From NCBI GenBank assembly GCA_963709385.1, contig CAVPWD010000012.1, forward strand, positions 336,989-400,988: a stretch of 64,000 nt of DNA. Reading direction: 5' to 3'. The notes under the pieces are model-generated. The model saw only the letters and a program-made list of their open reading frames with translations, was not told the origin of the DNA and did not search any database. Of this stretch, positions 1-64,000 are shown one piece after another (positions within the stretch are counted from its first letter, which is position 1; each line of letters begins with the position of its first letter). The stretch comes from an uncultured Acidobacteriaceae bacterium. Lineage in GTDB: Bacteria; Acidobacteriota; Terriglobia; Terriglobales; Acidobacteriaceae. Both the position numbers and the translations under genes were made by a program.

Positions 1-921
1 CTGGGTGACCAGCAGGCGCGTACTCGAACACACAAACGACAGGAACACGACCACGGCGGCCAATCCCAGGCGCTCGCGCGCAATGCGCAGCGACATGAAC
101 AGCACCAGCATCGGGTAGAGCAGAAAGAATATCTCGGTATAAATCCGTTTCTCGTGCCGCGGTGGATCGAGCGAAATCTCCGGCGCCTCCACCTGCTTCC
201 AGGTAATTGCGATCAGGAGATTAGCGATCAACAGCCCGCTCCAGAACAAATCAAACCAAGCACCCGTTCCCATGGCTCGTCCGGGGCCGTAAAAGTACAA
301 AGCATCGACGCATCCGGAGAGCGATAGAAAGATTCCCATGCGGCCGAACAGCGCGCGGGCGTCCCGCGAGCGCGTAACCGCGGCGCGCACCACGAAGGCT
401 CCGGCAACGAAGGCATAGCCCGCGAAGTAGGGCGTCCAGACCGAGTGGGCCAGTTCGTCGGGCCGATCTGCCTTGGGCAGATAAAAGAAATACAAATAGG
501 CGGCCACGCACACCAGCACCGCCTGCACGAAATCGAGGGCGATGAGCGCATCCAGTTGTCCGGCCTCGTGCTCGGGGTCGAGGAACATGGCCATGGCCAG
601 GGGCACGAACCAGAAGATGAACAGCAGATTGTTGACCCAGGAAACGAACGGAGATGCCGCCACGTCGTTATAAACGCTCAGACTCTGCGCGACCACCCAC
701 AGGGCATACGCCACCGCGGTCAGCCGCCAGAAGGAACGCGCCAGCCCCTCGGATCGCCGTGCGGCATCGACGATCGCGTAAATCAGCACCAAGCCCACAA
801 GGCACTGCACCAGGTCCGACAGAAAAGGGCCTGGAGGTCTGGTCCCCAGCACGGTGACCACACCGATATGCAGCAGCCATAACAGGCCGGCGACGATCGC
901 GACGATGCGAGTGCGTGGCAA
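1..921 (-). CDS. integral membrane protein, N-terminal portion (rest of gene lies beyond the window start)
   Basis: The minus-strand frame is open from TTG at 921-919 down to position 1 with no stop. The translation (LPRTRIVAIVAGLLWLLHIGVVTVLG...) is a series of hydrophobic helices. The listed + ORF 445..882 is its His/Gly/Arg-rich antisense shadow. Confidence 0.45.
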   Translation of the reverse strand, partial: MPRTRIVAIVAGLLWLLHIGVVTVLGTRPPGPFLSDLVQCLVGLVLIYAIVDAARRSEGLARSFWRLTAVAYALWVVAQSLSVYNDVAASPFVSWVNNLLFIFWFVPLAMAMFLDPEHEAGQLDALIALDFVQAVLVCVAAYLYFFYLPKADRPDELAHSVWTPYFAGYAFVAGAFVVRAAVTRSRDARALFGRMGIFLSLSGCVDALYFYGPGRAMGTGAWFDLFWSGLLIANLLIAITWKQVEAPEISLDPPRHEKRIYTEIFFLLYPMLVLFMSLRIARERLGLAAVVVFLSFVCSSTRLLVTQ

Positions 922-1124
922 TGTAATTCGCCTATCTGCCGAGAATTAGAACGGCAAATTCAAGGCATTTTGTCGTAGGGAAGATTAACCGGTATTGCGA
1001 ATGGATCGGCTATCCGCCAACTGGGCGGCACACTTCGAGGCCCCAAGACTCACTAGTATCTGGCATCATGAGGCCGCTTTCACCTGACCATAGTACCCCT
1101 GTCCTCGTTACCGATAAACGGAAA

Positions 1125-1646
1125 TCAGGACCAGCCCTCGAGCAACCTTTTGAGGATTGCCACAGCCTCGCCGAGTTTGGCGAGCTCTTCGGGAGTCAGC
1201 GAGCCGAGATGCGAAGCGAGGTAGTTGATGCGCAGCTCGCGTCCCTTCTGGATCAAACGCGCGCCTTTGGCGGTAGCGCGAATCTGCATGCGTCGTGCAT
1301 CCTGGGCGTCGTCCGTGATTGTGACCAGACGGCTGCGGGCGAGTCCGGCTACGATGCGGCTCATGGTGGGCGGTTTCACTTGCTCCGCGGCGGCCAGTTC
1401 GCCGAGTGTTTTGCAGCCCCCGAACACAAGCACCGACAGAGCCGAGAGGCGCGCCGGGCCTTCGCCGGTGGCAACGTCCTGTTTGCGCACGCGGCGGAGC
1501 AGGTGAATGGCGGCGGAGTGCAGGCGGTCGGCAACGGCGAGAAGGTCGGAGTTGGGGCTGGACCGCGGTCCTGATAGCGGGGGACTTTCGATTGTCGATC
1601 GCTGATTGCCGATTGACGGATGCGGCGTGGGACTTGACTTCTGCAT
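1125..1646 (-). CDS. MarR family transcriptional regulator
   Basis: ORF 1125..1778. It has a winged-helix MarR core (...LSALSVLVFGGCKTLGELAAAEQVKPPTMSRIVAGLARSRLV...DARRMQIRATAKG...). I prefer the internal ATG at 1646 (MQKSS...), which leaves a divergent promoter gap. Confidence 0.8.
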   Translation of the reverse strand: MQKSSPTPHPSIGNQRSTIESPPLSGPRSSPNSDLLAVADRLHSAAIHLLRRVRKQDVATGEGPARLSALSVLVFGGCKTLGELAAAEQVKPPTMSRIVAGLARSRLVTITDDAQDARRMQIRATAKGARLIQKGRELRINYLASHLGSLTPEELAKLGEAVAILKRLLEGWS

Positions 1647-1653
1647 CGGGATA

Positions 1654-1672
1654 TAGTTAGCTATGCTAACTA
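1654..1672. promoter_or_regulatory. candidate MarR operator (perfect 8-3-8 inverted repeat TAGTTAGC-TAT-GCTAACTA)
   Basis: Perfect palindrome in the 49-bp gap between the divergent marR-like gene (start 1646) and the VOC gene (start 1696). Confidence 0.5.
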
Positions 1673-1695
1673 ATTCACTCGGGGAGGTCAAGACC

Positions 1696-2091
1696 ATGAG
1701 TACCGCTGCTGCCGGAATCGGAATTTCGCGCATCGGGCAGATCGCCATCAACGCCCACGACGTGGAACGCGCTGCCACTTTCTATCAGGATGCGCTGGGG
1801 CTGAAGCTGCTCTTCAAGGCCCCGCCGGGACTAGTTTTTTTCGACTGCGGCGGCGTGCGCCTCATGTTGTCGCGCCCGGATAAGCCTGAGCTCGATCATC
1901 CCAGCTCGATTCTTTATTTTGCCGTCGCCGATATTCAGGCCGCGCACACGAAGATGAAAGCCAGCGGCGTGACGTTCGAAGATGAACCACACTTGCTCGC
2001 AAAGATGCGGGATCACGACTTGTGGATGACGTTCTTTCGGGATTCCGAAGGGAACCTGCTGGGGCTGATGAGCGAAGTGGCGAAGACGTGA
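1696..2091 (+). CDS. VOC (glyoxalase/bleomycin-resistance/dioxygenase) family protein
   Basis: ORF 1663..2091. A GGGGAGG RBS precedes the ATG at 1696. The VOC-fold pattern is present (IGQIAINAHDVERAATFYQDALGL ... MTFFRDSEGNLLGLM). Confidence 0.8.
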   Translation: MSTAAAGIGISRIGQIAINAHDVERAATFYQDALGLKLLFKAPPGLVFFDCGGVRLMLSRPDKPELDHPSSILYFAVADIQAAHTKMKASGVTFEDEPHLLAKMRDHDLWMTFFRDSEGNLLGLMSEVAKT

Positions 2092-2116
2092 GTATTAAGT
2101 GCCTCCGGATAAGACT

Positions 2117-2183
2117 TGTCATCTTGAGCGGAGCGATGTCGTTCGCGAAGCGAACGACTTCGCGCAGTCGAAAGATCCCTACC
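2117..2183 (+). repeat. REP-like element (TGTCATC... family) with a 9-bp perfect hairpin
   Basis: TGTCATCTTGAGCGGAGCG... with hairpin GTCGTTCGC-GAA-GCGAACGAC at 2138-2158, between convergent genes. Related copies are at 7773-7804, 44091-44135 and 56559-56597. Confidence 0.6.
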
Positions 2184-2218
2184 TCGCCAACGACGCAGTA
2201 GCGATAGGTTTCTTCGCT

Positions 2219-2872
2219 TTACTTCGTTCCTCCCGGTGCTGCCGTCGCGCTGGGCGGCATAGTTGCCGCGCCGATGGCCTGTTGTCCGGAGGCTCCAAAC
2301 AACTCCGGATGCAGATAGTGCCCGCGTTCCTGCGGCGGCTTGTCTTCTTCTACCGGGATGCGCTCGGCGTTGGCGAAGGCGTCGTGGCGAATGCCGGTGA
2401 CCTGCCACGAAACTTTCACTAACGGCCTGCTGGTCTTGATGGTGAAGCGGTTGTTGGCGATCTCCTGCTTCACGATGGCCTGGGCAAATTGTCCGATCAC
2501 GGTGAGCTGATAGCGGAAGTCGCGGTTGAGTGCCTCGAAATACGCGGGCAGTTCGACGGTCGCTAGGCCGTGACGGGCGGTGACGATGTTGCCGTTGTAG
2601 ACATTCATCATGTCGGGCGACTCGACAAAGGAATGCGAGAGGTATTTATTCGCCGGGTCGAGCGGATCGTCGATCTTGAACGAGCCGCTGCCCTTGGTCA
2701 CCTTGCCGGTAACGTTGAGGTTGCCGTAGCGAATCCAGCGCGGGATGTCAGCCGTGGCCGCGGTTTGTGATGTTATGGGGGAAGTCGCAGGAGACACTGG
2801 AGTCTGAGCTGGAGTTGGAGGAATGAGGGCCAGAAAACTGGCCGCGGCGACGAAGCAGGTGCGCAATTTCAC
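2219..2872 (-). CDS. secreted protein of unknown function
   Basis: ORF 2219..3124. GTG at 2872 is preceded by GGAGAG and followed by a signal peptide (VKLRTCFVAAASFLALIPPTPAQ). It has a conserved-looking core (FKIDDPLDPANKYLSHSFVESPDMMNVYNGN...), but I cannot name a family. Confidence 0.6.
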   Translation of the reverse strand: MKLRTCFVAAASFLALIPPTPAQTPVSPATSPITSQTAATADIPRWIRYGNLNVTGKVTKGSGSFKIDDPLDPANKYLSHSFVESPDMMNVYNGNIVTARHGLATVELPAYFEALNRDFRYQLTVIGQFAQAIVKQEIANNRFTIKTSRPLVKVSWQVTGIRHDAFANAERIPVEEDKPPQERGHYLHPELFGASGQQAIGAATMPPSATAAPGGTK

Positions 2873-3223
2873 GGGAGATCTCTCCTTCCTGAATTCGATT
2901 GCACTACCGAACCGGAGACGGGGCCGATTTACAAATGAAATCGAATGTGCTCGCACCGACAGTACAGCCGAACGCCTACAGCCGAACCTGGGGCCGATCG
3001 GGGAGGGGACAAACCAAAAAAACTGGGCAGAATCACGGCGAGCGGGCCGCCGTCTGTCAATGAGAAATTGAGTGTAGAAGATGCTCCAGACCGCGCATTT
3101 CGACCCTGCTATCATCGCTTTCAAGCGACAGTATCCGCATCATAATCATACGTCGCGGCTCGACAAGACGACGACTTCGAAGACGACGAGATACCCATTA
3201 TTTCCGGCAGAGGAGAGGGCATC

Positions 3224-3448
3224 ATGGATGAAGCCGCAGGCGCAGGTTCGGGCGCTGGGCGCCGTAACGAAGATATCGCACTCGATCTCATGAAATTCAT
3301 CGCCATGACCACCGGCTACGGCAAGACAGCCAGCAGTGGCGGGGTTGGATTCTCCGGCGGGGGCGCTGCCGCCAAGCCCGAAGACTATGCCACGCACCTT
3401 CTCGAGCTCTACGGAAAGTGCCTGAGTGCCGTCGCCGCGAAGAAATAA
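3224..3448 (+). CDS. small hypothetical protein (74 aa)
   Basis: ATG preceded by GGAGAGGG, with no competing gene. No recognisable family. Confidence 0.35.
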   Translation: MDEAAGAGSGAGRRNEDIALDLMKFIAMTTGYGKTASSGGVGFSGGGAAAKPEDYATHLLELYGKCLSAVAAKK

Positions 3449-3510
3449 GACGGCGGAGCAGCGTGCGCTCTGCCGGCACCCCGGACGTTTTGATCGGATG
3501 GTGCGCCTGA

Positions 3511-6246
3511 ATGTCATTAAGAACCCTGATCGCGCTCCTGCTGCTGGCCGGAACCGTCCAGTTGCCTGTTCTTGCTCAGGTAAAAGCCGCCCCGAAGCCG
3601 CTTGCAGCAGTTCAGGATTATTCCAAGGAAGCCTACGTCATCCAGCGGTATTACACGCGTATATCGGCGGAGTCCGATGGGAGTGGGACGCGTGAAGTGA
3701 CGGCGGAAGTGAAGATGCTCGCCGATGCTGGCGTGAAGGCGTTCGCTGTACTCAGTTTCACCTACACCAGTGCCAACGAAGTCGTGGATGTCGACTATGT
3801 CCGCGTTCGCAAGCCTGACGGCACAATCGTCAAAACTCCGGACTACAACATTCAGGACATGCCCGGCGAAGTGACCCGCACCGCTCCCCTTTATAGCGAC
3901 GTTCACGAGAAGCATGTCGCGGTAAAAGGATTGGCGGTGGGTGATGTGCTGGAGTATCTGGTGCGCTTCAGTGTGGTGAAGCCCGAAGTCCCTGGGCATT
4001 TCTGGTACGAGTATTCGTTCCTGACAGATGCGATCGTTAACGACGAACGCCTGGAAATCAACGTTCCCGCTGACAAGTTCCTGAAGGTCGTCAGCCCCGA
4101 ATTTAAGCCCGAGATCAAGAACGAAGGCGGACGGCGAATCTACCGGTGGAACCACGCCAATCTGGAAGTGAAGGAAAAAGATCCCCGGCAGACGCCGCGC
4201 CGGATTCCTCCAAGTCCATCGGTGCAGGTGACGACGTTCACCAGTTGGGAGGAAGTGGGCCGCTGGTATGGAGAGTTGCAGAAGGCGCCCCTGGAAGTGA
4301 CTCCGGCGATCCAAGCCAAGGCTGCCGAGTTGACCAAGGGTCTGAAGACCGACGACCAGAAATTCCGCGCCATCTACAACTTTGTCTCCCTGCAATTTCA
4401 CTACGTGGGTCTGGACTTCGGTATTGGCCGCTATCAGCCCCATGCTGCGGACGACGTCTTGGGCAACGGCTACGGGGACTGCAAAGACAAACATACGCTA
4501 CTCGCGGCGCTGCTGAAGGGGGCAGGATACGACGCCTGGCCTGCGCTGATCCACGTGCAGAGAAAGCTCGATCCGGATGTTCCCTCCCCGGCCCAGTTCA
4601 ATCATGTGATCTCGGTAATTCCGAGCGGGCCGGATTTGATCTGGCTGGATACAACGCCGGAAGTCTCTCCTTACGGACTCTTGCTGACACTGCTGCGCGG
4701 TAAAGATGCGCTGGTCGTTCCTTCAAACAAGACGCCAGCCCTCATGAAAACTCCAGCCGACTCTGCAGTTCCACAGCGGCAGGAATTCAGGGTGGAAGGA
4801 AAACTTGGGTCGGACGGAACGTTTAGCGGGCATGTGGAACAGAGCTACCGCGGAGACGCCGAGGTGGTGCTGCGCGGCCTCTACCGCCAGGTCTCGCAGT
4901 CGCAGTGGAAAGAGGCGACGCAGGCCTTCTCTTCACGACTCGGCTTTGGAGGCGAGGTCGACAACGTCAAGGTCTCGCCACCCGACGAGACCGACAAGCC
5001 GTTCCAGGTTTCTTACGATTATGTGCGCAAGAACTACAGCGACTGGGACGACAAGCAGTTTACGCCGCCAATTCCGCCCATGGGAGTGGAAGCTTCCAAA
5101 GATCAACTGAAGCCACTGGAGCCCGTCGTAATTGGCGCGGGAGAAATCATTTACTACTCGAAATTCGTGCTGCCGCCCGGCTACTCGATTGCGACACCGC
5201 AGGGCGTGGACCTGGTCGAACCTTACGCCGAGTATCACGCCACGGCCGCCCTGCAGGATGGAGCTCTGATCACCTCGCGGCGACTTGTCATCAAGCAGAG
5301 CGAAGTTGCGCTGGACCATTGGGAGAGTCTCCGGGACTTCGGCAAAGCTGTCTCCGATGACGAATGGAAGTACATCTCGCTGAACGGTACGAGCGCAGGA
5401 AGCAGCTTGAGTTCCGTCCTCCTTGCCGTTCTTGACCAGAAGTTCCGCGACGCCTCCGATGCGATGCAAAAAGGCGATCGCAGCCGGGCTCAGGAATTGT
5501 TCGAGCAGATCATTGCCGCCGATCCAAAGTATCGTATGGCGCACCTGAATCTGGGCACCATCCTGATGACGCAGAACAAGACGGCCGAGGCGATCGTCGA
5601 GTGGCACAAGGAGCAAGATGTCAATCCCGACGACATGCGCTCCTTCCAGGTGCCTGCGCAATACCTGACTTACATGGGCCACAAAGACGAAGCGATTCAG
5701 GAATGGCGCAATCTATTGAAGGCGGATCCAAAGAACCACGACGCCGTTCTCACTCTCGGAGGGCTGCTCTCCGAGACCGGCAAATACTCGGAAGCTGCCG
5801 AAGTGCTGGAGAAGGCCGTTCAGACTTCTCCGGATAGTCTGAACCTTCAACTAGCGCTGGGATCGGCGTACCTGAAGACCGGCCAAACGGCCAAGGCTTT
5901 GCCATATATGCGGGCGGCAGCGGACAAAAGTTCCGACGCGATGACCCTGAATAACGTGGCTTACGAATTGGGAGAGAGCAAAACGAATCTCGACTTGGCG
6001 AAGGAGTACGCGGAAAAGGCAATCCACCAACTCGATGAGCAGTCGCTCAAGGATATAGCCGACGACGATTCAGGAACGCGGATGAGTTACCAGTTTTCGC
6101 TGTTTGAACACTGTGGGCTGGATCTACTTCCAGATGGGCGATATCGCGCGTTCCGAGAGTTTTGTGCGAGCTGCATGGCTTCTCGGACAAGATGGGATCG
6201 TTGGCGAACATTTGGGAGAGATCTACGAGAAGCAGGGCAAGAGTAA
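3511..6246 (+). CDS. secreted DUF3857/transglutaminase-like protein with C-terminal TPRs, part 1 of an apparently frameshifted gene
   Basis: Signal peptide MSLRTLIALLLLAGTVQLPVLAQ. Transglutaminase-core Cys context (GYGDCKDKHTLLAALLK) and TPR repeats. The last ~50 codons look out of frame (see finding at 6086-6106). Confidence 0.75.
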   Translation: MSLRTLIALLLLAGTVQLPVLAQVKAAPKPLAAVQDYSKEAYVIQRYYTRISAESDGSGTREVTAEVKMLADAGVKAFAVLSFTYTSANEVVDVDYVRVRKPDGTIVKTPDYNIQDMPGEVTRTAPLYSDVHEKHVAVKGLAVGDVLEYLVRFSVVKPEVPGHFWYEYSFLTDAIVNDERLEINVPADKFLKVVSPEFKPEIKNEGGRRIYRWNHANLEVKEKDPRQTPRRIPPSPSVQVTTFTSWEEVGRWYGELQKAPLEVTPAIQAKAAELTKGLKTDDQKFRAIYNFVSLQFHYVGLDFGIGRYQPHAADDVLGNGYGDCKDKHTLLAALLKGAGYDAWPALIHVQRKLDPDVPSPAQFNHVISVIPSGPDLIWLDTTPEVSPYGLLLTLLRGKDALVVPSNKTPALMKTPADSAVPQRQEFRVEGKLGSDGTFSGHVEQSYRGDAEVVLRGLYRQVSQSQWKEATQAFSSRLGFGGEVDNVKVSPPDETDKPFQVSYDYVRKNYSDWDDKQFTPPIPPMGVEASKDQLKPLEPVVIGAGEIIYYSKFVLPPGYSIATPQGVDLVEPYAEYHATAALQDGALITSRRLVIKQSEVALDHWESLRDFGKAVSDDEWKYISLNGTSAGSSLSSVLLAVLDQKFRDASDAMQKGDRSRAQELFEQIIAADPKYRMAHLNLGTILMTQNKTAEAIVEWHKEQDVNPDDMRSFQVPAQYLTYMGHKDEAIQEWRNLLKADPKNHDAVLTLGGLLSETGKYSEAAEVLEKAVQTSPDSLNLQLALGSAYLKTGQTAKALPYMRAAADKSSDAMTLNNVAYELGESKTNLDLAKEYAEKAIHQLDEQSLKDIADDDSGTRMSYQFSLFEHCGLDLLPDGRYRAFREFCASCMASRTRWDRWRTFGRDLREAGQE

Positions 6247-6790
6247 AGAGGCGGCGCATGTTTACGAACTGGCGTTGGCCGCGTCCTATGCGCCTGTGCC
6301 AAGAAGGATGGGCGCTTCTTATACCATGACCCTGTCTCCGGCGGCAGCGGGCTCTGCCCTTGCGCATTACAACGAGATTCTTGCTCGCTACGAAAAGCTC
6401 ACGGGAAAGAAACCTTCCACGGACATCCGGAGGTTGCCGACCGGTAAATGGACCCCAACTCCCGCCGAGGAACTCAGTCGTATGCGCGCCGTGAAATTGG
6501 GCAAGATGACCACGATTTCAGGCGCAGCAGAGTTCTCAATCGTGTTCGCCGCAGGCAAGGTCGAGTCGATTAGATACGCCAGCGGAGACAAGGCTCTGGA
6601 GCCGCTGATCGACAAGCTGAAAACTGTCCGCTATCCGGTGGAGTTCCCAGCGGGCAGTCCCGCGAAGATCCTGCGTCGCGTCGAACTCTCATGCCATCCT
6701 GTAGAGGGGTGCAACGCAGTCTTGATCACCCCCACCAGGGCGATTGCGGAGCAGTCTCCCGCCCTGGGCGCGTCTCGAATTCCGCAATAG
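6104..6790 (+). CDS. C-terminal continuation (TPR plus C-terminal domain) of the transglutaminase-like gene, +1 frame
   Basis: ORF 6104..6790 starts ...NTVGWIYFQMGDIARSESF, a TPR continuation of the preceding ORF. It overlaps that ORF by 143 nt in another frame. Confidence 0.65.
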   Translation: MNTVGWIYFQMGDIARSESFVRAAWLLGQDGIVGEHLGEIYEKQGKSKEAAHVYELALAASYAPVPRRMGASYTMTLSPAAAGSALAHYNEILARYEKLTGKKPSTDIRRLPTGKWTPTPAEELSRMRAVKLGKMTTISGAAEFSIVFAAGKVESIRYASGDKALEPLIDKLKTVRYPVEFPAGSPAKILRRVELSCHPVEGCNAVLITPTRAIAEQSPALGASRIPQ

Positions 6791-6802
6791 AAGCTGATTT
6801 TC

Positions 6803-7648
6803 CTAGAACAGCGCCGTCGACCGGCGCTTCCAGGACTTTCCTTTTTCTTTAGCGATATTCTCCATGTCGGCGACGTAGGCTCCCGCCTGCGTCAGCACGT
6901 GATGCAGGTCGTTGCCGATGCTGATGAAGGTGAATCCCTTCTCAAGGAACTCGCCGACGCGCGACGTACCGAACAGAAACAATCCCAGGATCACGTTGTT
7001 CTTGCGGGCATGCTCGATCAGCTTCTTCGTGGCTGCGTCGAGTTCCGGTGAAGTGTACATGTGCGGGAACTCGTACTTGTTGTAGAGGCCCATCGACATG
7101 CAGAGATCGTTCTGGCCCAGGAAGAGAATGTCGACTCCGGGGACCGCTGCGATCTCCTCGATATTCTCGATGCATGAAGCGGTTTCGACCTGCAGGGCCA
7201 CGATTCCTTCGTTGTTCCAGCTGCCCGCGTAGCCAAGCAGTCCACCCTTATTCATGCTGCGCTGTGGGAAATAAACCGACCGCGTGCCGACCGTAGGATA
7301 CTTCGCGCAACTCACCGCGATGCGAGCTTCTTCGGCAGTGTTGATATAGGGAATGAGCACGCCGTCGGCGCCCATATCGAGAGACTGCTGGATGCCGGGG
7401 CGGTCGTCGTATCCGCCGACGCGGACCAGTGACTTGGCTCCGCCGTTCGCGATGCCGCTTAGCATAGCCGAAAGTTTTTCATAGCCCATGGGACCGTGCT
7501 GAGTATCGACCAGGAGCCAGTCGTAGCCGCTGTGCGCCAGTTGCTCGGCGACGGTGGGGCTGTGAGCGTTCAGGAACAAGCCCATCTTGGGGCTTCCGGC
7601 GCGGAGTTGCTTCTTGAATTCGGATCCGGTAAGTGCGGGGTCGGGCAT
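6803..7648 (-). CDS. HpcH/HpaI family aldolase
   Basis: ORF 6803..7798. ATG at 7648 is preceded by AGGAGG. HpcH/HpaI pattern (...GYDWLLVDTQHGP...VRVGGYD...LQVETASCIENIEEIAAVPGVDILFLGQNDL). Confidence 0.85.
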   Translation of the reverse strand: MPDPALTGSEFKKQLRAGSPKMGLFLNAHSPTVAEQLAHSGYDWLLVDTQHGPMGYEKLSAMLSGIANGGAKSLVRVGGYDDRPGIQQSLDMGADGVLIPYINTAEEARIAVSCAKYPTVGTRSVYFPQRSMNKGGLLGYAGSWNNEGIVALQVETASCIENIEEIAAVPGVDILFLGQNDLCMSMGLYNKYEFPHMYTSPELDAATKKLIEHARKNNVILGLFLFGTSRVGEFLEKGFTFISIGNDLHHVLTQAGAYVADMENIAKEKGKSWKRRSTALF

Positions 7649-7772
7649 GAGGCCTCCTTGAAGTCGAATTGCGTAGTGTACCGTATGGCGCAGAAAGACT
7701 GGGGAGTGCAACGTTAATTTTTCGGGACAGTGACCCGAGGGCAGCACGCAAATTCCTCGGTTGCCGTCGCAT

Positions 7773-7804
7773 CCGCTTCGGCTCTCTCGGAATGACAAGA
7801 CCCC
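7773..7804 (-). repeat. REP-like element (GTCATTCCGA family), reverse orientation
   Basis: The reverse complement reads GGGGTCTTGTCATTCCGAGAGAGCCGAAGCGG and shares TCGGAATGACAAGAC with the copy inside mnmG. Confidence 0.5.
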
Positions 7805-7838
7805 GAACTGCGCCTATAGTTCTCCTGAGGATATCCGG

Positions 7839-8192
7839 ATGCGATTGCTATTGAATTGGGTGCTGAGCGCGATTGCGGTGTGGATTGTGTCGAAGCTGGT
7901 GCCGGGTGTGCACGTCAATGGCGCGGTGGCGGCCCTGATTGCCGCACTCGCGATTGGGTTCATCAACGCGACACTGGGAGCGCTGCTCAAGATTATTACC
8001 TTTCCTTTGACGCTGATAACACTGGGCCTTTTCTGGTTCGTGATCAATGCTCTGATGCTGGAACTGGCGTCGGCCGTGGTGCCGGGGTTTCAGGTGCGCG
8101 GGTTTGGCGCCGCGTTCATTGGGGCGATTGTGCTGAGTCTGGTGAATCTGCTGTTGAAAGCGATTGTGATGCCGCAGAAAGATCAGCACTAG
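7839..8192 (+). CDS. phage holin family IV / DUF360 membrane protein
   Basis: ORF 7761..8192; ATG at 7839. Four TM helices with the typical sequence (LLNWVLSAIAVWIVSKLVPGVHV...FINATLGALLKIITFPLTLITLGLFWFVINALML). Confidence 0.7.
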   Translation: MRLLLNWVLSAIAVWIVSKLVPGVHVNGAVAALIAALAIGFINATLGALLKIITFPLTLITLGLFWFVINALMLELASAVVPGFQVRGFGAAFIGAIVLSLVNLLLKAIVMPQKDQH

Positions 8193-8793
8193 ACGCGGCT
8201 TCTGCCGATGCCGCTTCCGAGCGTGCGGAATCCGAGACTACGGAATCCGAGACTCCCGATAGGTGAGCCGCCGCGCGAATCTTTTCCAGCGTTCTCTCCG
8301 GATCGAAAACTCCTTGCATCCAAGTGCGATACCACTGATAGCGGCGCCCACTTCGGGTTTGTACGGCGATGCTCACAGCGTCGTCCTCGGCCAGTTTCTT
8401 AACCTCCGCCGACACGATTTGATCGTAGGGGACCATCTGGAACTCATGCCCGGAATCGTAGACCAGCATAGTGGCTGTGAGGCGGAATGGCCCCACTGCT
8501 TCGAAATGTCCGGCCATCTCGACGTCAAGGCGCTTGGAGATTTCTTCGAACTTTCCGTAACGCGCCAGCTCGTGGTTCACCGGATGCTTCTCGGGAAAGC
8601 GCGCCCAGATCAGCGGGAATGCGATGAAAAACAGCGACGCTAGGCCGAAAAGCACGAACCCCACGGTGCTTGCGCCCCGGAATCCGCGGGGCCAGCCAAA
8701 CCAGGCGCAAACCAGCGCCCATCCTGCGAATACCATCCCCGCCAGCAGGAACGAAAAATTAATCGCGAGAATTTTGCGTTTCGTGTATCCCAT
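8116..8793 (-). CDS. membrane protein of unknown function
   Basis: 225-aa ORF with two N-terminal TM helices. It abuts the upstream SDR gene (stop 8794). Its low-complexity Ser/Ala tail overlaps the 3' end of the convergent gene by 77 nt. Confidence 0.5.
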   Translation of the reverse strand: MGYTKRKILAINFSFLLAGMVFAGWALVCAWFGWPRGFRGASTVGFVLFGLASLFFIAFPLIWARFPEKHPVNHELARYGKFEEISKRLDVEMAGHFEAVGPFRLTATMLVYDSGHEFQMVPYDQIVSAEVKKLAEDDAVSIAVQTRSGRRYQWYRTWMQGVFDPERTLEKIRAAAHLSGVSDSVVSDSARSEAASAEAASSADLSAASQSLSTADSPDSAQSPQ

Positions 8794-9654
8794 CTACGAT
8801 TTTGGTGGAGAGCTTGACTTCTTTGGCTTAATCGCCTGCCAGTCTTCTTCTGTGAGGATGCGGCCGAGATTGCTGAATTCTCCGGCGCCCTGCAAAAACT
8901 CGCCGCCATCCATGCGGATGACTTCGCCGTTAATGTAGCCCGATCCTTCACTCACCAGAAATGCCGCGAGATTGGCCAGTTCCTCGACCGTGCCGAAACG
9001 ATGCAGCGGATTGCGGTCGAGCGCGACCGCCTCAAGTCCCGGATGGGGCAGCACCCGCGAGAACGCGCCCTGCGTAGGAATCGGCCCGGGAGCAATGGCA
9101 TTCATGCGAATGCCGCGATTGCCCCACTCCACCGCCAGGCTGCGCGTAAGCGCTTCGACTCCAGCTTTCGACACGGCGGATGGGACCACGTAGGCCGAGC
9201 CCACCGGCGCATACGTGGCCGAGATACTCAGCACGGTGCCGGGATGTTTCGCCGCAAGCCAGCGGCGTCCGCAGGCCGTCGTGCAATTCAGAGTGCCCAT
9301 GAGCACGATGTTGATGACGGAGTTCCATGCGCCCGGAGAAAGCTCCTCCGTGCGGGCGATGAAATTTCCCGCGGCATTGTTGACCAGCACGTCAAGCGGG
9401 CCTTCTCTCCAAATCGCGTCAATCATGCCCTCGACGGCGTCGAGATTACGCACGTCGCAAGGCAGCGCATGGATTGTGCCGTGCGTCGCTTCAGCGAGTT
9501 CGGCGGCGGTTTGCACCAAAACTTCTTCACGGCGTCCGCAGATGTAAACCATGGCCCCGAGTTCGAGGAAGCGCTGCGCCATGCCTCTACCCAGCCCGGT
9601 GCCGCCGCCGGTGATCAGGATGCGCTTATTGCGAAGAAGATCTGTGCGGAACAT
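8794..9654 (-). CDS. SDR family oxidoreductase (2,4-dienoyl-CoA reductase-like)
   Basis: Rossmann motif ITGGGTGLG, then NNAAG and SKAG catalytic region, over the full-length 286-aa ORF. Confidence 0.85.
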   Translation of the reverse strand: MFRTDLLRNKRILITGGGTGLGRGMAQRFLELGAMVYICGRREEVLVQTAAELAEATHGTIHALPCDVRNLDAVEGMIDAIWREGPLDVLVNNAAGNFIARTEELSPGAWNSVINIVLMGTLNCTTACGRRWLAAKHPGTVLSISATYAPVGSAYVVPSAVSKAGVEALTRSLAVEWGNRGIRMNAIAPGPIPTQGAFSRVLPHPGLEAVALDRNPLHRFGTVEELANLAAFLVSEGSGYINGEVIRMDGGEFLQGAGEFSNLGRILTEEDWQAIKPKKSSSPPKS

Positions 9655-9768
9655 GTGCTCACCCGTGTACCATGCCAGCCCAAAGCAGGTTCCTCACCGG
9701 GCTTGCGCCTGGTTCGGAATGACAGATTATAGGGCGTGGTAGCGCTGGCGTCTCGCCCGCGCAGTTCG

Positions 9769-10497
9769 CTACAGATCGCAGGCGATGCGGAATCCGTAAT
9801 CTGCGTACTGAAATTCCGGCGGAATGCTGGAGCGGGCGGAGCAACGCGCGACTTTGATGTGATGCCTCCACGATCCGCCGCGGGAAGCCTTGCGCTGGCC
9901 GGTTTCCGGGCCGCGCGGGTTGCGCTCGGGGGAAACCGCGTAGTAGTTCGGGTCATACCAGTCGCTGCACCATTCGTGTACGTTATCGCCAATGTCGTAC
10001 AGTCCGAACCCGTTGGGCGCGTACCGGGCCACGGGCTCGGGACCGCTTTGCCAGCGCGTCGCGTAGTCGGGGAGAGATTGCGGCGGGTCGTCACCCCAGG
10101 GAAATTGCTTTTGCTCGAGGCCGCCGCGGGCGGCGCACTCCCATTCCGCTTCAGTGGGCAACCGATAGCTGCGGCCGGACTGCGAACTCAGCCACTCGCA
10201 GTATCGAACAGCCTCGTGCCACGACGGTCCAGCGACGGGCTGCTGCGGGTCGTTGAAATGGGCGTCGCTCCAGAAGGGGGGCGGGGTGGCGCCGGTCGCG
10301 AGCAGGAAGCGACCGTACTCGGCATTCGTGACTTGCGTCGCCGCGAGTTGGAATGCATCTACCCATACGCGATGCACCGGACGCTCGCAGTCCTGGCCGG
10401 AGTTCGATCCCATCGGGAACCAGCCTGCGGGAATCTGGATCAAGGTCGGTTCAAGTGCGCGCACCGGAGTTTCTGAGTGTAGTGGAGTAATCGCCAT
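9769..10497 (-). CDS. formylglycine-generating enzyme (SUMF1/EgtB/PvdO) family protein
   Basis: FGE-sulfatase domain pattern (IPAGWFPMGS...RLPTEAEWECAARGG...NVHEWCSDWY...RGGSW). Confidence 0.85.
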   Translation of the reverse strand: MAITPLHSETPVRALEPTLIQIPAGWFPMGSNSGQDCERPVHRVWVDAFQLAATQVTNAEYGRFLLATGATPPPFWSDAHFNDPQQPVAGPSWHEAVRYCEWLSSQSGRSYRLPTEAEWECAARGGLEQKQFPWGDDPPQSLPDYATRWQSGPEPVARYAPNGFGLYDIGDNVHEWCSDWYDPNYYAVSPERNPRGPETGQRKASRGGSWRHHIKVARCSARSSIPPEFQYADYGFRIACDL

Positions 10498-10561
10498 GGC
10501 AGTTGCCGCGCGTTCTCGACCAGGTTAAAGTTTAGCAGCGCGGGGACTTTGGAGGACTGCG

Positions 10562-11035
10562 ATGGCGGATAAAAAACTAAGCTTTCAGGCGAAGATCCAA
10601 GGGAGAGAGGCGGGCGTGGTGGCGGCGATCGCTCCGCCGGTGGACGTGATCGAGTATTTCGGAACGCGCGCCCGCGTGCCTATCCGAGGGACGATCAACG
10701 GTTTTCCGTTCCGCTCCTCGCTCATGCCCTGCGGAAATGCCCGCATGATGCCGGTGAACAAGACTCTGTGCCAGGGCGCGGGTGTGGAGCCGGGAGACAT
10801 CGTCGACGTCGTGATGGAGCGTGACGAGCAGGAGCGCACGGTCGAGCCTCCGCCCGAACTCAAGAAAGAGCTGGCCAAGAGCAAAAAAGCGCAAGAACGC
10901 TGGGACGACCTGGCCTTCACACACAAGAAAGAAATGGCGATGTCGATTTCCGGAGCCAAACAGGAAGAAACCAAGAAACGGCGGCTGGCCAAGGTGATGC
11001 AGGTTCTGAAGACTGGCGCGAAGTGGCCGGGCTAA
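10562..11035 (+). CDS. DUF1905 / YdeI-like protein
   Basis: N-terminal DUF1905 pattern (VPIRGTINGFPFRSSLMP) and a YdeI-like basic C-terminal tail. Confidence 0.7.
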   Translation: MADKKLSFQAKIQGREAGVVAAIAPPVDVIEYFGTRARVPIRGTINGFPFRSSLMPCGNARMMPVNKTLCQGAGVEPGDIVDVVMERDEQERTVEPPPELKKELAKSKKAQERWDDLAFTHKKEMAMSISGAKQEETKKRRLAKVMQVLKTGAKWPG

Positions 11036-11706
11036 CCACGGAGTTGTTTCACCACTTGAGCGATGTCGTTCTCCTGAAACAGGCGAATGCCGGCGATGCC
11101 TGCGGCCCCGGCTTCGACACACGCGTGTGCGTTGGCCAGCGTGATTCCGCCCAATGCCAGGACTGGGATCCTTACCTTAGACGCTTCGCGAAGAAATTCG
11201 AGCCCGGCTGGCGGCGCGTCTTTCTTCTCGAACACAGGTCCGAAGACGGCCAGGTCCGCGCCCTTTGCGGCGGCCTCAGTTACTTCTGCAGGAGAGTGAC
11301 AGGAGACCGCAATCAGAAAAGCTTGTGGCGAAATCGCGCCTGCGCTCCCGCCGGATTTCTTCCAAGCCTGTCTCACATCTCGCGGCGATACGTCGTCACT
11401 CCGTAAATGCACACCATGGGCTCCGGCGGCCATAGCCACGTCAGTGCGGGAGTTGATGAGAAGAGCAGTGGCCAATTGCTGGTGGTCAGTTGCCAGTCTT
11501 CGGGCCTCGCGGATCGCGCTCGCAGCTTCTCGCGCCAGGGATTCAAGCTCGCGGGTCCAGAGATCCTTTTCGCGAAGCTGGATGAAGTCCACTCCGGCGC
11601 GGGCGGCCTCGGAGATTTTTTCCAAAACGCGTCGCCGGCGCGTGGGTTCGTCGTCGGAAAATGCCCTGCGGTCGGTGATGTAGTAGAGGACGCAACGGGA
11701 GGGCAT
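11032..11706 (-). CDS. thiE: thiamine-phosphate synthase
   Basis: TMP-TENI family pattern (LYYITDR...GVDFIQLREKD...INSR.D.A...GAHGVHL...ADLAVFGPVF...IPVLALGGI). Confidence 0.8.
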   Translation of the reverse strand: MPSRCVLYYITDRRAFSDDEPTRRRRVLEKISEAARAGVDFIQLREKDLWTRELESLAREAASAIREARRLATDHQQLATALLINSRTDVAMAAGAHGVHLRSDDVSPRDVRQAWKKSGGSAGAISPQAFLIAVSCHSPAEVTEAAAKGADLAVFGPVFEKKDAPPAGLEFLREASKVRIPVLALGGITLANAHACVEAGAAGIAGIRLFQENDIAQVVKQLRG

Positions 11707-11716
11707 CGGCTCTCGG

Positions 11717-11941
11717 CTAATTGATAAGCGTTCCGACGAATCTTGTAATCTGGACCTCGTAGATGCACTGCTTGCCCTGATTTACTCTTCTAAGCCTCGC
11801 GGCCTCTTGCTCAGCCTGATCTCGCGTCGCCATTACCTTTACGACGGTTGCAGAGTTCTCCGACGCTTTGTAGGAATCGATTCTCACGATCGCGTAAACG
11901 TGGGCATATTTCGCATGCGGTCTGTCCGAAGCATGAAGCAT
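11717..11941 (-). CDS. small hypothetical protein
   Basis: ORF 11717..11965. ATG at 11941 lies 5 nt after the stop of the upstream LOG gene. No family recognised. Confidence 0.35.
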   Translation of the reverse strand: MLHASDRPHAKYAHVYAIVRIDSYKASENSATVVKVMATRDQAEQEAARLRRVNQGKQCIYEVQITRFVGTLIN

Positions 11942-11945
11942 CGGT

Positions 11946-12824
11946 TTACGGTCTGGTCTTCGCAATATCCGGCAGCACTTCGCCCTGCTTCTGCGGCGCG
12001 CCGCCGAGGTGGTGTTTCGTCAGGCCATCGCGCAGGAATTCGAATGCTTCTTCTGGTGAGTCGAGAAACGTGAATTGGTCCAGGTCTTGCGGCGATACCG
12101 CGCCGGCGTCGACGAAAGCTTGGAAGTTCATGATGCGGTTCCAGTATTCGCTGCCGTAAATCACGACCAGGATTTTCTTGGCCAGCTTGTCGGTCTGAGC
12201 CAGCGTCAGGATTTCGAAAAGTTCGTCCATGGTGCCGAAGCCGCCGGGGAAAATCACTAGCCCCTTTGCCAAATAGGCGAACCAGAACTTGCGCATGAAA
12301 AAATAGTGGAACTGAAAGTTCAGCGACGGCGTGATGTACCGGTTGGGACTCTGCTCGAACGGCAGCTGAATATTCAGGCCAATGGTCTTGCCCCCAGCTT
12401 CGTGCGCGCCCAGGTTGGCGGCCTCCATTATTCCCGGGCCTCCGCCTGTAGTGACGACGAAACGGTGGCGCCGCGCCGGGATCTGGATCGACCACTTCGT
12501 GAGCATGCCCGCCAGCTTGCGCGCGTCTTCGTAATAGCGCGCCATGTCCAGCCCAGCCTGGGCGCGCTTCAAGTCCTTTTCAAGTTGCTCGGCGGGCGTG
12601 GCGGCGTGATTCTGCTTCAGCGCGGCTAGGTTTTCCGTCGCTTGTTCGCGTCCATGAAAACGCGCCGAGCCGAAGAAAACGACCGTGTCCTGAATCTGCT
12701 CGCGGCGGAATCGCGCCAGCGGTTCCTGATACTCCGAAAGAATGCGAAGGATGCGCCCGTCCGGGCTGTCGAGGAACGGTTCGTTCTGGTAGGCGACCGG
12801 CGCGGATTTGAGATGGTCCGTCAT
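11946..12824 (-). CDS. LOG family (TIGR00730) protein
   Basis: GGGPGIMEAAN and PGGFGTMDELFE motifs. Confidence 0.85.
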   Translation of the reverse strand: MTDHLKSAPVAYQNEPFLDSPDGRILRILSEYQEPLARFRREQIQDTVVFFGSARFHGREQATENLAALKQNHAATPAEQLEKDLKRAQAGLDMARYYEDARKLAGMLTKWSIQIPARRHRFVVTTGGGPGIMEAANLGAHEAGGKTIGLNIQLPFEQSPNRYITPSLNFQFHYFFMRKFWFAYLAKGLVIFPGGFGTMDELFEILTLAQTDKLAKKILVVIYGSEYWNRIMNFQAFVDAGAVSPQDLDQFTFLDSPEEAFEFLRDGLTKHHLGGAPQKQGEVLPDIAKTRP

Positions 12825-12928
12825 AATTGAAAGCTCGCGTTCAGAATTCAGGGCCCCGAAGCGCAGACATTCAGAATACCGGAGCGGCAGGGTTATGGGG
12901 AATGGGTTGACGAGTACGGGTGGTTTTC

Positions 12929-13061
12929 GGTCTTAGGTCCTGGGTATTAGGTCTTATGCATTCCGCCGCGAACTCGGATCTCCCGACAGCAGGGCCAAGA
13001 CCTAAGACCCAAGACCTGATTCCCACTACTCCTGCTCAAGACCAAAGACCCAACACCCAAA
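12929..13061. repeat. inverted arrays of degenerate heptamers (GGTCTTA-type / AAGACCT-type)
   Basis: GGTCTTA GGTCCTG GGTATTA GGTCTTA at 12929-12955, then ~42 nt, then AAGACCT AAGACCC AAGACC at 12998-17 and CAAGACC AAAGACC CAACACC at 13037-61. Intergenic. Confidence 0.7.
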
Positions 13062-13076
13062 TGCCCGACGCCAGCC

Positions 13077-13445
13077 CTACTGCTGTTCGTGGTAGTGCAG
13101 CGCTTCCCAGAAACCGATCCAGATATCCAGCAGCCCCAGGCCGCTGCACAGGCCGCGGAAAAAGCCGTTGGAGACGATACTGCGCAGGTCGGGGAACGAG
13201 AGCAGAAGGTAATTGTCCGTCCACTCCGGCGTCCAGGGCAGAATGATGAGCAGCACTCCTGCGACGGCACTGATCAAAACAAAAAGAAAAACGGAAGTGC
13301 GGTGCATCCAGAGCTGTATGCCGCTGGGAATCGCAACCGGCGCGGCGGGTGCTGGCGGATCGAGTACCGCCGTCGGAGTCTCCGCGGGCGCAACCGTTTC
13401 TGCGGGTTTTGCGGGAGCGCTGGAGCCGGGCGTGGGGTCACTCAT
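13077..13445 (-). CDS. membrane protein of unknown function
   Basis: 122-aa ORF with a Pro/Ala-rich N-terminus and two TM helices. It is last in a co-directional group with the TPR genes upstream. Confidence 0.5.
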   Translation of the reverse strand: MSDPTPGSSAPAKPAETVAPAETPTAVLDPPAPAAPVAIPSGIQLWMHRTSVFLFVLISAVAGVLLIILPWTPEWTDNYLLLSFPDLRSIVSNGFFRGLCSGLGLLDIWIGFWEALHYHEQQ

Positions 13446-13549
13446 CCTAAAGGACTCCCGGCGCGGCTCATCCCGGAAACGGCGGAGAAAGAGTGGCGCT
13501 CGCTGAACCCCGAACGGAGACGATTAGGCACAAAACCCATCGGGCTATT

Positions 13550-14485
13550 CTACGACTTCAGGCCCTTAATGCGCTCGGCCACGTCGCGATAGTCGATGTT
13601 GTTGCCATACACATCCATGAAATGCTTGAGAGCGGAAGCTTTGTCGCCCGCAGTTTCGTAGGCGGCGGCCAGTTCGTAGTTCAGAGCGACCCGGGTCTCG
13701 CCATCGATGCCAGGAACGTGGAGAGCCTTGTCGTACCAGCGGACGGCGGCCTCAGGCACGCCTTTTTCCAGGAAACAATTCGCCAGCCAGGTATAGGTTT
13801 GCATGATCTGCGGGAAAGCGTGCCCGCGATCGAAGAACTGGCACGCTTTCTGCAGTTCGCCGATCGCTTCGTCGAGTAGTCCCATCTCTCGAAAGGCGAT
13901 GCCGAGGTTGTAATGCGTTTCCGGATCTTCGTCGGCCGACGCGACGTCCGATTCGAGATCCTGCTTGAGCTCGCCGAACATCTCGGCCAGGTCGACTCCC
14001 GCGTCTTCACCGAATGGAGAAGACTTGGCGGCAGCGGGCGCAGCCGGAGCAACCGGTTGCTGCTTGGGAACGTCGACTCCCGGCGCAGGCCAGGCCGAAG
14101 CCGGCGCGGCCACCGGTTGCGCCGCAGGCGCAACGTGCGAAACAGCTGAGGCCGACGCGGCGGCACTGGCGGCCATCGGCGGGATGATCCTCGGGGCCGT
14201 CACCGGAGGTGCGACCGGCGCAACCATCGGCGGCGCAGGCTGAGCCTTGGTGGCTGGAGGTCCCGCTTGTGCGACCGGCGCAGCCTTCAGGAAGTCTTCG
14301 CCTAGAGACGATTCAATGTCGGCAACGAACTCGCCCAGAACCGGCGCGGCCTGCGCGGCAGCGATCTTGGGTTCGGTGTGCGCAGCCGGAGCAAAAGCGG
14401 GCGAGGTTGGCTTGGGCCCAGAGGGCTTGGTCGCGGCAGGTTTCGACACGACGGTTGCTGCAGGCGCGACTGCGGGTTTGGCCAC
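13550..14485 (-). CDS. Pro/Ala-rich protein with C-terminal TPR domain (probably the 3' part of the upstream TPR gene)
   Basis: ORF with a GTG start. C-terminal TPRs (ETHYNLGIAFREMGLLDEAIGELQKA...). Its reading frame stays open and protein-like upstream of the GTG (see finding). Confidence 0.7.
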   Translation of the reverse strand: MAKPAVAPAATVVSKPAATKPSGPKPTSPAFAPAAHTEPKIAAAQAAPVLGEFVADIESSLGEDFLKAAPVAQAGPPATKAQPAPPMVAPVAPPVTAPRIIPPMAASAAASASAVSHVAPAAQPVAAPASAWPAPGVDVPKQQPVAPAAPAAAKSSPFGEDAGVDLAEMFGELKQDLESDVASADEDPETHYNLGIAFREMGLLDEAIGELQKACQFFDRGHAFPQIMQTYTWLANCFLEKGVPEAAVRWYDKALHVPGIDGETRVALNYELAAAYETAGDKASALKHFMDVYGNNIDYRDVAERIKGLKS

Positions 14486-14573
14486 GGTGCCCGGCAGGAA
14501 GCCCTCTCCCAGTGAACTTTCGAGATCGGAAACGAATTCCTTGAGAACGCTCGGCTCGGGCTCCGGTCCAGGC

Positions 14574-16973
14574 TCAGGCTCCGTATGATGAGCGACCGGC
14601 TCCGCTCAGGCTCGACCGAGGCTTCGGCAACCACGGGAACTTCTTCCACCGATTTTCAGCAATCTCTTCCACAGCCGCGGCTTCGGGCTCGGCCACTGCC
14701 TGCTCGACCGCCACTTCCTCGACTGCTTCGACTTCAACGGGCTCGCCTTGGACGGTCTCATCGACGGCCACTTCAACCGACGGAATGTCGTCGGCAGTCA
14801 GCTCTTCAAATTCGGGTTCGGCAGCGACCGCAGTTTCTTCTTCCGCGGCCTGCGGGGTGGCGGCCTCGACCTCGGCTCGTAGCTGCGCGACTTTCGCGCG
14901 GTCACCAGTCAGAGTCTGGAGCTTGGCCAGCGCGGCCATCGCCTGCTCAGGCATGCCGTGCGCCAGATAGAAGCGAATCTCTTCGACGGTCTCGTCTTCC
15001 TTACCCGCGGGGACTTCGTGCACCCCGGCGGCGCTGGCGACTTCGGCTTCCGCAACTTCCGCCGCCGGCTCATCCGCCTCGACCGCAATAGTGTCATCCC
15101 ACTCCGACGAAAGATCGATTTCAGACGACGCAGCGGCAGGCTCCGTCGTCGCTTCCGTTGACTCATCAACGACTGCAAATTCGTTGTCGACCGGCTCGAC
15201 GGTGATTTCCTCCGCATCGGCGGTCGTGGGCCAGGGTGAAGCAGCTTCCGCCTCGGGTGCGGCTTCTTCCGCCACGGATTCTTCGATTGCACTCTCCGCC
15301 GGAACTTCGTCAACGGAGAACTCCGGCACCGAGCCTTCCGCTTCGCCGGCCTGAACTTCTTCAACTTCCGGCGCATCCAGATAGATAGGAGCCTCTTCGA
15401 CGTGCAGGCTGTGCGCCGGGGTCGAAGAGCGCTCTTCATAACGCTCCGCCAGTTCGCCGTAACGCGTGGCTTCTTCCGGATGATCCGCATCGGAGTAGAT
15501 GCTCTGCAAAGTGCGGCAGCAAATGCCAGCTTCGGCGAAACGCTCGGCGCGCGTATGCAGAGCCGCGAGGCGCTGATTCAAGCGAAGATCGTTCGGCGCC
15601 ATCGGCAGCGCACCAACCAGCGGGCCCAGCGCCTTGGCGGGCATGTTGTAGGAAATGAAAAGTTCGGCGTCAGTCAGCGCGGAGCGGATCGCGAGCGCAA
15701 CCTCGTCAGAGTAATGTTGGTGAATCGACGGCGCCGTCGCTTCCAGGTCGTCGATCAGCACCACCGCTTCTTCTGGCGTGATCAGCTTGCTGCCGGAAGT
15801 GCCGCCCAGCTGGCTGACCACCTGCTGATAGTTCTGCATGTGCAGGGGGTTCTGCGGCTCGATGGTTGCGAGTTTCTGGTAGAGATCGCGGGCGCGGGGA
15901 AGATCTCCCGATTGCACGCTGGCATGGGCCAGCAACTCCGTGACCTCGCCAACGTGGGTGTTCTCGCCGGCTTTGTGGAACAGGTCCAACAATTTCTGCA
16001 GCGAGTCGGGATTCTCCCGCACATGCCCGATGATGGTATGCAGGCTGTCGAGAACCTTGTCCGAATTTTCCGCCAGCAGACGCTCGGCGTGCTGGTCGAA
16101 GACCTGCAGAGCATTTTCGTACTGCCCGGCCTGCATGAGGGCGTCGGCAAAACTGGAAATGGCCGGCAGATCGTTGTGCACGGTCAGCAGCTTGTTGGCG
16201 ACCGCTCCTGCATCGGAAAGTTGACCACTCTGCAGATACGCCTTGAGCAGGTCGCGCAGTCCGTCGGGATTCGAATCGATGTCGGAAACTTTTGTAAGAG
16301 TGGCAACTGCGCCGGCCGCGTCGCCCGATTCAATCAGGTTCTTGCCTTGCATCAGCAACGCATAGGCGTTGCCCGGATCGAGCGTAAGCATCCGCTGCAG
16401 AACTTCGTCGGCCGCAGGGAGCGATCCGCGCGAGCGCAGGCTCTCGGCGGCGGCCGAGAAAATCTGCCAGGCTTCCGTCTTTTTGCCCAGGCGAATATAC
16501 ACTTCCGCCAGGCGCACTCGCATGGCGCTGTTTTCCGGATCCATCTCCAGAATCTTCTGGAAAATGCGAACCGCGTTCTCGAGTTCGCCGGCCTTGAGAA
16601 ATTCTTCCGCCACCTGCAGGTACTGGGCGCGGGCGTCGTTGAAAAGGCCTTGCTGGGTATAGAGTTCCGCCAGCTTCAGCAAGCTCTCGAGCGAAGGCTG
16701 GAGCTTGCAGATCTTCTTGTACATGGCGATAGCCTTGACCGTGAAGCCCTGGCTGGCATAGGCATCGCCTACTGTCTTGAAGCACTCGGTAGCTTTATCG
16801 CTTTCCCCGCTGCGCGAGTACAGGTCGCCGACGGTGTTGGTGACCGTCAGATCCTTGGGGTCATTCTTGAGGATCTTCTCGTACTCTGTGATGGCATTCG
16901 GCAGTTTGCCCTGCTGGACATACTTCTCCGCATTGGCGAGAACCTTCTGTTTGTTGAAACCGAACAGCGCCAT
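14574..16973 (-). CDS. large TPR protein with an acidic repeat C-terminal half
   Basis: 799-aa ORF. The N-terminal ~480 aa are TPRs, followed by Glu/Ala/Val/Pro-rich repeats. The last ~27 codons (NRWKKFPWLPKPRSS...) look out of frame. Confidence 0.8.
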   Translation of the reverse strand: MALFGFNKQKVLANAEKYVQQGKLPNAITEYEKILKNDPKDLTVTNTVGDLYSRSGESDKATECFKTVGDAYASQGFTVKAIAMYKKICKLQPSLESLLKLAELYTQQGLFNDARAQYLQVAEEFLKAGELENAVRIFQKILEMDPENSAMRVRLAEVYIRLGKKTEAWQIFSAAAESLRSRGSLPAADEVLQRMLTLDPGNAYALLMQGKNLIESGDAAGAVATLTKVSDIDSNPDGLRDLLKAYLQSGQLSDAGAVANKLLTVHNDLPAISSFADALMQAGQYENALQVFDQHAERLLAENSDKVLDSLHTIIGHVRENPDSLQKLLDLFHKAGENTHVGEVTELLAHASVQSGDLPRARDLYQKLATIEPQNPLHMQNYQQVVSQLGGTSGSKLITPEEAVVLIDDLEATAPSIHQHYSDEVALAIRSALTDAELFISYNMPAKALGPLVGALPMAPNDLRLNQRLAALHTRAERFAEAGICCRTLQSIYSDADHPEEATRYGELAERYEERSSTPAHSLHVEEAPIYLDAPEVEEVQAGEAEGSVPEFSVDEVPAESAIEESVAEEAAPEAEAASPWPTTADAEEITVEPVDNEFAVVDESTEATTEPAAASSEIDLSSEWDDTIAVEADEPAAEVAEAEVASAAGVHEVPAGKEDETVEEIRFYLAHGMPEQAMAALAKLQTLTGDRAKVAQLRAEVEAATPQAAEEETAVAAEPEFEELTADDIPSVEVAVDETVQGEPVEVEAVEEVAVEQAVAEPEAAAVEEIAENRWKKFPWLPKPRSSLSGAGRSSYGA

Positions 16974-17122
16974 AAGAGTGCGAACCCCAGACCTGGTCTT
17001 TAGAGAACAACCTCTTTACAAAAACACAATCGCTGAACGCCGGGTGTTCGGGGAACTGCTCCCGGGATTGCCCCGAGGGTCATCTCACCTATCGGCAGAT
17101 GGACCGACCGGACAAGGCCAAT

Positions 17123-17194
17123 TGTACGACCGGACTCCACGAACCGCATGGTTACCAAGGGTTACCAAAAGGGAGTGTACGACCGGGTTACCAA
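17123..17194. repeat. cluster of short direct repeats (GGTTACCAA x3, TGTACGACCGG x2)
   Basis: GGTTACCAA at 17150, 17160 and 17186. TGTACGACCGG at 17123 and 17176. The cluster lies 150-220 bp upstream of the TPR gene start (16973, minus strand). Confidence 0.5.
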
Positions 17195-17569
17195 CGGAAC
17201 CCCGGGAAAGTGACCGCCAGCGTTAGCAGAAGTGGTGCCCCCGCGGTATCTCTGGTTGCCAGGAAAATCATGTGGGGACAGCCGCCAACGGCTGTCCTTC
17301 GAGCGCCAGTTCGAAATGTTTTTGCCCGATCATATCGAAGACGGCAGCGTCCGCAGGACGCCCGATCGTCGCCCGGCGTTTCAACGCCGAGTAACAGAGG
17401 CGAGACTGAACACCGTCCCGGCAGGGACGGCTGAAATGAATCGATCCGGATGGTTTCAAAAGCGCCCGCTTCGCTCAACCGCCTAATATGATCATGCTAT
17501 CGAGCCGGATCATCCGGCGGTGTATTTTTTTCAAACCGAAAATTTCGGAACCGCGTAACCCGAGGCCCC

Positions 17570-18136
17570 ATGACCTGGATCAAAACCATCCCCCTTTCCG
17601 AAGCCGACGAGAAACTCCGCAAAGCCATCGAGGCCCAGCGTCTCGTCTATCCCAAGGAATACGGGGATCCCGTTCATCCCGACGAATCCGGCGGATCATC
17701 CATCGTGGGTTCCCACACCCTGATTCCCGAAGCGCTGCATCACGCCTTCAGCACGTTCGGATCGCTCATGTCGCCCGACCTCCAGCTGAACCGCCGCCAG
17801 CACGAAATGATCGCCACCATGGTCTCGGTCACGAACCGGTGCGTCTATTGAATCGAATCACACGCAGAGTTTCTGCGTAGGGTGACGCTGGACAAGACAA
17901 TGGTCGAGGCCTTGGAAAAGGACTACGCTACCGCTCCGATCTCAGCCCAGGATCGCGTCATGCTCGACTACGTAATCAAACTGACCAAGGACGCAACGAA
18001 AGTCTGGAAGGACGATATGGATGCCCTGAGGAAAGCCGGCTTCGACGACCGCGGCATCCTGCAGATCACGCTGATCGCGTCCTGGTTCAACTACATCAAT
18101 CGCGTCGCCGACGCGCTGGGCGTGGGCCGGGAGTAG
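17570..18136 (+). CDS. AhpD/carboxymuconolactone-decarboxylase family peroxidase-related protein, candidate selenoprotein (TGA 17849-17851 read as Sec)
   Basis: ORFs 17570..17851 and 17882..18136 share one frame and are separated only by TGA plus 10 sense codons. The TGA replaces the second Cys of the family CxxCxxxH motif (NRCVY-TGA-IESH). Confidence 0.7.
17858..17885 (+). promoter_or_regulatory. candidate bacterial SECIS stem-loop
   Basis: TCAC-ACGCAG-AGTTT-CTGCGT-AGG-GTGA. It starts 7 nt after the TGA, with an apical-loop GU about 20 nt from the UGA. Confidence 0.55.
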
Positions 18137-18167
18137 GCGGCGCAGCCCAGCCGTTAATCTGACCGCG

Positions 18168-18250
18168 CTTAAGGGCGGGTTTGGGAAGGGCACGGCTTCA
18201 GCCGTGCCGCCATCGGTCAATAGGGAGTTCGGGCTTCAGCCCCTGAGGAG
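18168..18250 (+). repeat. REP-like double-hairpin element (GGCACGGCT-TCA-AGCCGTGCC ... GGGCTTCAGCCC)
   Basis: Near-identical copy at 27102-27188. It sits between convergent genes. Confidence 0.65.
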
Positions 18251-18267
18251 CGTCGGCCACCACCGGC

Positions 18268-18597
18268 CTATCTCCTTGCCTTCTTGAGCATGGCGGAAAT
18301 ATTTTCCAGCTCTTCCTCTGTCAGGATGCAGGAACTCCCCAACGTCACGGTTAGAATACGATTAATTTCTTCTAGTGGCCTGCCTTTGGTCCGTTCGATA
18401 AAACGCGACCACTCCCTCCCCACAGCGGCGCGCTCCTGCGTACTGGCGTCGGCGCAGAATTCCCTCACCGCTTCCTCCGGCGAGCCGTACTCATCTTTCA
18501 TGTCCTGATGAAAATATCCCCGCAAAAAGCTGTGCAGCGCGGGGTAATCGGCGGCGGAGATCGCGGCTGGACTCTTGGGAGGATTTGGCTCGTTCAT
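18268..18597 (-). CDS. CdiI-like immunity protein
   Basis: ORF 18268..18651. The ATG at 18597 overlaps the toxin stop (ATGA). Pattern typical of contact-dependent-inhibition immunity proteins (YPALHSFLRGYFHQD...). Visibly more AT-rich than its neighbours. Confidence 0.7.
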   Translation of the reverse strand: MNEPNPPKSPAAISAADYPALHSFLRGYFHQDMKDEYGSPEEAVREFCADASTQERAAVGREWSRFIERTKGRPLEEINRILTVTLGSSCILTEEELENISAMLKKARR

Positions 18598-19127
18598 CGG
18601 CGGCACTCCGGATAGGCAGTCAGAACGTGATAGCTGTTCGCGCCGTCCCACTTCAACACGATCACGGCCTGAGCGCAGGGCTCGACGCGGTCTTCGCCAC
18701 GCCGCAGCGTTCGTCCAAAGGGATGCGCTGAGTCGCCGTCGTAATCGAGGACGAGATTCGGGTGGCCGTTCTCGCGTGCAAGCCAGCGGGAAATTTTGTT
18801 GCTCTCTTGCGCAAGCGCCGCACCAATGGCAGCTTCGGCGCTTTGGCGGTCATTCCAGGTGGATGCCGCCGAGAGGTTGCGCTCGCGCCGCAACCGCTCG
18901 CGCAGTTCTGCATCGCTTCGTCCCACATGCTTGCGCAGAGTGTGTCCGCCCGCGGCCTCGTCTTGCGAGAGATCGCGCGAGGGACCATGCCGCGCGTCAA
19001 AGAATGGCTGGGCACTCGGCCCGTTCTCCGGCGCCGGCGGCCGCGTGCAAGCCGCGCTCAAGCCGATCAGCGCGAGCGCGAGCATCCCCTGGACAAGGCG
19101 CGTTCGAAATGGAATTAAGCGGCGCAT
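18594..19127 (-). CDS. secreted bacterial RNase A-like (CdiA-CT type) toxin domain protein
   Basis: ORF 18594..19214. I prefer the ATG at 19127, giving signal peptide MRRLIPFRTRLVQGMLALALIGLSAAC. The domain pattern is GGHTLRKHVGRSDAELRERL...AASTW...ISRWL...HVLTAYPE. Confidence 0.7.
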   Translation of the reverse strand: MRRLIPFRTRLVQGMLALALIGLSAACTRPPAPENGPSAQPFFDARHGPSRDLSQDEAAGGHTLRKHVGRSDAELRERLRRERNLSAASTWNDRQSAEAAIGAALAQESNKISRWLARENGHPNLVLDYDGDSAHPFGRTLRRGEDRVEPCAQAVIVLKWDGANSYHVLTAYPECRR

Positions 19128-19406
19128 CGGAGGAAGCCAGACTACACAACCGCCGCCCAAAAAGCATCCGCAACAGAGTGCGAATAACTTAGACCCCAAG
19201 AAGGCGGAGCGCATGTTGCACTTCGCAAACTGTACTCCCGTCCCTCGTTCCCCTCACGATTCCACTAAACTTGTGCTGGAGCGCCATGTCCGAATCCCTC
19301 GCAGAGTTTTTTCTCGGAGAACTTTCGCGCCCACCGCCACGAGTGCGCCTACCGCCAGCGCCGCGGATACCGCACTGAATCGTTCACCTACGGTGAAGTC
19401 CTGGAG

Positions 19407-21848
19407 ATGGCGTCCGGCGTGGCCCGCAAGCTTGACGCGCGCGGAATCGCAAAGGGCGACCGCATCATGCTCTGGGGCGAGAACTGCGCCGAGTGGGTTG
19501 CGGTCTTTTTCGGTTGCGCACTCGCCGGAGCGATCGTCGTCCCCATGGACGACGGCTCTGCAACTGACTTCGCCATGCGGGTGTTCCATCAAGTCGAGGC
19601 AAAGCTGCTCGTAGCATCGCGGCGTCACGTGCACGAATTCGCAGCCGCGGGAATATCGACTGCCACGTTGACCCTCGAAGATTTGCCGCAAACTCTCGGC
19701 CCTCCTTCAGACACGCTGCCGAATGCCGCTCTCAGCCGCGATGACACTCTTCAGATTGTCTTCACCTCCGGCACCACCGCCGAGCCCCGAGGCGTCGTGA
19801 TCACGCACGGAAATGTTCTAGCCAACATTGCTCCCTTGGAGCGCGAAATGCAGCGCTATCTCAAGTACGAGCGCTTTGTACATCCCATTCGCTTCCTGAA
19901 TCTGCTTCCGCTCAGCCACGTGTTCGGGCAGTTTCTGGGAATGTTCCTGCCACCGCTGCTCGGGGGCACGGTAATGTTTCAGGACGAACTAAAGCCCTCG
20001 GAAATCATCAACACGATCCGCCGCGAGCGCGTCTCAGTGCTAGTTAGCGTCCCGCGCGTGTTGCAATCGCTGAAACAGAAAATCGAGCGCGACCTCGAAG
20101 ACCAGAAAAAGTCAGACGATTTCTGCCGCCGTTTCCAAATCTCCAAAGGCAGACATTTTCTACGCCGTTGGTGGAAATTCCGCGCCATCCGCCGCCGCTT
20201 CGGCTGGAAGTTCTTGGCCTTTATTTCCGGCGGCGCGGCCCTCGACAGCGAGACCGAGGAATTCTGGGATCGTCTCGGCTACGCCGCCATCCAGGGTTAT
20301 GGCCTCACCGAAACCACTTCGTTGATCAGCGTGAATCATCCCTTCCGTCTCGGCAAGGGATCGATCGGCAAAGTGCTGCCCGGCCGCGAAGTGAAGCTGG
20401 CCGACGACGGCGAAATTTTGGTGCGCGGTGGTGGGGTGACCTCCGGATATTGGGACGCAAACAACAAGCAGCCGAACAGCGCACAAAGAGTCTCAGACGA
20501 CCAAGGCTGGTATCGCACTGGCGACATCGGCGCGCTCGACGACGCCGGTAACCTCTATTTCAAGGGACGCAAGAAAGAAGTGATTGTCACGCCCGCCGGC
20601 ACCAACGTCTATCCCGACGATCTGGAAGCGGCCCTCCGCCGCCAGCCCGAAGTGAAAGACTGCGTCGTGGTGGGAATTGAGCGTGGCGGAAACGCTGAGC
20701 CCTGCGCGGTCGTGATTCTGCGCGACGAAAGTGACCTCGAAGCAGTCGTACAGCGGGCGAATCAGACGCTGGCCGAATTTCAGAGAATGAAAATGTGGGT
20801 TCGCTGGCCCGAAGAAGATTTTCCGCGCACCAGCACGCAGAAGCCACGGCGGAATCTGATCCGCGACGCAGCCCAGGCGCAAATCCAACACAGCCGCGCC
20901 CAGCCCGGTGGAAGTAGTCCGCTGGCCGAATTGATCAGCCGAGTGTCCGGACGATCGTTGTCAGGAAAATCGACCCCAACCTTGCGCCCCGAAGCGACTC
21001 TCGACTCCGACCTCGGATTGAGTTCGCTCGATCGCGTCGAACTCCTGAGCGCCGTCGAGGATCGCTATCAGGTCGACCTGAGCGAGACTCGCTTCAGCGC
21101 AGTGCGCACGGTCGGCGATCTGGAACGCATGCTCCGCGGAGAATCGGCGCCCGGCCCGGGATATCACTATCCCAGTTGGACACTGCGCTGGCCCGTGACC
21201 TGGCTGCGCATCGTGGCGCATTATCTGCTGCTGCGTCCGGCGATCATCCTGCTGGGCTGGCCGCGCATCGAAGGCCGTGAGCACCTGCGCGGGGTAAAGG
21301 GCCCGCTCCTGGTAATCTCAAATCACATCGGCGACGTCGACGGTGGATTCATCCTGACCGCACTTCCTGCGCGCTTTCGGCATCGCCTGGCGACTGCGGC
21401 GGGCGGCGAGGCACTGGAAGAGCTCCGCACCCCCCCGCCCGGCAGAAATATTTTTCTTCGTATTTACGACCGCATCCAGTGGACTCTCGGTGTCTCGCTG
21501 CTGAATCTATTTCCATTGCCGCGCGAGGGCGGATTCCGCCGCAGTTTCGCCTACGCCGGGCAGGCCGTCGATCGTGGTTACAGCCTGCTCGTATTCCCCG
21601 AAGGCCGCCACACCACGGATGGAAAAATCAATCCCTTTCGCGCCGGGATCGGTCTGCTCGCGGCCAATCTCGCGATCCCGGTGCTGCCCATGCGCATCGA
21701 CGGCTTGTTCGAGTTGAAACGCGCGGGCAGGAAATTTGCCTCCCCATGGAAAATCACGGTTCGAATCGGAGAACCAATAAAGTTCGGCTCCGGCGTCGAG
21801 CCCGGGGAAATCGCCGCCAGCCTGCAGCGGGCCGTGACCTTGTTGTGA
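19407..21848 (+). CDS. fused acyl-CoA/AMP ligase - carrier domain - PlsC-type acyltransferase (N-terminus probably starts at 19286 in another frame)
   Basis: AMP-binding motifs (TSGTTAEPRGV, GYGLTET, YRTGD). Carrier-domain serine context (LGLSSLDRVEL). Acyltransferase motifs (NHIGDVD, FPEGR). Confidence 0.85.
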   Translation: MASGVARKLDARGIAKGDRIMLWGENCAEWVAVFFGCALAGAIVVPMDDGSATDFAMRVFHQVEAKLLVASRRHVHEFAAAGISTATLTLEDLPQTLGPPSDTLPNAALSRDDTLQIVFTSGTTAEPRGVVITHGNVLANIAPLEREMQRYLKYERFVHPIRFLNLLPLSHVFGQFLGMFLPPLLGGTVMFQDELKPSEIINTIRRERVSVLVSVPRVLQSLKQKIERDLEDQKKSDDFCRRFQISKGRHFLRRWWKFRAIRRRFGWKFLAFISGGAALDSETEEFWDRLGYAAIQGYGLTETTSLISVNHPFRLGKGSIGKVLPGREVKLADDGEILVRGGGVTSGYWDANNKQPNSAQRVSDDQGWYRTGDIGALDDAGNLYFKGRKKEVIVTPAGTNVYPDDLEAALRRQPEVKDCVVVGIERGGNAEPCAVVILRDESDLEAVVQRANQTLAEFQRMKMWVRWPEEDFPRTSTQKPRRNLIRDAAQAQIQHSRAQPGGSSPLAELISRVSGRSLSGKSTPTLRPEATLDSDLGLSSLDRVELLSAVEDRYQVDLSETRFSAVRTVGDLERMLRGESAPGPGYHYPSWTLRWPVTWLRIVAHYLLLRPAIILLGWPRIEGREHLRGVKGPLLVISNHIGDVDGGFILTALPARFRHRLATAAGGEALEELRTPPPGRNIFLRIYDRIQWTLGVSLLNLFPLPREGGFRRSFAYAGQAVDRGYSLLVFPEGRHTTDGKINPFRAGIGLLAANLAIPVLPMRIDGLFELKRAGRKFASPWKITVRIGEPIKFGSGVEPGEIAASLQRAVTLL

Positions 21849-21893
21849 GCCTAGTCGATGGTCACTCTCATGGCCGTGGGTTTCTTCTCGTGT

Positions 21894-24800
21894 CTACTCT
21901 TCGTCGGTTTGAGTGTCGTGTTGCTGAAAATCCGCGTTCGGCTCGATCTCTGGAGCTTTCGATTCCCGCAATTGACGATTCAAGGTCGACAGTTCCGTGC
22001 CCTTGAACTCGCTCCAGCGTTGCAAGGCCGCGGCGCTATCCCGCTCGACGCCCGCCAGAGCTTCCCCTTGCGCACCCGTCGGCTCCGCATCGGCTTGCCA
22101 GATTTGCTGGTACAACGTAGTGGCCTGTCCGTTGACCCGCGCGACCGTGAGTTCCTGTGAAGGCGGAGCGAAGAAACCGCCCGCCGCGCCCAGCAGATCG
22201 TTCAGCTTCTTCTCGAACGCCTGCAGGCGTTCCTTGATCGAGGAGTCCGCTTGTGCACTCGACTTCTCGATCTGCTCGCGGATCGATGCCCCCTGACGAA
22301 GAGCCTGCGTGGTCGAGGTCATCGCCGCCGCCAGGCTCGTCTCCGCCTTGAATTTTTTCTGCAAACCGAGCGGTGGTGTCTTTACCCGCGGATCCATCTT
22401 CACCGTGAGCGGCGCGGTCGAACTCTTTCCATCGACAGTAAGCCGCACCGTGTACTTCCCTGGAAGCACCGTGGGGCCCATCGGATAGCGTGGCGTGTCG
22501 TGCGGAATCGCAGCGATCGGAAAGTCATGCCCCACGGCCGCCGGCGCAGGGTAATGCAAACCCCAGACCCAGCGGTGCATTCCCGCGTCGGTCGAGAGTC
22601 GCTGGAATTTGCGAATCCAGTACATCGGGATCAATTGCTTCTCCAGGTCTTCTTCGCTAACCGCCGGCTTGTCCGCGCTGGAGAACGTCCGCACGACCCG
22701 CCCCGCGTCCAGAATTTCCAACGTCACACTCGCCGCCGCCGCGGGTAGGTAGTAGTCCAGAATCGCCCCATCCGGCGGATTCGCCGCGGCCGGTTCGTCC
22801 GGCGGAAGCGGTGTGTCCGCGTTGGTGTCGCGTTGAATGCGATACGCCGGCGCCGGGGCAAACAGATGCGCCGAGTTCGCCATTGCCACCGATGCTTCGC
22901 GCAAGGGCGTGATGTCGTCGAGGATCCAGAACGATCGCCCATGCGTCGCCACGATCAAATCGTCGTCATGAATCCACAGATCGCGCATGGAAGTATGCGG
23001 CAGATTCAGCTGCAGCGACTGCCAGTGGTCGCCGTCATCGAAAGAAACCCAAACTGCATTCTCCGTGCCCGCAAAAAGCAAGCCCTTGCGCACCGGATCT
23101 TCCCGCACCGTGTCAACCGGACCAAATTCAGGCAAGCCGGCCGTGATCAGCTTCCAATTCTTGCCGCCATCTCGCGTGCGATAGATATAAGGATGCGTAT
23201 CGTTGATGCGGAATCGGCTGACCGAAGCGAATGCCGTTTGTTCGTCGAAGTGCGATGCCGAAATCTGCGTCACCTTGCTCCACGCCGTGAGTTCTTTGGG
23301 TGTGATGTTCGCCCAATTTTTTCCCCCGTCGCGCGTAATCCACATCTGCCCATCGTCGGTGCCCGCCCACAACGTCTCCACCGTCTTGAATGACGGCGCC
23401 AGCGCATAAATCACCCCGCGCGACTTCTCGGCATTCTTGGGAATGAGCGCGCCCACGCTCGCGGGCATCTCCGGCTTCTCCCGCGTCAGGTCCGGGCTTA
23501 TCGTCTGCCACGAATTCCCGCCGTCCGTAGTCTTGAACAGCACATTGCTCGCAAAATAAAGAATGTGCGGATCGACCGGCGAGAACATCAGCGGCTCGGT
23601 GCGATCCGTGCGGTATTTCGGACTGCGCAAGGGAATCGGCGTGACATTCTGCACCTCGCCCGTCGACCAGTGAAACTTCGAAACTTCAGTTCTGCCCCCG
23701 CCATAGACGACGTCGGGATCGAGCGGATCGGGCGCAACATACCCATATTCGATTACGCCCACCGGGTGCCACTCGCGAAACGTAATTGCTCCATCGTTGC
23801 CGCGGCTCGAAATGCAGACCGATCCGCTCTCCTGCTGGCCGGCACAAACTTTGTACGGAAACGTATTGGTTGTGATCGCGTGGTAAAGCTGCGCCGTGGG
23901 CTGGTTGTACCACGAACTCCAACTCGCGCCCGCGTTCACGGTAACGATCGCGCCCTGATCGCTGACGATCAGAATGATGTTGCCGTTGTTGGGATTGATC
24001 CACAGATTCTGGTAGTCATCGCCACCCGGTGCCCCGCGAAAGCCGGACCAGGTCTTGCCGCCGTCGCTCGATCGCATGGTGACGGTGCTGACCACATAAA
24101 CCAGGTCTGGATTCTTCGGATCGACCCTGGGAACGGACAGATCGCCCCCACCAATCCGCCCCGCCGGCCGCGGATCGTTCGTGATTTCTGTCCAGCTCTC
24201 ACCCGCGTCGTCGGAGCGGTAGACGCTGAGTTTTCCCGAGGCTTGAGAGAGAGTTGCATACAGCCGGTGCGAATCGCTGGGCGCGATACCGACGTAAATC
24301 TGCGAAAGGTCTTTCGGCAACCCGTGAGTCAAAGCGTGCCAGGTGACCCCGCCGTCGTTCGACTTGAACAGACCGCCGCCGCTGCCGTTGAACTCGTTCC
24401 CGTCCTCCCACGGCCCCTCGCGAGCTTCCCACATCGACGCGTAAACCACGTCGGGATTCGAAGGATCGATCTCCACATCCGATCCCCCGGTGTTTCCGTC
24501 CCTCCAGATCACTCTCTGCCAGGTCTGCCCGCCATCGGTCGAACGGTAAATCCCACGCTCATCACTCGGCCCATAAGGATGCCCCAGCACAGCGGCAAAC
24601 ACCAGGTTCGGATCGCGCGGATCGACCGCCAGCGCCGGAATCTGCTGCCCGTCCACCAGCCCCAGATGAGTCCACGTCTTGCCCGCGTCCGTCGATTTAT
24701 AGATCCCGTTGCCCACCGAAAGATCGGGCCGGTGCAGCCCCTCGCCGCTGCCCACATAAATAATGTTCGGATCGGACGCAGCCACCGCGATCGCGCCAAT

Positions 24801-25073
24801 CGACTGCGTGGATTGTTTGTCGAAGATCGCGTTCCACGTGCGCCCGTAGTCGTCCGACTTCCACACGCCGCCGTTTACCTGCCCAACATAGAAAACATTC
24901 GGCTGGCTGGGAACGCCGGTGGCGGCGCGCGTTCGTCCGCCGCGAAACGGCCCGATCATGCGCCATTGCAAGTCCTGATAAGTATTCTCGGGAACCTGTG
25001 CCAAACTCACGGCTACAGGCAAAAAAGCGGATACGAAAACGAACAGACGGAGAACTACCCGCGATTGGATCAC
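21894..25073 (-). CDS. secreted BNR/Asp-box repeat, sortilin/VPS10-like beta-propeller protein (glycosyl-hydrolase-like)
   Basis: ORF 21894..25271. GTG at 25073 follows GAGGGGGG and gives a signal peptide. There are many SxDxGxTW Asp-box repeats (STDAGKTW, STDGGQTW, SNDGGVTW, SDDAGESW, SSDGGKTW, TTDGGNSW, TRDGGKNW). Confidence 0.8.
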   Translation of the reverse strand: MIQSRVVLRLFVFVSAFLPVAVSLAQVPENTYQDLQWRMIGPFRGGRTRAATGVPSQPNVFYVGQVNGGVWKSDDYGRTWNAIFDKQSTQSIGAIAVAASDPNIIYVGSGEGLHRPDLSVGNGIYKSTDAGKTWTHLGLVDGQQIPALAVDPRDPNLVFAAVLGHPYGPSDERGIYRSTDGGQTWQRVIWRDGNTGGSDVEIDPSNPDVVYASMWEAREGPWEDGNEFNGSGGGLFKSNDGGVTWHALTHGLPKDLSQIYVGIAPSDSHRLYATLSQASGKLSVYRSDDAGESWTEITNDPRPAGRIGGGDLSVPRVDPKNPDLVYVVSTVTMRSSDGGKTWSGFRGAPGGDDYQNLWINPNNGNIILIVSDQGAIVTVNAGASWSSWYNQPTAQLYHAITTNTFPYKVCAGQQESGSVCISSRGNDGAITFREWHPVGVIEYGYVAPDPLDPDVVYGGGRTEVSKFHWSTGEVQNVTPIPLRSPKYRTDRTEPLMFSPVDPHILYFASNVLFKTTDGGNSWQTISPDLTREKPEMPASVGALIPKNAEKSRGVIYALAPSFKTVETLWAGTDDGQMWITRDGGKNWANITPKELTAWSKVTQISASHFDEQTAFASVSRFRINDTHPYIYRTRDGGKNWKLITAGLPEFGPVDTVREDPVRKGLLFAGTENAVWVSFDDGDHWQSLQLNLPHTSMRDLWIHDDDLIVATHGRSFWILDDITPLREASVAMANSAHLFAPAPAYRIQRDTNADTPLPPDEPAAANPPDGAILDYYLPAAAASVTLEILDAGRVVRTFSSADKPAVSEEDLEKQLIPMYWIRKFQRLSTDAGMHRWVWGLHYPAPAAVGHDFPIAAIPHDTPRYPMGPTVLPGKYTVRLTVDGKSSTAPLTVKMDPRVKTPPLGLQKKFKAETSLAAAMTSTTQALRQGASIREQIEKSSAQADSSIKERLQAFEKKLNDLLGAAGGFFAPPSQELTVARVNGQATTLYQQIWQADAEPTGAQGEALAGVERDSAAALQRWSEFKGTELSTLNRQLRESKAPEIEPNADFQQHDTQTDEE

Positions 25074-25246
25074 TTGCGCCCCCCTCAATCTGCTGACACC
25101 AAAGCAGCTAGCATAAACCAATTTCGGCGTGATCGGGGTCAAGGCTGGTCCCGGCACCGCGGAACTGGTATGTTTGCCAAATCGTTTTGTGCCGTGGCAA
25201 GAGCGCGGGTATGATGGCGGAGCTTTCCACCGATGCCGTCCACACC

Positions 25247-27007
25247 ATGAGTATTCAGCGTTCGAAGACATTCCGTGTTCTTCTTTTCGCTATTCGCTCC
25301 CTGATGCTCGTCGCAGTTTTCTGCGCAACCTCTGCCGATCGCGCGATCGCAGGCCCGCCCTCTGCCAGCCCCGAGACGCCGGGTCTCAAGCCGATTCTCG
25401 ATTACATTTCTTCCGCCTGGGACACCCTCACCCGCTCCATGACCAATTGTGAGACTCTGGCCGATCCAAAACTGAAAGTAGCCCCCGTGCTGTATTTGCC
25501 GGCGGGTTTTCCCGAACCTCCGGCAGTTCAGAAGCTGGCCGCGGATTGCCACGTCCGCGTCGAATACCTGCCTTTCGTGATCCATCGCTTGGGCGAGATC
25601 GATACCGCCAAGATTTCTCCTCACGGCCTGCTCTACCTCGAGAACAAATACGTCGTCCCCGGTGGCCGCTTCAACGAAATGTACGGCTGGGACAGCTACT
25701 TCATCGTCCGCGGTCTGCTGCGCGCCGGGCGCCTCGAATTGGCTCGCGGCATGGTCGACAACTTTTTCTTCGAGATCGAGCACTACGGCGCCATGCTCAA
25801 CGCCAACCGCACCTACTACCTGACGCGCTCGCAACCGCCGTTTCTAAGCTCCATGTTCGTGGACGTCTACCGGGCCACGCAAAAAAGCGGACAACCGGAC
25901 AAGGCCTGGCTCGATCGCGCCTACGCCGATCTCAGCAAAGACTACGCGATGTGGACCCACGATCCGCACCTCGCCGGCCAGACCGGACTCTCGCGATACT
26001 ACGATTTCGGTGACGGCCCGCCCGCCGAAGCCGTTCAGGACGAAACCGGCTTCTACCGCAAGGTCGCGCAATATTTCTTCCTGCATCCCGCCGAAGCCAA
26101 CGACTATGTCGTGCAGGACGAGCCGGGCGGAACTGAAACGAGCATGACACAACCGGTTGCGGGCGCGGTGTATTCGCTGCAAGTCTGCGATGTGTCTCTC
26201 CCGATTACGCAGGCGGGATGCGAGAAGGCACGCCAGTTTCAGCTCAGCGCCGACTATTACAAGGGCGATCGCTCCATGCGCGAGTCCGGCTTCGACGTGA
26301 GCTTCCGCTTCGGCCCCTTCGGCGCAGCCACGCATCACTACGCTCCCGTCTGCCTGAATAGCCTGCTCTATAAAACAGAAAAAGATTTGGAACAGATCAG
26401 CCTCTGGCTAGGGAACGCCGACGACGCGAAAAAATGGAATCAGCGCGCGGAAGCGCGCAAGCAACTCATCACACGCTATCTCTGGAACGCGCAACAGGGG
26501 TTGTTCTTCGACTACGACCTCCAGACCGGCCGCATGTCGAACTACCAGTACGCCACCACGTTCTACCCTCTATGGGCGGGTCTGGCCACACCGGAGCAGG
26601 CGAAAGCCGTGGCCGCCAACTTGAAGATCTTCGAGCGTCCTGGCGGACTCCCCATGAGTACTCGAGAGACCGGCGCACAATGGGACCTGCCCTACGGTTG
26701 GGGAAACATCGAAATGCTCGCGATCGATGGCCTGCGCCGCTATGGCTACAACGCCGACGCCGATCGCGTCTCCTACGAATTCCTCTCGACTGTCGCTCAG
26801 AATTTTCGCCGCGACGGCAACATCCGCGAAAAATATAACGTCGTCACTCGCTCGTCCGAAGCCCACGTCGAACTCGGCTACGAAATGAACGTAGTCGGCT
26901 TCGGCTGGACCAACGCCGCATTTCTCGAACTACTCCACGGCCTGCCCAAAGAAATGGTCGAACGCCTGGAGAAAGAACAGAACGAACCGCTGCCCGCCGC
27001 GAAATGA
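25247..27007 (+). CDS. treA: trehalase (GH37)
   Basis: ORF 25187..27007. ATG at 25247 gives a signal peptide. GH37 signatures are present (PGGRFNEMYGWDSYF and QWDLPYGWGN). Confidence 0.85.
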   Translation: MSIQRSKTFRVLLFAIRSLMLVAVFCATSADRAIAGPPSASPETPGLKPILDYISSAWDTLTRSMTNCETLADPKLKVAPVLYLPAGFPEPPAVQKLAADCHVRVEYLPFVIHRLGEIDTAKISPHGLLYLENKYVVPGGRFNEMYGWDSYFIVRGLLRAGRLELARGMVDNFFFEIEHYGAMLNANRTYYLTRSQPPFLSSMFVDVYRATQKSGQPDKAWLDRAYADLSKDYAMWTHDPHLAGQTGLSRYYDFGDGPPAEAVQDETGFYRKVAQYFFLHPAEANDYVVQDEPGGTETSMTQPVAGAVYSLQVCDVSLPITQAGCEKARQFQLSADYYKGDRSMRESGFDVSFRFGPFGAATHHYAPVCLNSLLYKTEKDLEQISLWLGNADDAKKWNQRAEARKQLITRYLWNAQQGLFFDYDLQTGRMSNYQYATTFYPLWAGLATPEQAKAVAANLKIFERPGGLPMSTRETGAQWDLPYGWGNIEMLAIDGLRRYGYNADADRVSYEFLSTVAQNFRRDGNIREKYNVVTRSSEAHVELGYEMNVVGFGWTNAAFLELLHGLPKEMVERLEKEQNEPLPAAK

Positions 27008-27101
27008 GATCGCCGCCGTCGTCGGCCTCGTTACCGGAACACCCCGCGCGCGTGCTGGCGCAAAGGATTGCACTGGTCGGTGCCATCCCCGTAAGCGGTT
27101 T

Positions 27102-27188
27102 CTTAGGAAGGGCGGCTTTTGGGAAGGGCACGGCTTCAAGCCGTGCCGCTAAGCGCCTGTGAAAAGCCGGGCTTTAGCCCCTGAGGAC
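27102..27188 (+). repeat. REP-like double-hairpin element, second copy
   Basis: Same GGGAAGGGCACGGCTTCA(A)GCCGTGCCGC ... GGGCTTTAGCCCCTGAGGA as 18168-18250. It is followed (27330-27480) by further degenerate hairpin and repeat pieces. Confidence 0.65.
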
Positions 27189-27540
27189 TCGACCGGCACA
27201 ATCTTGACTAGCTATTGTCAAGTCCACTTTCGTAGGTATAAAACGTCCTCGAAAGTAGACGTTTCTTCCACAGCCTAACCCGTTGCATCTGCACCTGCGC
27301 CGAATCCCTCACTCGTCGAATCAATTACTTATGAAAGGCAAATCCGCCGATTTCCACAGTGTTCCCGTAGGAACACTTCGCTCTCCAGACGCCAATGCCG
27401 GCCCACGTCTCACGCTTTCCTTCGTGCACCTTCGTGCCCTTCGTGGTGATCGCCTTTGTTCAACGTCAAACCCGCGCTGAGTCCTCCGCGTTGACGACGC
27501 CCGTCATCCACCCTAAGATTGAGGCTCCCAACCTTGCAAC

Positions 27541-27596
27541 CAAGCATGATCAACCAAGCATGATCAACCAAGCATGATCAACCAGGCATGATCAAC
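27541..27596 (+). repeat. 14-bp tandem repeat x4 (CAAGCATGATCAAC) containing the kinase start codon
   Basis: Three perfect copies plus one copy with a single A-to-G change. Each copy carries ATG and GATC. The last ATG (27588) starts the kinase ORF. Confidence 0.9.
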
Positions 27597-29585
27597 CAGA
27601 CCATCTCGCACTACCGCATCACTGGCCGCGTGGGCAGCGGCGGGATGGGCGTCGTCTACGAAGCGGAAGACCTCAACCTGGGCCGCAAGGTCGCGTTGAA
27701 ATTTCTCCCGCCGCTCCTCTCGCGCGACCAGAACGCTCTCGACCGTTTTATGCTGGAGGCGCGCACCGCCTCGGCGCTGAATCACCCTAACATCTGTACG
27801 ATCTACGCGGTCGAAAAATCAGGCGACGGTGCGGACGCGCAGTCCTTCATCGCGATGGAACTGCTCGATGGCCAGAACCTCGATCAGAAGCTCTACTCCG
27901 GCCCGCTTCCGACCGGCCCGTTACTCGATATCGCGATTCAGCTGGCCGACGCGCTCGACGCCGCGCACGCCAAGGGAATCATTCACCGCGACATCAAACC
28001 GGCAAACATTTTTCTCACCGCGCGCGGTCAGGTGAAGGTGCTGGATTTCGGTTTGGCCAAGCTGTCTCGCCCCGAAATGCAGATGGAAACCATCGGCGCG
28101 ACGCAGGACTCGCCCAGCCCGAACCTCACTAGCCCCGGCGCAACCGTGGGCACCATCGCCTACATGTCGCCCGAACAAGCGCGGGGCGAAGAACTCGACA
28201 CACGTTCTGACCTGTTCTCCTTGGGCACTGTGATTTACCAGATGGCCACGGGCAAGCAGCCCTTCGCGGGCGCGACCTCGGCGGTGGTGTTTCACGCCAT
28301 TCTCGAACTCGATCCGCCCTCTGCGCTGCAACTGAATGCGACGCTCCCGCCCAAACTGCAGGAGATTATTGAGAAGCTTCTGGAGAAAGATCACGACCTG
28401 CGTTACCAATCGGCCGCCGATCTGCGCGGCGACTTGAAGCGCCTGAAGCGTGACACCGAGTCGGGAAGAAAAACCGCGGCGTCGTCCTCCGCTTCAACGT
28501 CGACTCCGGCTGCGGCCGTCCCGTCGTCGGCAGCGGGCGTTTCGGCTACCGTTGCCGCGACCCGAGCGTCTTCGGGCTCTGCCGTGGTTGCGGCGGCAGG
28601 ACGACACAAGCTGGGAACCAGTTTGACCGTCGCTCTTGGCATCGTCGTACTGCTGGCGGCGGGTTATGGAATCTATTCGCTGCTGCTGACGCACCGTCGC
28701 ATGCGGCCGTTCCGCAACTTCTCCGCCACCAAGGTGACAGAGGAGGGCAACGTGGTCTTTGCGGCGGTGTCGCCCGACGGCAAGTACATCCTCAGTCTGA
28801 TACGGGACAGAGGTCTGGCCAGCCTCTTGCTGCGCAACGTGCCCACCAACAGCGTGACCCAGGTGCAGCCACCGGCCGAGGTCTACTACGGCGGGCTGCG
28901 GTTCGCTCCCGACGGGAACTATTTTTATTTTGTGCGCAGCGATCCTGGACCGGCGCCTGACCTGAAGTTTCTGTATCGCGCGCCGTTGTTGGGCGGCACT
29001 CCAGAAAAGCTGGCCGAAGACGTGGATTCAAACATCACGTTTTCCCCGGATGGCCGCAGGCTAGCCTTCATGCGTTACGACAACCCCGAGCCAGGTAAGT
29101 ACCAGCTGATCGTGCGTTCTGTCGATCAGGGAGTGGAGAAGGTGTTGACCAGCGGTCCGGCGGGTCAGGGACTCAGCGCTCCCGCGTGGTCGCCCGACGG
29201 CAAGACGATTTTGTGCCTCGCCACCCAGCCGGGGACTGCCCTTACCGGGCTCATGGCAGTGGACGCAAACACCGGCCTGCAGCGCCTGGTGATGAGTTCC
29301 GGCGACGCTTTAGGATTGCCGACATGGATGCCCGACGGCAGCGGCTTGCTCGCTCTCGACAGCGATCGCACGAGCAATTACACGCGGGCGCAGATCGTTT
29401 TTGTGTCGTATCCCGATGGCTGGGTGAATCCGGTCACCCGCGACACCAACAATTATTCCGATCTCAGTCTGGCGGCCAATGGCCAGCTACTGGCCACCGT
29501 GCTCAGCGAGGGGCGCTGGAATCTGGCGGTGATGTCGACGGCCAGCGCCGGGGCTGACGTGCGTGCCGATCGGACCGGTGGTTAA
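27588..29585 (+). CDS. Ser/Thr protein kinase with TM segment and TolB-like beta-propeller, part 1
   Basis: Hanks kinase motifs ([38 protein letters not shown]), then a TM helix and WD40-like beta-propeller repeats (SPDGK, APDGN, SPDGR). Confidence 0.85.
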
Positions 29586-30348
29586 TTTTACAAACGTCAC
29601 CTGGACGCATGACGGGCGCTTAATCGACGACAGCGACAACGTGCTGCATTGGGTGAGTCCCGACACAGGTGCAAAAGGCCCATTCGCTACGCTGGCGAAC
29701 TCAGTGGAGGGCGACCCGTGGGAATGCTCCGATGGAAGGACGATTGTGTTTGTCGCGAGCCAGATCGGCGGCAAGGGCGGGCAAAACGTATGGCGCGCCG
29801 ACGAGTCGGGCGAAAATCTGAAGCAACTGTCGAACGGCAAGCAGGATAACTATCCGGTGTGTTCTCCCGACTCGCGCTGGGTCTATTACATGGACAATAG
29901 CGAGGCCCACATCATGAAGGTTTCGATTGACGGCGGCACGCCGGTGAAGGTGACCGATACGACGCCGAATGGGTTGTTCGATGTCTCACCGGACGGCAGC
30001 ACCCTGGCGTTGGCGATCGTCGACCACGCCAATGGTCACGAGCAGAAGCTGCTGCTGATCGATGCGAGTACGGGGAACGTCCGCAGTCAAACGAAATTTG
30101 AACGGGATCGCTTCGGTTTTTTTATCCGCTTCTCCCGCGATGGTAAGTCGGTGGTCTACACGGTGCGCGAGAATGGTGTGGACAACCTGTGGGCGCAGCC
30201 GCTTGACGGCTCGGCGGGCAAGTACCTTACTTCATTCAAAGCGGACCACATCTGGGATTTTCACTGGTCCCCCGACGGCAGCAAACTGGCGCTGGTGCGG
30301 GGTCACGACGACTCCGACGTGGTGCTGCTGCGCGATATGCAGCCGTAG
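29563..30348 (+). CDS. TolB-like beta-propeller repeats, apparent continuation of the kinase gene in another frame
   Basis: Same repeat type ([45 protein letters not shown]). It overlaps the kinase ORF end by 23 nt. Confidence 0.7.
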
Positions 30349-30446
30349 CGACTGGCGCGCAAAATTGCTCCTGAGAAGTATTTACATTGTTGTAACTACA
30401 TTTCGCGACGCAAAGCGGATGCTGACTCCGACATGGGCCGATCGAA

Positions 30447-31217
30447 CTAACAGCCGGCCCGGATCTTGAACTCTCGAGCCCGGTCGCGAGCCACGGTCAG
30501 ATCGGTATTCTTACTATCCTTGAGTCGAATATTTAGGGCCCCGCCGGGGAGAGATGTAACTTCCTTAATCCAGGGGAGGCTCACCACCGTGCCGCGGTGA
30601 ATACGGAAAAACTTCTTCGGATCCAAGGTTTTCTCCAACTCCGCGATCGAGTGGTCGATACAGTAAGCCTTGCCATCGGCTGCGGCGTACGTCAGCTTTT
30701 CCTCCGCATAGAAATGGGTTATGCGATTCAGATCGAGAAACCAAATGCGGTCTCCCAGGCGCGAGGCGATTCGCTCCGGGTATTGTTGTTGCGCGTCGCG
30801 CAGCGAGTCGGCCACTTTCTGCAGGAGAGCTTGAAGGTCGGCAGGAGTGGATTGTCCCGACTCGCGCAGCGCTTTGATTTTCTTCAGAGCGCGTTCCAGA
30901 GATTCGGGATCCACCGGCTTTAACAGATAGTCGACAGAATTCACGGCGAACGCTTTGAGGGCGTACTGATCGTAGGCGGTGGTGAAAATCACGACGGGCT
31001 GTTTCGCCAACTTCGCCAAAACGTCGAAGCCGTTCAGCCGCGGCATTTGAATGTCGAGGAAGCAAACGTCGGGCGGGTCCTGGGCCAGGGCGGCGACGGC
31101 CTCCTCGGGCATGGTTGTCGAACCGATGACTTCCACGTCTGCCGACTGCTCCAGCAGCCGGCGCAGCCTCTCCAGGGCGAGAGGTTCGTCATCGACAAGA
31201 TAAGCGCGCAGTTTCAT
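30447..31217 (-). CDS. LytR/AlgR family response regulator (REC + LytTR)
   Basis: REC domain (LVDDEPLA...FLDIQMP) and LytTR domain (FFRIHRGTVVSL). Confidence 0.9.
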   Translation of the reverse strand: MKLRAYLVDDEPLALERLRRLLEQSADVEVIGSTTMPEEAVAALAQDPPDVCFLDIQMPRLNGFDVLAKLAKQPVVIFTTAYDQYALKAFAVNSVDYLLKPVDPESLERALKKIKALRESGQSTPADLQALLQKVADSLRDAQQQYPERIASRLGDRIWFLDLNRITHFYAEEKLTYAAADGKAYCIDHSIAELEKTLDPKKFFRIHRGTVVSLPWIKEVTSLPGGALNIRLKDSKNTDLTVARDRAREFKIRAGC

Positions 31218-32302
31218 ACCAGGGGAATCACCATCTCGACAACAGAGGCGGCGTCGCGCCGGAAAGCATTCAGATGCGCCTTGTCTCCGAAGAGAGCGTC
31301 GAGACGTTCGACCAGATTGTTGATTCCGCGTCCGGGTGGAACCACACTCAGGTCGAAGCCCGGTCCCGAATCGCAGACCTCGACCCGCAAGCTGCCATTC
31401 GCCGTGGAGGCAGTCACGCGGACTTCTCCACCGGCGGTTAGCGGAGTGATTCCGTGTTTGACCGCATTTTCCACCAGGGACTGCAGCGACATCGGAGGCA
31501 CATGGGCGTTGAGCAGGGCTTCGGGCACGTCCACCGATCCGCGAAGTTTTTCGCCGAAGCGGGTTCTCTCGATATCGACGTAGCTCTGTACCATCGCCAG
31601 TTCTTGTCGCAAAGGTATGAGCGATTGGCCGCTGTTATCGAGCGAGGCGCGCAACAACGTGGCCAGCCGGCCGACGGTCTGTTCTGCCCGTGCCGGGTTG
31701 ACGGCGATGAGCGCACTGATCGAATTCAATGTGTTGAACAGGAAATGGGGTTGAATGCGCGCCTCGAGCGAGCGCAGCCGCGCTTCGGCTGCCAGTTTCC
31801 GGCTTCGTTCCTCCGCTACTTCTTTTTCGTGAAGATGCTTCTCGCTGGTTTGAAGGCGCTCCTGTAAGAGGGCATGAACCAGGGCGCCTAATCCGAACAC
31901 GATGGCAAGTGGCATGGCCACCCGCAAAGTGCGCAGATAGTCATTCCAGAAGTGCTTCGGTACGGCGACTCCGACCCACATCAGCAGAACCTGGGACGCC
32001 AGGCATCCGACCGCCACAAAAGGAATCAGGCACGCCAGCACCGAGGGAAACAGGGGAAGCCTGCGAAGCATCATTCGCTCCACAAGCCCGGTCATGAGTA
32101 GCACGCCGAGGATGCCGGTCAGATTGGCGTAGACCAGCGAGTAGACCAGGGTATTCAGGAAATCCCGGCCGTTGCCAATCTGACCGCCCGCAAACTGGAT
32201 CAGAATGACGAGTCCGACTGCCAGATTGATCCAGCCCAGCGAGAATAGCCATTTACGTTTCACGGCATTGTTCCCCGCTTTTCGACTCACATTACCTGCC
32301 AT
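31214..32302 (-). CDS. LytS/YehU-type sensor histidine kinase
   Basis: Multi-TM N-terminus, His_kinase box (IQPHFLFNTLNSI) and HATPase_c (ENAVKHG, DSGPG). ATGA overlap with the regulator gene. The start could be 32302 or 32335. Confidence 0.85.
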   Translation of the reverse strand: MAGNVSRKAGNNAVKRKWLFSLGWINLAVGLVILIQFAGGQIGNGRDFLNTLVYSLVYANLTGILGVLLMTGLVERMMLRRLPLFPSVLACLIPFVAVGCLASQVLLMWVGVAVPKHFWNDYLRTLRVAMPLAIVFGLGALVHALLQERLQTSEKHLHEKEVAEERSRKLAAEARLRSLEARIQPHFLFNTLNSISALIAVNPARAEQTVGRLATLLRASLDNSGQSLIPLRQELAMVQSYVDIERTRFGEKLRGSVDVPEALLNAHVPPMSLQSLVENAVKHGITPLTAGGEVRVTASTANGSLRVEVCDSGPGFDLSVVPPGRGINNLVERLDALFGDKAHLNAFRRDAASVVEMVIPLV

Positions 32303-33137
32303 CTGAGGGCTCGAGCGTGGCGATGCGGAAGACATCGATCACCTGGGTGGTGTCCTGGCCGGGCAGCTTCATTTCGCCCACGACCATCTCCTGAAGCGTA
32401 GCGTATTCGATCTGTTTGGTCGCAAGCGAGACCCAGATTTCTCCCCAGTAGTCGCTACGTCCTTTCAAAGTCATCCCGCCGCTTGCGATTTCCACGGGGT
32501 TGAAGAATGCCCGATAGCTGATGAGCGCGCAGTCCTGACCGTTTCGTTGCGAATTGCCGATCCACTCGAGCACGACGTCGCGATTCTGAAACGTGCCCAC
32601 GTCCGGCAAGGTAATCTCCTCACTCGTCAGGGCATGGTAAGGCTCGTTCAATTTGAGTTGGGCAAAGTGGTTCTGGCCGAACATCTCGATCATTCCCGTG
32701 TCCCAGACAAGATTACGCTCAAAGACCGCGGTGGGAGGGAACGCCTTGAAGAAGTCGGGCCTCATGGTGCTGGCCATATCGTTGTGGTAGCGGAAACCCT
32801 CCATGAACTCCCGCTTCTGTGGCGGCGCATATGGGGCCGTGGCTCCAATTGCGTCCGCCTGGGTAACGTTCTTCCACATTACGTCGCCGCCCTCGATTCC
32901 GCGCGTGTAGTCACCCGTGAGGCGCTGCCGGGACGAGATTTCGCCCCGAGTATTGGCCATGTTGTACTCCACGTCGAAGCGGTAGGTGCGCAGGCCGGAA
33001 TCTTTTACGGACGTGCCCTGGGGCAGAGACCACTTCTCGGCAGGCGAGAGCCGTGTGGGGGAAGACTGGCCGTGCAGGCCGGTCACCGTGGACGCCAGGA
33101 CCAGGATCACGAGAACTGAGCTAATTCTGATTCGCAT
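32292..33137 (-). CDS. secreted protein of unknown function, first gene of the kinase/regulator operon
   Basis: ORF 32292..33278. ATG at 33137 is preceded by AGGAGG and gives signal peptide MRIRISSVLVILVLASTVTGLHG. Confidence 0.6.
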   Translation of the reverse strand: MRIRISSVLVILVLASTVTGLHGQSSPTRLSPAEKWSLPQGTSVKDSGLRTYRFDVEYNMANTRGEISSRQRLTGDYTRGIEGGDVMWKNVTQADAIGATAPYAPPQKREFMEGFRYHNDMASTMRPDFFKAFPPTAVFERNLVWDTGMIEMFGQNHFAQLKLNEPYHALTSEEITLPDVGTFQNRDVVLEWIGNSQRNGQDCALISYRAFFNPVEIASGGMTLKGRSDYWGEIWVSLATKQIEYATLQEMVVGEMKLPGQDTTQVIDVFRIATLEPSDGR

Positions 33138-33257
33138 GGAATAATTTCCTCCTGGCCCCAAGTCTGGACTGGGAGGAGGGCTGGCCGCATCCCATTTGCG
33201 ACGAAAGGCAAGGATGGTGGATGGAGGGTATCTGGGGCGGGACGAGCCGGGCGCGCA

Positions 33258-33290
33258 CAAAAAACTAAGGGCGGCCATTGCTGGCCGCCC
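33258..33290 (-). terminator. rho-independent terminator of the cold-shock gene
   Basis: GGGCGGCCA-TTGC-TGGCCGCCC (33269-33290), followed on the minus strand by a TTAGTTTTTT tract. Confidence 0.7.
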
Positions 33291-33320
33291 TCATTTTCGA
33301 GTTGTTACTGGGAAGCGGGG

Positions 33321-33521
33321 TTAGACGCCCTTGACGTTCTCTGCCTGCCAGCCCTTGGGGCCTTTGACCACGTCAAACTGCACTTGCTGACCTTCTTGCA
33401 GGCTGCGGAATCCGCTGGCCTGAATGGCGGAGAAATGCACGAAGACATCCTCGCCGTTCTGGCGGCTGATGAATCCATAGCCCTTGGCGTCGTTAAACCA
33501 CTTCACTGTTCCTGTTTCCAT
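33321..33521 (-). CDS. cspA: cold-shock protein (CspA family)
   Basis: 66 aa with RNP1 KGYGFIS and RNP2 VFVHF. A long 5' leader lies upstream. Confidence 0.95.
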
Positions 33522-33797
33522 GATGTTGCAATTTCCTTTGTTGTTGATGTAGCGCTGAAACTTTTCGGGTCTTCTTGCAGGCAGGTCACACGCTGGGTTA
33601 AGCGGAGATGCATGTACTGCGAAGGAGCTCTTAAAGTCAAACGCAAGATGATTGTACGTGGAATGCCCTGAAATTGCTACATAATTCGCTGTAGGCCCGG
33701 TCTAAACAGTTGATAGGGAGGATGTTATGCCAGCCGGGGGATGGAATATATGGGTCTCGGCTTGCCACTTTTCGGGCCCAGGCTTCATCATTGAAGT

Positions 33798-34715
33798 ATG
33801 CGATTGAGAGTACTGCTGGCTTCGGTTGTGCTGACGGCTTCGGCGTGGGCGGGGATTGTCGACAATGTGCGGATTGCGCTGGATCAGAACAATTTTTCGG
33901 CGGCGGAGGCGGCGCTGAGTTCTTATCGCGGGCAGCAGGGCGAGAACGCGGAATATGCGGAGGCCTATTCCTGGTTGGGGCGGGCGGCGCTGGAGCAACA
34001 CGAGTACGACCGGGCGGCTGCCTATGCGAAACAGACAAAGACGCTTGCGCTGGCGCAATTGAAGCAGCGTTCGCTGGACGCGGAGCCACACTTGCCAATC
34101 GCGCTGGGAGCGGCGTACGAAGTGGAGTCGCAGGCGATGGCCGCGAAGGGTCAGCGGACGCAGGCGGTCGCGCTGTTGCAGGCTGCGCTGACGAAATATG
34201 CGAATACTTCGATCCAGGCGCGGCTGCGGAAGAATCTGAACTTGCTTTCTTTACAGGGCAAGGCGGCGCCGGCTTTGAAGGCGGAGCAATCGCTGGGGGC
34301 GAATCTGCCGGCAGCGGCTTCGCTGAAAGGTGAGCCGGTGCTGCTGTTTTTCTGGGCGCACTGGTGCGGGGACTGCAAGGCGGAGGCTCCGATCATTACG
34401 CAGTTGCGGTCGGAGTACGCGGGCAAAGGCTTGCAGGTGATTGGGCCGACGCGGCTGTATGGTTACACCGCGCAGATCGAACATGCGTCGCCGAGCGACG
34501 AGATGCGGTATATCGATGCGGTGCGGCATCGGTTCTACAGCGGACTGCTGGATATGCCGGTGCCGGTGAGCGCCTACAACTTCGATACTTACGGTGCGTC
34601 GACGACGCCGACGCTGGTGCTGCTGGATCGGGCGGGGAAAGTGGTCTGGTACCATCCGGGGGCGGTGCCGTATGAGGAGTTGCGCGGGGAGATTGAGAAG
34701 GTGGTAGCGAGGTAG
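33798..34715 (+). CDS. TlpA/ResA-like thiol:disulfide oxidoreductase with an N-terminal TPR-like domain
   Basis: Signal peptide, and a thioredoxin fold with active site WCGDC (LLFFWAHWCGDCKAE). Confidence 0.8.
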   Translation: MRLRVLLASVVLTASAWAGIVDNVRIALDQNNFSAAEAALSSYRGQQGENAEYAEAYSWLGRAALEQHEYDRAAAYAKQTKTLALAQLKQRSLDAEPHLPIALGAAYEVESQAMAAKGQRTQAVALLQAALTKYANTSIQARLRKNLNLLSLQGKAAPALKAEQSLGANLPAAASLKGEPVLLFFWAHWCGDCKAEAPIITQLRSEYAGKGLQVIGPTRLYGYTAQIEHASPSDEMRYIDAVRHRFYSGLLDMPVPVSAYNFDTYGASTTPTLVLLDRAGKVVWYHPGAVPYEELRGEIEKVVAR

Positions 34716-34797
34716 TTTCGCGCGGTCGCCCTCGCCCAGGAAGACTCCGCAGACAGTGCTGCGCTCCGTACCGGCGGATTTTGTTAGAATCCGGCCC

Positions 34798-35043
34798 ATG
34801 CCGACTGTGTTGCGGTCCGGCCCGTACCGATTCTATTTCTATAGTCATGAGCCGAATGAGCCGCCCCACATTCATGTCGATCGCGACGATCTTTCGGCAA
34901 AATTCTGGCTCGATCCTGTACAACTCGCGTCGAATTTCGGGTTTCGTGCCCACGAACTGCGCACGATACAATCGATAGTGACGGAAAATGGGTCGCGGTT
35001 TCTGGAGGCGTGGAATGAGTTCTTCGGCAATCACGGCGGATGA
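34798..35043 (+). CDS. DUF4160 domain protein
   Basis: ORF 34756..35043; ATG at 34798. Typical sequence (YRFYFYSHEPNEPPHIHV). Confidence 0.75.
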   Translation: MPTVLRSGPYRFYFYSHEPNEPPHIHVDRDDLSAKFWLDPVQLASNFGFRAHELRTIQSIVTENGSRFLEAWNEFFGNHGG

Positions 35044-35290
35044 GCGCGTACTGGATGTTGCCTTCAGCGACGACGCGCTGAGCGTATCGCTGCGCGACGG
35101 ACGCGTGATCAGTGTACCGCTGGTGTGGTATCCGCGCCTGCTCAACGCCACGCCCGCTCAGCGCAGGAATTGGAGAATTGCTGGTGGAGGCTACGGCATC
35201 CACTGGCCCGAAGTGGATGAAGACCTGAGCACTGAAGGGCTGCTGCGCGGCGCAAGGGCGCCGAAAAGTCACTCCCCCGCGAAATCCTGA
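35015..35290 (+). CDS. DUF2442 domain protein
   Basis: ORF 34988..35290; ATG at 35015. Typical sequence (LSVSLRDGRVISVPLVWYPRL...GYGIHWPEVDEDLS). It overlaps the DUF4160 gene by 29 nt, which is the usual pairing. Confidence 0.75.
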   Translation: MSSSAITADERVLDVAFSDDALSVSLRDGRVISVPLVWYPRLLNATPAQRRNWRIAGGGYGIHWPEVDEDLSTEGLLRGARAPKSHSPAKS

Positions 35291-35429
35291 AAGTCAATTC
35301 CTACGTTCGCCCGCGGCAAGAGCCTCGACTACGCCTACTAGCGGTGAACCTGGCTCTACCAGACGGGATCCATGCCGTATGCCGACTCCGAGGCGAGATT
35401 GAGAAGGTGGCGCGGTAGGCGTTACCCGA

Positions 35430-36098
35430 TCAGGCGATCTCCTGTTTTGAGAAATTCCTTGCGGTGTCTGAGAAGGCGCGCGCCGAGATGACGCTACCAA
35501 TCGCAAGGCCCAGCCCTGGCAGCACTATATCCCGCAACAATACCCATAGGAACAGGAGGGCGGCTCCTCTGACTGCTCCAAGCGAGTGGTATGAGGACCA
35601 CTGCACCAAGTGGATCGGCAAGAGCAGAGCCATCACGCACCAGCGCACCGCGTAAGGGGCGATGATGGACATTGCGGCCCAACGTCTCTGCGACAAATTG
35701 CCACCGAGTTCGCGCGAAAAAAATGCCGCGCAGAATCCCAGTGCGATAGCGATGAGCTCGATGCCGGTTTCATGCCGCAAGAATTGATGTCCCCAATAAA
35801 TATCGAACGAGAACGAACCGCACCCATCGTAAAAGAAGAATAGAACGAGCGCGGGCAAGGCCACCGACCGCAGCCAGGATTGCAAGCCGCCCTCCTGTTG
35901 CCAGCGCAGGCGCCGGATGGTTGGCCCGAAATTCTCGCCCGCGGCCGATACCCTCGCGATGGCCTGTTCTTCCGAGGCGCCGTCGCGGCGAAGGTCGAGA
36001 TACATTTCCTCGAGGTGGCCGGCCAGTTCGCTCACAATTTCCCGTTCGCGGGGATCTGTTTTGCGGCCGGGAGCGACGAGTTTTCTGAAATCAGGCAT
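35430..36098 (-). CDS. membrane protein co-transcribed with the PadR regulator
   Basis: 222-aa ORF overlapping the padR stop by 8 nt. It has a soluble N-terminal helix region followed by 4-5 TM helices. Confidence 0.55.
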   Translation of the reverse strand: MPDFRKLVAPGRKTDPREREIVSELAGHLEEMYLDLRRDGASEEQAIARVSAAGENFGPTIRRLRWQQEGGLQSWLRSVALPALVLFFFYDGCGSFSFDIYWGHQFLRHETGIELIAIALGFCAAFFSRELGGNLSQRRWAAMSIIAPYAVRWCVMALLLPIHLVQWSSYHSLGAVRGAALLFLWVLLRDIVLPGLGLAIGSVISARAFSDTARNFSKQEIA

Positions 36099-36429
36099 GG
36101 GTCAACCTCGCAACGCGATTTAAGGCGCCGAAGAATTGCTGCCAGCTCTTGCGCAGGGGGACGAGCTGGCGGCGGCCTTCCCTGGTCAATTTGTAGTACC
36201 GGCGTTTTCGCCCGGCTGCGGATTTCTCCCAGTAGGCTTCCAGCCACCCCTTATTCAGCATGCGGTAGAGCACGGGATAGAGCGACGCCATTTCAAAGCG
36301 CAAGATGCCACCGGAAAGTTCCTCGACCTGCTTGCCGATCTCATAGCCGTGCATGTCGCGCTGGCTGAGAAGGCTGAGGATGACGACTTCCGAACTGCCC
36401 TGCTTCACTTTGGAATCGAGGCGGCTCAT
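36091..36429 (-). CDS. PadR family transcriptional regulator
   Basis: PadR winged-helix pattern (VILSLLSQRDMHGYEI...LYPVLYRMLNKGWLE...RRYYKLT). The start could be ATG 36429 or GTG 36441. Confidence 0.85.
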   Translation of the reverse strand: MSRLDSKVKQGSSEVVILSLLSQRDMHGYEIGKQVEELSGGILRFEMASLYPVLYRMLNKGWLEAYWEKSAAGRKRRYYKLTREGRRQLVPLRKSWQQFFGALNRVARLTHA

Positions 36430-36448
36430 ATATAGCCACACTATATAT
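36428..36448. promoter_or_regulatory. candidate PadR operator (ATATATAG-CCACA-CTATATAT)
   Basis: Perfect 8-bp inverted repeat overlapping the padR start codon and its AT-rich -10-like sequence. Confidence 0.4.
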
Positions 36449-36480
36449 TGCGAGGCTCTATAAGGGCAAGAGCGGGCCGG

Positions 36481-36984
36481 TTACGGAAGGACTACTTCCT
36501 TCAACCTTCCCGTCTTCACGTCATACACAAATCCCCGCACCGGAATATGTTTCGGGATCCAGGGGTGCGATTTCACGCGCTGCATCTGAAGGCGAACGTT
36601 CGCTTCTAGATCGTCGAAGGCGTGGAAATGCGCGGGCTCGGCCGCGGGCGCTCCCATCTTTTCGGTCAGGCGCGCTTTCAGTTCGTCTTCGCGCACCTTC
36701 AGCAGGCCGCAGTCGGTGTGGTTGATGATGATGAATTCCTGGGTGTCGAGCAGATGATGGGAGACGATGAGGGAGCGCAGGGCGTCGTCGGTGGCGATGC
36801 CGCCGGCGTTGCGAATCATGTGGGCGTCGCCGGGATGCAGGCCGAGACAGTGCTCGAACAGGATGCGGGAATCCATGCAGGCGAGCACGGCGACGTGGCG
36901 GCGCGGGCGGACGGAGAGATCTCCCAGCGTGAAATTGCGGGCGAAGGTTTCGTTGGCTTGTAAGAGTTCGTCGGCTACGGACAA
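36481..36984 (-). CDS. beta-class carbonic anhydrase
   Basis: Zinc ligand motifs CMDSR and HTDCG. TTG start preceded by AGGAG. Confidence 0.85.
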   Translation of the reverse strand: MSVADELLQANETFARNFTLGDLSVRPRRHVAVLACMDSRILFEHCLGLHPGDAHMIRNAGGIATDDALRSLIVSHHLLDTQEFIIINHTDCGLLKVREDELKARLTEKMGAPAAEPAHFHAFDDLEANVRLQMQRVKSHPWIPKHIPVRGFVYDVKTGRLKEVVLP

Positions 36985-37001
36985 GAAGTGCTCCTAGGGA
37001 A

Positions 37002-37147
37002 GTCGTTGGTCGTTCGTCGTTGGCCGTTAGCCAAACACTTTCAGTGTTCGTGAAAATCCCCACGTCTCGCAAAGGACGCTAGACATGGGGCACCCAGCCG
37101 TTGGTTTGCCAACGACCAACGACCGACGACCAACGACCTGTGACCAG
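37002..37147. repeat. composite element: inverted GTCGTTG-type heptamer arrays flanking a REP hairpin
   Basis: GTCGTTG GTCGTTC GTCGTTG GCCGTTA (37003-30), then AACACTTTCAGTGTT, then the AAAATCCCCACGTCTCGCAAAGGACGCTAGACATGGGGCACCC unit (37053-95), then CCAACGA CCAACGA CCGACGA CCAACGA (37109-36). Confidence 0.75.
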
Positions 37148-37161
37148 TTTACAATCGGCGC

Positions 37162-38613
37162 GTGAATCTGGACGACACCATTGTCGCGATTGCCACACCC
37201 ACAGGGCGGGGAGGGATTGGAGTGGTGCGGCTGGCGGGACCTGCGGCGCGAGAGATCGTTGCGCCTATGCTGCGGCTGCGGCATGAACTGGAGGCGGGGC
37301 GGGCGGTGTTGGGGGAGTTGGTTGAGCCGGAGGTTTCCGCTTCAGTGCAAGAAGTCAAAATCCCCACCCCTTCGGCAAGCTCAGGGCAGGCTCTCTTTCG
37401 CGAAGAACGCGAAAGAAGGATGGGGCACCCGCAGCATCGGATCGACGAGGTGGTCGTCACTTATTTTTCCAAGCCACATTCTTATACGACCGACGACATT
37501 GTCGAAATTTCGGCGCATGGGGCGCCGGTGGTGTTGCGGCATATTGTGGAGCTTTGCGTGGCGGCGGGGGCGCGGCTGGCGGAGCCGGGCGAGTTCACCA
37601 TGCGTGCGTTTCTGAACGGGCGCATCGATCTTACGCAGGCGGAGGCGGTGCGCGATCTGATCGATTCGCAGACGTTGTATCAGGCGAAAGTCGCGGCGCA
37701 GCAACTGGAAGGCGCGCTGTCGCGGCGGTTGCAGCCGATCAAGAAAACGCTGGTGGAGCTGATTGCGGTGCTCGAAGCCGGGATTGATTTTGCCGAAGAC
37801 GACGTGTTGGTGATGGCGGACGCCGCGATTCTTGATCACATTGCTTCCGTTCGTAAACCCCTAGAGCAGCTGAACGCCACATTTGCTTACGGCAAGATCG
37901 TGCATGAAGGCTTGACTCTGGCAATTGTGGGGCGGCCGAACGTTGGGAAGTCGAGCCTGTTTAACCGGTTGGTGGAGCGGGAACGGGTGATCGTCACCGC
38001 GACTCCGGGGACCACGCGCGATTTGGTGAGCGAGACGGTCGCGATTGGCGGGATCCCGGTCAAGCTGATCGACACAGCCGGCATTCGCGAGGCGCTCGAT
38101 GAGGCGGAGTCGATCGGGATTCGCAAATCAAAGGAGGCGCTGGCCGACGCAGACCTGGTGTTGGTCGTGCTCGACGCATCGCAACCGGAGACGGCGGACG
38201 ATGCGGAACTGCAGCGGCTGGCTGAGGGCCGGCCGGCGATTGTCGTGGGAAACAAGTGCGACTTGGGAAGCAGTGGACAGTGGACAGGGGCCAGTGGTCA
38301 GAAGGTTCTTACTTCAGCGATCACTGGCGCGGGCATGGCCGAACTTCGCGAAGCCATTCTGCGACACATTGGTGGTGAGGCGGGAGCGCCGGCGGAGTCT
38401 GGTTTTCTGACCAGCGTTCGCCATCAGGGATTGATCAACGATTCGATGGCTGCGCTGGATGCGGCAAAGGTTGCGGTGACGGGGAAGATTCCGCACGAGA
38501 TGCTGCTGCTCGATCTTTACAACGCGCTGCGGCCGCTGGATGCGATCACGGGGGCGACTACCACAGACGATATTCTGAATTTGATTTTCAGCACGTTCTG
38601 CATCGGGAAATAG
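37162..38613 (+). CDS. mnmE: tRNA modification GTPase MnmE
   Basis: N-terminal [20 protein letters not shown] domain [18 protein letters not shown] and NKCD. C-terminal CIGK. Confidence 0.95.
37357..37430 (+). repeat. REP-like hairpin element embedded in frame in mnmE
   Basis: AAAATCCCCACC...CTTTCGCG-AAGAA-CGCGAAAG...GGATGGGGCACCC has the same termini as the intergenic units at 37053-95 and 42334-76. It encodes [25 protein letters not shown]. Confidence 0.65.
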
Positions 38614-38628
38614 CGCGTTCCCGATGTG

Positions 38629-39216
38629 CTAGAAACGGCCGCCGCGAAGATAGAGGATGATCAGTCCGGCGACGGTCAGCACGAGAAATCCGAACGAAAA
38701 GATGTAGTAGACAATCTTCACCTTGGGCCAGATAAACGCGGGCCAGAGGTCGGAGAACTTGTCGGCGAAGGTATCGCCCATGCGCGGCGGTAAGACGGCC
38801 TCTTCGGAGTCAGGCTTCCAGCTGCCCGCGATCCATGTAGCGCGCAGGTTCGAGAGCAGCAGAGCGACGATGATGATCCGGAGAACTCCAATGCCCGGCG
38901 AGTTCACGAACAGGAAAACAATCGACGCCAGAAAATCGACAATGTAATAGACCAGGATGATGGCCGCCGCGAAGGGATTGTGTTCGCGCACACCCACGCC
39001 TCCGAGATGAAATAAAAGGAAGACGAGTAAGCCGGTGATCGGCTGGTGAGCGAGCGCAAGGAACCCGAGCGACATCACCCCCACAAACGTGCACACCCAG
39101 AAGCCCTGCACCGCCAGGTAGTCGACGTCCGCGCCGCTCTGGATCGAGGGCCAGAACAGGCTCTTGATGCGGCTCTCGCTGCGCGTGGTCGAATCGGAGA
39201 GGCCAAGGGTTTGCAT
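38629..39216 (-). CDS. membrane protein of unknown function
   Basis: 195-aa ORF with 5-6 TM helices. No family recognised. Confidence 0.5.
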   Translation of the reverse strand: MQTLGLSDSTTRSESRIKSLFWPSIQSGADVDYLAVQGFWVCTFVGVMSLGFLALAHQPITGLLVFLLFHLGGVGVREHNPFAAAIILVYYIVDFLASIVFLFVNSPGIGVLRIIIVALLLSNLRATWIAGSWKPDSEEAVLPPRMGDTFADKFSDLWPAFIWPKVKIVYYIFSFGFLVLTVAGLIILYLRGGRF

Positions 39217-39266
39217 GGCTGGGGATTAAATCCCAAGCCGGTTACTTTGTCCACCAGAAAATCTTG

Positions 39267-39854
39267 CTATTTTGAGAGCTGGCCCAGGACTTTCCGGAAC
39301 ATCTGATCGAAGGATCTTGCGCTTCCATCTTTCGCAGCGGAGGCCAAAGCCTTTTCCGCCGCGGCCCGTTGATAGCCGAGATTCAGCAGAGCAGAGAGCA
39401 CGTCCTCCTCCGTGGCGTTCAAGGACGGCACTGCCGGGGCGGGCGTTCCCACCTCAGGCAGCTTGTCGCGCAGCTCCAGGACCATGCGCTCAGCGGTCTT
39501 GCGGCCGATGCCGGGGATGCGGGTGAGGCGGGCTATGTCGTTGCCGCGAATGGCTCCCACCATTTCGTCGGCGGCCATGCCGCTGAGAATGGTGATGGCG
39601 AGCTTGGGGCCGATGCCGCTCACCGTGATCAGCCTTTCGAATAGGAGTTTCTCCGCGGGACGTAGAAATCCGTAGAGCGCGATCAGGTCTTCGCGGACGT
39701 GGGTGTGGATGTGCAGAGCGACCTCGGCGCCGACCGTGGGCAAGTCGGAAAACGTGGGCACGCTGATGGTCACGTCGTAGCCGACTCCGGCCGTCTCGAC
39801 GATGGCCTGGTTGGGATGCTTGGCCAGCAGCTTTCCGCGCAGATGAGCAATCAT
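39267..39854 (-). CDS. ruvA: Holliday junction branch migration protein RuvA
   Basis: MIAHLRGKL...GVGYDV...VSGIGPKLAITILS...IPGIGRKTAERMVLELRDK. Confidence 0.95.
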   Translation of the reverse strand: MIAHLRGKLLAKHPNQAIVETAGVGYDVTISVPTFSDLPTVGAEVALHIHTHVREDLIALYGFLRPAEKLLFERLITVSGIGPKLAITILSGMAADEMVGAIRGNDIARLTRIPGIGRKTAERMVLELRDKLPEVGTPAPAVPSLNATEEDVLSALLNLGYQRAAAEKALASAAKDGSARSFDQMFRKVLGQLSK

Positions 39855-39872
39855 TGGAGAACATTGTACGGG

Positions 39873-39907
39873 AGCTATCAGCTATCAGCTATCAGCTGTC
39901 AGCTATA
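39873..39907. repeat. heptamer tandem repeat (AGCTATC)x3 + AGCTGTC + AGCTATA
   Basis: Read directly from the sequence, 19 nt upstream of the ruvA start in the divergent intergenic region. Confidence 0.85.
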
Positions 39908-40003
39908 AACTGTGAGCAAATGAGTCCACGAAAAACCCGGAAATCAGCTCGGCTAGAAGGTCGCGATGGACAGCGTTTCCGGGCACTCTTAGAATCTCTT
40001 CGC

Positions 40004-40555
40004 ATGGTCTTACGGCGAGCTGCGATGTTTGCGTGGATGGTGCTTGTTGGCCTGACCGCGGCGTTCGCACAGACTGGCGCTGATCACGACGGGAACGCGG
40101 CCAGGCTGCTTTCGCCGGGTAAAGTTGTCGTGATGGTGTTTCTGCGACGGGACTGCCCGGTTTCGAGCCGCTATGCGCCGGTGATTCAGCAGATCAGCAA
40201 GACGTACTCCAGTCGCGCGAAATTCTTTCTAATATTTCCGGACAAAGCGGATTCTGCGGCGGACATTCAAAAATATCTGACAGATTACCGGTATTCCCTG
40301 CCCGCGTTTCCCGACCCCCGCCACATGCTGGCGAAACTGGGACACGTGCAGATCACTCCGGAAGTGGCGGTCTTCAGCGACCGTCAGCTGGTCTACGATG
40401 GGCGCATTGACGACTGGTATATCGAGTTGGGCAAGGCGCGTTCCGCGCCTACGACCCATGAGTTGAAAGACGCGCTGGACGCGGCGTTGGCCGGAAAAAC
40501 CCCGGCTCGCGCCGAGGTCAGGGGAGTGGGATGCTACATTTCCGACATGGAATGA
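40004..40555 (+). CDS. secreted thioredoxin-fold (redoxin-like) protein
   Basis: ORF 39854..40555. ATG at 40004 gives a signal peptide. Redoxin-like core with CPVS in place of CxxC. Confidence 0.6.
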   Translation: MVLRRAAMFAWMVLVGLTAAFAQTGADHDGNAARLLSPGKVVVMVFLRRDCPVSSRYAPVIQQISKTYSSRAKFFLIFPDKADSAADIQKYLTDYRYSLPAFPDPRHMLAKLGHVQITPEVAVFSDRQLVYDGRIDDWYIELGKARSAPTTHELKDALDAALAGKTPARAEVRGVGCYISDME

Positions 40556-42327
40556 CGCGCATCCTCGGGCTCGTGGTCGGAACGGCGGCGCTCGCTGCGC
40601 AGAATTCCAAGCCCGTCACCTTCAATCGCGATATTGCCCCGATCATTTTTCGTTCCTGCTCGACGTGTCACCGGCCGGGTGAGGCTGCGCCGTTTTCTCT
40701 TCTGACGTATTCCGACGTGAAAAAGCACGCGCGGCAGATTGCGGAAGTGACGCGGTCGCGGGCTATGCCGCCGTGGCTCCCCGAGCCGCAGGCCCTGAAG
40801 TTTGCCGACGAACTGCGCCTGCCAGAAGCCGAAATCGAGCGAATCGAGCGCTGGGTCGAGCAGGGAGCGGTCGAGGGCGACGCCGGCGATCTGCCCGCGC
40901 AGCCGAAATTTGTGGAAGGCTGGCGCCTCGGGAAACCGGACATGGTGCTCACGGCGACTAAGCCGCTTACGCTTCCGCCGCAGGGCACGGACACCTATTG
41001 GAACTTTATTTTCCCTGTGCCGATTCAAGAAACCCGCTGGGTGAAGGCCGTCGAGATTCGTCCGGGCGATAAGCGCTACGTGCACCACGCCAACATTCTG
41101 GTCGATCGCTCCGGCGCATCGCGCAAGCGCGAAGCCGAGCCGGGCGCTGGTTTCGGTGGCATGGAGATTCGCATCGAATCGCAGGTGTTCGATCCCGATA
41201 GCCATCTTCTCTTCTGGAAGCCGGGGACAGTTCCTTACGTTGAGCCGGAAGGAATGGCGCTAAGGCTCGATAAAGGAACTGATTTGATTCTTAACACGCA
41301 CCTGCAGCCATCGGGGAAGCCGGAGGTGATCCAGCCGAGCATTGGACTCTACTTCACGCCGCAGGCCGCGACGAAACTCCCCATGCTCCTGCAGCTCGAA
41401 AATGATTTGAAGCTCGATATTCCGGCCGGGGATGGGGATTTTCTAGTCACCGATGACTTCGCGCTGCCGGTTGATGTAGATCTGATCGCGATCTATCCGC
41501 ATGCACATTATCTGGGGAAGGATATTCAGGCGTTCGCGACATTTCCTGACGGCACGAAGACAACGCTGATTCACATTCCGCAATGGAATCTGAACTGGCA
41601 GGCGGTGTATCGCTATGCGGAGCCGGTGCGGCTGCCGAAGGGGACGACAGTGAGTTTGCGCTACACCTACGACAACTCGGCGGAGAATCCGCTGAACCCG
41701 AATCATCCTCCGGTGCGGGTGGTGGCCGGGAACCGGTCGAGCGACGAGATGTGCCACCTGTGGCTGCAGGTGCTGCCAGTGAATTTCGACCCCGCGGACG
41801 GCGATCCGCGGATGGCGCTGCAGGAAGCGTTGGCGCGGCGTGATGTGGAGAAAAATCCTGCCGACTTTGAAGCGCATTACAACCTGGCCGCGATGCTGCA
41901 GGCGAAAGACAAGCTGGAGGCGGCGATCGGCGAATACGAATCGGCAGTGCATTTGCGGCCAGCGGATGCGGCCGCGAACAATGCTCTTGGAGCGGCGCTG
42001 GTGGCGGCGGGGCGTCCCGAGCAAGGAGTCGGATATTTGCAGACCGCGTTGAAGGCGCGGCCGGACTATTTCGAGGCTCACTACAATCTTGGCCTGGTGC
42101 TGGCCGGCCAGAGCCAATTCCAAGAAGCCGCTCAACAATTTACATTCGCGTTGCAATTGCAGCCGCAGGATGCCAACGTGGAGGCCAACCTGGGAGCTGC
42201 GCTGGCGGAGATGGGAAGATTTGCGGAAGCGAAGGCGCACTTCGAGCATGCGTTGCAGCTCGATCCTGAGCAGCCCATTGCGAAAGAGAATCTGGAAATG
42301 GTGAAGAAGGAAATGGGGGCGCACTAG
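40552..42327 (+). CDS. protein with CxxCH heme-binding motif, copper type II monooxygenase-like domain and C-terminal TPRs
   Basis: ATGA overlap with the upstream gene. CSTCH motif in a planctomycete-cytochrome-like segment. His-rich beta-sandwich segment (YVHHANILV, IYPHAHYLG). The TPRs start around residue 440. Confidence 0.65.
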   Translation: MTRILGLVVGTAALAAQNSKPVTFNRDIAPIIFRSCSTCHRPGEAAPFSLLTYSDVKKHARQIAEVTRSRAMPPWLPEPQALKFADELRLPEAEIERIERWVEQGAVEGDAGDLPAQPKFVEGWRLGKPDMVLTATKPLTLPPQGTDTYWNFIFPVPIQETRWVKAVEIRPGDKRYVHHANILVDRSGASRKREAEPGAGFGGMEIRIESQVFDPDSHLLFWKPGTVPYVEPEGMALRLDKGTDLILNTHLQPSGKPEVIQPSIGLYFTPQAATKLPMLLQLENDLKLDIPAGDGDFLVTDDFALPVDVDLIAIYPHAHYLGKDIQAFATFPDGTKTTLIHIPQWNLNWQAVYRYAEPVRLPKGTTVSLRYTYDNSAENPLNPNHPPVRVVAGNRSSDEMCHLWLQVLPVNFDPADGDPRMALQEALARRDVEKNPADFEAHYNLAAMLQAKDKLEAAIGEYESAVHLRPADAAANNALGAALVAAGRPEQGVGYLQTALKARPDYFEAHYNLGLVLAGQSQFQEAAQQFTFALQLQPQDANVEANLGAALAEMGRFAEAKAHFEHALQLDPEQPIAKENLEMVKKEMGAH

Positions 42328-42333
42328 AAGATC

Positions 42334-42376
42334 AAAATCCCCACGTCTCGCAAAGGACGCGAGACATGGGGCACCC
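42334..42376 (+). repeat. REP-like hairpin unit (AAAATCCCCACGTCTCGC-AAAGGAC-GCGAGACATGGGGCACCC)
   Basis: Differs at one position from the copy at 37053-37095. It sits 7 nt after the stop of the upstream gene. Confidence 0.7.
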
Positions 42377-42429
42377 GTAGTGCTGTGAGACTCCAAGACC
42401 CGCTCGGTTTTTATGCTTTAATCCACGGT

Positions 42430-43488
42430 ATGCGCGGAATTTACTTACATTTTCGTTTTCGATGCTTGGGCATTGCGTTGCTCGTGGCGGCATTTTCTGT
42501 GGTGGGGATTGCGCAGCAGGGTGCGCCTGCCGCACCGCCGTCGCAAGCGGTGCCGCCGGCGGAGTTTGCCGAAGCGCGGAAGTTGATGCAGCAGGGAAAG
42601 GCCGACGAGGCCATCGCGGAGTTGCAGAAACTTGAAGCCAAAGATCCCGCCACCAAGGGTCTCGCACTGGAACTGGGCACGGCGTATTACAAGAAGGCCG
42701 ACTTCGTAAAGGCGATCCAGTATCTGAAGCAGGCAACCGCCGCGGATCCCGCGAATGGCGAGGCGACTCAATTGCTCGGTCTCTCGTATTACCGGGGCGG
42801 TCATCCGGCGGATGCCATTCCCTTGCTGGAGAAAGTGCAAGGGTGGTATCCGCGGGTCAACGCGGATGCCTCGTACGTGCTGGGCGTTTGCTATATCCAG
42901 ACCAAAGACTACGAGCGGGCGCGCAAGGCATTTGGCCAGATGTTCGACGTGCCGCCGGACTCGGCCGCGAGTTACCTGTTCACGGCGCGCATGCTGTTCC
43001 GCCAGGACTTCGATCCGGTGTCGGAAGAGTACGCGCAGAAAGCAGTCGCGCTCGATCCGAAACTGCCGCTGGCACATTTCCTGCTGGGCGAGTTGTACAC
43101 CTACAAATCGCGGATCCCGGAGGCGATTTCGGAGTTCGAGAAAGAACTCGCCATCAACCCGGCGGACGCTGCGACCTACTACAAACTGGCTGACGCGTAT
43201 TCGAGAATTCAAAAATACGAAGAGGCGCAGCGCTTGCTGCAGCGTTCCATCTGGCTGGATGCGACGTCGACGGGGCCGTTCATCCTGATGGGCAAGGTGC
43301 TGGAGAAAAAAGGTGAACTCGATCTGGCGGTGCTCGCGCTGCGGCGCGCGGTGAGCATGGACCCGAATAATCCCATGCCGCATCACTTATTGGGGCAGGC
43401 GTATCGCGACATGGGGAAGAAGGAAGAAGCGGAGAGCGAACTGAAGCTGGCCGAGGAGTTGCAGACGCAGCAGGACGCGCATCCCTAG
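42430..43488 (+). CDS. TPR repeat protein (secreted)
   Basis: ORF 42385..43488. ATG at 42430 gives a signal-like N-terminus. TPRs run throughout. Confidence 0.7.
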   Translation: MRGIYLHFRFRCLGIALLVAAFSVVGIAQQGAPAAPPSQAVPPAEFAEARKLMQQGKADEAIAELQKLEAKDPATKGLALELGTAYYKKADFVKAIQYLKQATAADPANGEATQLLGLSYYRGGHPADAIPLLEKVQGWYPRVNADASYVLGVCYIQTKDYERARKAFGQMFDVPPDSAASYLFTARMLFRQDFDPVSEEYAQKAVALDPKLPLAHFLLGELYTYKSRIPEAISEFEKELAINPADAATYYKLADAYSRIQKYEEAQRLLQRSIWLDATSTGPFILMGKVLEKKGELDLAVLALRRAVSMDPNNPMPHHLLGQAYRDMGKKEEAESELKLAEELQTQQDAHP

Positions 43489-43494
43489 CTTTTC

Positions 43495-43615
43495 TCCGCG
43501 ATCTTCGCGGATTTCCTTCGCGACCTCTGCGGGTAAGAGCTTTTCGCTAGCCTGCGGAAAAAGCGTTTAACCGCAGAGGCCGCGAAGAAAGGCCGCAGAG
43601 GTCGCAGAGAGGGGC
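43495..43615. repeat. REP-like mosaic (CCGCAGAGG/CGCGAAG units) between convergent genes
   Basis: Long imperfect hairpin: CCTTCGCGACCTCTGCGG (43515-32) pairs with CCGCAGAGGCCGCGAAGA (43571-88), plus a direct repeat GGCCGCAGAGGTCGCAGAG. Related CTTCGTG units occur at 27416-27447. Confidence 0.55.
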
Positions 43616-43620
43616 AACGG

Positions 43621-45675
43621 CTAGAGTGCGGCGGCTTGCTCGCGCCGGCGAGCCTGAATTTCGACATAGACGTTCACCAACGACACCGCTGCCGGGGTCA
43701 CTCCTGGGATGCGCGAGGCCTGGCCCAGCGTGCGCGGTTGCACTTTGCTGAGCTTTTCCTGCATTTCGCGCGAGAGGCCGCTGACGGAGCGGTAGTCGAA
43801 CCATTCGGGGATGGCATGCTGCTCGGACTTTTTCAGGCGCTCCATGGCGCGCTGCTGCTGCAGCAGGTAGCCTGCGTACTTGATCTCGGTTTCGACGGAT
43901 TTCAGTTCGTTTCTTACTTCCGACGAGATCTTCACCACAGGGGAGAACCTTGCGAAGAAATCCGGGGTGAGCTCTCGCAGGACCGGCAGCAGTCGCTCGA
44001 TTGCGATTTCCGGGCGCTTTAGCAACTGACCCAGCGTTTGTCCGAGGGCAGACGACAGGTCGGCAGTTGGGGCGCCGCCGGCGACAGCAGGTTCCTCACC
44101 CTCGCTTCGCGAGAGTTCGGAATGACAAGACGCCAATATTTCGGCGGTGATCCGAGTGGTCTCCAACAACTTCTTCAGCTTCTCCAGCCGCTGCTGCTTC
44201 GCCTGAAAATCTTCCCAGGCTTCATCATGAATGAGCCCGACGCGGCGGCCGTGGGGAGTGAGGCGGCGGTCGGCGTTGTCGATGCGGAGGTGCAGACGGA
44301 ACTCGGCGCGCGACGTGAACATGCGGTAAGGCTCGTTCGTGCCCTTCGAAATCAGGTCGTCGATCAGGATCGCGGTGTATGCTTCGGTTCGGTCGAGAAT
44401 CAGCGGCGGTTGTTGCTTTACTTGCTGCGCGGCGTTGATGCCGGCCATCAATCCCTGGCACGCGGCTTCTTCGTAGCCGGACGTCCCGTTGATCTGGCCC
44501 GCGAGGAACAGGTTCGCGATCTTGCGGGTTTCGAGCGTGCGCTCCAGTTCCGTTGGATCGATCGAGTCGTATTCGATGGCGTAGCCCGGCCGCAGCATTT
44601 CGGCGTTCTCAAGCCCGGGGATCGACTTCAGAATCGCCATCTGCACTTCGACCGGGAGGGAGGTGCTCATACCGTTAACGTAAATCTCGTGCGTGTTCAG
44701 GCCTTCGGGCTCGAGGAAAAGCTGGTGCGTCTCCTTGTCGGGAAATTTCACGATCTTGTCTTCGATCGAGGGACAGTAGCGCGGGCCGATCGACTGAATC
44801 TGGCCGCTGTACATGGGCGAGCGATGCACGTTCTCGCGAATGATGCGGTGTGTCTCGGCCGTGGTGTAGGCGATGTAGCAGGGCACTTGTGAGTCGTGAT
44901 GCGCGACGCGCTTCGTTCGAAAACTGAACGGAGTGGGATCGGCGTCGCCCGGCTGCTCCGCGAAGCGCGACCAGTCGATGCTGCGTCCATCCAAGCGCGG
45001 CGGAGTGCCGGTCTTGAGCCGGCAGCCGCGCAGGCCCAACTTTTTCAGCGCTTCGCCGAGCAGGACGGCGGCGGGTTCGCCGGAACGTCCGGCAGGATAT
45101 TGTTGCTCGCCGCAGTGGATGAGGCCGTTCAGGAACGTTCCGGTCGTGATGATGACGGCTTGCGCGCCCACGGTGCGGCCGTCGCGAAGGCGAATGCCGA
45201 GAACCCGGCGTCGGTCGTTGGTCGTTAGTCGTTGGTCGTTAGCAAAAGCGTCGCCATCCTGCGGGTCGGCCAACGACGAACGACCAACGACTAACGACTC
45301 GACTTCCGCCTGCTTGATCTTCAGATTCGGCTGCGACTCCAGCACTTCGCGCATTTTCAGGCGGTAGGCCTGCTTGTCGCATTGGGCGCGCGGCGACCAG
45401 ACGGCGGGGCCGCGCGACGTATTGAGCAGACGAAACTGGATGCCGACCGCGTCGGTGATTTCGCCCATGATGCCGCCGAGGGCGTCTACTTCGCGGACCA
45501 GGTGTCCTTTGGCAATGCCGCCGACGGCGGGGTTGCACGACATCTGCGCAATCAGATCGACGTTGAGCGTGTAGAGCGCGGTCTTCAGGCCCATGCGCGC
45601 GGCGGCCATGGAAGCTTCGCATCCAGCATGGCCGGCGCCGACCACGACTACGTCGAATTGTTCGGTGAATTGCAT
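43621..45675 (-). CDS. mnmG: tRNA uridine 5-carboxymethylaminomethyl modification enzyme MnmG (GidA)
   Basis: [18 protein letters not shown] motif, then [24 protein letters not shown] and the C-terminal [13 protein letters not shown]. Confidence 0.95.
44091..44135 (-). repeat. REP-like element (GTCATTCCGAAC family) embedded in frame in mnmG
   Basis: The coding strand reads TGGCGTCTTGTCATTCCGAACTCTCGCGAAGCGAGGGTGAGGAAC and encodes [14 protein letters not shown]. It matches the intergenic copies at 56559-97 and 7773-7804. Confidence 0.6.
45213..45298. repeat. inverted GGTCGTT / CCAACGA heptamer arrays embedded in frame in mnmG
   Basis: GGTCGTT GGTCGTT AGTCGTT GGTCGTT, then a 27-nt loop, then CCAACGA CGAACGA CCAACGA CTAACGA. 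Confidence 0.8.
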
Positions 45676-45863
45676 TGAGCTGTGGAGCAGACCTTATCGG
45701 AATGAACCCGATCGGCTTGAAACCGGCGAATCCGGGAAATCCGGCCGATTTGTTTCTTCTTTCATTCTAGCAACTTGGGGCGAAACGTGATCCCCATCAC
45801 GGGCCGAACGGCCCTTCTGGCCTTATATTGGTCTGTCCTAATCGGAAAATCCCAGGGGGCTTC

Positions 45864-46577
45864 ATGACTGCCGCGAATACCGCCGATTTTCTTGCGCAAC
45901 TGGAAGCGCGTATTGGGAAATATGACCTGCTTTGCCACCCGTTTTACAAGGCTTGGGACGCCGGCGAACTGACGCGCGACGATCTGCGCGAGTACGCGCA
46001 GGATTACTATCATCACGTCGAAGCGTTTCCTTCTTACCTGGCGACTCTCGGCCTGCGCCTGGAGGAAGGTGAACTGCGGCGCGCCGTGCTGGCCAACATG
46101 TGCGACGAAAAAGGTGTCGAAGGCAAGCCCGGGCGAAAGTCGGTTCCGCACTCCGAGCTTTGGCTCGACTTCGCCGAGGGCATGGGATCGACCCGCAACC
46201 TGGAGTGGCATACTCCGGTAGCGGAGGTTCGACAACTGATTCATCACTTCCATCATGTGGCCAGCGAAGGCTCGCCCGAAGAAGCGCTGGCGGCTTTTTA
46301 TGCCTACGAGTCGCAAGTGCCGCGCATCGCGAAGGAGAAGGAGCGTGGCCTGCGCAGCAAGTACCGCGCCGACGACAAGACCTGCGGCTACTTCACGCTG
46401 CACGCCACCGCTGATGTGGCTCACTCAAAGGTGTGGCGCAATCAGCTTGAGATGCGCGTTGCCACCAACCCCGAGACCGCCAAGCCGGCTCTCGATGCTG
46501 CCGAGCGCGCCGCCCACACCTTGTGGCGGGCGCTGGATGGAATTGAGGCGCGGCGACTGGTAATGACGTCCGCTTAG
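45864..46577 (+). CDS. CADD/PqqC-like heme-oxygenase-fold protein (CADD family, putative folate/pABA metabolism)
   Basis: ORF 45828..46577; ATG at 45864. Pattern YDLLCHPFYKAWDAGELTRDDLREYAQDYYHHVEAFPSYL...HSELWLDFAEGMG. Confidence 0.7.
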   Translation: MTAANTADFLAQLEARIGKYDLLCHPFYKAWDAGELTRDDLREYAQDYYHHVEAFPSYLATLGLRLEEGELRRAVLANMCDEKGVEGKPGRKSVPHSELWLDFAEGMGSTRNLEWHTPVAEVRQLIHHFHHVASEGSPEEALAAFYAYESQVPRIAKEKERGLRSKYRADDKTCGYFTLHATADVAHSKVWRNQLEMRVATNPETAKPALDAAERAAHTLWRALDGIEARRLVMTSA

Positions 46578-46615
46578 GATCGGTGTTCCGGGATTCATTC
46601 AGGCCACATTCTTTC

Positions 46616-46655
46616 GAGCCACTGATTTGGATAAAATCAGTGGCTCATTCGTTTT
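46616..46655 (+). terminator. rho-independent terminator
   Basis: 13-bp perfect stem GAGCCACTGATTT-GGATA-AAATCAGTGGCTC followed by ATTCGTTTT, 39 nt after the stop of the CADD-like gene. Confidence 0.8.
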
Positions 46656-46684
46656 GAAGAGTCTTTTTGGGAGAGTGGACAACT

Positions 46685-47074
46685 GTGGCCAAAGACATTC
46701 CCATCGGCGCGCGCGGCGAGGCCGAAGAGACGGTCGAGTTCAAACACACGCTCACGTCGCACCATCCGGAACTGCCGCCGGTGTATTCGACGCCGGACAT
46801 GATCCGGCTGATGGAGACGGCCGCATTTCGCGCGCTGCAGCCTTTCTGCGAAGGCGACGAGATCACGGTGGGAACGTCGATTCACATCGACCACCGCGCC
46901 GCCAGCGGCGTTGGCGCACACATCAAGGCCGAGGCCGTGTTGGAATCGTTTGACGGCCGCTTCTACACGGTTCGCGTCACGGTCCGCGATGATGACCGCG
47001 AGATCGGCCGCGGCACCGTGGGACGGGCGGTGGTGAGCATCGGAAAATTTGTCGAGAGGATGAAGGGAAAGTGA
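46685..47074 (+). CDS. hotdog-fold thioesterase (FlK-like family)
   Basis: ORF 46667..47074. GTG at 46685 lies 9 nt after GGGAGAG. Pattern VYSTPDMIRLMETAA...GTSIHIDHRAASGVG...GRFYTVRV. Confidence 0.65.
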   Translation: MAKDIPIGARGEAEETVEFKHTLTSHHPELPPVYSTPDMIRLMETAAFRALQPFCEGDEITVGTSIHIDHRAASGVGAHIKAEAVLESFDGRFYTVRVTVRDDDREIGRGTVGRAVVSIGKFVERMKGK

Positions 47075-47102
47075 GTCCCGAGAACTGAGAACTGGAAACT
47101 CC

Positions 47103-47561
47103 ATCCTGATCGGCGTCATCTCCGATACCCACGGCCTGCTTCGTCCCGAGGCGATCGAGGCGCTGCGCGGGTCGGATCACATCATTCACGCGGGCGATGT
47201 TGGCGACCGTGCCACACTTGATCAGCTTGCCGCCATCGCGCCGCTGACCGCAATCCGCGGAAATGTCGATACGGCTCCGTGGGCTCGCGAGCTTCCCGAA
47301 ACTGAAGTTGTCGAGACTGGCGGCATTTCCATTTACGTGCTGCACGACATAGCTCGGCTGGATCTGAAGCCTGCGGCCGCGGGATTTCGAGTTGTGATCT
47401 TCGGGCATAGCCACGTCCCCAAACAGGAAACGCGCGACGGCGTGCTCTACTTCAATCCCGGCAGCGCGGGTCCGCGGGGGTTTAAATTGCCGGTCAGTGT
47501 TGGGCGGGTGACGATTAGGCAAGAACGGATAGCAGCGGAAATTCTTGTGTTGAGCGTGTGA
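47103..47561 (+). CDS. YfcE/MJ0936-type metallophosphoesterase; no canonical start codon upstream of the catalytic motif
   Basis: The frame is open from 47064 and encodes ILIGVISDTHG...HAGDV...RGNVD...VIFGHSH. The first ATG/GTG/TTG in frame is GTG 47337. The start coordinate is a guess (ATC 47103 or CTG 47106). Confidence 0.55.
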   Translation: MLIGVISDTHGLLRPEAIEALRGSDHIIHAGDVGDRATLDQLAAIAPLTAIRGNVDTAPWARELPETEVVETGGISIYVLHDIARLDLKPAAAGFRVVIFGHSHVPKQETRDGVLYFNPGSAGPRGFKLPVSVGRVTIRQERIAAEILVLSV

Positions 47562-47683
47562 TAAATCACGTAGCCCGGACGCATGATCCAGCGGCACGCT
47601 TTTGACTTCCGAGCGGGCGCTCGTTGCGCGGACGAAGGCGTCGGCCGCTCCACGGCGATTGCGGTTGCTACAATCGCAATCGG

Positions 47684-48895
47684 ATGTCGCTGCAATTTCA
47701 GATTGAAAAGACTGCCGGCTCTGCCCGCCTCGGGCGCCTGATCACGGCGCATGCGGTGATCGAGACGCCGGTGTTTATGCCGGTCGGGACCGTGGCGTCG
47801 GTCAAGGGCGTGTCTCAGGACATTCTGGAAGAACTGGGCGCGCAGATTATTCTCGGCAATACCTATCACCTCTACCTGCGGCCCGGCATCGATACGGTGC
47901 GGAAGATGGGCGGGCTGCATGGGTTCATGGCGTGGCGGCGGGCGATCCTGACGGACTCCGGCGGGTTCCAGGTCTTCAGCCTCAACGAACTGCGCAAGGT
48001 CAGCGAAGAGGGCGTGACGTTTCGTTCGCACCTGGATGGGTCTTCTCACTTCTTCAGCCCGGAGAGCGCGATGCAGGCGCAGATCGGGCTGGGCGCCGAC
48101 ATCATCATGGCGTTCGATGAATGCACGGAGTATCCGGCGGATCGCGCGCGGATGCGGGATTCCATGGAGATGACCGCGCGCTGGGCGGCGCGCAGCAAGA
48201 AATATTTCGAAGAGCATAAGCATGAAGTGCCGTGGAACCAGGGGCTAGGGGCCAGTGGCCAGGGATCAGGAGATCAGGGGCCAGAGGCTCCGGCTAATCC
48301 CTTGCCCCTAGCCCCTAGCCCCTCGACCCAATCTCTCTTCGGCATCGTGCAGGGCGGGATGGATCGCGAGTTGCGAAGAGAGTCCGCCGAGCGGACGGTT
48401 GAAATCGGATTTCCCGGCTATGCAATTGGCGGACTCAGCGTGGGTGAGCCGCGCGAGCTTACGCGCGAGATGGTCGAATCCACGCTGGAGCACCTTCCCT
48501 CGGACAAGCCACGTTATGTGATGGGCGTGGGTACGCCGGAAGAAATTGTCGAGTATGCCAGCCTGGGCGTGGACATGATGGATTGCGTCCTGCCGACGCG
48601 GGCGGCGCGGCACGGGCTGCTGTTTACGTCGGAGGGCAAGGTTTCGATCAAGCAAGCGCGCTACGCCCAGGATGCGGGGCCGCTCGACCCGAATTGCTCC
48701 TGCCGGGTGTGCCATCGCTATTCGCGAGCATATTTACGTCATCTCTATGCTTCTAATGAAGTTCTGGCGCAGGTCCTGAACACGATCCACAACCTGAGTT
48801 TCTACCTTGACACTATGCGGCGGGTGCGGCATTCTATCTCACTTGGGGAAGAGGCTCGTTTTCTTTCGAGTGTATGGTCTCTACCGAAACCGTAG
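47684..48895 (+). CDS. tgt: queuine tRNA-ribosyltransferase
   Basis: ORF 47624..48895; ATG at 47684. Motifs TPVFMPVGT, LTDSGGFQVFS and GYAIGGLSVGEP, plus zinc site CSCRVC...H. Confidence 0.95.
   Translation: MSLQFQIEKTAGSARLGRLITAHAVIETPVFMPVGTVASVKGVSQDILEELGAQIILGNTYHLYLRPGIDTVRKMGGLHGFMAWRRAILTDSGGFQVFSLNELRKVSEEGVTFRSHLDGSSHFFSPESAMQAQIGLGADIIMAFDECTEYPADRARMRDSMEMTARWAARSKKYFEEHKHEVPWNQGLGASGQGSGDQGPEAPANPLPLAPSPSTQSLFGIVQGGMDRELRRESAERTVEIGFPGYAIGGLSVGEPRELTREMVESTLEHLPSDKPRYVMGVGTPEEIVEYASLGVDMMDCVLPTRAARHGLLFTSEGKVSIKQARYAQDAGPLDPNCSCRVCHRYSRAYLRHLYASNEVLAQVLNTIHNLSFYLDTMRRVRHSISLGEEARFLSSVWSLPKP
48241..48323. repeat. inverted GGGGCYA / TAGCCCC heptamer arrays embedded in frame in tgt
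   Basis: GGGGCTA GGGGCCA GTGGCCA GGGATCA GGAGATCA GGGGCCA ... TAATCCC TTGCCCC TAGCCCC TAGCCCC. Confidence 0.75.
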
Positions 48896-49044
48896 ACGGC
48901 TTAACCGCCTTCCCCGGATGCAAGCCTGAAAGCTGAAGGAACCCGGCCGAAGTCGATCCAAACCCCGTGGTGAAATAACAGCTCCCGTCAGTGGCGGGCG
49001 TTTTTTCGCGGACACATCCGCCCAGACTTTTTGAATAGGTCCGC

Positions 49045-49386
49045 TTGAATATGCACGTTTCAAATATGCAGGCTCTATTTTTATTGCAGGCACCGAGTGG
49101 TGGTGGCGGCATGTCGCTGCTGATCATGTTCGTGCCCATGATCGCCATTTTTTACTTTCTTCTGATCATGCCCCAGCAACGCCGCCAGAAAAAATGGCAG
49201 GCCATGCTCGACCAGTTGAAGACGGGCGATAAGGTTACGACCAGCGGCGGGTTGCGGGGAACGATCATTGCCCTGAAAGATGACGCGGTGCATCTGCGCC
49301 TGCCGCCCGACAATCTGCGGGTGGAAGTGACCAAGGCCTCGGTCATGCAGGTGACCACGGTCGAAGACGAAGTGAAGACGAAGTGA
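49045..49386 (+). CDS. yajC: preprotein translocase subunit YajC
   Basis: TM helix followed by the PQQRRQKKWQAMLDQLKTGDKVTTSGGLRGTI pattern. The start could be 49045, 49051 or 49066. Confidence 0.85.
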   Translation: MNMHVSNMQALFLLQAPSGGGGMSLLIMFVPMIAIFYFLLIMPQQRRQKKWQAMLDQLKTGDKVTTSGGLRGTIIALKDDAVHLRLPPDNLRVEVTKASVMQVTTVEDEVKTK

Positions 49387-49388
49387 AA

Positions 49389-49481
49389 CAGTTGCCAGCG
49401 GCCGGTTGTCAGTTGCCAGTGTTTGGCCAACGGCAGCTCATGGTTGTGACTGGCAACTGGCAACAGACAACTGGCAACTGG
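49389..49481. repeat. inverted CAGTTGC / TGGCAAC heptamer arrays in the yajC-secD gap
   Basis: CAGTTGC CAGCGGC CGGTTGT CAGTTGC CAGTG, then a 26-nt loop, then GAC TGGCAAC TGGCAAC AGACAAC TGGCAAC TGG. Confidence 0.8.
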
Positions 49482-49489
49482 TTCTCATC

Positions 49490-51103
49490 ATGACTAAGAA
49501 TTATCTCTGGAAACTCGGACTCATCCTCGGCACGCTGCTGTTTTTCCTGTTCGGAATCTTTGGGATTCCGCAGAGCTTTTCCGGCGCCGGCCTGCTTGAT
49601 GCCATGACCAAGCGCATTAATCTTGGCCTCGATCTGAAGGGTGGGACGCACCTGATTCTGCAGGTGCAGGTCAATGACGCAGTCAACGTAGATGCGCAGA
49701 ACGCCATTGAAATCCTGAAGCAGCAACTGCGCAATCGCAAGATCGACTACACCGATATTACCCAGCCCGACCAGCAGAATAATCCCGATCACATCGTGCT
49801 AAAGGGCGTCCAGGCCGGTTCCCGCACCGACCTGCTGAGCATTGTGTCAGATCGTCTGCCCGAGTATGACATCACCGGCGGAGCGGAAAATTCGTGGAAC
49901 ATTTCGATGAAGCCGCAACTGCTTTCCGAGTTGAAAGACAAAGCGGTGACGCAGGCGATCGAGACCATCCGCAACCGCATTGACGCTCTCGGTGTGAGTG
50001 AGCCCACGATCCAGCCGCACGGATTGGGGCAGTACCAGATTCTTGTGCAACTGCCCGGCGTGGACGATCCGCAACGCGTGAAGGACATTATGCAGTCCAC
50101 CGCGATGCTCGAGATCAAGCAGTCGCTGGGTGGGCCGTATCCCAGCGAGCAGGCGGCCATGCAGGCAAATAACGGCGTTCTGCCCGCGGATTCGATGCTG
50201 ATGCCGGGGCACAGCATGCCCGGCGACCCCGAAGGGCAGGCCTGGTACCTGGTGTCGCGAGTCTCGGCAGTGAGCGGAAAAGACCTGCGCGACGCGCAGC
50301 CCAACCGGGATCAGAATGGCCAGCCCAGTGTGACCTTCACCCTGACCAGCGAAGGCGGACAGCGATTTTACGGCTTTACCTCCAATCACGTGGGCGACAG
50401 CCTGGCCGTGGTGCTCGACAACAAAGTGCAGGAAGTCGCCAACATCAAGGAAGCGATCCGCGACCAGGGCTCGATCAGCGGTGGGCACATGAGCGAGCAG
50501 CAATCGAAGGATCTTTCCATGATCCTGCGTTCCGGCGCGCTCCCGGCCGGGATCAAGTATCTGGAAGAGCGTACCGTCGGTCCGTCGCTGGGAACAGATT
50601 CCATCCGCGCGGGCGTGCGCGCCGCAGTTGCGGGCATGGCCGCCGTGCTGATCTTCATGCTCATTTATTACCGCGGGGCCGGCATTAATGCCGACGTGGC
50701 GCTCATTCTGAATCTTGTCATCCTGCTGGGATTCATGGGCTATTTCGGTGCAGTGCTCACGTTGCCCGGAATTGCCGGCGTGATTCTGACGGTTGGTATG
50801 GGCGTCGACTCCAATGTGCTGATTTTCGAACGCATCCGCGAAGAATTGCGCAATGGCAAGACGCCGCCTTCGGCAGTGGATCAGGGATTCAGCCACGCCT
50901 GGATCACCATCGTGGATACGCACGTTACGACGATTGTTTCGGCCGCAATTCTGTTCCTGTTCGGAACCGGCCCCGTACGCGGATTCGCCACCACTCTGAC
51001 TTTCGGCCTGCTGGCAAACCTGTTCACGGCCGTATTCGTGTCGCGCGTGATCTTCGATTGGGGTCTTGAGCGGAAAGAGCGCGGCGAAGCGCTGAGCATT
51101 TAG
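49490..51103 (+). CDS. secD: protein translocase subunit SecD
   Basis: ORF 49406..51103. ATG at 49490 (MTKNYLWKLGLILGTLLFF). Pattern LGLDLKGG plus the C-terminal 6-TM SecD/SecF domain. Confidence 0.95.
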   Translation: MTKNYLWKLGLILGTLLFFLFGIFGIPQSFSGAGLLDAMTKRINLGLDLKGGTHLILQVQVNDAVNVDAQNAIEILKQQLRNRKIDYTDITQPDQQNNPDHIVLKGVQAGSRTDLLSIVSDRLPEYDITGGAENSWNISMKPQLLSELKDKAVTQAIETIRNRIDALGVSEPTIQPHGLGQYQILVQLPGVDDPQRVKDIMQSTAMLEIKQSLGGPYPSEQAAMQANNGVLPADSMLMPGHSMPGDPEGQAWYLVSRVSAVSGKDLRDAQPNRDQNGQPSVTFTLTSEGGQRFYGFTSNHVGDSLAVVLDNKVQEVANIKEAIRDQGSISGGHMSEQQSKDLSMILRSGALPAGIKYLEERTVGPSLGTDSIRAGVRAAVAGMAAVLIFMLIYYRGAGINADVALILNLVILLGFMGYFGAVLTLPGIAGVILTVGMGVDSNVLIFERIREELRNGKTPPSAVDQGFSHAWITIVDTHVTTIVSAAILFLFGTGPVRGFATTLTFGLLANLFTAVFVSRVIFDWGLERKERGEALSI

Positions 51104-51104
51104 G

Positions 51105-51196
51105 AATTGAGCCATTGAGCGATTGGATCATTGAGCGATTGAAAAACTATTTAGTTTTCAATCACCCAATAACGCAATCGGCAAATCACGCAATTC
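51105..51196. repeat. inverted heptamer arrays (..ATTGAGC.. / ..CAATC..) in the secD-secF gap
   Basis: AATTGAGCCATTGAGCGATTGGATCATTGAGCGATTGAAAAA, then an 8-nt loop, then TTTTCAATCACCCAATAACGCAATCGGCAAATCACGCAATTC. About 29 of 41 positions are complementary by my hand alignment. Confidence 0.75.
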
Positions 51197-51234
51197 AAGC
51201 TAAGTCATAGATAGATAAGGGGCTAGACAAACCG

Positions 51235-52419
51235 GTGGAGTTCTTTCGCAATACCAACATAGATTTTCTCGGGAAAAAGTGGTATTTTCTCGCCTTTTCG
51301 CTGCTCTTTAGCGTGGCCGGCGTGTTTTCCATGCTGTTCTGGCACCACATTCCTTGGGGTGTGGATTTCCGGGGCGGCACGCTGGTGTATGTGAAGTTTT
51401 CCCATACGCCTGACGACAATGCAATCCGCGCGGCGCTGGATCGCGCGGGCCTGCACGATGCCAAGAATCAGCGCTTCGGCGACGTGGCGAATAACGAACG
51501 GCTGATTGACCTTGACGTGCGCGAAACCAACGAGCAGGCGCTCGATCAAGGCAAGTTGAACATCATCAAGGCGCTGGAGAGTAATGCACCGGCAGGCAAG
51601 ACCGACCTGAACAACGCCAGCTCTTTGACAATCAAGAACTATCTGATGGATAAAGATCCGCTGCATCTGGGTTCTGACGCCAATCAGAAATACGCGGCGC
51701 AAGGGCAAGCCGTGGCGGATTACCGCGACAAATCGGCTGGCGGCGTGCTCAGCTCGCTGGATCAGTTGAAGGGCGCGGCGGGCGTCGATCCGGCGGTTGC
51801 CGCGTCATTGAGCGACGGATTCTTCCTTTCCGATTTCGGGGTACGCGACGTGGCGATTGTGGGCCCCCAAGTGGGGTCGCAGTTGCAGCGGCAGGCGGCC
51901 ATGGCGACGATTTATTCGCTGGCCGGGATGCTGGTTTACCTGGGGTTCCGGTTTGAGTGGATTTACGGGGTGGCGGCTGTCATCACCGTGTTCCACGATA
52001 CTTTGATCACGGTAGGTGCGTTTTCGCTGTTGAAAGAGGATATTTCGCTGACCGTGATCGCGGCCATCCTGACCTTGATTGGTTACTCTAATAACGACAC
52101 GATCGTGGTATTTGACCGCATCCGGGAAAACATTAAACTCATGCGGCGCGAGAAACTGTCGGATATCGTAAATCGGAGTATAAATCAGACTCTGAGCAGA
52201 ACGATCTTGACAGCGGGCCTCACCTTCCTTACCGTACTCGCACTCTTTTTATTCGGCGGCGAGGTGCTTCGTGGATTCAGCCTCGCGCTGGTAATTGGCA
52301 TTCTGATTGGAACGTATTCTTCGATTGCCATTGCGGCACCGATCCTGGTGGCATATCAGGACTGGCGGATTGAAAGAGGCAAGCGTCCGGTGGCGATGCC
52401 TGCAGGCAGGGGTCGATAG
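51235..52419 (+). CDS. secF: protein translocase subunit SecF
   Basis: GTG start after AAGGGG. Pattern FLGKKWYFLAFSLLFS..GVDFRGGT, and the C-terminal SecF TM domain. Confidence 0.95.
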   Translation: MEFFRNTNIDFLGKKWYFLAFSLLFSVAGVFSMLFWHHIPWGVDFRGGTLVYVKFSHTPDDNAIRAALDRAGLHDAKNQRFGDVANNERLIDLDVRETNEQALDQGKLNIIKALESNAPAGKTDLNNASSLTIKNYLMDKDPLHLGSDANQKYAAQGQAVADYRDKSAGGVLSSLDQLKGAAGVDPAVAASLSDGFFLSDFGVRDVAIVGPQVGSQLQRQAAMATIYSLAGMLVYLGFRFEWIYGVAAVITVFHDTLITVGAFSLLKEDISLTVIAAILTLIGYSNNDTIVVFDRIRENIKLMRREKLSDIVNRSINQTLSRTILTAGLTFLTVLALFLFGGEVLRGFSLALVIGILIGTYSSIAIAAPILVAYQDWRIERGKRPVAMPAGRGR

Positions 52420-52611
52420 GCAGAGTCGGTAGATTACCTGATGGTGCGGTTGTCATACTTGCAGTAGGCCTTCTTATGTAAGGGGTTAGAAGGGTTTGCT
52501 GGACCCGCTTTTGGGGCTTGGGTGGCTCGAAGAACGGGCGAGGAAACTGGGAGCAAAGGGGAAGCAGTCGGTGTCTAAGGTTCCGTAGGGTCTGAAGTAG
52601 GGGAGAATCAC

Positions 52612-53352
52612 ATGTTTGAAGACAGTCTTATCGAGTCCGGCGGCAGGCTGAAAACGAAGCGGGGATGGACGTCCCTGGTTTCGTTCATGATTCAGTGCGG
52701 GATCATTGGGGTCATGGTTCTGATCCCGCTGATTTTCACGGATGCCTTGCCGAAGACGCAGTTGATGACCTTTCTGGTGGCCCCCCCGCCGCCACCGCCG
52801 CCACCGCCACCTGCAGCCGCTCCGGTGCATGTCGTGAAAGTGATTCAGACCGACATCATCAATGGCGAGCTGCGCACTCCGACCAAAATTCCGAAAAAGA
52901 TCGAGATGATCAAAGAGGACGAAGCGCCACCGCCGGTGATGGCATCGACAGGCGTGGTGGGCGGCGTTCCGGGCGGCGTTCCGGGTGGATCGATGGGCGG
53001 CGTGATGGGCAGCGTGCTCAGCGGGATTCCCGTTGCCGTGCCGAAGATCGCTACTCCGCAGCGCATTCGCGTTTCCTCCGGCGTGAGCACCGGTATGCTC
53101 ATCCGGAAGACGCAGCCGGTCTATCCGCCGCTGGCGCGCCAGGCGCGCATTCAGGGCGTAGTAGTCCTGCAGGCGCAGATCAGCAAGGACGGCAGCATCC
53201 AGAACCTGCAGTTGATCAGCGGGCATCCGATGCTGGCGCCAGCCGCGATTGAAGCTGTGAAGCAGTGGAAGTACAAGCCCTACCTGCTGAACGGAGAGCC
53301 GGTCGAGGTTGAAACACAGGTGCAAGTGAACTTCACGCTTTCCGGGGGTTAG
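52612..53352 (+). CDS. tonB: energy transducer TonB
   Basis: N-terminal TM helix, poly-Pro linker (APPPPPPPPPPAAAP) and C-terminal TonB domain (YPPLARQARIQGVVVLQAQISKDGSI). Confidence 0.85.
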   Translation: MFEDSLIESGGRLKTKRGWTSLVSFMIQCGIIGVMVLIPLIFTDALPKTQLMTFLVAPPPPPPPPPPAAAPVHVVKVIQTDIINGELRTPTKIPKKIEMIKEDEAPPPVMASTGVVGGVPGGVPGGSMGGVMGSVLSGIPVAVPKIATPQRIRVSSGVSTGMLIRKTQPVYPPLARQARIQGVVVLQAQISKDGSIQNLQLISGHPMLAPAAIEAVKQWKYKPYLLNGEPVEVETQVQVNFTLSGG

Positions 53353-53668
53353 ACTCCACGGAAGCAGCGTGAACGGAAGTTTCTGAGTACAAGTGTGTGC
53401 GTTGGCCCTCCCCTTCCCACCAAAATGCGGTGGCCGGGAGCGGTTTTTAGAAGCTCGGACGTGGCCGCCGTACCTTAAGGTTCCTTCATTCAGGGTTCCT
53501 CATCCGGTATGGGCTGTCGCGCCCGGGCATTTGCAGCGTATAGCCGCAAATGCTGGAGTTTTTCGTTTCCTCCAGCGGCGGGCACAGAAAAGTGCATCAA
53601 AGTGTCTAAGTACAAGAGCAGGGTGTTTAGGTAGAAGCAGGGAATTTCCGAGGAGGGAAAAGCAACTC

Positions 53669-54427
53669 ATGTTAGCAGCTCACGCAGGCGCAATTCTCAG
53701 TCACGTTCACGTCGCAGCCACCTGGATCGCTCAGGAAGGCGGCGGCGCCATGGCGACCGACCCGCTTGGTTTGTGGAAAGCAATGGGCTGGGTCGCTCGA
53801 ACCGTAGTTATCATTCTCTTCATCATGTCGGGCTGGTCGATCGGCGTGATGATCGATCGCTGGATGGCCTACAGCGCGGCTCGCAAACAATCGCGCGCTT
53901 TCGCTCCGGCCGTGGCCGGCGCTCTGCGCGATGGCCGCATCGACGAAGCCATCAAGGTTGCCGAGCGCAACAAGAAGAGCCATCTGGCCAAGGTTGTCAC
54001 CGCAGGCCTGATGGAGTTCAAGGCTCACCAGGATTCTCCGGGTGCAATCCCTGGCGAGACCATTGAAGCCTCCAAGCGCGCTCTGGAACGCACCGAAGCC
54101 ATCGTCCACGCGGAATTGAAGCGTGGACTGGGCGGCCTCGCCACCATCGGATCGACCGCCCCGTTCGTGGGACTGTTCGGAACGGTGATGGGCATTCTGA
54201 ACGCGTTCATCGGCATCAACAACTCGAAGGCCACCGGTCTGGCTGCAGTCGCCGGCGGTATCGCGGAAGCGCTGGTTACGACGGCCATCGGGCTGCTCGT
54301 CGCCATCCCGGCCGTCATGATGTTCAACTATCTGACCGGCCGCGTGGAAGCGTTCGACGTCGAAATGGATAACTCGTCGAGCGAACTGATCGATTACTTC
54401 CTGAAGAAACGCGGCGATCGCCGGTAA
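53669..54427 (+). CDS. exbB: MotA/TolQ/ExbB proton channel protein
   Basis: ORF 53393..54427. ATG at 53669 follows GAGGAGGG. Pattern GLGGLATIGSTAPFVGLFGTVMGI. Confidence 0.9.
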   Translation: MLAAHAGAILSHVHVAATWIAQEGGGAMATDPLGLWKAMGWVARTVVIILFIMSGWSIGVMIDRWMAYSAARKQSRAFAPAVAGALRDGRIDEAIKVAERNKKSHLAKVVTAGLMEFKAHQDSPGAIPGETIEASKRALERTEAIVHAELKRGLGGLATIGSTAPFVGLFGTVMGILNAFIGINNSKATGLAAVAGGIAEALVTTAIGLLVAIPAVMMFNYLTGRVEAFDVEMDNSSSELIDYFLKKRGDRR

Positions 54428-54560
54428 GACAGGTCGGATTTTTCTGCCGTGAGTTGCGTCCGGCGCTGGACCGTTCCGGTGCCGGACATTCCCAACTCCG
54501 CGCAGGATCCGGCATGATCGAGTACCGCTTCACGGTTGGAAGCACGGGAGATTTCAAGCT

Positions 54561-55022
54561 ATGGCACTCTCAAAGCGAAACGAAGGAGCCAAGGTCAGCT
54601 CCGACATCAACGTCACGCCCATGGTGGACGTGATGCTGGTTCTGCTGATCATCTTCATGGTGGTTACGCCCATGTTGCAGAAGGGCGTCAGCGTGGATAT
54701 GGCCAAGGTCGATAACCCGCTGCCCATGGAAGATGCCGACAAGGAAGACGCTCTGCTGGTCTCGATTACGCGGGACGGCAAAGTTTACTTCGGCACCGAC
54801 CAGATCACAGTGGACAATTTAACCACGAAGGTGAAGGACCGCCTGGCCAATCATCAGGACAAGCGGGTGTATGTGAAAGCGGACATGCGGGCCCGCTTCG
54901 GTGGAGTGGTCGGCGTGGTTGACGCTGTCCGCGCTGCCGGTGTCGACGATCTTGGCTTGCTGACCGAACAGAGGAAATCAGCTCCAAATGCCCCACCAGT
55001 TCCGGCTGCTCCCGGGCAGTAG
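54561..55022 (+). CDS. exbD: ExbD/TolR biopolymer transport protein
   Basis: INVTPMVDVMLVLLIIFMV and the ExbD periplasmic domain. Confidence 0.9.
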   Translation: MALSKRNEGAKVSSDINVTPMVDVMLVLLIIFMVVTPMLQKGVSVDMAKVDNPLPMEDADKEDALLVSITRDGKVYFGTDQITVDNLTTKVKDRLANHQDKRVYVKADMRARFGGVVGVVDAVRAAGVDDLGLLTEQRKSAPNAPPVPAAPGQ

Positions 55023-55060
55023 TTAGCGGAAGTGGTTAGCGGAATAAGAGGAGAACGACC

Positions 55061-55501
55061 ATGGGAATGGCAGTTGGCCCGAGCGGAGGCCAAAGTGCAA
55101 ACATCAACGTCACACCGCTCATTGACGTCCTGCTGGTTCTGCTGATCATCTTCATGGTGATCTCGCCGGTTACGCCGAAAGGACTGGATGCACTGGTCCC
55201 GCAGCCGCCGCCGCCCAATCAGCCCAGGAACACTCAACCGGACCGCACCATCGTGGTGCAGTTGGTCGATCGTGGCGCGGGTTCGCAACCGGGCGTAAAG
55301 ATCAACAATGAAGATGCGACTTGGGATAATCTCCAAGGGCGCCTGACCGACATTTACAAGCAACGCGCGGAAAAGGTTATGTTCGTCAAGGGAGATGACG
55401 CCATCCCCTTCGGCAACGTGGCCAATGTGATCGATATCGCCCACGCCGCCGGTGTGGACAAGGTCGGTCTGATCACCGCGAAGATCGAAGCGGGCAACTA
55501 G
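55061..55501 (+). CDS. exbD: ExbD/TolR biopolymer transport protein (second paralogue)
   Basis: INVTPLIDVLLVLLIIFMV and the ExbD periplasmic domain. Confidence 0.9.
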   Translation: MGMAVGPSGGQSANINVTPLIDVLLVLLIIFMVISPVTPKGLDALVPQPPPPNQPRNTQPDRTIVVQLVDRGAGSQPGVKINNEDATWDNLQGRLTDIYKQRAEKVMFVKGDDAIPFGNVANVIDIAHAAGVDKVGLITAKIEAGN

Positions 55502-55686
55502 AAAGATTGCCCGTCCGGTAAAGCCCGGAGTGCGTGTCTGTACCCGGCCCATGGCACGGAAGCCTGTCGCTTCCGTGCTCCCGCGGCCCGCGCTTGTCGC
55601 ACCTGGCGTGCTTGGCATACTTATCATGCTTGTCAAAGCGCCGGCTCTGGGCCTAGGATGCTGTGGCGAGGGAGACTTATACCGCA

Positions 55687-56532
55687 ATGAATAAGAACTT
55701 AAGACTGCTCACGCTGGCGGCGGTTGCGCTGGCGCTCTTCTCCTCTGCGGGCTGCGACAAGCTACGAGCCCGCGATCAGCTTAACAAGGGTGTGAAAGCG
55801 TACAAGGACAGCCACTACGAGCAGGCCATCGATCATTTCCAGCAGGCCGTTCAACTCGACCCTGGTCTGCTCAATGCCCGCATGTACCTGGCGACCGCTT
55901 TCGTTTCCCAATATATTCCTGGCGTGGACTCTCCGGATAATCTCCGCACCGCGCAGCAGGCCATCGACGAATACCAGAAAGTTCTCGACGCTCCCAACGC
56001 CGCCCGCGACCAAAAAGTGAACAGCGCCAAGGGCGTGGCTTACCTCTACCTGAACCAGAAAAGGTGGGACGACGCTAAGAAGTATTACCGCATGGCGTCG
56101 GACATGGACCCGAACGATCCCGAGCCTTACTACTCCGTCGGAGTGATCGACTGGACCGCCTGCTACCAGCCCCGCATGGAAGAGCGAGCCAAGTTGGGGC
56201 TCAAGCCGGAAGAGAATCTAAATCCGAAGAACAAAGATCAGAAGCAGGTCTGCGCCGAATTGAAGACGAAGAACACGCCCGCGATTCAGGAGGGCATCGA
56301 CAGCCTTAACAAGGCGATCCAGATCAGGCCGGATTACGACGACGCCATGGCGTACCTGAACTTGATGTACCGTGAAAAAGGCGACGTGGAATGCGACGAT
56401 CTCGCCGCCCGCGCCGAGGATCTCAAAACCGCGGACCACTGGGTCGACGAAACTCTGCGGGTCAAGAAGGCAAAAGCCGACAAGGCCGCCCAGAGCGCCG
56501 GCGGCGGCATTACGGTGGATCAGCCGAAATAA
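55687..56532 (+). CDS. TPR lipoprotein of the TonB-ExbBD cluster
   Basis: ORF 55663..56532. ATG at 55687 gives a lipobox-like LFSSAGC. TPR repeats follow. Confidence 0.7.
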   Translation: MNKNLRLLTLAAVALALFSSAGCDKLRARDQLNKGVKAYKDSHYEQAIDHFQQAVQLDPGLLNARMYLATAFVSQYIPGVDSPDNLRTAQQAIDEYQKVLDAPNAARDQKVNSAKGVAYLYLNQKRWDDAKKYYRMASDMDPNDPEPYYSVGVIDWTACYQPRMEERAKLGLKPEENLNPKNKDQKQVCAELKTKNTPAIQEGIDSLNKAIQIRPDYDDAMAYLNLMYREKGDVECDDLAARAEDLKTADHWVDETLRVKKAKADKAAQSAGGGITVDQPK

Positions 56533-56558
56533 GATCGTTCGAAGTAGATCTTTGATGG

Positions 56559-56597
56559 TGTCATCCCGAACGTTTTCAGGCGGAGTGAGGGATCTGG
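56559..56597 (+). repeat. REP-like element (TGTCATCCCGAAC...GGCGGAGTGAGGGATC)
   Basis: Same family as 2117-2183, 7773-7804 and the in-gene copy at 44091-44135. Confidence 0.55.
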
Positions 56598-56621
56598 CGA
56601 GTACGAAACCCACACCAGTTC

Positions 56622-56659
56622 AGCCTCTCCGGGCCAAGGCCCGGAGAGGCTTTCTTTTT
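56622..56659. terminator. strong rho-independent terminator between convergent genes
   Basis: 14-bp perfect stem AGCCTCTCCGGGCC-AA-GGCCCGGAGAGGCT followed by TTCTTTTT. Confidence 0.8.
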
Positions 56660-56672
56660 ACGCCGAAGCGCG

Positions 56673-58280
56673 TTATTCCCTGCTGTAAAGCCGCACTTCG
56701 ACTTCCGGAAATTGCCAGCGCTGCACCTTGGGGAACGATTCGGGAAGCACCTGTGTCAGCAAGACGTTGGTGGGGTCGGGAAGCTTGGGTCCGTTGTACA
56801 TCAGCATGACCCATACTCGCGGATGGCTTGGAGCCGTCGCGCGAATGAACTCCGCCGTTAGCTTGCCCTTGAAATCGCGATAGTCGAGCCCGGCCGCGTA
56901 GTGAGGGTATAGGATCTCCGGGCTGAGCTGAGCGCTGGCGGAACTTCCAATGGCGCGCCGCGAGAGAAAAAATTCATACGGAACGCGGGTTTGTGGGATG
57001 TGAAAGAAGATGGCGTCGCCGGGCTGGGCGCGGTCGAGAATAAAGTTGGTCGCGGCTCCGGCGGAGTCCCGCCGCTCGCCATCGAAGTCGTGATTGTAGA
57101 CAAAGAAGGTTCCCCGCGCCGACAGAGGCAGCACACAGATGAGAACGGCCGCGAGCACCCAGGAGTTGCGCAGCCGCGCCATTCCCACAGCCACCAGGAT
57201 CAACAGCGCAGGCAGGCAGAAGATCAGGTAGCGCGGCAGAAATACCGGACGGATCACCGACAGCACGACGGTCAGCAGCACTGGAAACAGCAGCCAGAGC
57301 AGGAGGAACTGAGTTCGCCATGCTTCCCAGCTTTCCGCTCGAAACTTTGACTTGCTCCGAAACAGTTGGCCGCGAAACGGAGCAATCGCGACGTAGCAAG
57401 CCACTGCAAAGATCGTTGGCAACGGCCAACTCTCGCCACCGGAGAAATACTCCGCGAACACGAGCAGATCGTGCAAGCCGGGCCGATGAATCCAGCGGAT
57501 GGGGCCGGCTCCGGTTTTGGCCACGAAAATCAGCAGAGGCAGTACGGCGACGCCAATGATCCTCCAGGCGCTTCGCATCTGTGCGGAAACATCAGTGCCG
57601 TTCCGGTTGTCGCCCTCGCTTCGGGTGTTCAGGTCTCTGACATCCAGGTCTCTGACATTCAGGCAGCGCAGCGCCAGCGCATGCGCCGCCAGCAGCAACA
57701 GCGCATAGAAATGGGCGTAGACCGCGAGGATGCTGGCCAGAATGTATCCCACTCGGTACGCGCGCGAAGGCTCACGCAGGTATGCGATGAAGAATCCGGA
57801 GGAGAGTGTCGCCAGCAAGAGGAAGAGTGAATACGTACGGGCTTCTTGCGCATAGCGCACGCTGTAGGCGTTGAAGGCGAGCAGGGTGGTCGCAATCAGC
57901 GCGACTCGCCGGTCATAAAGTCGTGCCGCCAGCCAATAGACCGCGGGAATCGTGACTGCGGCGAACAGCACCGAGAGGCTGCGGATGAAGAATTCGCTTT
58001 GCCCGAAATGCAGCCAGACTCGCAGCAGCAGGTAATACAGCGACATGTTGGCTTCGCGCCACCAGAGCAGGCGCAAGAAGCTGGGCCAGCCGATGCGGGC
58101 AAGCGCCACGCTGAAAGTCTCGTCAAACCAGAACGGCTTGCAACCCAGGCAAATCAACCGAATGACCGTGCCGGTGGCGACCAGCAGCACAAGCGTGAGG
58201 CGGTGCACCCAATAAACGGAATCTGACGGGAGCGGCGGCGCTCCTGCGTTTGGTTTCGCCGCGGCTTCGGAGGTCAGCAT
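56673..58280 (-). CDS. GT39/ArnT-like (PMT_2) membrane glycosyltransferase
   Basis: ORF 56673..58472 with about 11 TM helices and a C-terminal soluble domain. The start is uncertain; I chose ATG 58280 to avoid overlapping the divergent GT2 gene. Confidence 0.65.
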   Translation of the reverse strand: MLTSEAAAKPNAGAPPLPSDSVYWVHRLTLVLLVATGTVIRLICLGCKPFWFDETFSVALARIGWPSFLRLLWWREANMSLYYLLLRVWLHFGQSEFFIRSLSVLFAAVTIPAVYWLAARLYDRRVALIATTLLAFNAYSVRYAQEARTYSLFLLLATLSSGFFIAYLREPSRAYRVGYILASILAVYAHFYALLLLAAHALALRCLNVRDLDVRDLNTRSEGDNRNGTDVSAQMRSAWRIIGVAVLPLLIFVAKTGAGPIRWIHRPGLHDLLVFAEYFSGGESWPLPTIFAVACYVAIAPFRGQLFRSKSKFRAESWEAWRTQFLLLWLLFPVLLTVVLSVIRPVFLPRYLIFCLPALLILVAVGMARLRNSWVLAAVLICVLPLSARGTFFVYNHDFDGERRDSAGAATNFILDRAQPGDAIFFHIPQTRVPYEFFLSRRAIGSSASAQLSPEILYPHYAAGLDYRDFKGKLTAEFIRATAPSHPRVWVMLMYNGPKLPDPTNVLLTQVLPESFPKVQRWQFPEVEVRLYSRE

Positions 58281-58350
58281 GAGTCGGAGAATTTCAAATG
58301 ATACTATGCTAGCAATACGTTGAATTTGCGGGTATTTTTCAGGCGGAGCC

Positions 58351-59205
58351 ATGCGTGTGACATCCCTTAATACCGCGCTGCGGGAGATTCCGGAAGCGTC
58401 GACCAATCGGAGGATCGACCAGAATAACGACCGGTGGAAGGGATGCGTGTCGGTAATCGTACCGGTGTACAACGAAACAGCGCATGTGGACGAACTGTTG
58501 CAGGCGATTCATGCGGCACCGGTGAAAAAGGAAATCATTATCGTCGATGACGGCTCGACCGACGGCACTCGTGAAAAACTGCAGGCGCTGCCGTTGGCCG
58601 GCGACGTGACGATTGTCTTCCACGAGAAAAACTGTGGCAAGGGAGCGGCCATCCGCACTGCGCTCGCCTATGCCCGGGGCGAGTACGTGCTGATCCAGGA
58701 TTCCGACCTGGAGTACGATCCGCAGGATTATCCCGCGCTGTTGCGCCCGCTCGAAGAAGGCCGGGCGAACGTGGTGTACGGCGTGCGTCCGGATCGTCCC
58801 GAGCGCGGCTTGCGGTTTTTTCTCGGCGCCAAGCTGCTTACGCACCTCGCCAACTTTCTTTACGGCGCCGGGATCCACGACGAAGCGACCTGCTATAAAG
58901 CGATTCGCCGCTCGCTGCTGGGGCGGGTGCAATTGGACTGTCACCGTTTTGAATTCTGCCCGGAAGTGACCGCGAAGCTGTCCCGTATGGGCGAAACGAT
59001 TGCGGAAGTTCCCATCTCGTACCATCCACGCTCGACCGTGGAGGGGAAGAAGATCCGGCACTCCGACGGTTGGCTGGCCATCTGGACGCTGATCCGCTAC
59101 CGGTTTGTACCGCGACGAGGATGGGAGAGAGATGGCCAACAGAAGGCGACGGCACCGTTTCCCGTGAGTTTCTCGCGGCTGCCGGAGGATGAACGGCACC
59201 GATAG
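58351..59205 (+). CDS. family 2 glycosyltransferase (dolichyl/polyprenyl-phosphate sugar synthase-like)
   Basis: VSVIVPVYNE...IIIVDDGSTDGT...IQDSDLEYDP. Confidence 0.85.
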   Translation: MRVTSLNTALREIPEASTNRRIDQNNDRWKGCVSVIVPVYNETAHVDELLQAIHAAPVKKEIIIVDDGSTDGTREKLQALPLAGDVTIVFHEKNCGKGAAIRTALAYARGEYVLIQDSDLEYDPQDYPALLRPLEEGRANVVYGVRPDRPERGLRFFLGAKLLTHLANFLYGAGIHDEATCYKAIRRSLLGRVQLDCHRFEFCPEVTAKLSRMGETIAEVPISYHPRSTVEGKKIRHSDGWLAIWTLIRYRFVPRRGWERDGQQKATAPFPVSFSRLPEDERHR

Positions 59206-59273
59206 GTATCGAGGGATTGTTATCCCACGCAGAATCTCCGGTAGAATCTTGAGTTCTCCGCGCCGCTCTCAAA

Positions 59274-60809
59274 ATGTTCAAGAAAATTCTCATCGCGAAC
59301 CGAGGCGAGATTGCGGTGCGCGTCATCCGCGCCTGCCACGAGATGGGGATTGCCGCAGTGGCCGTCTACTCTGACGTGGATCGTGCATCGCTGCACGTCC
59401 GCAAAGCCGACGAGGCTTATCCCATTGGCGCGGCGGCCGCCTCCGAGTCTTATCTCAACATTGCAAAGATTCTCGACGTAGCTGCGCGTTCTGGCGCGGA
59501 AGCCATTCATCCCGGTTACGGATTTCTCTCGGAAAATGCGAAGTTTGCCCGGGCGTGTGGAGAAGCGGGCGTCAAATTTATTGGGCCCAGTGCCGCAGCC
59601 ATGGACGCCATGGGATCGAAGACACAGGCGCGGCAAGCCATGGAGCGCGCTGGCGTTCCCATCGTTCCCGGCACTTCACGCGGACTGGAGTCGTTCGAGC
59701 AGGCCGAACAGATCGCGGCCCGAATCGGATATCCCATCATGCTCAAGGCCGCTGCCGGCGGCGGCGGCAAGGGCATGCGGTTGGTCCGCGCTTCCGAGGA
59801 TCTCAAGTCGGCGCTGGAAGGGGCGCGCAGCGAGGCGGAGCGCTCGTTTGGCGACGGCGAAGTTTATATCGAGAAGGCGATCGTTAACCCGCGCCACATC
59901 GAGATGCAGATTCTGGCCGATGAGCACGGGAGCACGGTCTATCTCGGCGAGCGCGAGTGTTCGATCCAGCGGCGTCATCAGAAAGTGGTCGAGGAAGCTC
60001 CGTCTCCGATCGTCGATACCGAAATGCGCCGCCGCATGGGCGAAGTTGCAGTCCGCGTCGCTCAGGCCGCAGGCTACACGAATGCGGGCACAGTAGAGTT
60101 TCTAGTCGACGCGCAAAAGAATTTCTATTTCCTCGAGATGAACACGCGCCTCCAGGTGGAACATCCGGTGACCGAACTGGTGACCGGGCTCGATCTCGTG
60201 CACTTGCAGATTCGCATCGCGGCGGGCGAGCCGTTGCCGTTCACGCAGAACGAAGTGCAGATTCGCGGGCACGCCATCGAGTGCCGCATCTACGCTGAGG
60301 ATCCAGACAACAACTATTTTCCCAGCCCAGGCAAGATTACTTTGCTGCTGGCGCCCTCAGGGCCCGGCATTCGCCGCGACAGCGGCATGTACGAGGGCTG
60401 GACCGTCCCCATGGACTACGACCCGCTGCTGGCCAAGTTGATCGGTTATGGCAGCGACCGGGATCAGGCCATCGGCCGGCTGACCCGTGCGCTGAACGAA
60501 TATTTTGTGGGCGGGATCAAGACCAATATTTCACTGTTTCGTCGCATCCTGCGCGATGCGAATTTTCGGGCGGCCAAGATCGATACGGGGTTTCTCGATC
60601 GCCTGCTCAAACAATCGGCCAGCTTCCATGCAGATCCGAACGCAGCCGAGGTCGCGGTGATCGCCGCCGGCGTCTTTGCCGCTCTTGGCCCTGTCGCGGC
60701 TGGAGCGGGCGAGCGTGCCGCAGTGGACGGAAGCGCGGTGAAGGCTAGATCGAACTGGAAAGAGGCAGGCCGTAGCGAAGCGCTGGGCGGAAAGTTGACT
60801 GGCAACTGA
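59274..60809 (+). CDS. accC: biotin carboxylase (acetyl/acyl-CoA carboxylase subunit)
   Basis: MFKKILIANRGEIAVRVIRAC, then GGGGKGMR and EMNTRLQVEHPVTE. It has a ~60-aa C-terminal extension relative to typical AccC. Confidence 0.9.
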   Translation: MFKKILIANRGEIAVRVIRACHEMGIAAVAVYSDVDRASLHVRKADEAYPIGAAAASESYLNIAKILDVAARSGAEAIHPGYGFLSENAKFARACGEAGVKFIGPSAAAMDAMGSKTQARQAMERAGVPIVPGTSRGLESFEQAEQIAARIGYPIMLKAAAGGGGKGMRLVRASEDLKSALEGARSEAERSFGDGEVYIEKAIVNPRHIEMQILADEHGSTVYLGERECSIQRRHQKVVEEAPSPIVDTEMRRRMGEVAVRVAQAAGYTNAGTVEFLVDAQKNFYFLEMNTRLQVEHPVTELVTGLDLVHLQIRIAAGEPLPFTQNEVQIRGHAIECRIYAEDPDNNYFPSPGKITLLLAPSGPGIRRDSGMYEGWTVPMDYDPLLAKLIGYGSDRDQAIGRLTRALNEYFVGGIKTNISLFRRILRDANFRAAKIDTGFLDRLLKQSASFHADPNAAEVAVIAAGVFAALGPVAAGAGERAAVDGSAVKARSNWKEAGRSEALGGKLTGN

Positions 60810-60833
60810 CTACGGCCTCTGACCACTGCTTTC

Positions 60834-61328
60834 ATGATTTACGACATCACTATCGATGGCAAGAACTACCGCCTCGAACTGGACCGGGCGGAAAACCTCT
60901 GGGCGTGCCGCCTCGACGGGCGCGAAGTCGAAGTCGATGCGGTACTGGCGCGGCCCGACGTGCTCTCCCTGCGCATCGGCAACCGTGCATACGAGGTGAA
61001 ATGCGAGCGCGTGGCCAGCGATCTTCATCTGTGGGTGGGCAGCGAGCGGTTTGCCGCCGAAGTCCGCGATCCCCGGTCGTTGCGCGGGCGCGTCCGCGCA
61101 GTCGACGATCGCGGACCGAAAAAACTGACAGCTCCCATGCCGGGCAAGATCGTTCGCATTCTAGCCTCCGAGGGCGCTGAGGTTGAATTGGGTGCGGGCG
61201 TGCTGGTGGTTGAAGCGATGAAGATGCAGAACGAAATCAAGTCGCCGAAAAAAGGGACGATCCAGAAAATCTTCGTCGGCGAGGGTGCCGCAGTGAACGC
61301 GGGCGACGTGCTCGCGATTGTGGAATAG
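60834..61328 (+). CDS. biotin/lipoyl attachment (BCCP-like) protein
   Basis: C-terminal biotinyl domain with the EAMKMQNEI motif. Confidence 0.8.
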   Translation: MIYDITIDGKNYRLELDRAENLWACRLDGREVEVDAVLARPDVLSLRIGNRAYEVKCERVASDLHLWVGSERFAAEVRDPRSLRGRVRAVDDRGPKKLTAPMPGKIVRILASEGAEVELGAGVLVVEAMKMQNEIKSPKKGTIQKIFVGEGAAVNAGDVLAIVE

Positions 61329-61341
61329 AAAGTCCGACCGA

Positions 61342-62382
61342 CTACTTTTCCATTCCGTTGCTGTCGAGCACCTTCTTCGCGTAGAAGTTCTCGACCTTGG
61401 CGGAATCGCGCAAAACTTCGTAATACGCGGCCTTCAGCAACTGGTCGCGCCGATCATGCAGCTGCGACCGGATGGCTTGCTGCACCCGCGGATCAGCGAG
61501 CTCCCGCTGTCCGGCGAGTTCTTTCGCCACCAGTTTCACGATGCGGAATCCCTCTAACCGATTCGCGGGATTGATGACCGTGATCACCGAGCTGTACTGG
61601 CCGGGTTTTAGCTTCAGCACAACTTCGCGCGTAGCCGGATCGGCGCCTTTCAAGCCGGACTCAGGTACGGTGCCAAGATCGCCGCCGTTGCCCGACGTTT
61701 CCGGATCTTCGGAGTACTTCATGGCCAGCGTGGCGAAATCGTCGCCACTATCGAGCCGGTTCGCGATCATCTGGATCTTCTTGCGCGCATCGGCTTCGTT
61801 CTGCGCCTTGTCATTCTGGTTGTGCGCCTGCGGGTTGGGCGCGGGAGTCACCATGATCTGCGCCAGATGGTAGGTCGGTTCGATCAAGTTGAACTCGCCT
61901 TTGTGCTCGTTGTAGTAATCGGTAACGTCCTGATCGGTCACGTTGATCTTGGAAGAAACTTCCTTGTTCATCACCTTCTCGACGGTGATGGAGCGGCGGA
62001 TGTCGCGCTTGAAATCGACCAGGGTGATCTTCTTGTCCTTGAGCCGCTTGTCGAATTCCTCCTGAGTAAAGGGAGATTTGTAATCGTTATATTTGCGGTC
62101 GACTTCCTCGTCGGTGGCCAGCAGGCCGAGTTTCTCCGCGCGCCGCATCAGGATCTCATCATCGATCATCTGGTGCAGAATATTCAGGCGCAATGCAGTG
62201 GCCTGCTCGCCCGTCGGCGCCTGCTGGGCTGAGGCGACATTGTTGTCGTAATACTTGTCCACTTCGCTGCGGAAAATCTTTTTGCCATCCACCGTGGCCA
62301 TCACGTCGCCGCCAACCTGCGATTTGCAGGCGGCCAGGGCCGCCAGCAGAACAGCGACGAAAATCGCCGCGGCAGCCTGCAT
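61342..62382 (-). CDS. SurA/PrsA-like peptidyl-prolyl isomerase (parvulin domain)
   Basis: ORF 61342..62487. ATG at 62382 gives signal/lipobox LLAALAAC. Parvulin pattern FATLAMKYSEDPETSGNGGDLG. Confidence 0.8.
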   Translation of the reverse strand: MQAAAAIFVAVLLAALAACKSQVGGDVMATVDGKKIFRSEVDKYYDNNVASAQQAPTGEQATALRLNILHQMIDDEILMRRAEKLGLLATDEEVDRKYNDYKSPFTQEEFDKRLKDKKITLVDFKRDIRRSITVEKVMNKEVSSKINVTDQDVTDYYNEHKGEFNLIEPTYHLAQIMVTPAPNPQAHNQNDKAQNEADARKKIQMIANRLDSGDDFATLAMKYSEDPETSGNGGDLGTVPESGLKGADPATREVVLKLKPGQYSSVITVINPANRLEGFRIVKLVAKELAGQRELADPRVQQAIRSQLHDRRDQLLKAAYYEVLRDSAKVENFYAKKVLDSNGMEK

Positions 62383-62487
62383 CGGAATCGAGCTTCTTTT
62401 CAAGAGAGTTTCTCCCGTCTTTGGGAACAATAGCGCCACAAAATACTGCGGAGGAACGGCCTGGAACGGCGCGCCCTTAACCGCCAT

Positions 62488-63432
62488 TTACTTGGATGCT
62501 GGAGCCGGAGCCGACGGCATATGTTCCGGCACGGGCTGCCCCGCGTCTCTGAGGGCTGCGTCCAGCGTGGCGCGAATCTCGCTCACCGGCACCGCGCCGT
62601 CAATCTTCCGGCCGTTGATGAAAAGAGTGGGGGTTGCGTTCACGCCGATTCCATCCGCTTCTTTCATCGACGCTCTGACCGCATCCTCATTCTGCGCCTT
62701 CATGCACGCCTCGAGCTTGGCGACATCCAGGTTGTGCTTCTGCCCCTGCAGCACGGCCATCTTGTCGAGAGCATCGAAGCGCGCCGGTTGAGTATTCTGG
62801 CCGTCGACCTCGCGCTTGTTCGCGTGGATGTAGTCGGCGAAATCCCAGTAGGCATCGGTGTTTTGCGCGACCAGACAGTTCGCGTCCACGGCGGCGTGAA
62901 TCGCCCAGGGATGAATCTCGGCCAGTGGATAATCCTTATAAATGAAAGTGACCCGGTCGCCGTATTCTTTCAGAATCTCGGGGAACAGCATGGCATGCAT
63001 GCGCGAGCAGTACGGGCACTCGAAGTCGTCGAAATTGACCACGACCACTTTGGCTGACTTGGCCCCGCGCGAAGGCCGGCCCGCCACATCGATTTTGGTC
63101 ATCAACGCGGCGAAGGGATCCTTGGTCAGGTCGAACTTGGTAACGCGCAGCATAGTGCCGCGATCTTTGGAAAGCAGAAATTTGTAATCCTGTTTTTTGT
63201 TTTCCCCGTCGATGGTGACCGCCACGGTGTCGTAGCCGGGCCACTCTGTGCTGGGCGAGATGTCCCCGACGACGACCTGCACATCCGAAGGAAGGCTGTA
63301 GTAAGAGCGAACCTGGTGCTCGATTTTTCGTGCCACATCTGGCGGCGCCGACTGGGCAACGCAACCCAGGCAAACCAGTAGCAGCATCGCGAACGAACGT
63401 CGAATTGTGATCACCAAAAACCGCCTCAGCAT
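62488..63432 (-). CDS. DsbA-family thioredoxin-fold protein
   Basis: ORF 62488..63447; ATG at 63432. Signal peptide and active site CPYC (FDDFECPYCSRMH). Confidence 0.8.
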   Translation of the reverse strand: MLRRFLVITIRRSFAMLLLVCLGCVAQSAPPDVARKIEHQVRSYYSLPSDVQVVVGDISPSTEWPGYDTVAVTIDGENKKQDYKFLLSKDRGTMLRVTKFDLTKDPFAALMTKIDVAGRPSRGAKSAKVVVVNFDDFECPYCSRMHAMLFPEILKEYGDRVTFIYKDYPLAEIHPWAIHAAVDANCLVAQNTDAYWDFADYIHANKREVDGQNTQPARFDALDKMAVLQGQKHNLDVAKLEACMKAQNEDAVRASMKEADGIGVNATPTLFINGRKIDGAVPVSEIRATLDAALRDAGQPVPEHMPSAPAPASK

Positions 63433-63504
63433 CGCGAAAGGAACCACTCGATTATCTCACAGCGTGTGTGGACGAGACCCGCGCGGCGTGCTTTACGGCG
63501 TGTT

Positions 63505-64000
63505 CTAACCAGTGCGGCGGAGTTGTTCCGCGGGCAGTAGTGAGTTCATCGAACCAGAACGGAAGCCCTCCATGTCGAGGGTGACGAACTTGAAGCCGAG
63601 AGCTTTGAAGATCGAGGTGAACTGGGCTGCCATGGCGGGATTCAAAGCGCGATCCAGTTCCTCGCGGGCGATCTCAATGCGGACGATGTCGCCGTGATGG
63701 CGTACCCGGAATTGCCGGAAACCGAGACCGCGAATGGCGTCTTCGCCGCGTTCGACCACGTCGAGCGCTTCGCGCGTCACCGGACGGCCGTATTCGATCC
63801 GCGAGGAGAGACATGCGGACGCTGGCTTGTCCCAGATGCGCAGGACGGCCTGACGAGCGAGTTCGCGAATTTCCTGCTTAGTGAGTCCGGCTGCGAGCAG
63901 AGGAGCGGCAACGTGATGCTGCTGGGCGGCTCGCTGCCCCGGACGAAAGTCGCCCTGGTCGTCGAGGTTGACCCCGTAGGCAATCGCGTCGAAACCGCGC
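63505..64000 (-). CDS. larE: PP-loop ATP-utilising enzyme, LarE-like sulfur transferase (C-terminal part; gene continues beyond the window end)
   Basis: The frame is open from 64000 to the stop at 63505: ...AIAYGVNLDDQGDFRPG...ACLSSRIEYGRPVT...FRVRHHGDIVRIEI...GFKFVTLDMEGFRSGSMN. Confidence 0.7.
   Translation of the reverse strand, partial: RGFDAIAYGVNLDDQGDFRPGQRAAQQHHVAAPLLAAGLTKQEIRELARQAVLRIWDKPASACLSSRIEYGRPVTREALDVVERGEDAIRGLGFRQFRVRHHGDIVRIEIAREELDRALNPAMAAQFTSIFKALGFKFVTLDMEGFRSGSMNSLLPAEQLRRTG

Follow-up and report, generated by a model that had tools for sequence, protein, structure and literature searches.

Paired inverted arrays of degenerate heptamers in a soil acidobacterium: a poorly understood class of repeats, partly paralleled in other bacteria

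The closest precedents for the repeats described here are the convergent GGGAATC pairs of Xanthomonas, the cyanobacterial STRR repeats and the Rickettsia palindromic elements (RPE). In Xanthomonas, degenerate GGGAATC heptamers are dispersed through the genome in arrays of about four units, approximately 40% of which occur as two convergent arrays on opposite strands that are capable of forming a stem-loop. These convergent inverted pairs number 70-75 per genome, with 7-11% intragenic; most repeats are intergenic between co-directional genes, a minority being intragenic, and closely related species carry different repeat content at the same genes (Rehm et al. 2015, PMC4692102). According to the review PMC10969869, RPE (Ogata et al. 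2000) lie in frame in unrelated housekeeping genes and are translated as additional peptide segments compatible with the protein fold. STRR repeats have been reported inside a structured gene, to judge from the title of Vioque 1997 as listed in the references of PMC2858038.

Several other families bear on the comparison. REPs are conserved palindromes of 20-40 nt that carry a GTAG or CGTC tag and have a cognate RAYT gene (PMC3733652). Direct TAACTGA heptamer repeats occur in Beggiatoaceae, Cyanobacteria and Bacteroidetes (MacGregor 2015, PMC4679880). In many bacteria the long simple repeats met most often are heptamers, an abundance attributed to polymerase slippage (Mrazek 2007, as cited in PMC4679880).

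The window, the whole 64-kb stretch of DNA analysed here, comes from an uncultured, Ca. Sulfotelmatobacter-like soil acidobacterium of the Terriglobales. A lag-7 scan calibrated on dinucleotide shuffles detected 12 period-7 arrays in it where 0.2 were expected, and each of the other periods from 4 to 16 yielded 0-2 arrays. Like heptameric LSSR and STRR-like repeats, these arrays consist of head-to-tail 7-nt units and exceed other periods in frequency. Across 1.42 Mb of related loci, period 7 was again the commonest, as the preliminary description had anticipated, with 142 arrays against 33 for period 6 and 31 for period 8, the next best. It was also dominant in 2.3 Mb of related DNA, where half of the long hairpins have period-7 arms; every related locus was chosen via mnmG, which biases the sampling, and orthologous sites are non-independent observations. 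The arms are preferentially inverted, as had also been anticipated: among 154 arrays, 64 have an inverted partner (at least 16 of 21 bases matching within 200 nt) and only 8 a direct one. The arrays and hairpins of the window are the following.

1589-1615, no strand assigned: one-armed array, CGATTGN x3.9, 15 nt past the stop of ORF 1068-1574.
12922-13060, no strand assigned: hairpin A (z -4.1 and -3.8), GGTCTTA-type 5' arm at 12922-12955 and AAGACCY 3' arm at 12995-13017, with a second 3'-type (third overall) array at 13037-13060; in the spacer between the minus-strand gene 13077-13445 and the minus-strand LOG-family gene 11946-12824.
37002-37139, no strand assigned: hairpin B, arms (GTCGTTN)4 and (NAACGAC)4 (z -5.4); fills the divergent spacer between a beta-carbonic anhydrase gene (36481-36984, minus) and mnmE (37162-38613, plus).
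38270-38301, plus strand: one-armed array, CAGTGGA x4.4, in frame in the mnmE G domain.
39871-39917, no strand assigned: one-armed array, AGCTATC/AGCTGTC, about 5-6 units, between ruvA and a thioredoxin-like gene.
45209-45300, minus strand: hairpin C, GTCGTT family like B (z -5.2), in frame in mnmG (43621-45675, minus), where it codes for about 28 aa of MnmG.
47080-47100, no strand assigned: one-armed array, GAGAACT x3, 6 nt past the stop of a thioesterase gene (46667-47074).
48233-48330, plus strand: hairpin D, arms GGGGCYA/GTGGCCA/GGGATCA and CCCCTAG (z -3.8), in frame in tgt (47624-48895; the true start is likely 47684), where it encodes NQGLGASGQGSGDQGPEAPANPLPLAPSPS.
49380-49489, plus strand: hairpin E, CAGTTGC-type and ACTGGCA arms (z -5.4), which begins at the yajC stop codon (49384-49386) and ends 2 nt short of the secD ATG (49491).
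51104-51196, plus strand: hairpin F, 8-nt units (ATTGAGCN / NGCTCAAT-like) in its arms (z -3.9), beginning 1 nt past the secD stop and ending about 38 nt before the secF start.

Each of the six hairpin loci folds as a single long hairpin (z -3.8 to -5.4 against shuffles) with repeat-built arms, and the stems carry a mismatch about every 7 or 14 nt, at the degenerate position of the unit. The preliminary description had reported inverted arrays of degenerate heptamers at these six loci; the pairing stands at all six (12922-13017, 37002-37137, 45209-45298, 48233-48330, 49380-49489 and 51104-51196), and Tandem Repeats Finder returns period-7 arrays at every locus it had listed except 51104-51196, which it had called heptameric (as 51105-51196) and which has period 8 (and 16). 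Its one-armed arrays at 38270-38301, 39871-39917 and 47080-47100 were all recovered. The stretch it had read as two heptamers (27541-27596) proved instead to be a true 14-mer at 27537-27598 (CAACCAAGCATGAT x4.4), a duplicated kinase start region. The array at 1589-1615 was absent from its list.

A fixed polarity and a single unit grammar, T-Y-K-Y-Y-R-G, are new here. The 5' arm is G+T-rich in 63/71 hairpins (p 1e-11), and in 24/28 when the MnmG hairpins are left out; it contains CAGT 23 times and ACTG not once. All units fit T-Y-K-Y-Y-R-G in the 5' arm, with RGT/CAGT as the core, and the unit logo holds 5.66 bits compared with 3.65 for shuffled units. This shared grammar and fixed polarity suggest that the units descend from a common source, or that copying includes a step selective for sequence. 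Within this frame the units are diverse, with 70 canonical forms among the 154 arrays, and the loops of elements built from the same unit are unrelated, so that the earlier judgement that these are not copies of one MITE holds.

Three elements interrupt loops of MnmG, Tgt and MnmE as in-frame insertions, in agreement with the in-frame genic copies claimed before, and are predicted to be translated. The MnmG, Tgt and MnmE ORFs are intact through the genic copies across about 100 relatives, and the inserts are missing from solved Tgt and MnmG homologues. The remaining elements occupy short spacers, often beginning just past a stop codon (within 11 nt of the upstream stop in 17/26 co-directional intergenic copies). 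Only 1/87 period-7/8 hairpins lies between convergent genes, compared with 12/56 aperiodic hairpins. Intrinsic transcription terminators were considered and rejected on this distribution, on the lack of a T run 3' of the stems and on the many copies inside genes; a known structured RNA family was likewise rejected, as no Rfam covariance model matched at its gathering score anywhere in the window.

Orthologous sites are kept across species while the cassettes in them differ, as in the MnmG loop and the MnmE loops, the latter including the variable loop at 38270-38301. Proteins at least 82% identical carry at least 8 cassette types in the Tgt loop, besides a 13-aa 'empty' form. Two spacers, yajC-secD and secD-secF, are fixed sites of the same kind: a hairpin of differing sequence stands past the secD stop in the majority of relatives and past the yajC stop in many, one whole clade is without the yajC-secD hairpin, and one relative (L163) has only a 5'-type array there. 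Cassette families persist long at orthologous sites, and nested insertions of a cassette within a cassette are common; the loop of hairpin B contains an unrelated palindromic element at 37050-37095. REP-like elements of different kinds also occupy these sites, HVGTAAPGCP, IPTLAAKSAARMGHP and HPERSEAKPNAVEGP (as translated) being examples.

Local slippage demonstrably diversifies the elements. Two contigs about 99% (99.3%) identical (L140 and L141) differ by a 14-nt, two-unit indel in an arm; 21-nt indels (three units, 7 aa) separate close relatives in the MnmG (L129 and L138) and Tgt cassettes; and three successive units have changed alike between L043 and L153. Unit number thus varies between close relatives, as in heptameric LSSR, and the comparison of related genomes proposed earlier has revealed such variation.

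Slippage is accompanied by signs of exchange between loci. Units match (distance at most 1) in 15% of same-genome, different-site pairs as opposed to 7.4% of different-genome, different-site pairs (p 9e-4), and exact strings of at least 16 nt are shared in 5/46 against 37/2819 (p 5e-4, odds ratio about 9). Across genomes, sharing at the same site reaches 14.4% and so equals in strength the sharing within a genome, and vertical descent therefore explains much of the pattern. In the window, hairpins B and C have the identical 25-mer GTCGTTGGTCGTTCGTCGTTGGCCG in common. Whole cassettes are replaced between genomes 95-98% identical whose flanks show no extra divergence; L009 and L096, for instance, differ by 1-4 mismatches per 100 nt in both flanks and by 61 per 100 inside the cassette. 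Where the window has (AGCTATC)5 in the ruvA/thioredoxin-like spacer, its 97-98% identical relative L161 has a GGTCTTR hairpin, which shares the lead-in TGGTKTTC with hairpin A of the window. The window and L161 compare as a mosaic of blocks ranging from 88% to 100% identity, and allelic recombination between strains, instead of movement within one genome, could account for some of the cassette swaps.

We favour, with about even confidence, a history in two tiers, in which cassettes are copied or replaced among tolerant sites and are then altered in place by slippage. The elements would constitute a lineage-wide class of small palindromic cassettes, non-coding by origin, each arm repeating a degenerate unit of 7 nt, or sometimes 8 nt, in tandem. 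In the first tier a cassette would reach a tolerant site or replace its content, such sites being few and consisting of short spacers, mostly right after a stop codon, and protein surface loops. The route would be copying between loci or alleles by ectopic or allelic recombination, template switching or a trans-acting enzyme, and such copying would explain why sites within a single genome have arms and lead-in, though not loops, in common, and why cassettes are swapped between near-identical genomes. Once placed, the arms evolve fast by replication slippage, gaining and losing whole units, homogenising neighbouring ones and drifting semi-independently, with the consequence that different loci end with different units. 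Selection would act only as a filter: genic copies must remain stop-free and a multiple of 3 nt, whence the 21-nt steps, and an intergenic copy has to leave the ribosome-binding region downstream of it untouched. None of the 61 ORFs of the window was recognised as an enzyme for inter-locus copying, and this history accounts for neither the 7-nt preference nor the polarity.

Alternatively, the elements may resemble MITEs or REP/REPINs moved in trans by a RAYT/IS200-type HUH enzyme, with slippage as secondary noise; this dedicated transposase would have the hairpin as its recognition structure and existing hairpins as its preferred targets. Nested insertions at hot-spot sites, cassette replacement and arms shared within a genome would all follow, and the strict polarity and RGT/CAGT core are reminiscent of the tags that REPs bear at their 5' ends (PMC3733652). 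We nevertheless consider this unlikely. The copies have no family consensus other than the unit grammar, and the unrelated loops of same-unit elements are not what a MITE moving by cut-and-paste or copy-paste would leave. Neither conserved termini nor a target-site duplication could be defined; no duplication was visible at the boundaries of the compared sites, which include no clean filled/empty pairs at high identity. The 61 ORFs of the window include no transposase, RAYT or site-specific recombinase. Moreover, hairpins D, E and F are unchanged and C only point-mutated relative to L161 (about 97% identical).

That the arrays arise purely locally, with slippage building an array and fold-back or quasipalindrome template switching making its inverted arm without any movement between loci, appears rather improbable. 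The diversity of units, the unrelated loops, the longevity of cassette families at orthologous sites, the whole-unit indels and the concerted unit changes would all be expected, and one-armed arrays, such as the 5'-type array of L163, could be precursors. The local generating mechanism suggested in the preliminary description is therefore upheld as far as slippage is concerned; as the whole story it is only partly right, because elements also appear to be copied or replaced between loci. Against it stand the 25-mer common to two window loci, the roughly ninefold odds ratio for long strings at non-orthologous sites of one genome, complete cassette replacement at 95% flank identity, the lead-in common to hairpin A and the L161 ruvA element, and the single grammar and polarity across all units.

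A selected function has been weighed in several forms, namely mRNA hairpins that tune relative expression within operons as stabilisers or as translation brakes immediately past stop codons, arrays of sites for an RNA- or DNA-binding protein, and recombination punctuation in which Chi-like G+T-rich arrays face a cleavable hairpin tip; we regard it as quite doubtful. The recurrence of hairpins of different sequence past the secD and yajC stops, together with the crowding of intergenic copies near upstream stops, is consistent with a role in operons, and TAACTGA arrays upstream of starts in Beggiatoaceae have been proposed as regulator binding sites (PMC4679880). The polarity would let an enzyme entering at the loop meet the G+T-rich array from its 3' side, and three edges of window-L161 divergence blocks fall within 60 nt of elements, although this block-edge evidence is anecdotal. 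RNA-level selection has left no sign: G.U mismatches do not exceed A.C mismatches on the sense strand, at 16:14 in co-directional intergenic copies and 30:66, the wrong way, in genic ones. The lack of an Rfam match and the clade without a yajC-secD hairpin also argue against a function, and operon regulation hardly explains the genic copies. Chance or an assembly artefact is effectively refuted: many of the related loci come from short-read metagenome bins, where tandem repeats may collapse, be chimeric or otherwise be mis-assembled, but the excess over expectation in the window, the recurrence of the architecture in about 100 independent assemblies, Mb-scale contigs included, the intact reading frame through every genic copy and the match to the independent assembly L161 (hairpins D, E and F identical, C point-mutated) all contradict it.

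The paired inverted heptamer arrays are thus a real, poorly understood repeat class with partial precedents elsewhere in bacteria. The earlier suggestion that such pairs were undescribed is not sustained, given the convergent GGGAATC pairs of Xanthomonas (PMC4692102) and the in-frame palindromes of Rickettsia (PMC10969869). Both the Xanthomonas and the acidobacterial repeats are dispersed, degenerate tandem heptamers forming convergent opposite-strand pairs, and they seem to share a polarity in which the G-rich array lies 5' on each strand, as we infer from the Xanthomonas text. Xanthomonas, however, has one dominant unit, without an RGT core and read as a G-quadruplex former (GGGNATC, at least four G tracts), whereas the acidobacterium has dozens of units under a different grammar; G tracts occur only in hairpin D (GGGGCYA) and are lacking in GTCGTTG, CAGTTGC, GGTCTTA, AGCTATC and ATTGAGCG. 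The acidobacterial copies further differ in lying in frame in loops of conserved enzymes, at sites kept across species.

Like RPE, the genic elements are palindromic, in frame in conserved genes with intact ORFs and predicted to be translated; RPE, however, form families of about 100-150 bp with a conserved consensus and peptide and without tandem short units, whereas the acidobacterial arms are heptamer arrays that change unit and number under a loose grammar. With REP/REPINs they share imperfect hairpins in short spacers, often past stop codons, as well as inverted doublets, long persistence at orthologous sites and a defined 5' polarity (PMC3733652), but their 70 unit types have no common palindrome or tag, and the 61 window ORFs include no REP-type RAYT (Y1 HUH) gene. 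TAACTGA repeats are likewise heptamer arrays with an ACTG/CAGT core, mostly intergenic near start codons with few within ORFs; nearly all of them, however, are direct one-armed arrays of a single unit, with one inverted case (PMC4679880).

STRR repeats resemble the acidobacterial elements in being heptameric tandem repeats in several unit families. They belong to heterocystous cyanobacteria and form few families, highly conserved in sequence, whereas the elements described here, in another phylum, have different units and share only a CAGT-type core with STRR1-3. The STRR units CCCCAGT, CAACAGT and TTGGTCA conform, fully or nearly so, to the CAGT / T-Y-K-Y-Y-R-G frame, and the repeats studied by Vioque reportedly extend helix P12. 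We know of no description of paired STRR copies in frame in protein-coding genes at orthologous hot spots, the arrangement found in this acidobacterial lineage.

Tandem arrays of seven-nucleotide units are over-represented in the window: a lag-7 scan returned 12 arrays against 0.2 expected from dinucleotide-preserving shuffles, with only 0-2 arrays for each other period within 4-16. The preliminary description had listed such arrays and proposed that a local mechanism generates them. Tandem Repeats Finder recovered all of them with period 7, except that the units at 51104-51196 proved to be 8 nt long; a further one-armed array (one without an inverted partner) at 1589-1615 and a third array at 12922-13060 had escaped that description. 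The inverted pairing of arms reported for six loci is borne out, as these are the longest inverted repeats of the window, each forming one long hairpin (predicted folding energy -26 to -65 kcal/mol; z -3.8 to -5.4 against shuffles) whose stem mismatches recur about every 7 or 14 nt, coinciding with the degenerate unit position. Placement relative to genes follows Pfam annotation of the window ORFs:

12922-13060 (A): hairpin in the spacer of two co-directional genes
37002-37139 (B): hairpin filling the spacer between a divergent carbonic anhydrase gene and mnmE
45209-45300 (C): hairpin inside mnmG
48233-48330 (D): hairpin inside tgt
49380-49489 (E): hairpin running from the yajC stop codon to 2 nt short of the secD start
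51104-51196 (F): hairpin of 8-nt units, beginning 1 nt past the secD stop

One one-armed array also lies inside mnmE. The genic copies are in-frame insertions, because in alignments to solved structures the characterised homologues lack anything equivalent to Tgt residues 198-235 or MnmG residues ~131-151. For Tgt, the AlphaFold model was of too low quality (mean pLDDT 55.6) to describe the insert, which scores below 50, as do many other Tgt segments, and would at most be called unstructured. The repeat at 27537-27598, formerly taken for two heptamers, is a genuine 14-mer duplicating a kinase start region: 4.4 copies of the 14-nt unit CAACCAAGCATGAT lead directly up to a Ser/Thr kinase gene and take in its start (27588). 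In each upstream copy there is a mini-ORF, MINQA-stop, with a TGA overlapping the following ATG, and a gain or loss of copies could tune or phase-vary translation.

The best matches of MnmG (86-89% amino-acid identity) and Tgt (92-97%) belong to metagenome-assembled Terriglobales, most of them named Candidatus Sulfotelmatobacter. For comparison, 160 mnmG loci were fetched from genomes and metagenomes (2.3 Mb after duplicate removal); many of these sequences are metagenome bins, and gene calls beyond the window were heuristic and GC3-based. The period-7 excess extends to these relatives, whose first 1.42 Mb contain 142 such arrays and no more than 33 of each other period, although orthologous sites are non-independent observations and the MnmG site dominates the counts because all loci were picked via mnmG. 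Preferential inverted pairing holds there as well: an inverted partner (at least 16 of 21 bases matching, at most 200 nt away) accompanies 64 of 154 arrays, and a direct partner only 8. Long hairpins (arms of at least 20 nt) numbered 143, including 71 with period-7 arms, 16 with period-8 arms and 51 with no dominant arm period. Period-7 arrays are a common feature of Sulfotelmatobacter-like bins, and Acidobacteriaceae proper (e.g., Silvibacterium, Tunturiibacter and Edaphobacter) have almost none. A small set of conserved unit families was considered and rejected, as the apparent AACGACC excess (14 arrays) is largely a single orthologous MnmG site counted across many species. A scan of metagenome contigs yielded no strain-level relative of the window (best 89%); the closest relative, L161 (~97%), came from a protein search with Tgt. 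When 5.8 billion proteins were searched with the idealised peptide of a cassette (one whole hairpin element), only short hypothetical ORFs of Burkholderia and Chloroflexi heptamer arrays were retrieved, which are uninformative on the diversity of host proteins. These ORFs (P0001-P0018; Burkholderia pseudomallei, B. mallei and Chloroflexi bins) encode an NDQRPTT-type peptide, so heptamer arrays resembling AACGACC are present in unrelated phyla too.

Two regularities go beyond the preliminary description. The 5' arm is the G+T-rich one in 63 of the 71 period-7 hairpins (24 of 28 outside mnmG), and 5' arms contain 23 occurrences of CAGT and none of ACTG; because a hairpin reads alike on both strands, this polarity is independent of transcription direction. 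In addition, the rotated 5'-arm units all fit the pattern T-Y-K-Y-Y-R-G, carrying 5.66 bits compared with 3.65 for shuffled units.

The cassettes occupy fixed sites at which their content changes. In the MnmG loop between QAEVxxLIVE and RVLGIxLRDGRTV, almost every species has a distinct insert; some are heptamer hairpins in translation (TENRELRTEN, NDQRPTTND, LETRNSKLET, SALGTRYSVLG), and in other species unrelated REP-like palindromes or nested combinations are seen. At least eight cassette types occupy the Tgt loop between HKHEVPW and TQSLFGIVQGG in proteins sharing 82% identity or more, alongside a 13-aa 'empty' form that in DNA is a 10-bp GC palindrome. In one relative (L163, 8340-8400) this form (VESAGAGARA) is encoded by the perfect palindrome GCGCGGGCGC-AG-GCGCCCGCGC, which makes the site a hairpin even in its minimal state. 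MnmE has two insert-variable loops of the same kind. Position-conserved hairpins with differing units are likewise present in many species in the yajC-secD spacer (GTTTCNA, GTCSCGA, GTGGYCA and GGGATCA; GTTGCCA in the window) and the secD-secF spacer (AATTGAGY or AATTTGGT), and the yajC-secD hairpin is wholly missing in one clade. Two further variable sites lie in the C-terminal half of MnmG (window ~44074-44106, residues ~524-534, and ~residue 578), where relatives carry REP-like or heptamer cassettes (HPERSEAKPNAVEGP, CHSEERSDEES, RVGTGASPVQ) and the window a short remnant. A second palindromic family (GTSAAAATCCCCAC ... ATGGGGCACCC) has two window copies, one nested in the loop of hairpin B (37050-37095) and one in frame in the MnmE N-terminal domain (37354-37430; peptide VKIPT...RMGHP); it also occurs in relatives' Tgt and MnmE loops (IPTLAAKSAARMGHP).

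Very close relatives retain their cassettes. Identity between the window and L161 is 96.5-98.7% along most of the two sequences; D, E, F and two one-armed arrays are identical between them, and C differs by four substitutions, all in the arms. Slippage is evident in a 14-nt (2-unit) arm indel between contigs 99.3% identical and in 21-nt (3-unit, 7-aa) indels, which separate L129 from L138 in MnmG and also affect the window-type Tgt cassette of relatives at 90-97%. Three successive units are altered alike in one pair of loci (L043 and L153), and the two arms have drifted apart in others (L030 versus L145, L143 versus L144). Further short tandem duplications that differ between the window and L161 comprise 9 nt in mnmG (43944), 15 nt at a gene end (56518) and 15 nt within ORF 56673-58472 (57628-57663); every one is a multiple of 3, and slippage is thus active generally in the lineage. 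Whole cassettes are also replaced: L009 and L096 (94.8% identical) have unrelated cassettes at the MnmG site, with both flanks differing by 1-4 per 100 nt, and L150 and L158 differ likewise. Between ruvA and a thioredoxin-like gene, the window has (AGCTATC)5 and L161 a GGTCTTR hairpin whose lead-in (TGGTKTTC) and unit match window hairpin A, 27 kb away. No target-site duplications were discernible at the boundaries of the compared sites.

Different sites have arm sequence in common more often within a genome than across genomes. B and C have an identical 25-mer in common, and units match (distance at most 1) in 15% of same-genome different-site pairs compared with 7.4% of different-genome different-site pairs (p 9e-4), the value for same-site pairs across genomes being 14.4%. 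Strings of 16 nt or longer are shared exactly in 5 of 46 same-genome and 37 of 2819 different-genome different-site pairs (p 5e-4). Our leading reading, held with confidence and doubt in equal measure, has two tiers, namely local slippage and copying or replacement between loci or alleles, with selection only filtering. Slippage, which is directly seen, would make and remake the arrays locally and account for the unit diversity and the steps of 7, 14 and 21 nt. Copying or replacement, suggested by shared arm strings, cassette swaps and nesting, would seed and reset the sites, while selection would remove only cassettes that break the reading frame, bring in a stop codon or damage an initiation region. 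This two-tier reading accounts for neither the polarity nor the RGT/CAGT grammar. A classical trans-mobilised MITE or REPIN family is unlikely: elements with the same unit have unrelated loops, and none of the 61 window ORFs encodes a transposase, RAYT or site-specific recombinase. A purely local origin draws on the same slippage and leaves the shared strings and cassette swaps aside; we consider it quite unlikely. Elsewhere, at 18268-19214 on the minus strand, a CdiI-type immunity gene (18268-18651) comes after an ORF with a CdiA-CT RNase A-like toxin domain (18594-19214), and the two look like an orphan contact-dependent-inhibition toxin/immunity pair.

Elements selected for regulation or repair are very improbable. 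Among co-directional intergenic copies, 17 of 26 start no more than 11 nt past the upstream stop codon, with ~35 nt left to the next start; this placement fits a filter sparing the downstream initiation region and could also suit a function immediately past stop codons. Sense-strand G.U versus A.C mismatches, 14:4 in a first subset of intergenic copies, became 16:14 once genes had been called for all loci (30:66 in genic copies), leaving a selected mRNA structure unsupported. Rfam returned no family match in the whole window. The cassettes are not ordinary terminators, as they lack T runs and period-7/8 hairpins almost never lie between convergent genes (1 of 87, versus 12 of 56 aperiodic hairpins).

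The comparison with L161 also reveals a mosaic of blocks 88% to 100% identical. Between 37780 and 58870, near-identical stretches (38.0-39.8 kb and 49.3-56.5 kb; 0-1 differences per 250 nt) are interspersed with blocks of 6-12% divergence, a pattern typical of frequent homologous recombination. The heptamer array at 39873 and a hairpin at 43493-43610 flank a divergent 3.6-kb block (39873-43490; 88% identical), and two more block edges lie 50-60 nt from D and E; judged from these alignments, a link between hairpin elements and recombination is suggestive only. The hairpin at 43493-43610 is a 118-nt non-heptamer element (52-nt arms, 79% complementary, z -7.9) between a convergent TPR gene and mnmG, and is missing in L161, whose two stop codons abut. 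It is conceivable, but highly unlikely, that the cassettes are exchangeable units in fixed 'sockets' of the genome, among them loops of essential tRNA-modification enzymes, and are maintained by a dedicated sequence-selective mechanism that reads the RGT-type heptamer grammar and hairpin polarity. A candidate would be breakage at the hairpin tip followed by repair, with the outward-facing G+T-rich arrays acting as Chi-like stop signals. If true, the hairpins would be recombination punctuation seeding strain mosaicism, and the same mechanism may underlie the heptamer repeats of other phyla (STRR, Xanthomonas, Beggiatoa).

The literature consulted yielded no account of such elements in Acidobacteriota, of many-unit hairpin cassettes at conserved sites within essential enzymes, or of the polarity rule. 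The lineage is unusually informative, combining dozens of unit types under one grammar, one polarity and a hairpin layout with fixed insertion sites comparable over hundreds of uncultured relatives and in-frame copies predicted to be translated in MnmG, Tgt and MnmE. Existing metagenomes thus allow tests of whether repeats originate and spread by slippage or inter-locus copying, whether recombination block edges coincide with hairpins, and how far essential enzymes tolerate repeat-encoded disordered loops, a route to new protein sequence. The cassettes also inflate and vary 'conserved' marker proteins and may upset alignment, phylogeny and assembly of Acidobacteriota bins.

Bacterial heptamer repeats have been known since 1990 (STRR), and their origin and role lack explanation. 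STRR heptamers reportedly extend helix P12 of cyanobacterial RNase P RNA. Heptamers are the commonest long simple repeat in many bacterial genomes, and Mrazek (2007; summarised in PMC4679880) is reported to have ascribed the 7-nt preference to the footprint of the polymerase. ACTG-core heptamer arrays occur in Beggiatoaceae, cyanobacteria and Bacteroidetes (PMC4679880), a title among the references of PMC2858038 (Vioque 1997) places STRR heptamers inside the cyanobacterial RNase P RNA gene, and Rickettsia palindromic elements are in-frame palindromic insertions (PMC10969869). The published precedent for the present architecture is found in Xanthomonas, with 183-186 GGGAATC arrays per genome, 70-75 convergent pairs and 7-11% intragenic copies (PMC4692102). 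The elements described here lack the sequence-defining features of the Xanthomonas, Beggiatoaceae, STRR or Rickettsia families, yet they share the behaviour of all of them.

Follow-up and report, generated by a model that had tools for sequence, protein, structure and literature searches.

Selenoproteins of the AhpD-like type with a CxxU redox motif form a listed selenoprotein family assigned to TIGR01926 (PMC13188914; PMC1088965; PMC2398784), and as "AhpD-like protein, TIGR01926, CxxU" has been on record since 2005, with Acidobacteriota among its sources, the gene considered here is not new in kind. Its identity to the reference sequence MCB9421940.1 (COG2128 / TIGR01926, 'AhpD-like 1') is 37% over the full length, and the two have in common the CxxU within N-x-C-x-Y-U-x-x-x-H, the length class and an M-x-W-I N-terminus. 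A further likeness to the CxxU family is that the UGA is closely followed by a hairpin whose small apical loop contains a G, a criterion taken from PMC1088965. In contrast to what is described for that family, however, the present gene belongs to a distinct orthologue clade from Terriglobia of soil and peat ('Ca. Sulfotelmatobacter' and its relatives) rather than from marine plankton, and the hairpin core of this clade is essentially invariant over more than 160 sequences.

Within the same phylum, Occallatibacter riparius DSM 25168 (Acidobacteriota) is a cultured Sec-user with an AhpD-like selenoprotein containing ...NRCPYULDSHAYFLR... (PMC12013277). Phylum, family and motif are shared with it, yet the identity of 41% extends only over the C-terminal 116 residues, and since the N-terminal region differs, the O. 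riparius protein represents a paralogous or divergent lineage and not an orthologue. Deiodinase-like and FdhA selenoproteins are also present in O. riparius.

The closest characterised homologue, and the sole source of functional data among the AhpD-like relatives compared, is DR1765 of Deinococcus radiodurans (6k40), loss of which renders the bacterium sensitive to H2O2, with complementation needing the cysteines of its CxxC (PMC8945050). It and 2pfx, 3c1l, 2oyo and 2prr share the fold and the N-x-C-x-Y-C-x-x-x-H active-site helix, but all five are Cys forms without UGA or SECIS, and they are ~27-32% identical to P0077, an orthologue for which a structural model was used. With AhpD of M. tuberculosis (TIGR00777; 1knc, 1gu9) the likeness is in CxxC-x3-H with its upstream Glu proton relay and in the all-helical CMD/AhpD fold. 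The relay residues are Glu118/Cys130/His132/Cys133/His137 in that protein and Glu36/Cys48/Tyr50/Cys51/His55 in PA0269, and the spacing of E79, C91, Y93, U94 and H98 is identical to this five-residue arrangement (PMC3141380), down to the Glu-Cys gap of 12 seen in Glu118-Cys130 and Glu36-Cys48. Unlike M. tuberculosis AhpD, the present protein scores 19.6 bits against TIGR00777, for which the cut-off is 191.95, has Foldseek E-values of ~0.07-0.3, has Tyr in place of His132 (as does PA0269) and carries the motif elsewhere along the chain. By analogy, it probably works in the manner of AhpD, as a thioredoxin-like selenol-thiol reductant, from outside the TIGR00777 subfamily.

Reading frame, family and the UGA codon

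Positions 17570-18136 of the window (the whole 64-kb stretch of DNA that was analysed) are best read as encoding one 188-residue AhpD-like thiol/selenol oxidoreductase of TIGR01926 in which UGA codon 94 specifies selenocysteine, a reading to which a probability of about 0.9 is attached. A first-pass annotation had already put forward a selenoprotein, and the proposal is now supported by the family score, by the TGA/Cys column, by purifying selection and by RNA-level selection in the TGA-forms. Reading-frame translation shows the frame 17570-18136 (+) to be broken solely by the TGA at 17849-17851. The ORFs 17570-17851 and 17882-18136 had been taken in the same annotation as parts of a single frame, and frame and translation agree with this: between them lie the TGA and exactly 10 sense codons (17852-17881), and the read-through product of 188 aa contains ...VSVTNR-C-V-Y-[TGA]-I-E-S-H-AEFL.... 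The features of the gene are collected in Table 1.

Table 1. Features of the AhpD-like gene and of its mRNA, with positions in the window
Feature	Position	Strand	Remarks
Putative Shine-Dalgarno-like GAGG	17562..17565	+	4 nt 5′ of ATG; read from sequence
Complete AhpD-like (TIGR01926 / CMD fold) selenoprotein gene	17570..18136	+	188 codons, one of them an in-frame UGA; stop TAG 18134-18136
Glu79 codon, proposed proton-relay glutamate	17804..17806	+	12 residues N-terminal of Cys91; invariant in both alignments
Redox motif C91-V-Y93-U94-I-E-S-H98	17840..17863	+	E79, C91, Y93 and H98 columns invariant or nearly so
Tyr93 codon TAT, directly 5′ of UGA	17846..17848	+	Context bias in Sec-forms: TAT 70/70; larger set 137/147
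UGA codon 94, inferred selenocysteine codon	17849..17851	+	Second redox position of C-x-x-U; TGA kept; Cys in distant homologues
Full hairpin of 28-nt span, as first drawn	17858..17885	+	Lower stem 17858-17861/17882-17885 folds here, unconserved
SECIS-type upper hairpin, 17 nt, ACGCAGA-GUU-UCUGCGU	17862..17878	+	5 to 7 bp; begins 10 nt past UGA
Apical loop G21-U22-U23	17869..17871	+	A-G-U-U-U when A20-U24 open; invariant columns

The original placement of the product in the carboxymuconolactone-decarboxylase/AhpD-like 'peroxidase-related' family is borne out by TIGR01926 (NCBIfam, peroxidase-related, AhpD/CMD fold), against which the read-through protein, with U swapped for C, scores 115 bits where the curated cut-off is 81.8, residues 52-185 corresponding to model positions 39-173 of 178; PF02627 is matched as well. 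There are two related selenoprotein families, NF041238 (AhpD_rel_CFYUT) and NF053654 (YciW-related (seleno)protein), and the protein is a member of neither, the respective scores being 58.1 with a cut-off of 175 and 33 with a cut-off of 310.

The five PDB relatives named above align with residues 53-183 across the TGA site (E 1e-24 to 1e-17), and all five, which are the closest, have Cys at the TGA position. An AlphaFold model of P0077, which is 70% identical to the present protein, has a core pLDDT of 80-97 through the TGA junction and low confidence for the N-terminal 50-60 residues, and its top Foldseek matches are 6k40, 2pfx, 3c1l, 2oyo and 2prr. Judged from the PDB sequence alignments and from this model, the UGA is predicted to be bridged by one AhpD-like domain.

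On DNA, codon 94 is TGA in 162/162 of the TGA-type relatives checked (80/80 species genomes, 80/80 metagenome contigs and 2/2 diverged forms), and these relatives reach down to ~66% identity. The 40 Cys-bearing proteins among the 120 best matches are the more distant ones, and the claim that the TGA occupies the place of the second Cys of CxxCxxxH is upheld by these counts and by the PDB relatives: the column holds TGA or Cys, and homologues neither end there nor carry a non-Cys residue. Just ~4 Sec/Cys switches are required by the tree. One locus, L166, is a TTA variant that retains the hairpin, which would fit a change of very recent date as well as an error. When a metagenome scan was led by P0077, a Cys entry, it gave 80/80 loci of the TGA form, with identities to P0077 as high as 95%, and because of this the 'C' in P0077 and in P0054 (source 'src') may have been put in place of U by the source. 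Cys-form DNA came from exact look-ups, which gave 8 DNAs from 7 distinct genes, and in all 8 of them the codon for Tyr93 is TAC.

Both halves of the gene are under purifying selection, which is strong in the half downstream of the TGA; as pN/pS there is ~0.20 and variation is mostly in third positions, this half is concluded to be translated. Whether the halves occur as independent genes had also been raised, and the answer is negative in view of the single domain across the TGA and the low pN/pS beyond it. At the other end of the gene, the N-terminus MTWI[KR]T is kept among the aligned homologues, and relatives have purine-rich AGGA, GGGG or GAGG stretches at the position matching the putative Shine-Dalgarno sequence. 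A terminator-like hairpin with a T-run just 5′ of the gene was considered as a conserved attenuator and rejected, as relatives do not have it as such.

The hairpin 3′ of the UGA

The minimal SECIS of E. coli is a hairpin of ~17 nt that begins ~11 nt after the UGA and whose loop G-U is contacted by SelB, and the hairpin in the window, with its 17 nt starting 10 nt past the UGA, fits this description. As with bacterial SECIS elements such as that of E. coli fdhF, it is a hairpin in coding sequence directly past the UGA whose small apical loop has a G (the criterion of PMC1088965 again), but it differs from them in being without a bulged U, in having only 5-7 bp and a 3-5-nt loop, and in having no Rfam model. 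Neither a search of the whole window with Rfam at the gathering threshold, which gave no SECIS-type or other significant family, nor one of 16900-17950 at E<=1, which gave nothing SECIS-type and nothing otherwise significant, returned it.

With hairpin positions numbered from the U of UGA, the loop G-U is at 21-22. The SECIS-like hairpin of the first-pass annotation, drawn as UCAC / ACGCAG-AGUUU-CUGCGU / AGG / GUGA, does exist with its G-U loop at these positions, and its upper 17 nt are conserved; the lower stem, which was part of that drawing, is not. The core is invariant across 129-147 distinct sequences. In the upper helix (14-20/24-30) 98.1% of positions are paired and 5/7 pairs never vary, and 143/147 sequences have the upper hairpin in their MFE structure, the mean pair probability being 0.97. 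The outermost of these pairs, A14-U30, is broken in 17/129 sequences. In the lower helix pairing is kept in ~72% of cells (71.9%) and two of the four pairs are broken in about half, pair 11-36 being unpaired in 70/129 sequences and pair 12-35 in 65/129. The loop G, which is the wobble base of Glu100, is invariant.

Folding energy does not by itself place the hairpin beyond chance, its MFE of -12.6 kcal/mol having z = -1.2 and 20/200 shuffles folding equally well, and the 17-nt hairpin occurs once in the window. What places it above chance is comparative, namely that the TGA is kept throughout together with the invariant core. There are 0 pairs with changes on both sides of the helix, and the sole one-sided variant, GCA to GCG in 3 sequences, turns an A-U into a G-U with pairing kept. 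Since the helix is invariant there is no compensatory covariation to draw on, and synonymous-site constraint was used instead; with the helix invariant, selection on base-pairing and selection on primary sequence are not told apart.

Synonymous constraint is sharply localized. Among 98 degenerate codons with conserved amino acids, only codons 98-102 (CAC GCA GAG TTT CTG), the five that make up the 17-nt hairpin, are synonymously frozen (P = 3.7e-6), and they include the non-preferred GCA and TTT. The control is provided by seven independent Cys-form genes whose product has H-[A/V/T]-E-F-L; in them all of these wobble sites vary and the hairpin is absent. The hairpin is under RNA-level selection that is specific to the TGA-forms, and the TGA/Cys column, the frozen hairpin and the Cys-form control together establish a genuine Sec/Cys pair and, along with it, a SECIS-type element.

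Decoding of the UGA and competing readings

The standard code is in use, TGA being the ordinary stop for 12/39 long ORFs in the window, and with no other credible coding in-frame TGA present the pattern is not that of reassigned TGA (code 4 or 25). There are 56 in-frame TGAs in the window with high GC3 on both sides, among which no second selenoprotein gene was found; the one at codon 94 alone sits in a redox motif, and the remaining ones are off-frame noise of a genome with 60% GC. A candidate second selenoprotein beside the Cys-form gene at locus L161, a split EF-hand / deiodinase-like gene, was rejected, as it carries TGC (FGNFTCGPF) and its split is due to contig frameshifts. A search for tRNA-Sec found no tRNA in the 64-kb window and none in the 60 related loci scanned, and a Pfam scan of 50 window ORFs revealed no SelA, SelB or SelD. 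The phylum Acidobacteriota includes Sec-users.

In the mechanism favored, the mRNA hairpin, whose small apical loop holds the G-U, would serve as a bacterial SECIS, to which SelB with Sec-tRNA(Sec) would bind and so bring Sec to the ribosome against the competition of release factor 2. That Sec machinery is not found within the 64-kb window is in keeping with a different route, in which a tRNA(Sec)-like opal suppressor carrying Cys or Ser (an allo-tRNA, or a tRNA(Cys) of selC* type) or a near-cognate Trp-tRNA decodes the UGA and gives a full-length product that is not a selenoprotein. Acidobacterial 8/4 and 9/3 tRNAs may be missense or nonsense suppressors, and in other phyla the selC* tRNA(Cys) may work at UGA with SelB-like factors (PMC5389517), and the conserved hairpin would suit a SelB-dependent variant that inserts Cys as well. 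However, selC* is known from Firmicutes, Thermodesulfobacteria, Nitrospirae and Proteobacteria, not from Acidobacteria (PMC5389517), Sec use is documented for a cultured member of the phylum, whose AhpD-like selenoprotein has the same motif, and CxxU selenoproteins are established for this family. For Cys insertion in particular, it is hard to explain why more than 160 lineages should retain TGA and bear the cost of a frozen hairpin when TGC or TGT is one step away, and decoding by a non-Sec route is considered highly improbable. Only a slim chance, slightly larger than the foregoing, is given to the proposal that ACGCAGAGUUUCUGCGU, nearly invariant, along with the bias for U before the UGA, over more than 160 Terriglobia sequences whose protein differs by up to ~35%, is a lineage-specific and sequence-specific recoding signal and not a generic SECIS, either through an acidobacterial SelB variant with unusually strict RNA recognition or, more radically, through allo-tRNA decoding of UGA that inserts something other than Sec.

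If instead the TGA were a true stop, the locus would be a pseudogene or two small genes of 93 and 84 aa, which is how public collections list the fragments, and the second ORF has a possible start in the GTG at 17882. This reading is effectively refuted: the TGA is at the same codon in every one of the TGA-type relatives, the downstream half keeps the frame and is subject to the strong constraint given above, the 10 codons from the TGA to that GTG are among the most conserved of the protein and include the catalytic His, and one AhpD-like domain extends over the junction, with full-length Cys homologues in existence. Equally negligible is the likelihood that TGA is a sense codon, for Trp or Gly, in an alternative genetic code. 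W does appear at the codon-94 column in 77/120 best matches, but these entries are gene-caller artefacts, because their DNA has TGA and translation with code 11 does not give the stored protein; TGA reads in the DNA of the two most diverged 'W' forms also. Homologues carry Cys there, not Trp, and TGA as stop for long ORFs of the window counts against the alternative code too. A code-4 reading of TGA was rejected on this stop usage and on the TGA in the DNA of the 'W' forms. What remains preferred is selenocysteine at codon 94.

Proposed function and public annotation

By comparison with its family, a reversible selenenylsulfide would form between Sec94 and Cys91, both placed at a helix N-terminus, with the assistance of a relay of Glu79, Tyr93 and His98, and the enzyme may reduce a peroxiredoxin-type partner, or hydroperoxides directly, in defence against oxidative stress. 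A selenoprotein with another role, such as reductive dehalogenation or the reduction of some other disulfide or sulfenate on the AhpD fold, is unlikely, though to be taken seriously. TIGR01926 proteins are 'uncharacterized peroxidase-related' targets of structural genomics, the AhpD fold is found also in the debrominase Bmp8 (Foldseek 6ohi and 6ohj, E ~2e-3), the conserved neighbors (a TPR protein and an AMP-binding/ACP/acyltransferase fusion) offer no peroxiredoxin partner, and the Pfam scan of window ORFs revealed no AhpC-type gene adjacent. Against this, the residues of the AhpD relay (Glu, Cys, Tyr/His, Cys/Sec, His) are all conserved, sequence identity with Bmp8 is no more than 12-14%, and the nearest characterised homologue guards against H2O2 via its CxxC.

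The locus adds an unannotated member, and with it a large orthologue clade of soil Terriglobia, to a selenoprotein family known since 2005, and implies selenium use by the source organism and by many 'Ca. Sulfotelmatobacter'-like soil bacteria. SECIS predictors, and work on SelB binding in Acidobacteriota, gain a ready test case in the invariant hairpin with its Cys-form control.

The practical value is in the quality of annotation. That ORF callers split the gene, as the first-pass annotation had stated, is confirmed by the public protein collection, where the 93-aa and 84-aa fragments stand in exactly this form as two entries, both from one 953,899-bp contig; the cluster of the C-terminal fragment alone has 103 members. 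Three wrong public forms are found, namely two orphan fragments, a full-length protein with a false Trp, and a version from which splicing has removed the active site, and all three conceal the catalytic residue. At locus L171 the caller also turned the terminal TGA into W and continued past the end of the gene.

One frame across an in-frame TGA

A single + strand frame spans 17570-18136, as ORF search and translation of the window bear out, and it takes in both of the ORFs that the first-pass annotation had joined across a TGA and ten sense codons. The read-through product has 188 residues and includes ...VSVTNR-C91-V-Y-[UGA94]-I-E-S-H98-AEFLRR..., the TGA being, as was proposed, at the second Cys of a CxxCxxxH motif, with Cys aligned opposite codon 94 in solved relatives. 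A probability of about 0.9 is given to its being a true selenoprotein gene whose hairpin is of the SECIS type. Judged from sequence comparison, the half downstream of the TGA is translated; among 148 distinct gene sequences third codon positions are the main site of variation in both halves, and uncorrected pN/pS is 0.36 upstream of the TGA versus 0.20 downstream. The catalytic His is encoded in the ten-codon stretch from the TGA to the GTG called as a start, which ranks with the most conserved parts of the protein.

Coordinates of features of the AhpD-like gene and its downstream neighbors (helix positions counted from the U of the UGA as 1)
Feature	Position	Strand	Remarks
Upstream ORF	17570-17851	+	Stops at TGA 17849-17851
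Ten sense codons after the TGA	17852-17881	+	Same frame
Downstream ORF as called by ORF finder	GTG 17882 to TAG 18134-18136	+	Same frame
Upper helix	14-20 / 24-30		98.1% of cells paired; no compensatory changes, as there is no variation
Lower helix (first-pass annotation)	10-13 / 34-37		71.9% of cells paired; 2 of 4 pairs open in about half of the sequences
CdiI_2 immunity protein (PF18593), 127 aa	18268-18651	-	Pfam; overlaps toxin gene
CdiA-CT RNase A domain protein (PF18431), 206 aa	18594-19214	-	Pfam

The column corresponding to codon 94 in the 120 best database proteins has W in 77, Cys in 40, Leu in one, Ser in one and the region deleted in one, so that the Cys looked for in homologues is there. 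At the DNA level TGA is at exactly codon 94 in 80 of 80 loci, each from a different species genome and nearly all from Acidobacteriota (Terriglobia, 'Ca. Sulfotelmatobacter', Acidobacteriaceae MAGs), and also in 80 of 80 soil metagenome contigs. Trp as the true residue was rejected as mistranslation: the two entries looked up have TGA in their DNA, and their code 11 translation differs from the stored protein. The W entries probably stem from short contigs with an in-frame TGA to which metagenomic gene callers gave code 4; at one locus (L171) the caller turned the terminal TGA into W as well. The organism is on the standard code, as 12 of the window's 39 long ORFs end in TGA. The Leu variant (protein P0075, locus L166) has TTA, one base off TGA, with the rest of the Sec-type context intact, and is taken as a recent lesion or else an error. 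On a distance tree with this column masked about four Sec/Cys switches suffice, two of them doubtful entries.

The hairpin 3′ of the UGA

The SECIS-like hairpin pointed out by the first-pass annotation (17858-17885) is present in the folded window RNA; taken alone it has an MFE of -12.6 kcal/mol and a z of -1.2, with 20 of 200 shuffles folding equally well. Across 147 distinct 54-nt segments, positions 13-29 do not vary, save for A18 to G in three, where an A-U pair becomes G-U; 143 of the 147 have the core helix in their MFE structure, and its mean pair probability is 0.97. The pair counts of the two helices mark the 17-nt upper hairpin (17862-17878) as the selected element, so of the SECIS geometry originally suggested the upper part is conserved but the lower stem is not upheld. 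The upper hairpin begins 10 nt past the UGA and has the loop G21-U22-U23; the minimal E. coli fdhF element is of similar size and spacing.

Codon usage was assessed in the 148 sequences at 98 degenerate codons whose amino acid is conserved, a codon counting as frozen when it is the one used in at least 97%. Only five are frozen, codons 98-102 (CAC GCA GAG TTT CTG), which form the helix and loop, and all lie within the ten codons after the TGA (hypergeometric P = 3.7e-6). Codon bias is not the cause, as GCA and TTT are non-preferred elsewhere in the gene. At wobble positions 12, 33 and 36, on either side, every one of the four bases occurs. At the level of sequence the decisive control is provided by seven independent Cys-form genes, which code the same H-[A/V/T]-E-F-L-R-R peptide with varied codons (CAC/CAT, GCC/GCG/GTC/GTT/ACG, GAG/GAA, TTT/TTC, CTG/CTC) and in which the ACGCAG/CUGCGU helix cannot form. 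For Tyr93 the Cys-forms all have TAC, whereas 137 of the 147 Sec-forms have TAT, a context bias of the latter.

Decoding would involve recruitment by the hairpin of SelB with Sec-tRNA(Sec) as the UGA occupies the A site. The 64-kb window has no tRNA and no second candidate selenoprotein gene, SelA, SelB and SelD are absent from the 50 window ORFs scanned, and no Rfam family reached threshold in the window or in a 1-kb search around the gene. Indirect support for Sec decoding in this lineage comes from the literature: in 2006 three selenoprotein families were assigned to Acidobacteria (PMC1794560), and the acidobacterium Occallatibacter riparius DSM 25168 is listed as Sec-utilizing, its selenoproteins being AhpD-like, deiodinase-like and FdhA (PMC12013277).

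Family, fold and possible activity

With Cys put at codon 94, the read-through protein scores 115 bits against NCBIfam TIGR01926 'peroxidase-related enzyme' (curated cut-off 81.8) and matches Pfam PF02627 (CMD), in keeping with the original family assignment; it does not reach the cut-off for canonical AhpD (TIGR00777) or for two related (seleno)protein families, NF041238 and NF053654. By sequence it also matches 2pfx, 3c1l, 6k40, 2oyo and 2prr, five solved structures labelled 'uncharacterized peroxidase-related / AhpD', with E from 1e-24 to 1e-17; these alignments are unbroken from about residue 53 to 183 and have Cys facing codon 94. The structure model of P0077, a 70% identical orthologue used as stand-in, is all-helical with core pLDDT 80-97 straight across the TGA junction, CxxC at the N-terminus of helix 92-105 and some 60 poorly defined N-terminal residues. 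Alignments and model alike argue that the two ORFs are halves of one domain. With this model as query, Foldseek again finds those AhpD-like structures, superposing about 130-140 core residues at 1.6-3.3 Å. The model also matches the marine debrominase Bmp8 (6ohi, 6ohj; E about 2e-3, 12-14% identity), and CxxC/CxxU proteins of this fold are accordingly not necessarily peroxide-related.

In M. tuberculosis AhpD the second motif Cys is the attacking nucleophile, and so Sec at that position would fit. E79, C91, Y93, U94 and H98, all five conserved among relatives, have spacing identical to that of the AhpD proton relay, which is Glu118/Cys130/His132/Cys133/His137 in M. tuberculosis AhpD and Glu36/Cys48/Tyr50/Cys51/His55 in PA0269 (PMC3141380). 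Sec94 and Cys91 may cycle between selenol/thiol and selenenylsulfide, with a peroxiredoxin-type partner, or hydroperoxides directly, as putative substrate. The nearest characterized homologue, DR1765 (6k40), guards D. radiodurans against H2O2 in a CxxC-dependent manner (PMC8945050). Two neighbors are conserved, a TPR protein in 54 of 80 loci and an AMP-binding/ACP/acyltransferase fusion in 60, and neither gives a clue to partner or reductant.

Novelty is low. AhpD-like CxxU proteins were first described as a selenoprotein family in 2005, when Sargasso Sea data yielded 27 sequences along with predicted SECIS elements (PMC1088965). With 299 sequences the family ranked with the most abundant in GOS data (PMC2398784), and a 2026 review enters it as 'AhpD-like protein, TIGR01926, CxxU' (PMC13188914). 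Given this, and 37% full-length identity to the family's reference sequence and 41% over 116 residues to the Occallatibacter AhpD-like selenoprotein, the protein is a new, hitherto mis-annotated member of a known family, and represents a large orthologue clade of soil Terriglobia.

Annotation and genomic surroundings

The chief practical lesson concerns annotation of the gene family. The suspected splitting by ORF callers is real, as the exact gene is stored as fragments of 93 and 84 aa, the C-fragment cluster having 103 members, and in most 'full-length' database relatives the catalytic residue is wrongly given as Trp. In P0053 the 20 residues around the TGA are spliced out, and a Cys is given for P0077 and P0054 (source 'src'), yet the nearest DNA (95% identical) has TGA. 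The DNA loci L166, L170 and L171 are tied to misrepresented public entries.

An intergenic region of 596 bp separates the AhpD-like gene from the divergent TPR gene. Within it a block at about 17046-17217 has 78-90% DNA identity in many related loci and no Rfam match; in some loci it is about 2 kb away from the AhpD-like gene, and so it is probably a 5′ leader or small RNA that moves with the TPR gene. A putative Acido-Lenti-1 RNA motif (RF01687; 17348-17391, - strand) matches over its full length but at a sub-threshold 20.1 bits (gathering score 37; E = 0.06 in the 1-kb search), and is taxonomically plausible. Many relatives share an upstream motif (17485-17530), CTA[AG]TATGAAnGnGCTAT, about 20 GC-rich nt and GTGTATyTT, the window version being CTAATATGATCATGCTATCGAGCCGGATCATCCGGCGGTGTATTTTTTT; it may serve as promoter or operator. 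A terminator-like hairpin and T-run near it, from a consensus scan, was set aside as it is not kept as a hairpin in relatives.

Directly downstream of the selenoprotein gene is an orphan toxin/immunity pair. Of 80 related loci just 11 have it, and so it looks inserted between the AhpD-like gene and the conserved AMP-binding/acyltransferase gene. In two unrelated contigs (L161 and that of P0099) Cys-form AhpD-like genes are followed by an EF-hand plus T4-deiodinase/Redoxin-like gene, which in L161 (3713-4801) is broken by frameshifts and has FGNFTCGPF with TGC; with deiodinase-like proteins also being selenoproteins in Occallatibacter, the two redox families may be functionally linked. The tRNA modification genes mnmE, mnmG and tgt lie within 12 kb of one another (37162-38613, 43621-45675 and 47624-48895) and adjoin ruvA and yajC-secD-secF, a housekeeping context that supports the window being chromosomal and non-mobile.

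Follow-up and report, generated by a model that had tools for sequence, protein, structure and literature searches.

Organization of the mnmE locus

The window, that is the whole stretch of 64,000 nt that was analyzed (G000:C12:336989-400988), belongs to genome G000, a draft MAG of 5.16 Mb in 25 contigs with 77.6% completeness. It harbors the gene of the tRNA modification GTPase MnmE and several copies of a hairpin-forming repeat, which we named family A and one of which lies within the mnmE coding sequence. The features are as follows.

37162 to 38613, + strand: mnmE (tRNA modification GTPase MnmE), GTG start, 483 aa, taken from the ORF list
37053 to 37095, + strand: short-form intergenic copy of family A, ending 66 nt before the mnmE start (nhmmer, E = 3.9e-8)
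37360 to 37430, + strand: core of the in-frame long-form REP copy of family A (nhmmer), with a full extent of about 37353 to 37432 (ends from flank conservation)
37357 to 37367, + strand: left terminus AAAATCCCCAC of the in-frame copy, with the outer 5' stem arm CCCCA at 37362 to 37366 (from the fold)
37369 to 37392, + strand: 24-nt module CCTTCGGCAAGCTCAGGGCAGGCT, read as PSASSGQA and nested between the outer and the inner stem
37394 to 37402 and 37408 to 37416, + strand: arms of the inner hairpin TCTTTCGCG-AAGAA-CGCGAAAGA, a 9-bp perfect stem with a 5-nt loop
37420 to 37430, + strand: right terminus ATGGGGCACCC, with the outer 3' stem arm TGGGG at 37421 to 37425
42334 to 42376, + strand: second short-form intergenic copy of family A (nhmmer, E = 3.7e-9)

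The mnmE product has the architecture of MnmE, with an N-terminal THF-binding domain, a helical domain that contains the inserted G domain, and a C-terminal C(I/L/V)GK motif. In the translation, the G-domain motifs can be read without disruption, and so can FCIGK at the C-terminus. Using phmmer, we found matches to the PDB MnmE/TrmE chains 1xzp, 3geh, 9hip, and 3gee with E values of 1e-72 to 1e-86 (best, 2e-86), and Foldseek aligned the AlphaFold2 (AF2) model of the protein to 1xzp and 9hip with TM scores of 0.70 to 0.78. The gene is single; no second mnmE was found in the genome.

The earlier note on this DNA had described about 33 extra residues in the N-terminal domain of MnmE. Indeed, in the phmmer alignment to Thermotoga maritima MnmE, query residues 3 to 53 correspond to chain residues 32 to 82 and query residues 93 to 483 to chain residues 88 to 482, leaving 39 residues in the query versus 5 in Thermotoga. 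The AF2 model, which was built on a 40-sequence alignment and has a mean pLDDT of 80, places the insert between the beta-strands 48-54 and 93-102 of the N-terminal domain. The pLDDT is 49 to 55 across residues 61 to 90; in the flanks it is 83 to 94. Judging from this model, the loop may be a structurally permissive insertion site.

The mnmE element begins 195 nt inside the gene, in frame, and in this frame it encodes (V) plus 25 residues plus (Q). As proposed in the earlier note, the stretch from 37357 to 37430 starts with AAAATCCCCAC and ends with ATGGGGCACCC, and the same termini delimit the intergenic units at 37053 to 37095 and 42334 to 42376. A search for the pair of termini returned two matches, exactly these two units, versus 0.00 expected from 100 shuffles. 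The arms of the inner hairpin are 100% complementary, and the distances of the upstream unit and of the inner element from the GTG start were also described correctly. Flank conservation adds a leader, (A)GTCAAAA, and a trailing RG, making the element slightly wider than in the coordinates first given. As RNA, the whole element folds at -26.8 kcal/mol.

The short form consists of the outer stem CCCCA/TGGGG and the inner stem TTCTCGC(GC)/(GC)GCGAGAA, with single mismatches between them and an A-rich loop. The family consensus can be written as ATCCCCA-C-TTCTCGC(GC)-loop-(GC)GCGAGAA-A-TGGGGCACCC. In the long form, an extra 24-nt module, CCTTCGRC..GCTCAGGGCAGGCT, is located between the outer and inner stems, while short relatives lack it, for example the copy at G000:C16:102222-102268 (ATCCCCACCCTCTTTCGC...GCGAAAGAAGGATGGGGCACCC). 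The module is also repeated on its own: with up to one mismatch allowed, the genome contains its core CTCAGGGCAGGC at 178 sites, 85 of these occurrences being in family A, and most of the listed occurrences outside family A sit in hairpins of other repeat families. The mnmE insert can thus be described as a composite of a REP of the CTCTTTCGC subfamily (compare G000:C16:102222-102268) and a separately repeated 24-nt module.

Concerning the intergenic units, the copy at 37053 to 37095 occupies the loop of a palindrome made of a GTCGTTG heptamer array, whose arms were located by an inverted-repeat search at 37002 to 37037 and 37102 to 37137. The copy at 42334 to 42376 lies between a 598-aa ORF ending at 42327 and an ORF starting at 42385.

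The repeat family, its candidate transposase, and other affected genes

Whether the similarity of the termini exceeds the genomic background had been named as a check. The left 11-mer AAAATCCCCAC occurs 119 times and the right 11-mer ATGGGGCACCC 239 times in the 5.16-Mb genome, versus about 2.5 expected by our own arithmetic. Furthermore, in a leave-one-out analysis, an nhmmer profile made from the 33 other long-form copies matched the mnmE copy over 68 of 68 positions (E = 2.5e-14 against the 5.16-Mb genome); the mnmE copy aligns with these copies along its whole length. This result confirmed that the in-frame insert in mnmE and the two intergenic units truly belong to one REP-type family.

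Pairing of left and right termini within 200 nt yielded 136 elements, most of which are 40 to 45 nt long (short form), while approximately 40 are 60 to 74 nt long (long form). With nhmmer and both a short and a long profile, approximately 306 family loci were detected, 64 of them inside predicted ORFs. The genomic contexts were derived with our own crude gene caller, which was self-trained and called 4198 genes at 82% coverage, and the following counts are approximate. Most copies (225 of 306) are intergenic. Between convergent genes there are 61 copies versus 28 between divergent genes, against a background of 706 each, and copies between genes of the same direction show no orientation bias (66 versus 70). 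Neighboring copies no more than 300 nt apart form 32 pairs, direct in 28 cases and inverted in 4; the REPIN organization in inverted doublets, for which these 32 pairs were inspected, was not found. Likewise, the flank consensus (agtgAAAATCCCCAC ... ATGGGGCACCCGG) contains neither GTAG nor CGTC as an invariant tag; CGTC is present only within the ACGTCTCGC stem variant. In all six frames, 72% of the copies are free of stop codons, compared with 7.9% of shuffles.

Five loci with a Y1_Tnp domain (PF01797) were found in G000. One of them, the gene at G000:C2:14862-15434, has a 191-aa product, which reaches 90.1 bits with the NCBIfam equivalog model NF047646, 'REP-associated tyrosine transposase' (cutoff, 80), and carries the HUH motif PEHVHLL and the tyrosine motif YMHRNPV. 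Four family copies are located within 500 nt of this RAYT gene, on both sides, whereas no family copies were detected near the other four Y1_Tnp loci of the genome. Homologues of the G000 RAYT that are 62 to 69% identical also have family copies close by in two other genomes (G005 and G014). On sequence grounds, this RAYT is probably the mobilizing enzyme of the family, and we refer to it as a candidate. By the operational definition, family A is a REP family with a candidate cognate RAYT.

Homologues of the G000 RAYT are present in 21 of 24 genus members and in 1 of 16 genomes of the sister family. Using exact termini, we detected the repeat family in 23 of 24 genus genomes, with 1 to 86 copies each and 132 in G000, and in none of the 16 sister-family genomes; a control with the reversed pattern gave 0. 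A simple dosage relationship between REP and RAYT was rejected, as G003 and G007 contain RAYT orthologues that are 83 to 93% identical, yet only 2 to 6 copies.

We analyzed which of the 64 loci inside predicted ORFs affect conserved proteins. Twenty-eight of them lie near an ORF end, within 50 codons of the predicted start or 20 codons of the stop, and were set aside as likely start-codon artifacts. The other 36 were examined, and for 18 proteins besides MnmE, Pfam homology was found on both sides of the element or across it. In total, at least 19 proteins with 21 copies, including MnmE, are affected, corresponding to approximately 7% of the family. They include proteins of translation and tRNA modification (GlyQ, TilS, QueA with three copies, SelB, and MiaB), of DNA repair and RNA processing (UvrA, MutL, and RNase R), and of metabolism and the envelope (PhzF, a Mur ligase, PurL, an E1 dehydrogenase, NDH-2, a GT2 glycosyltransferase, and a PBP), as well as an alpha/beta-hydrolase, an MFS transporter, and a BadF-type ATPase. 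Seventeen of the 21 confirmed intragenic copies are in sense orientation. For queA, an empty site was identified in five relatives (...CAGCAG GGCGTG GGAGAA...), at which G000 has a long-form element with a net gain of 69 nt. Compared with the first reading of this DNA, the approximately 40 long-form copies, the candidate cognate RAYT, and the at least 19 affected proteins in G000 are additions.

Ambiguous candidates, among them those with one-sided homology or a poor coding score, were not counted. They include an aldehyde-dehydrogenase 'fusion' (L048), two ABC-F proteins (L034 and L037), and the GAF (L036), PDDEXK (L033), LigD (L054), SLT (L051), and M20 (L046) candidates.

The MnmE loop in relatives and the origin of the insertion

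To describe the insertion site in relatives, 106 related mnmE genes were extracted; the genes of G006, G015, and G022, which have frame breaks outside the loop, are not among them. All but one of the 106 are open from end to end, the exception (L099) breaking its frame elsewhere in the gene. Across the genus and its neighbors, the loop length varies from 3 to 57 residues. Another proposed check was whether orthologues without the repeat family have the same insert. In the sister family, 0 of 16 genomes carry the repeat, and in 4 of the 6 examined genomes the loop has 5 residues, in agreement with an insertion.

Thirteen loci share family A in this position and reading frame (..K/E-[IV]PT...MGHP..), and one of them (L069) also has the module. 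Other mnmE loci carry different palindromic sequences in the loop. In G016, the sequence of the loop (AELRSAGQPGAAVPT type) is matched at least 46 times elsewhere in the genome, and the loop of G018 is a 168-nt palindrome (-98 kcal/mol) whose arms match at least 88 times in the G018 genome. Across the related genes, the loop accommodates at least three repeat families that were verified and are unrelated to each other, and these are always in frame. At least two to three further candidate loop types recur: HVGTAAPGCPAERSSA, CGADTPVR...GVSAPHE, and VSSFQSPVSS.

In a loop-free MnmE tree, which is weakly resolved, close relatives differ in loop family. In the same tree, family A does not form one clean clade, and a single vertical origin of family A in the loop is not favored, with the reservation that resolution is poor toward the tips. 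An exact empty site for mnmE was not found among the relatives, because the flanking loop sequence also varies between them; genus members without this element carry other loop content.

The orthologous family A copies were folded one by one, as the MAFFT alignment was out of register for stems of unequal length. All 12 folded copies keep the hairpin, with 14 bp in the best-preserved one, and their inner stems differ (for example, CTAGCCGC/GCGGCTAG, CTAACCGC/GCGGTTAG, TCTCGCGC/GCGCGAGA, and CTCTTTCGCG/CGCGAAAGAG; z-scores down to -8.9). Perfect hairpins despite different stems are not what strict neutrality after one insertion would predict. However, the stem variants correspond to multicopy subfamilies elsewhere in the same set of genomes, which points to reinsertion or gene conversion rather than to compensatory evolution in place.

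We consider it highly likely that a mobile REP, probably driven by a RAYT, entered a presumably permissive loop, that only outcomes which were in frame, stop-free, and hydrophilic were kept by selection, and that the protein now contains the translated element as a disordered loop. In this scenario, a RAYT-type HUH tyrosine transposase would probably spread the family via single-stranded DNA hairpins, and one REP copy would have landed in the mnmE codons for the beta-hairpin loop of the N-terminal domain. Like most family copies, the mnmE element is free of stop codons in every frame, and the gene grew by a net number of nucleotides divisible by three, so that mnmE stayed open. The conservation of the open frame suggests that the element is translated, presumably as a floppy hydrophilic loop of approximately 26 residues that selection would tolerate. 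We favor a reading of the insertion as selfish or neutral DNA under a filter of purifying selection and not as an adaptation, its neutrality being something we infer.

An adaptive role would imply that the element was co-opted and kept by selection, either because its hairpin regulates mnmE (by ribosome pausing, RNase protection, or supercoiling) or because the loop modulates MnmE dimerization or the interaction with MnmG. We regard this as improbable. The preservation of the hairpin in 12 of 12 folded orthologous copies with differing inner stems would be in line with such a role, but the 'compensatory' changes are accounted for by replacement or gene conversion from multicopy REP subfamilies, with no need for selection at this locus. 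As for orientation, the sense bias of the intragenic copies (17 of 21), which the intergenic copies between same-direction genes lack, would also fit co-option, but is explained equally well by the hydrophilic peptides encoded in the sense frame. Furthermore, the sequence of the loop, its length (3 to 57 aa), and even its repeat family vary between close relatives, some of which are nearly loopless, and AF2 confidence is low in the segment. An Rfam scan of positions 36800 to 37700 revealed just one subthreshold chance match (E = 0.59) and thus no match to a known RNA family.

Very improbable is the possibility that mnmE is not made as one protein, be it a pseudogene, a gene with a repeat misplaced in the MAG assembly, or one with a translation start downstream of the element. 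Although repeats are classic sites of misassembly and the genome is an incomplete 25-contig draft, the contig is 954 kb long, the sequence flanking the element is unique on either side, the genome has no further mnmE, and independent assemblies of 12 other species contain the family at this position, likewise in this frame. The 54 residues upstream of the insert are conserved, being 73 to 89% identical in genus members without the element and aligning to T. maritima MnmE residues 32 to 82. Finally, the view that low-complexity sequence expanded long ago in this lineage to give the loop, whose resemblance to the repeat would be coincidental or convergent, for which one could cite the variable and partly palindromic loops of many relatives and the flank of the element (VSASVQE) that is also extra compared to the shortest loops, is effectively refuted by the full-length profile match of the mnmE copy (E = 2.5e-14), the 24-nt module shared with approximately 85 other copies, the identity of both terminal 11-mers, and the short loops of the sister family, which lacks the repeat.

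Repeats within repeats were observed at several places. In mnmE, the module is nested inside family A, and just upstream of the gene, family A lies within the heptamer palindrome. At locus L009 (G010), a reverse-complement match to the module is located inside an apparent family E element, which itself lies between outer arms. Moreover, loop families differ between close relatives, and orthologous stems match different genomic subfamilies. These arrangements would fit a further idea that goes beyond the RAYT-driven insertion and that we put forward only tentatively, holding it to be possible but rather doubtful: the MnmE loop and similar loops in genes of tRNA modification and DNA repair may serve as landing pads, in which coding hairpins attract further hairpin-specific insertion or gene conversion, such that families replace each other or nest at the same codons. 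If true, this would mean a fast, transposase-driven diversification of protein loops across a whole genus. In any case, the MnmE loop represents a natural experiment on which peptides are tolerated and on whether hairpin repeats target earlier hairpins.

Comparison with known intragenic repeats

The Rickettsia palindromic elements (RPE; Ogata et al. 2000) are presented in PMC3733652 and PMC3184786 as the first described in-frame palindromic repeats in housekeeping genes. According to these accounts, they share with family A that they are short multicopy palindromes, a fraction of which lies in frame in conserved housekeeping genes that remain unbroken and read the element as an extra peptide, and that some single genes have received several insertions. 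In mnmE and at least 18 other genes, we found the same combination of a conserved ORF, a net added length that is a multiple of three, no stop codon, and homology on both sides. There are also differences. The elements described here measure 40 to 75 nt, versus approximately 105 to 146 nt given there for RPE-1, and have no sequence relationship to them by inspection. They reside in a free-living acidobacterium of soil with a 5-Mb genome and not in an intracellular bacterium with a reduced genome. Furthermore, a candidate RAYT is present here, and the decorated proteins are predicted from the sequence.

Intragenic GTAG/CGTC REPs were cataloged by Di Nocera, De Gregorio and Rocco in 2013 (PMC3733652), who reported them in DNA-repair (uvrA), tRNA synthetase, and tRNA-modification genes, and who found different REPs at about the same site of Xanthomonas recB; such fusions between repeats and proteins were reviewed by Delihas in 2011 (PMC3184786). 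Like family A, GTAG/CGTC REPs are mostly intergenic, located downstream of genes or at convergent gene ends, with an in-frame intragenic minority (PMC3733652). The same categories of genes are hit, in our case those of UvrA, MutL, GlyQ, MnmE, QueA, TilS, and MiaB. In contrast to the GTAG/CGTC REPs, family A is untagged, belongs to another phylum, and has a nested composite architecture, with a module inside the REP. In addition, the reuse of one site is larger here, with at least three verified families in one loop across approximately 100 species.

The REP-RAYT systems of Escherichia, Pseudomonas, and Stenotrophomonas (Nunvar 2010; Bertels and Rainey 2011), as they are portrayed in PMC3184786 and PMC8049555, resemble the present one in that a single-copy RAYT gene is flanked by REPs, that the hairpins exist in hundreds of copies, and that the family is specific to one genus. 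Unlike in those systems, most copies found here stand alone or form direct pairs rather than inverted REPIN doublets, and the GTAG tag is missing. The share of copies within coding sequence is much larger here.

For annotation, these results mean that REP-derived peptides (IPTSRAKNAREMGHP, SPLLAKDARNGAP, and PSASSGQA) occur in many conserved proteins of peat and soil Acidobacteriota, where they can pass for lineage-specific domains, split alignments, and mislead the calling of start codons and ORFs. They also show that the RAYT-linked invasion of coding sequence by REPs extends beyond Rickettsia and Proteobacteria and occurs at scale in a free-living soil bacterium. A literature search on RAYT and Acidobacteria returned nothing describing family A. 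In summary, the in-frame insertion of a REP is a known kind of event; new in comparison with the systems above are an untagged, RAYT-linked family in Acidobacteriota, its nested composite architecture, and a loop that is reoccupied throughout a genus.

Repeats within repeats

Upstream of mnmE, runs of GTCGTTG-type heptamers form a larger palindrome, and its loop contains the intergenic REP copy (window 37053-37095). This arrangement, in window 37002-37147, is one repeat nested within another. The palindrome arms, which are 83% complementary, are located as follows:

37002-37037, window: first arm of the heptamer palindrome
37102-37137, window: second arm of the heptamer palindrome

Nesting was also observed for the 24-nt module of the mnmE REP copy (window 37369-37392; CCTTCGRC..GCTCAGGGCAGGCT). 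It occurs about 178 times genome-wide in the source genome, where it is placed inside the hairpins of several unrelated repeat families, namely CCCCA..TGGGG, GGACAGCC..GGCTGTCC, and GCGAGATC..GGGATGACGCC. At the extracted locus L085, the variable MnmE loop contains the module within a different repeat, read as PSASSGQAP.

REP copies in queA and in RAYT genes

Three in-frame REP copies were found in queA of the source genome, the product of which has 442 aa versus the 322 positions of the Pfam model. In relatives, the third copy is cleanly absent from queA, and most of the second copy is missing. Copies also occur at genes of the REP-associated tyrosine transposase (RAYT) type in two relatives. 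The RAYT homologue of G014 has its own in-frame REP-family copy (…PLSIEIPTSRAKGAREMGHPAESH…) between the HUH and tyrosine motifs, and in G005, a RAYT open frame is in two halves with a REP-family copy between them.

L053 (G000:C3:69354-70685), minus strand: queA with in-frame REP copies at aa 75-96, 185-200, and 346-369
L153:1423-2205 (G014:C143), minus strand: RAYT homologue with REP copy

The mnmE genes of L022, L023, L024, and L099 (G006, G022, G015, and one MAG) are split over two to three frames, with the breaks outside the variable loop. Errors in assembly or sequencing could account for the splits, or the genes could be true pseudogenes.

Orientation of copies and proteins that carry them

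In the source genome, 17 of the 21 confirmed in-frame REP copies are in sense orientation relative to the gene, and intergenic copies between same-direction genes show no sense bias (66 versus 70). Peptides read from the sense frames are hydrophilic, while those from the antisense frames have a high content of Cys, Phe, and Trp.

Genome-wide, the list of REP-bearing proteins appears rich in factors for tRNA modification and translation (MnmE, QueA, TilS, MiaB, GlyQ, and SelB) and for DNA repair (UvrA and MutL; possibly RecN and LigD). These categories resemble those noted by Di Nocera 2013 (PMC3733652).
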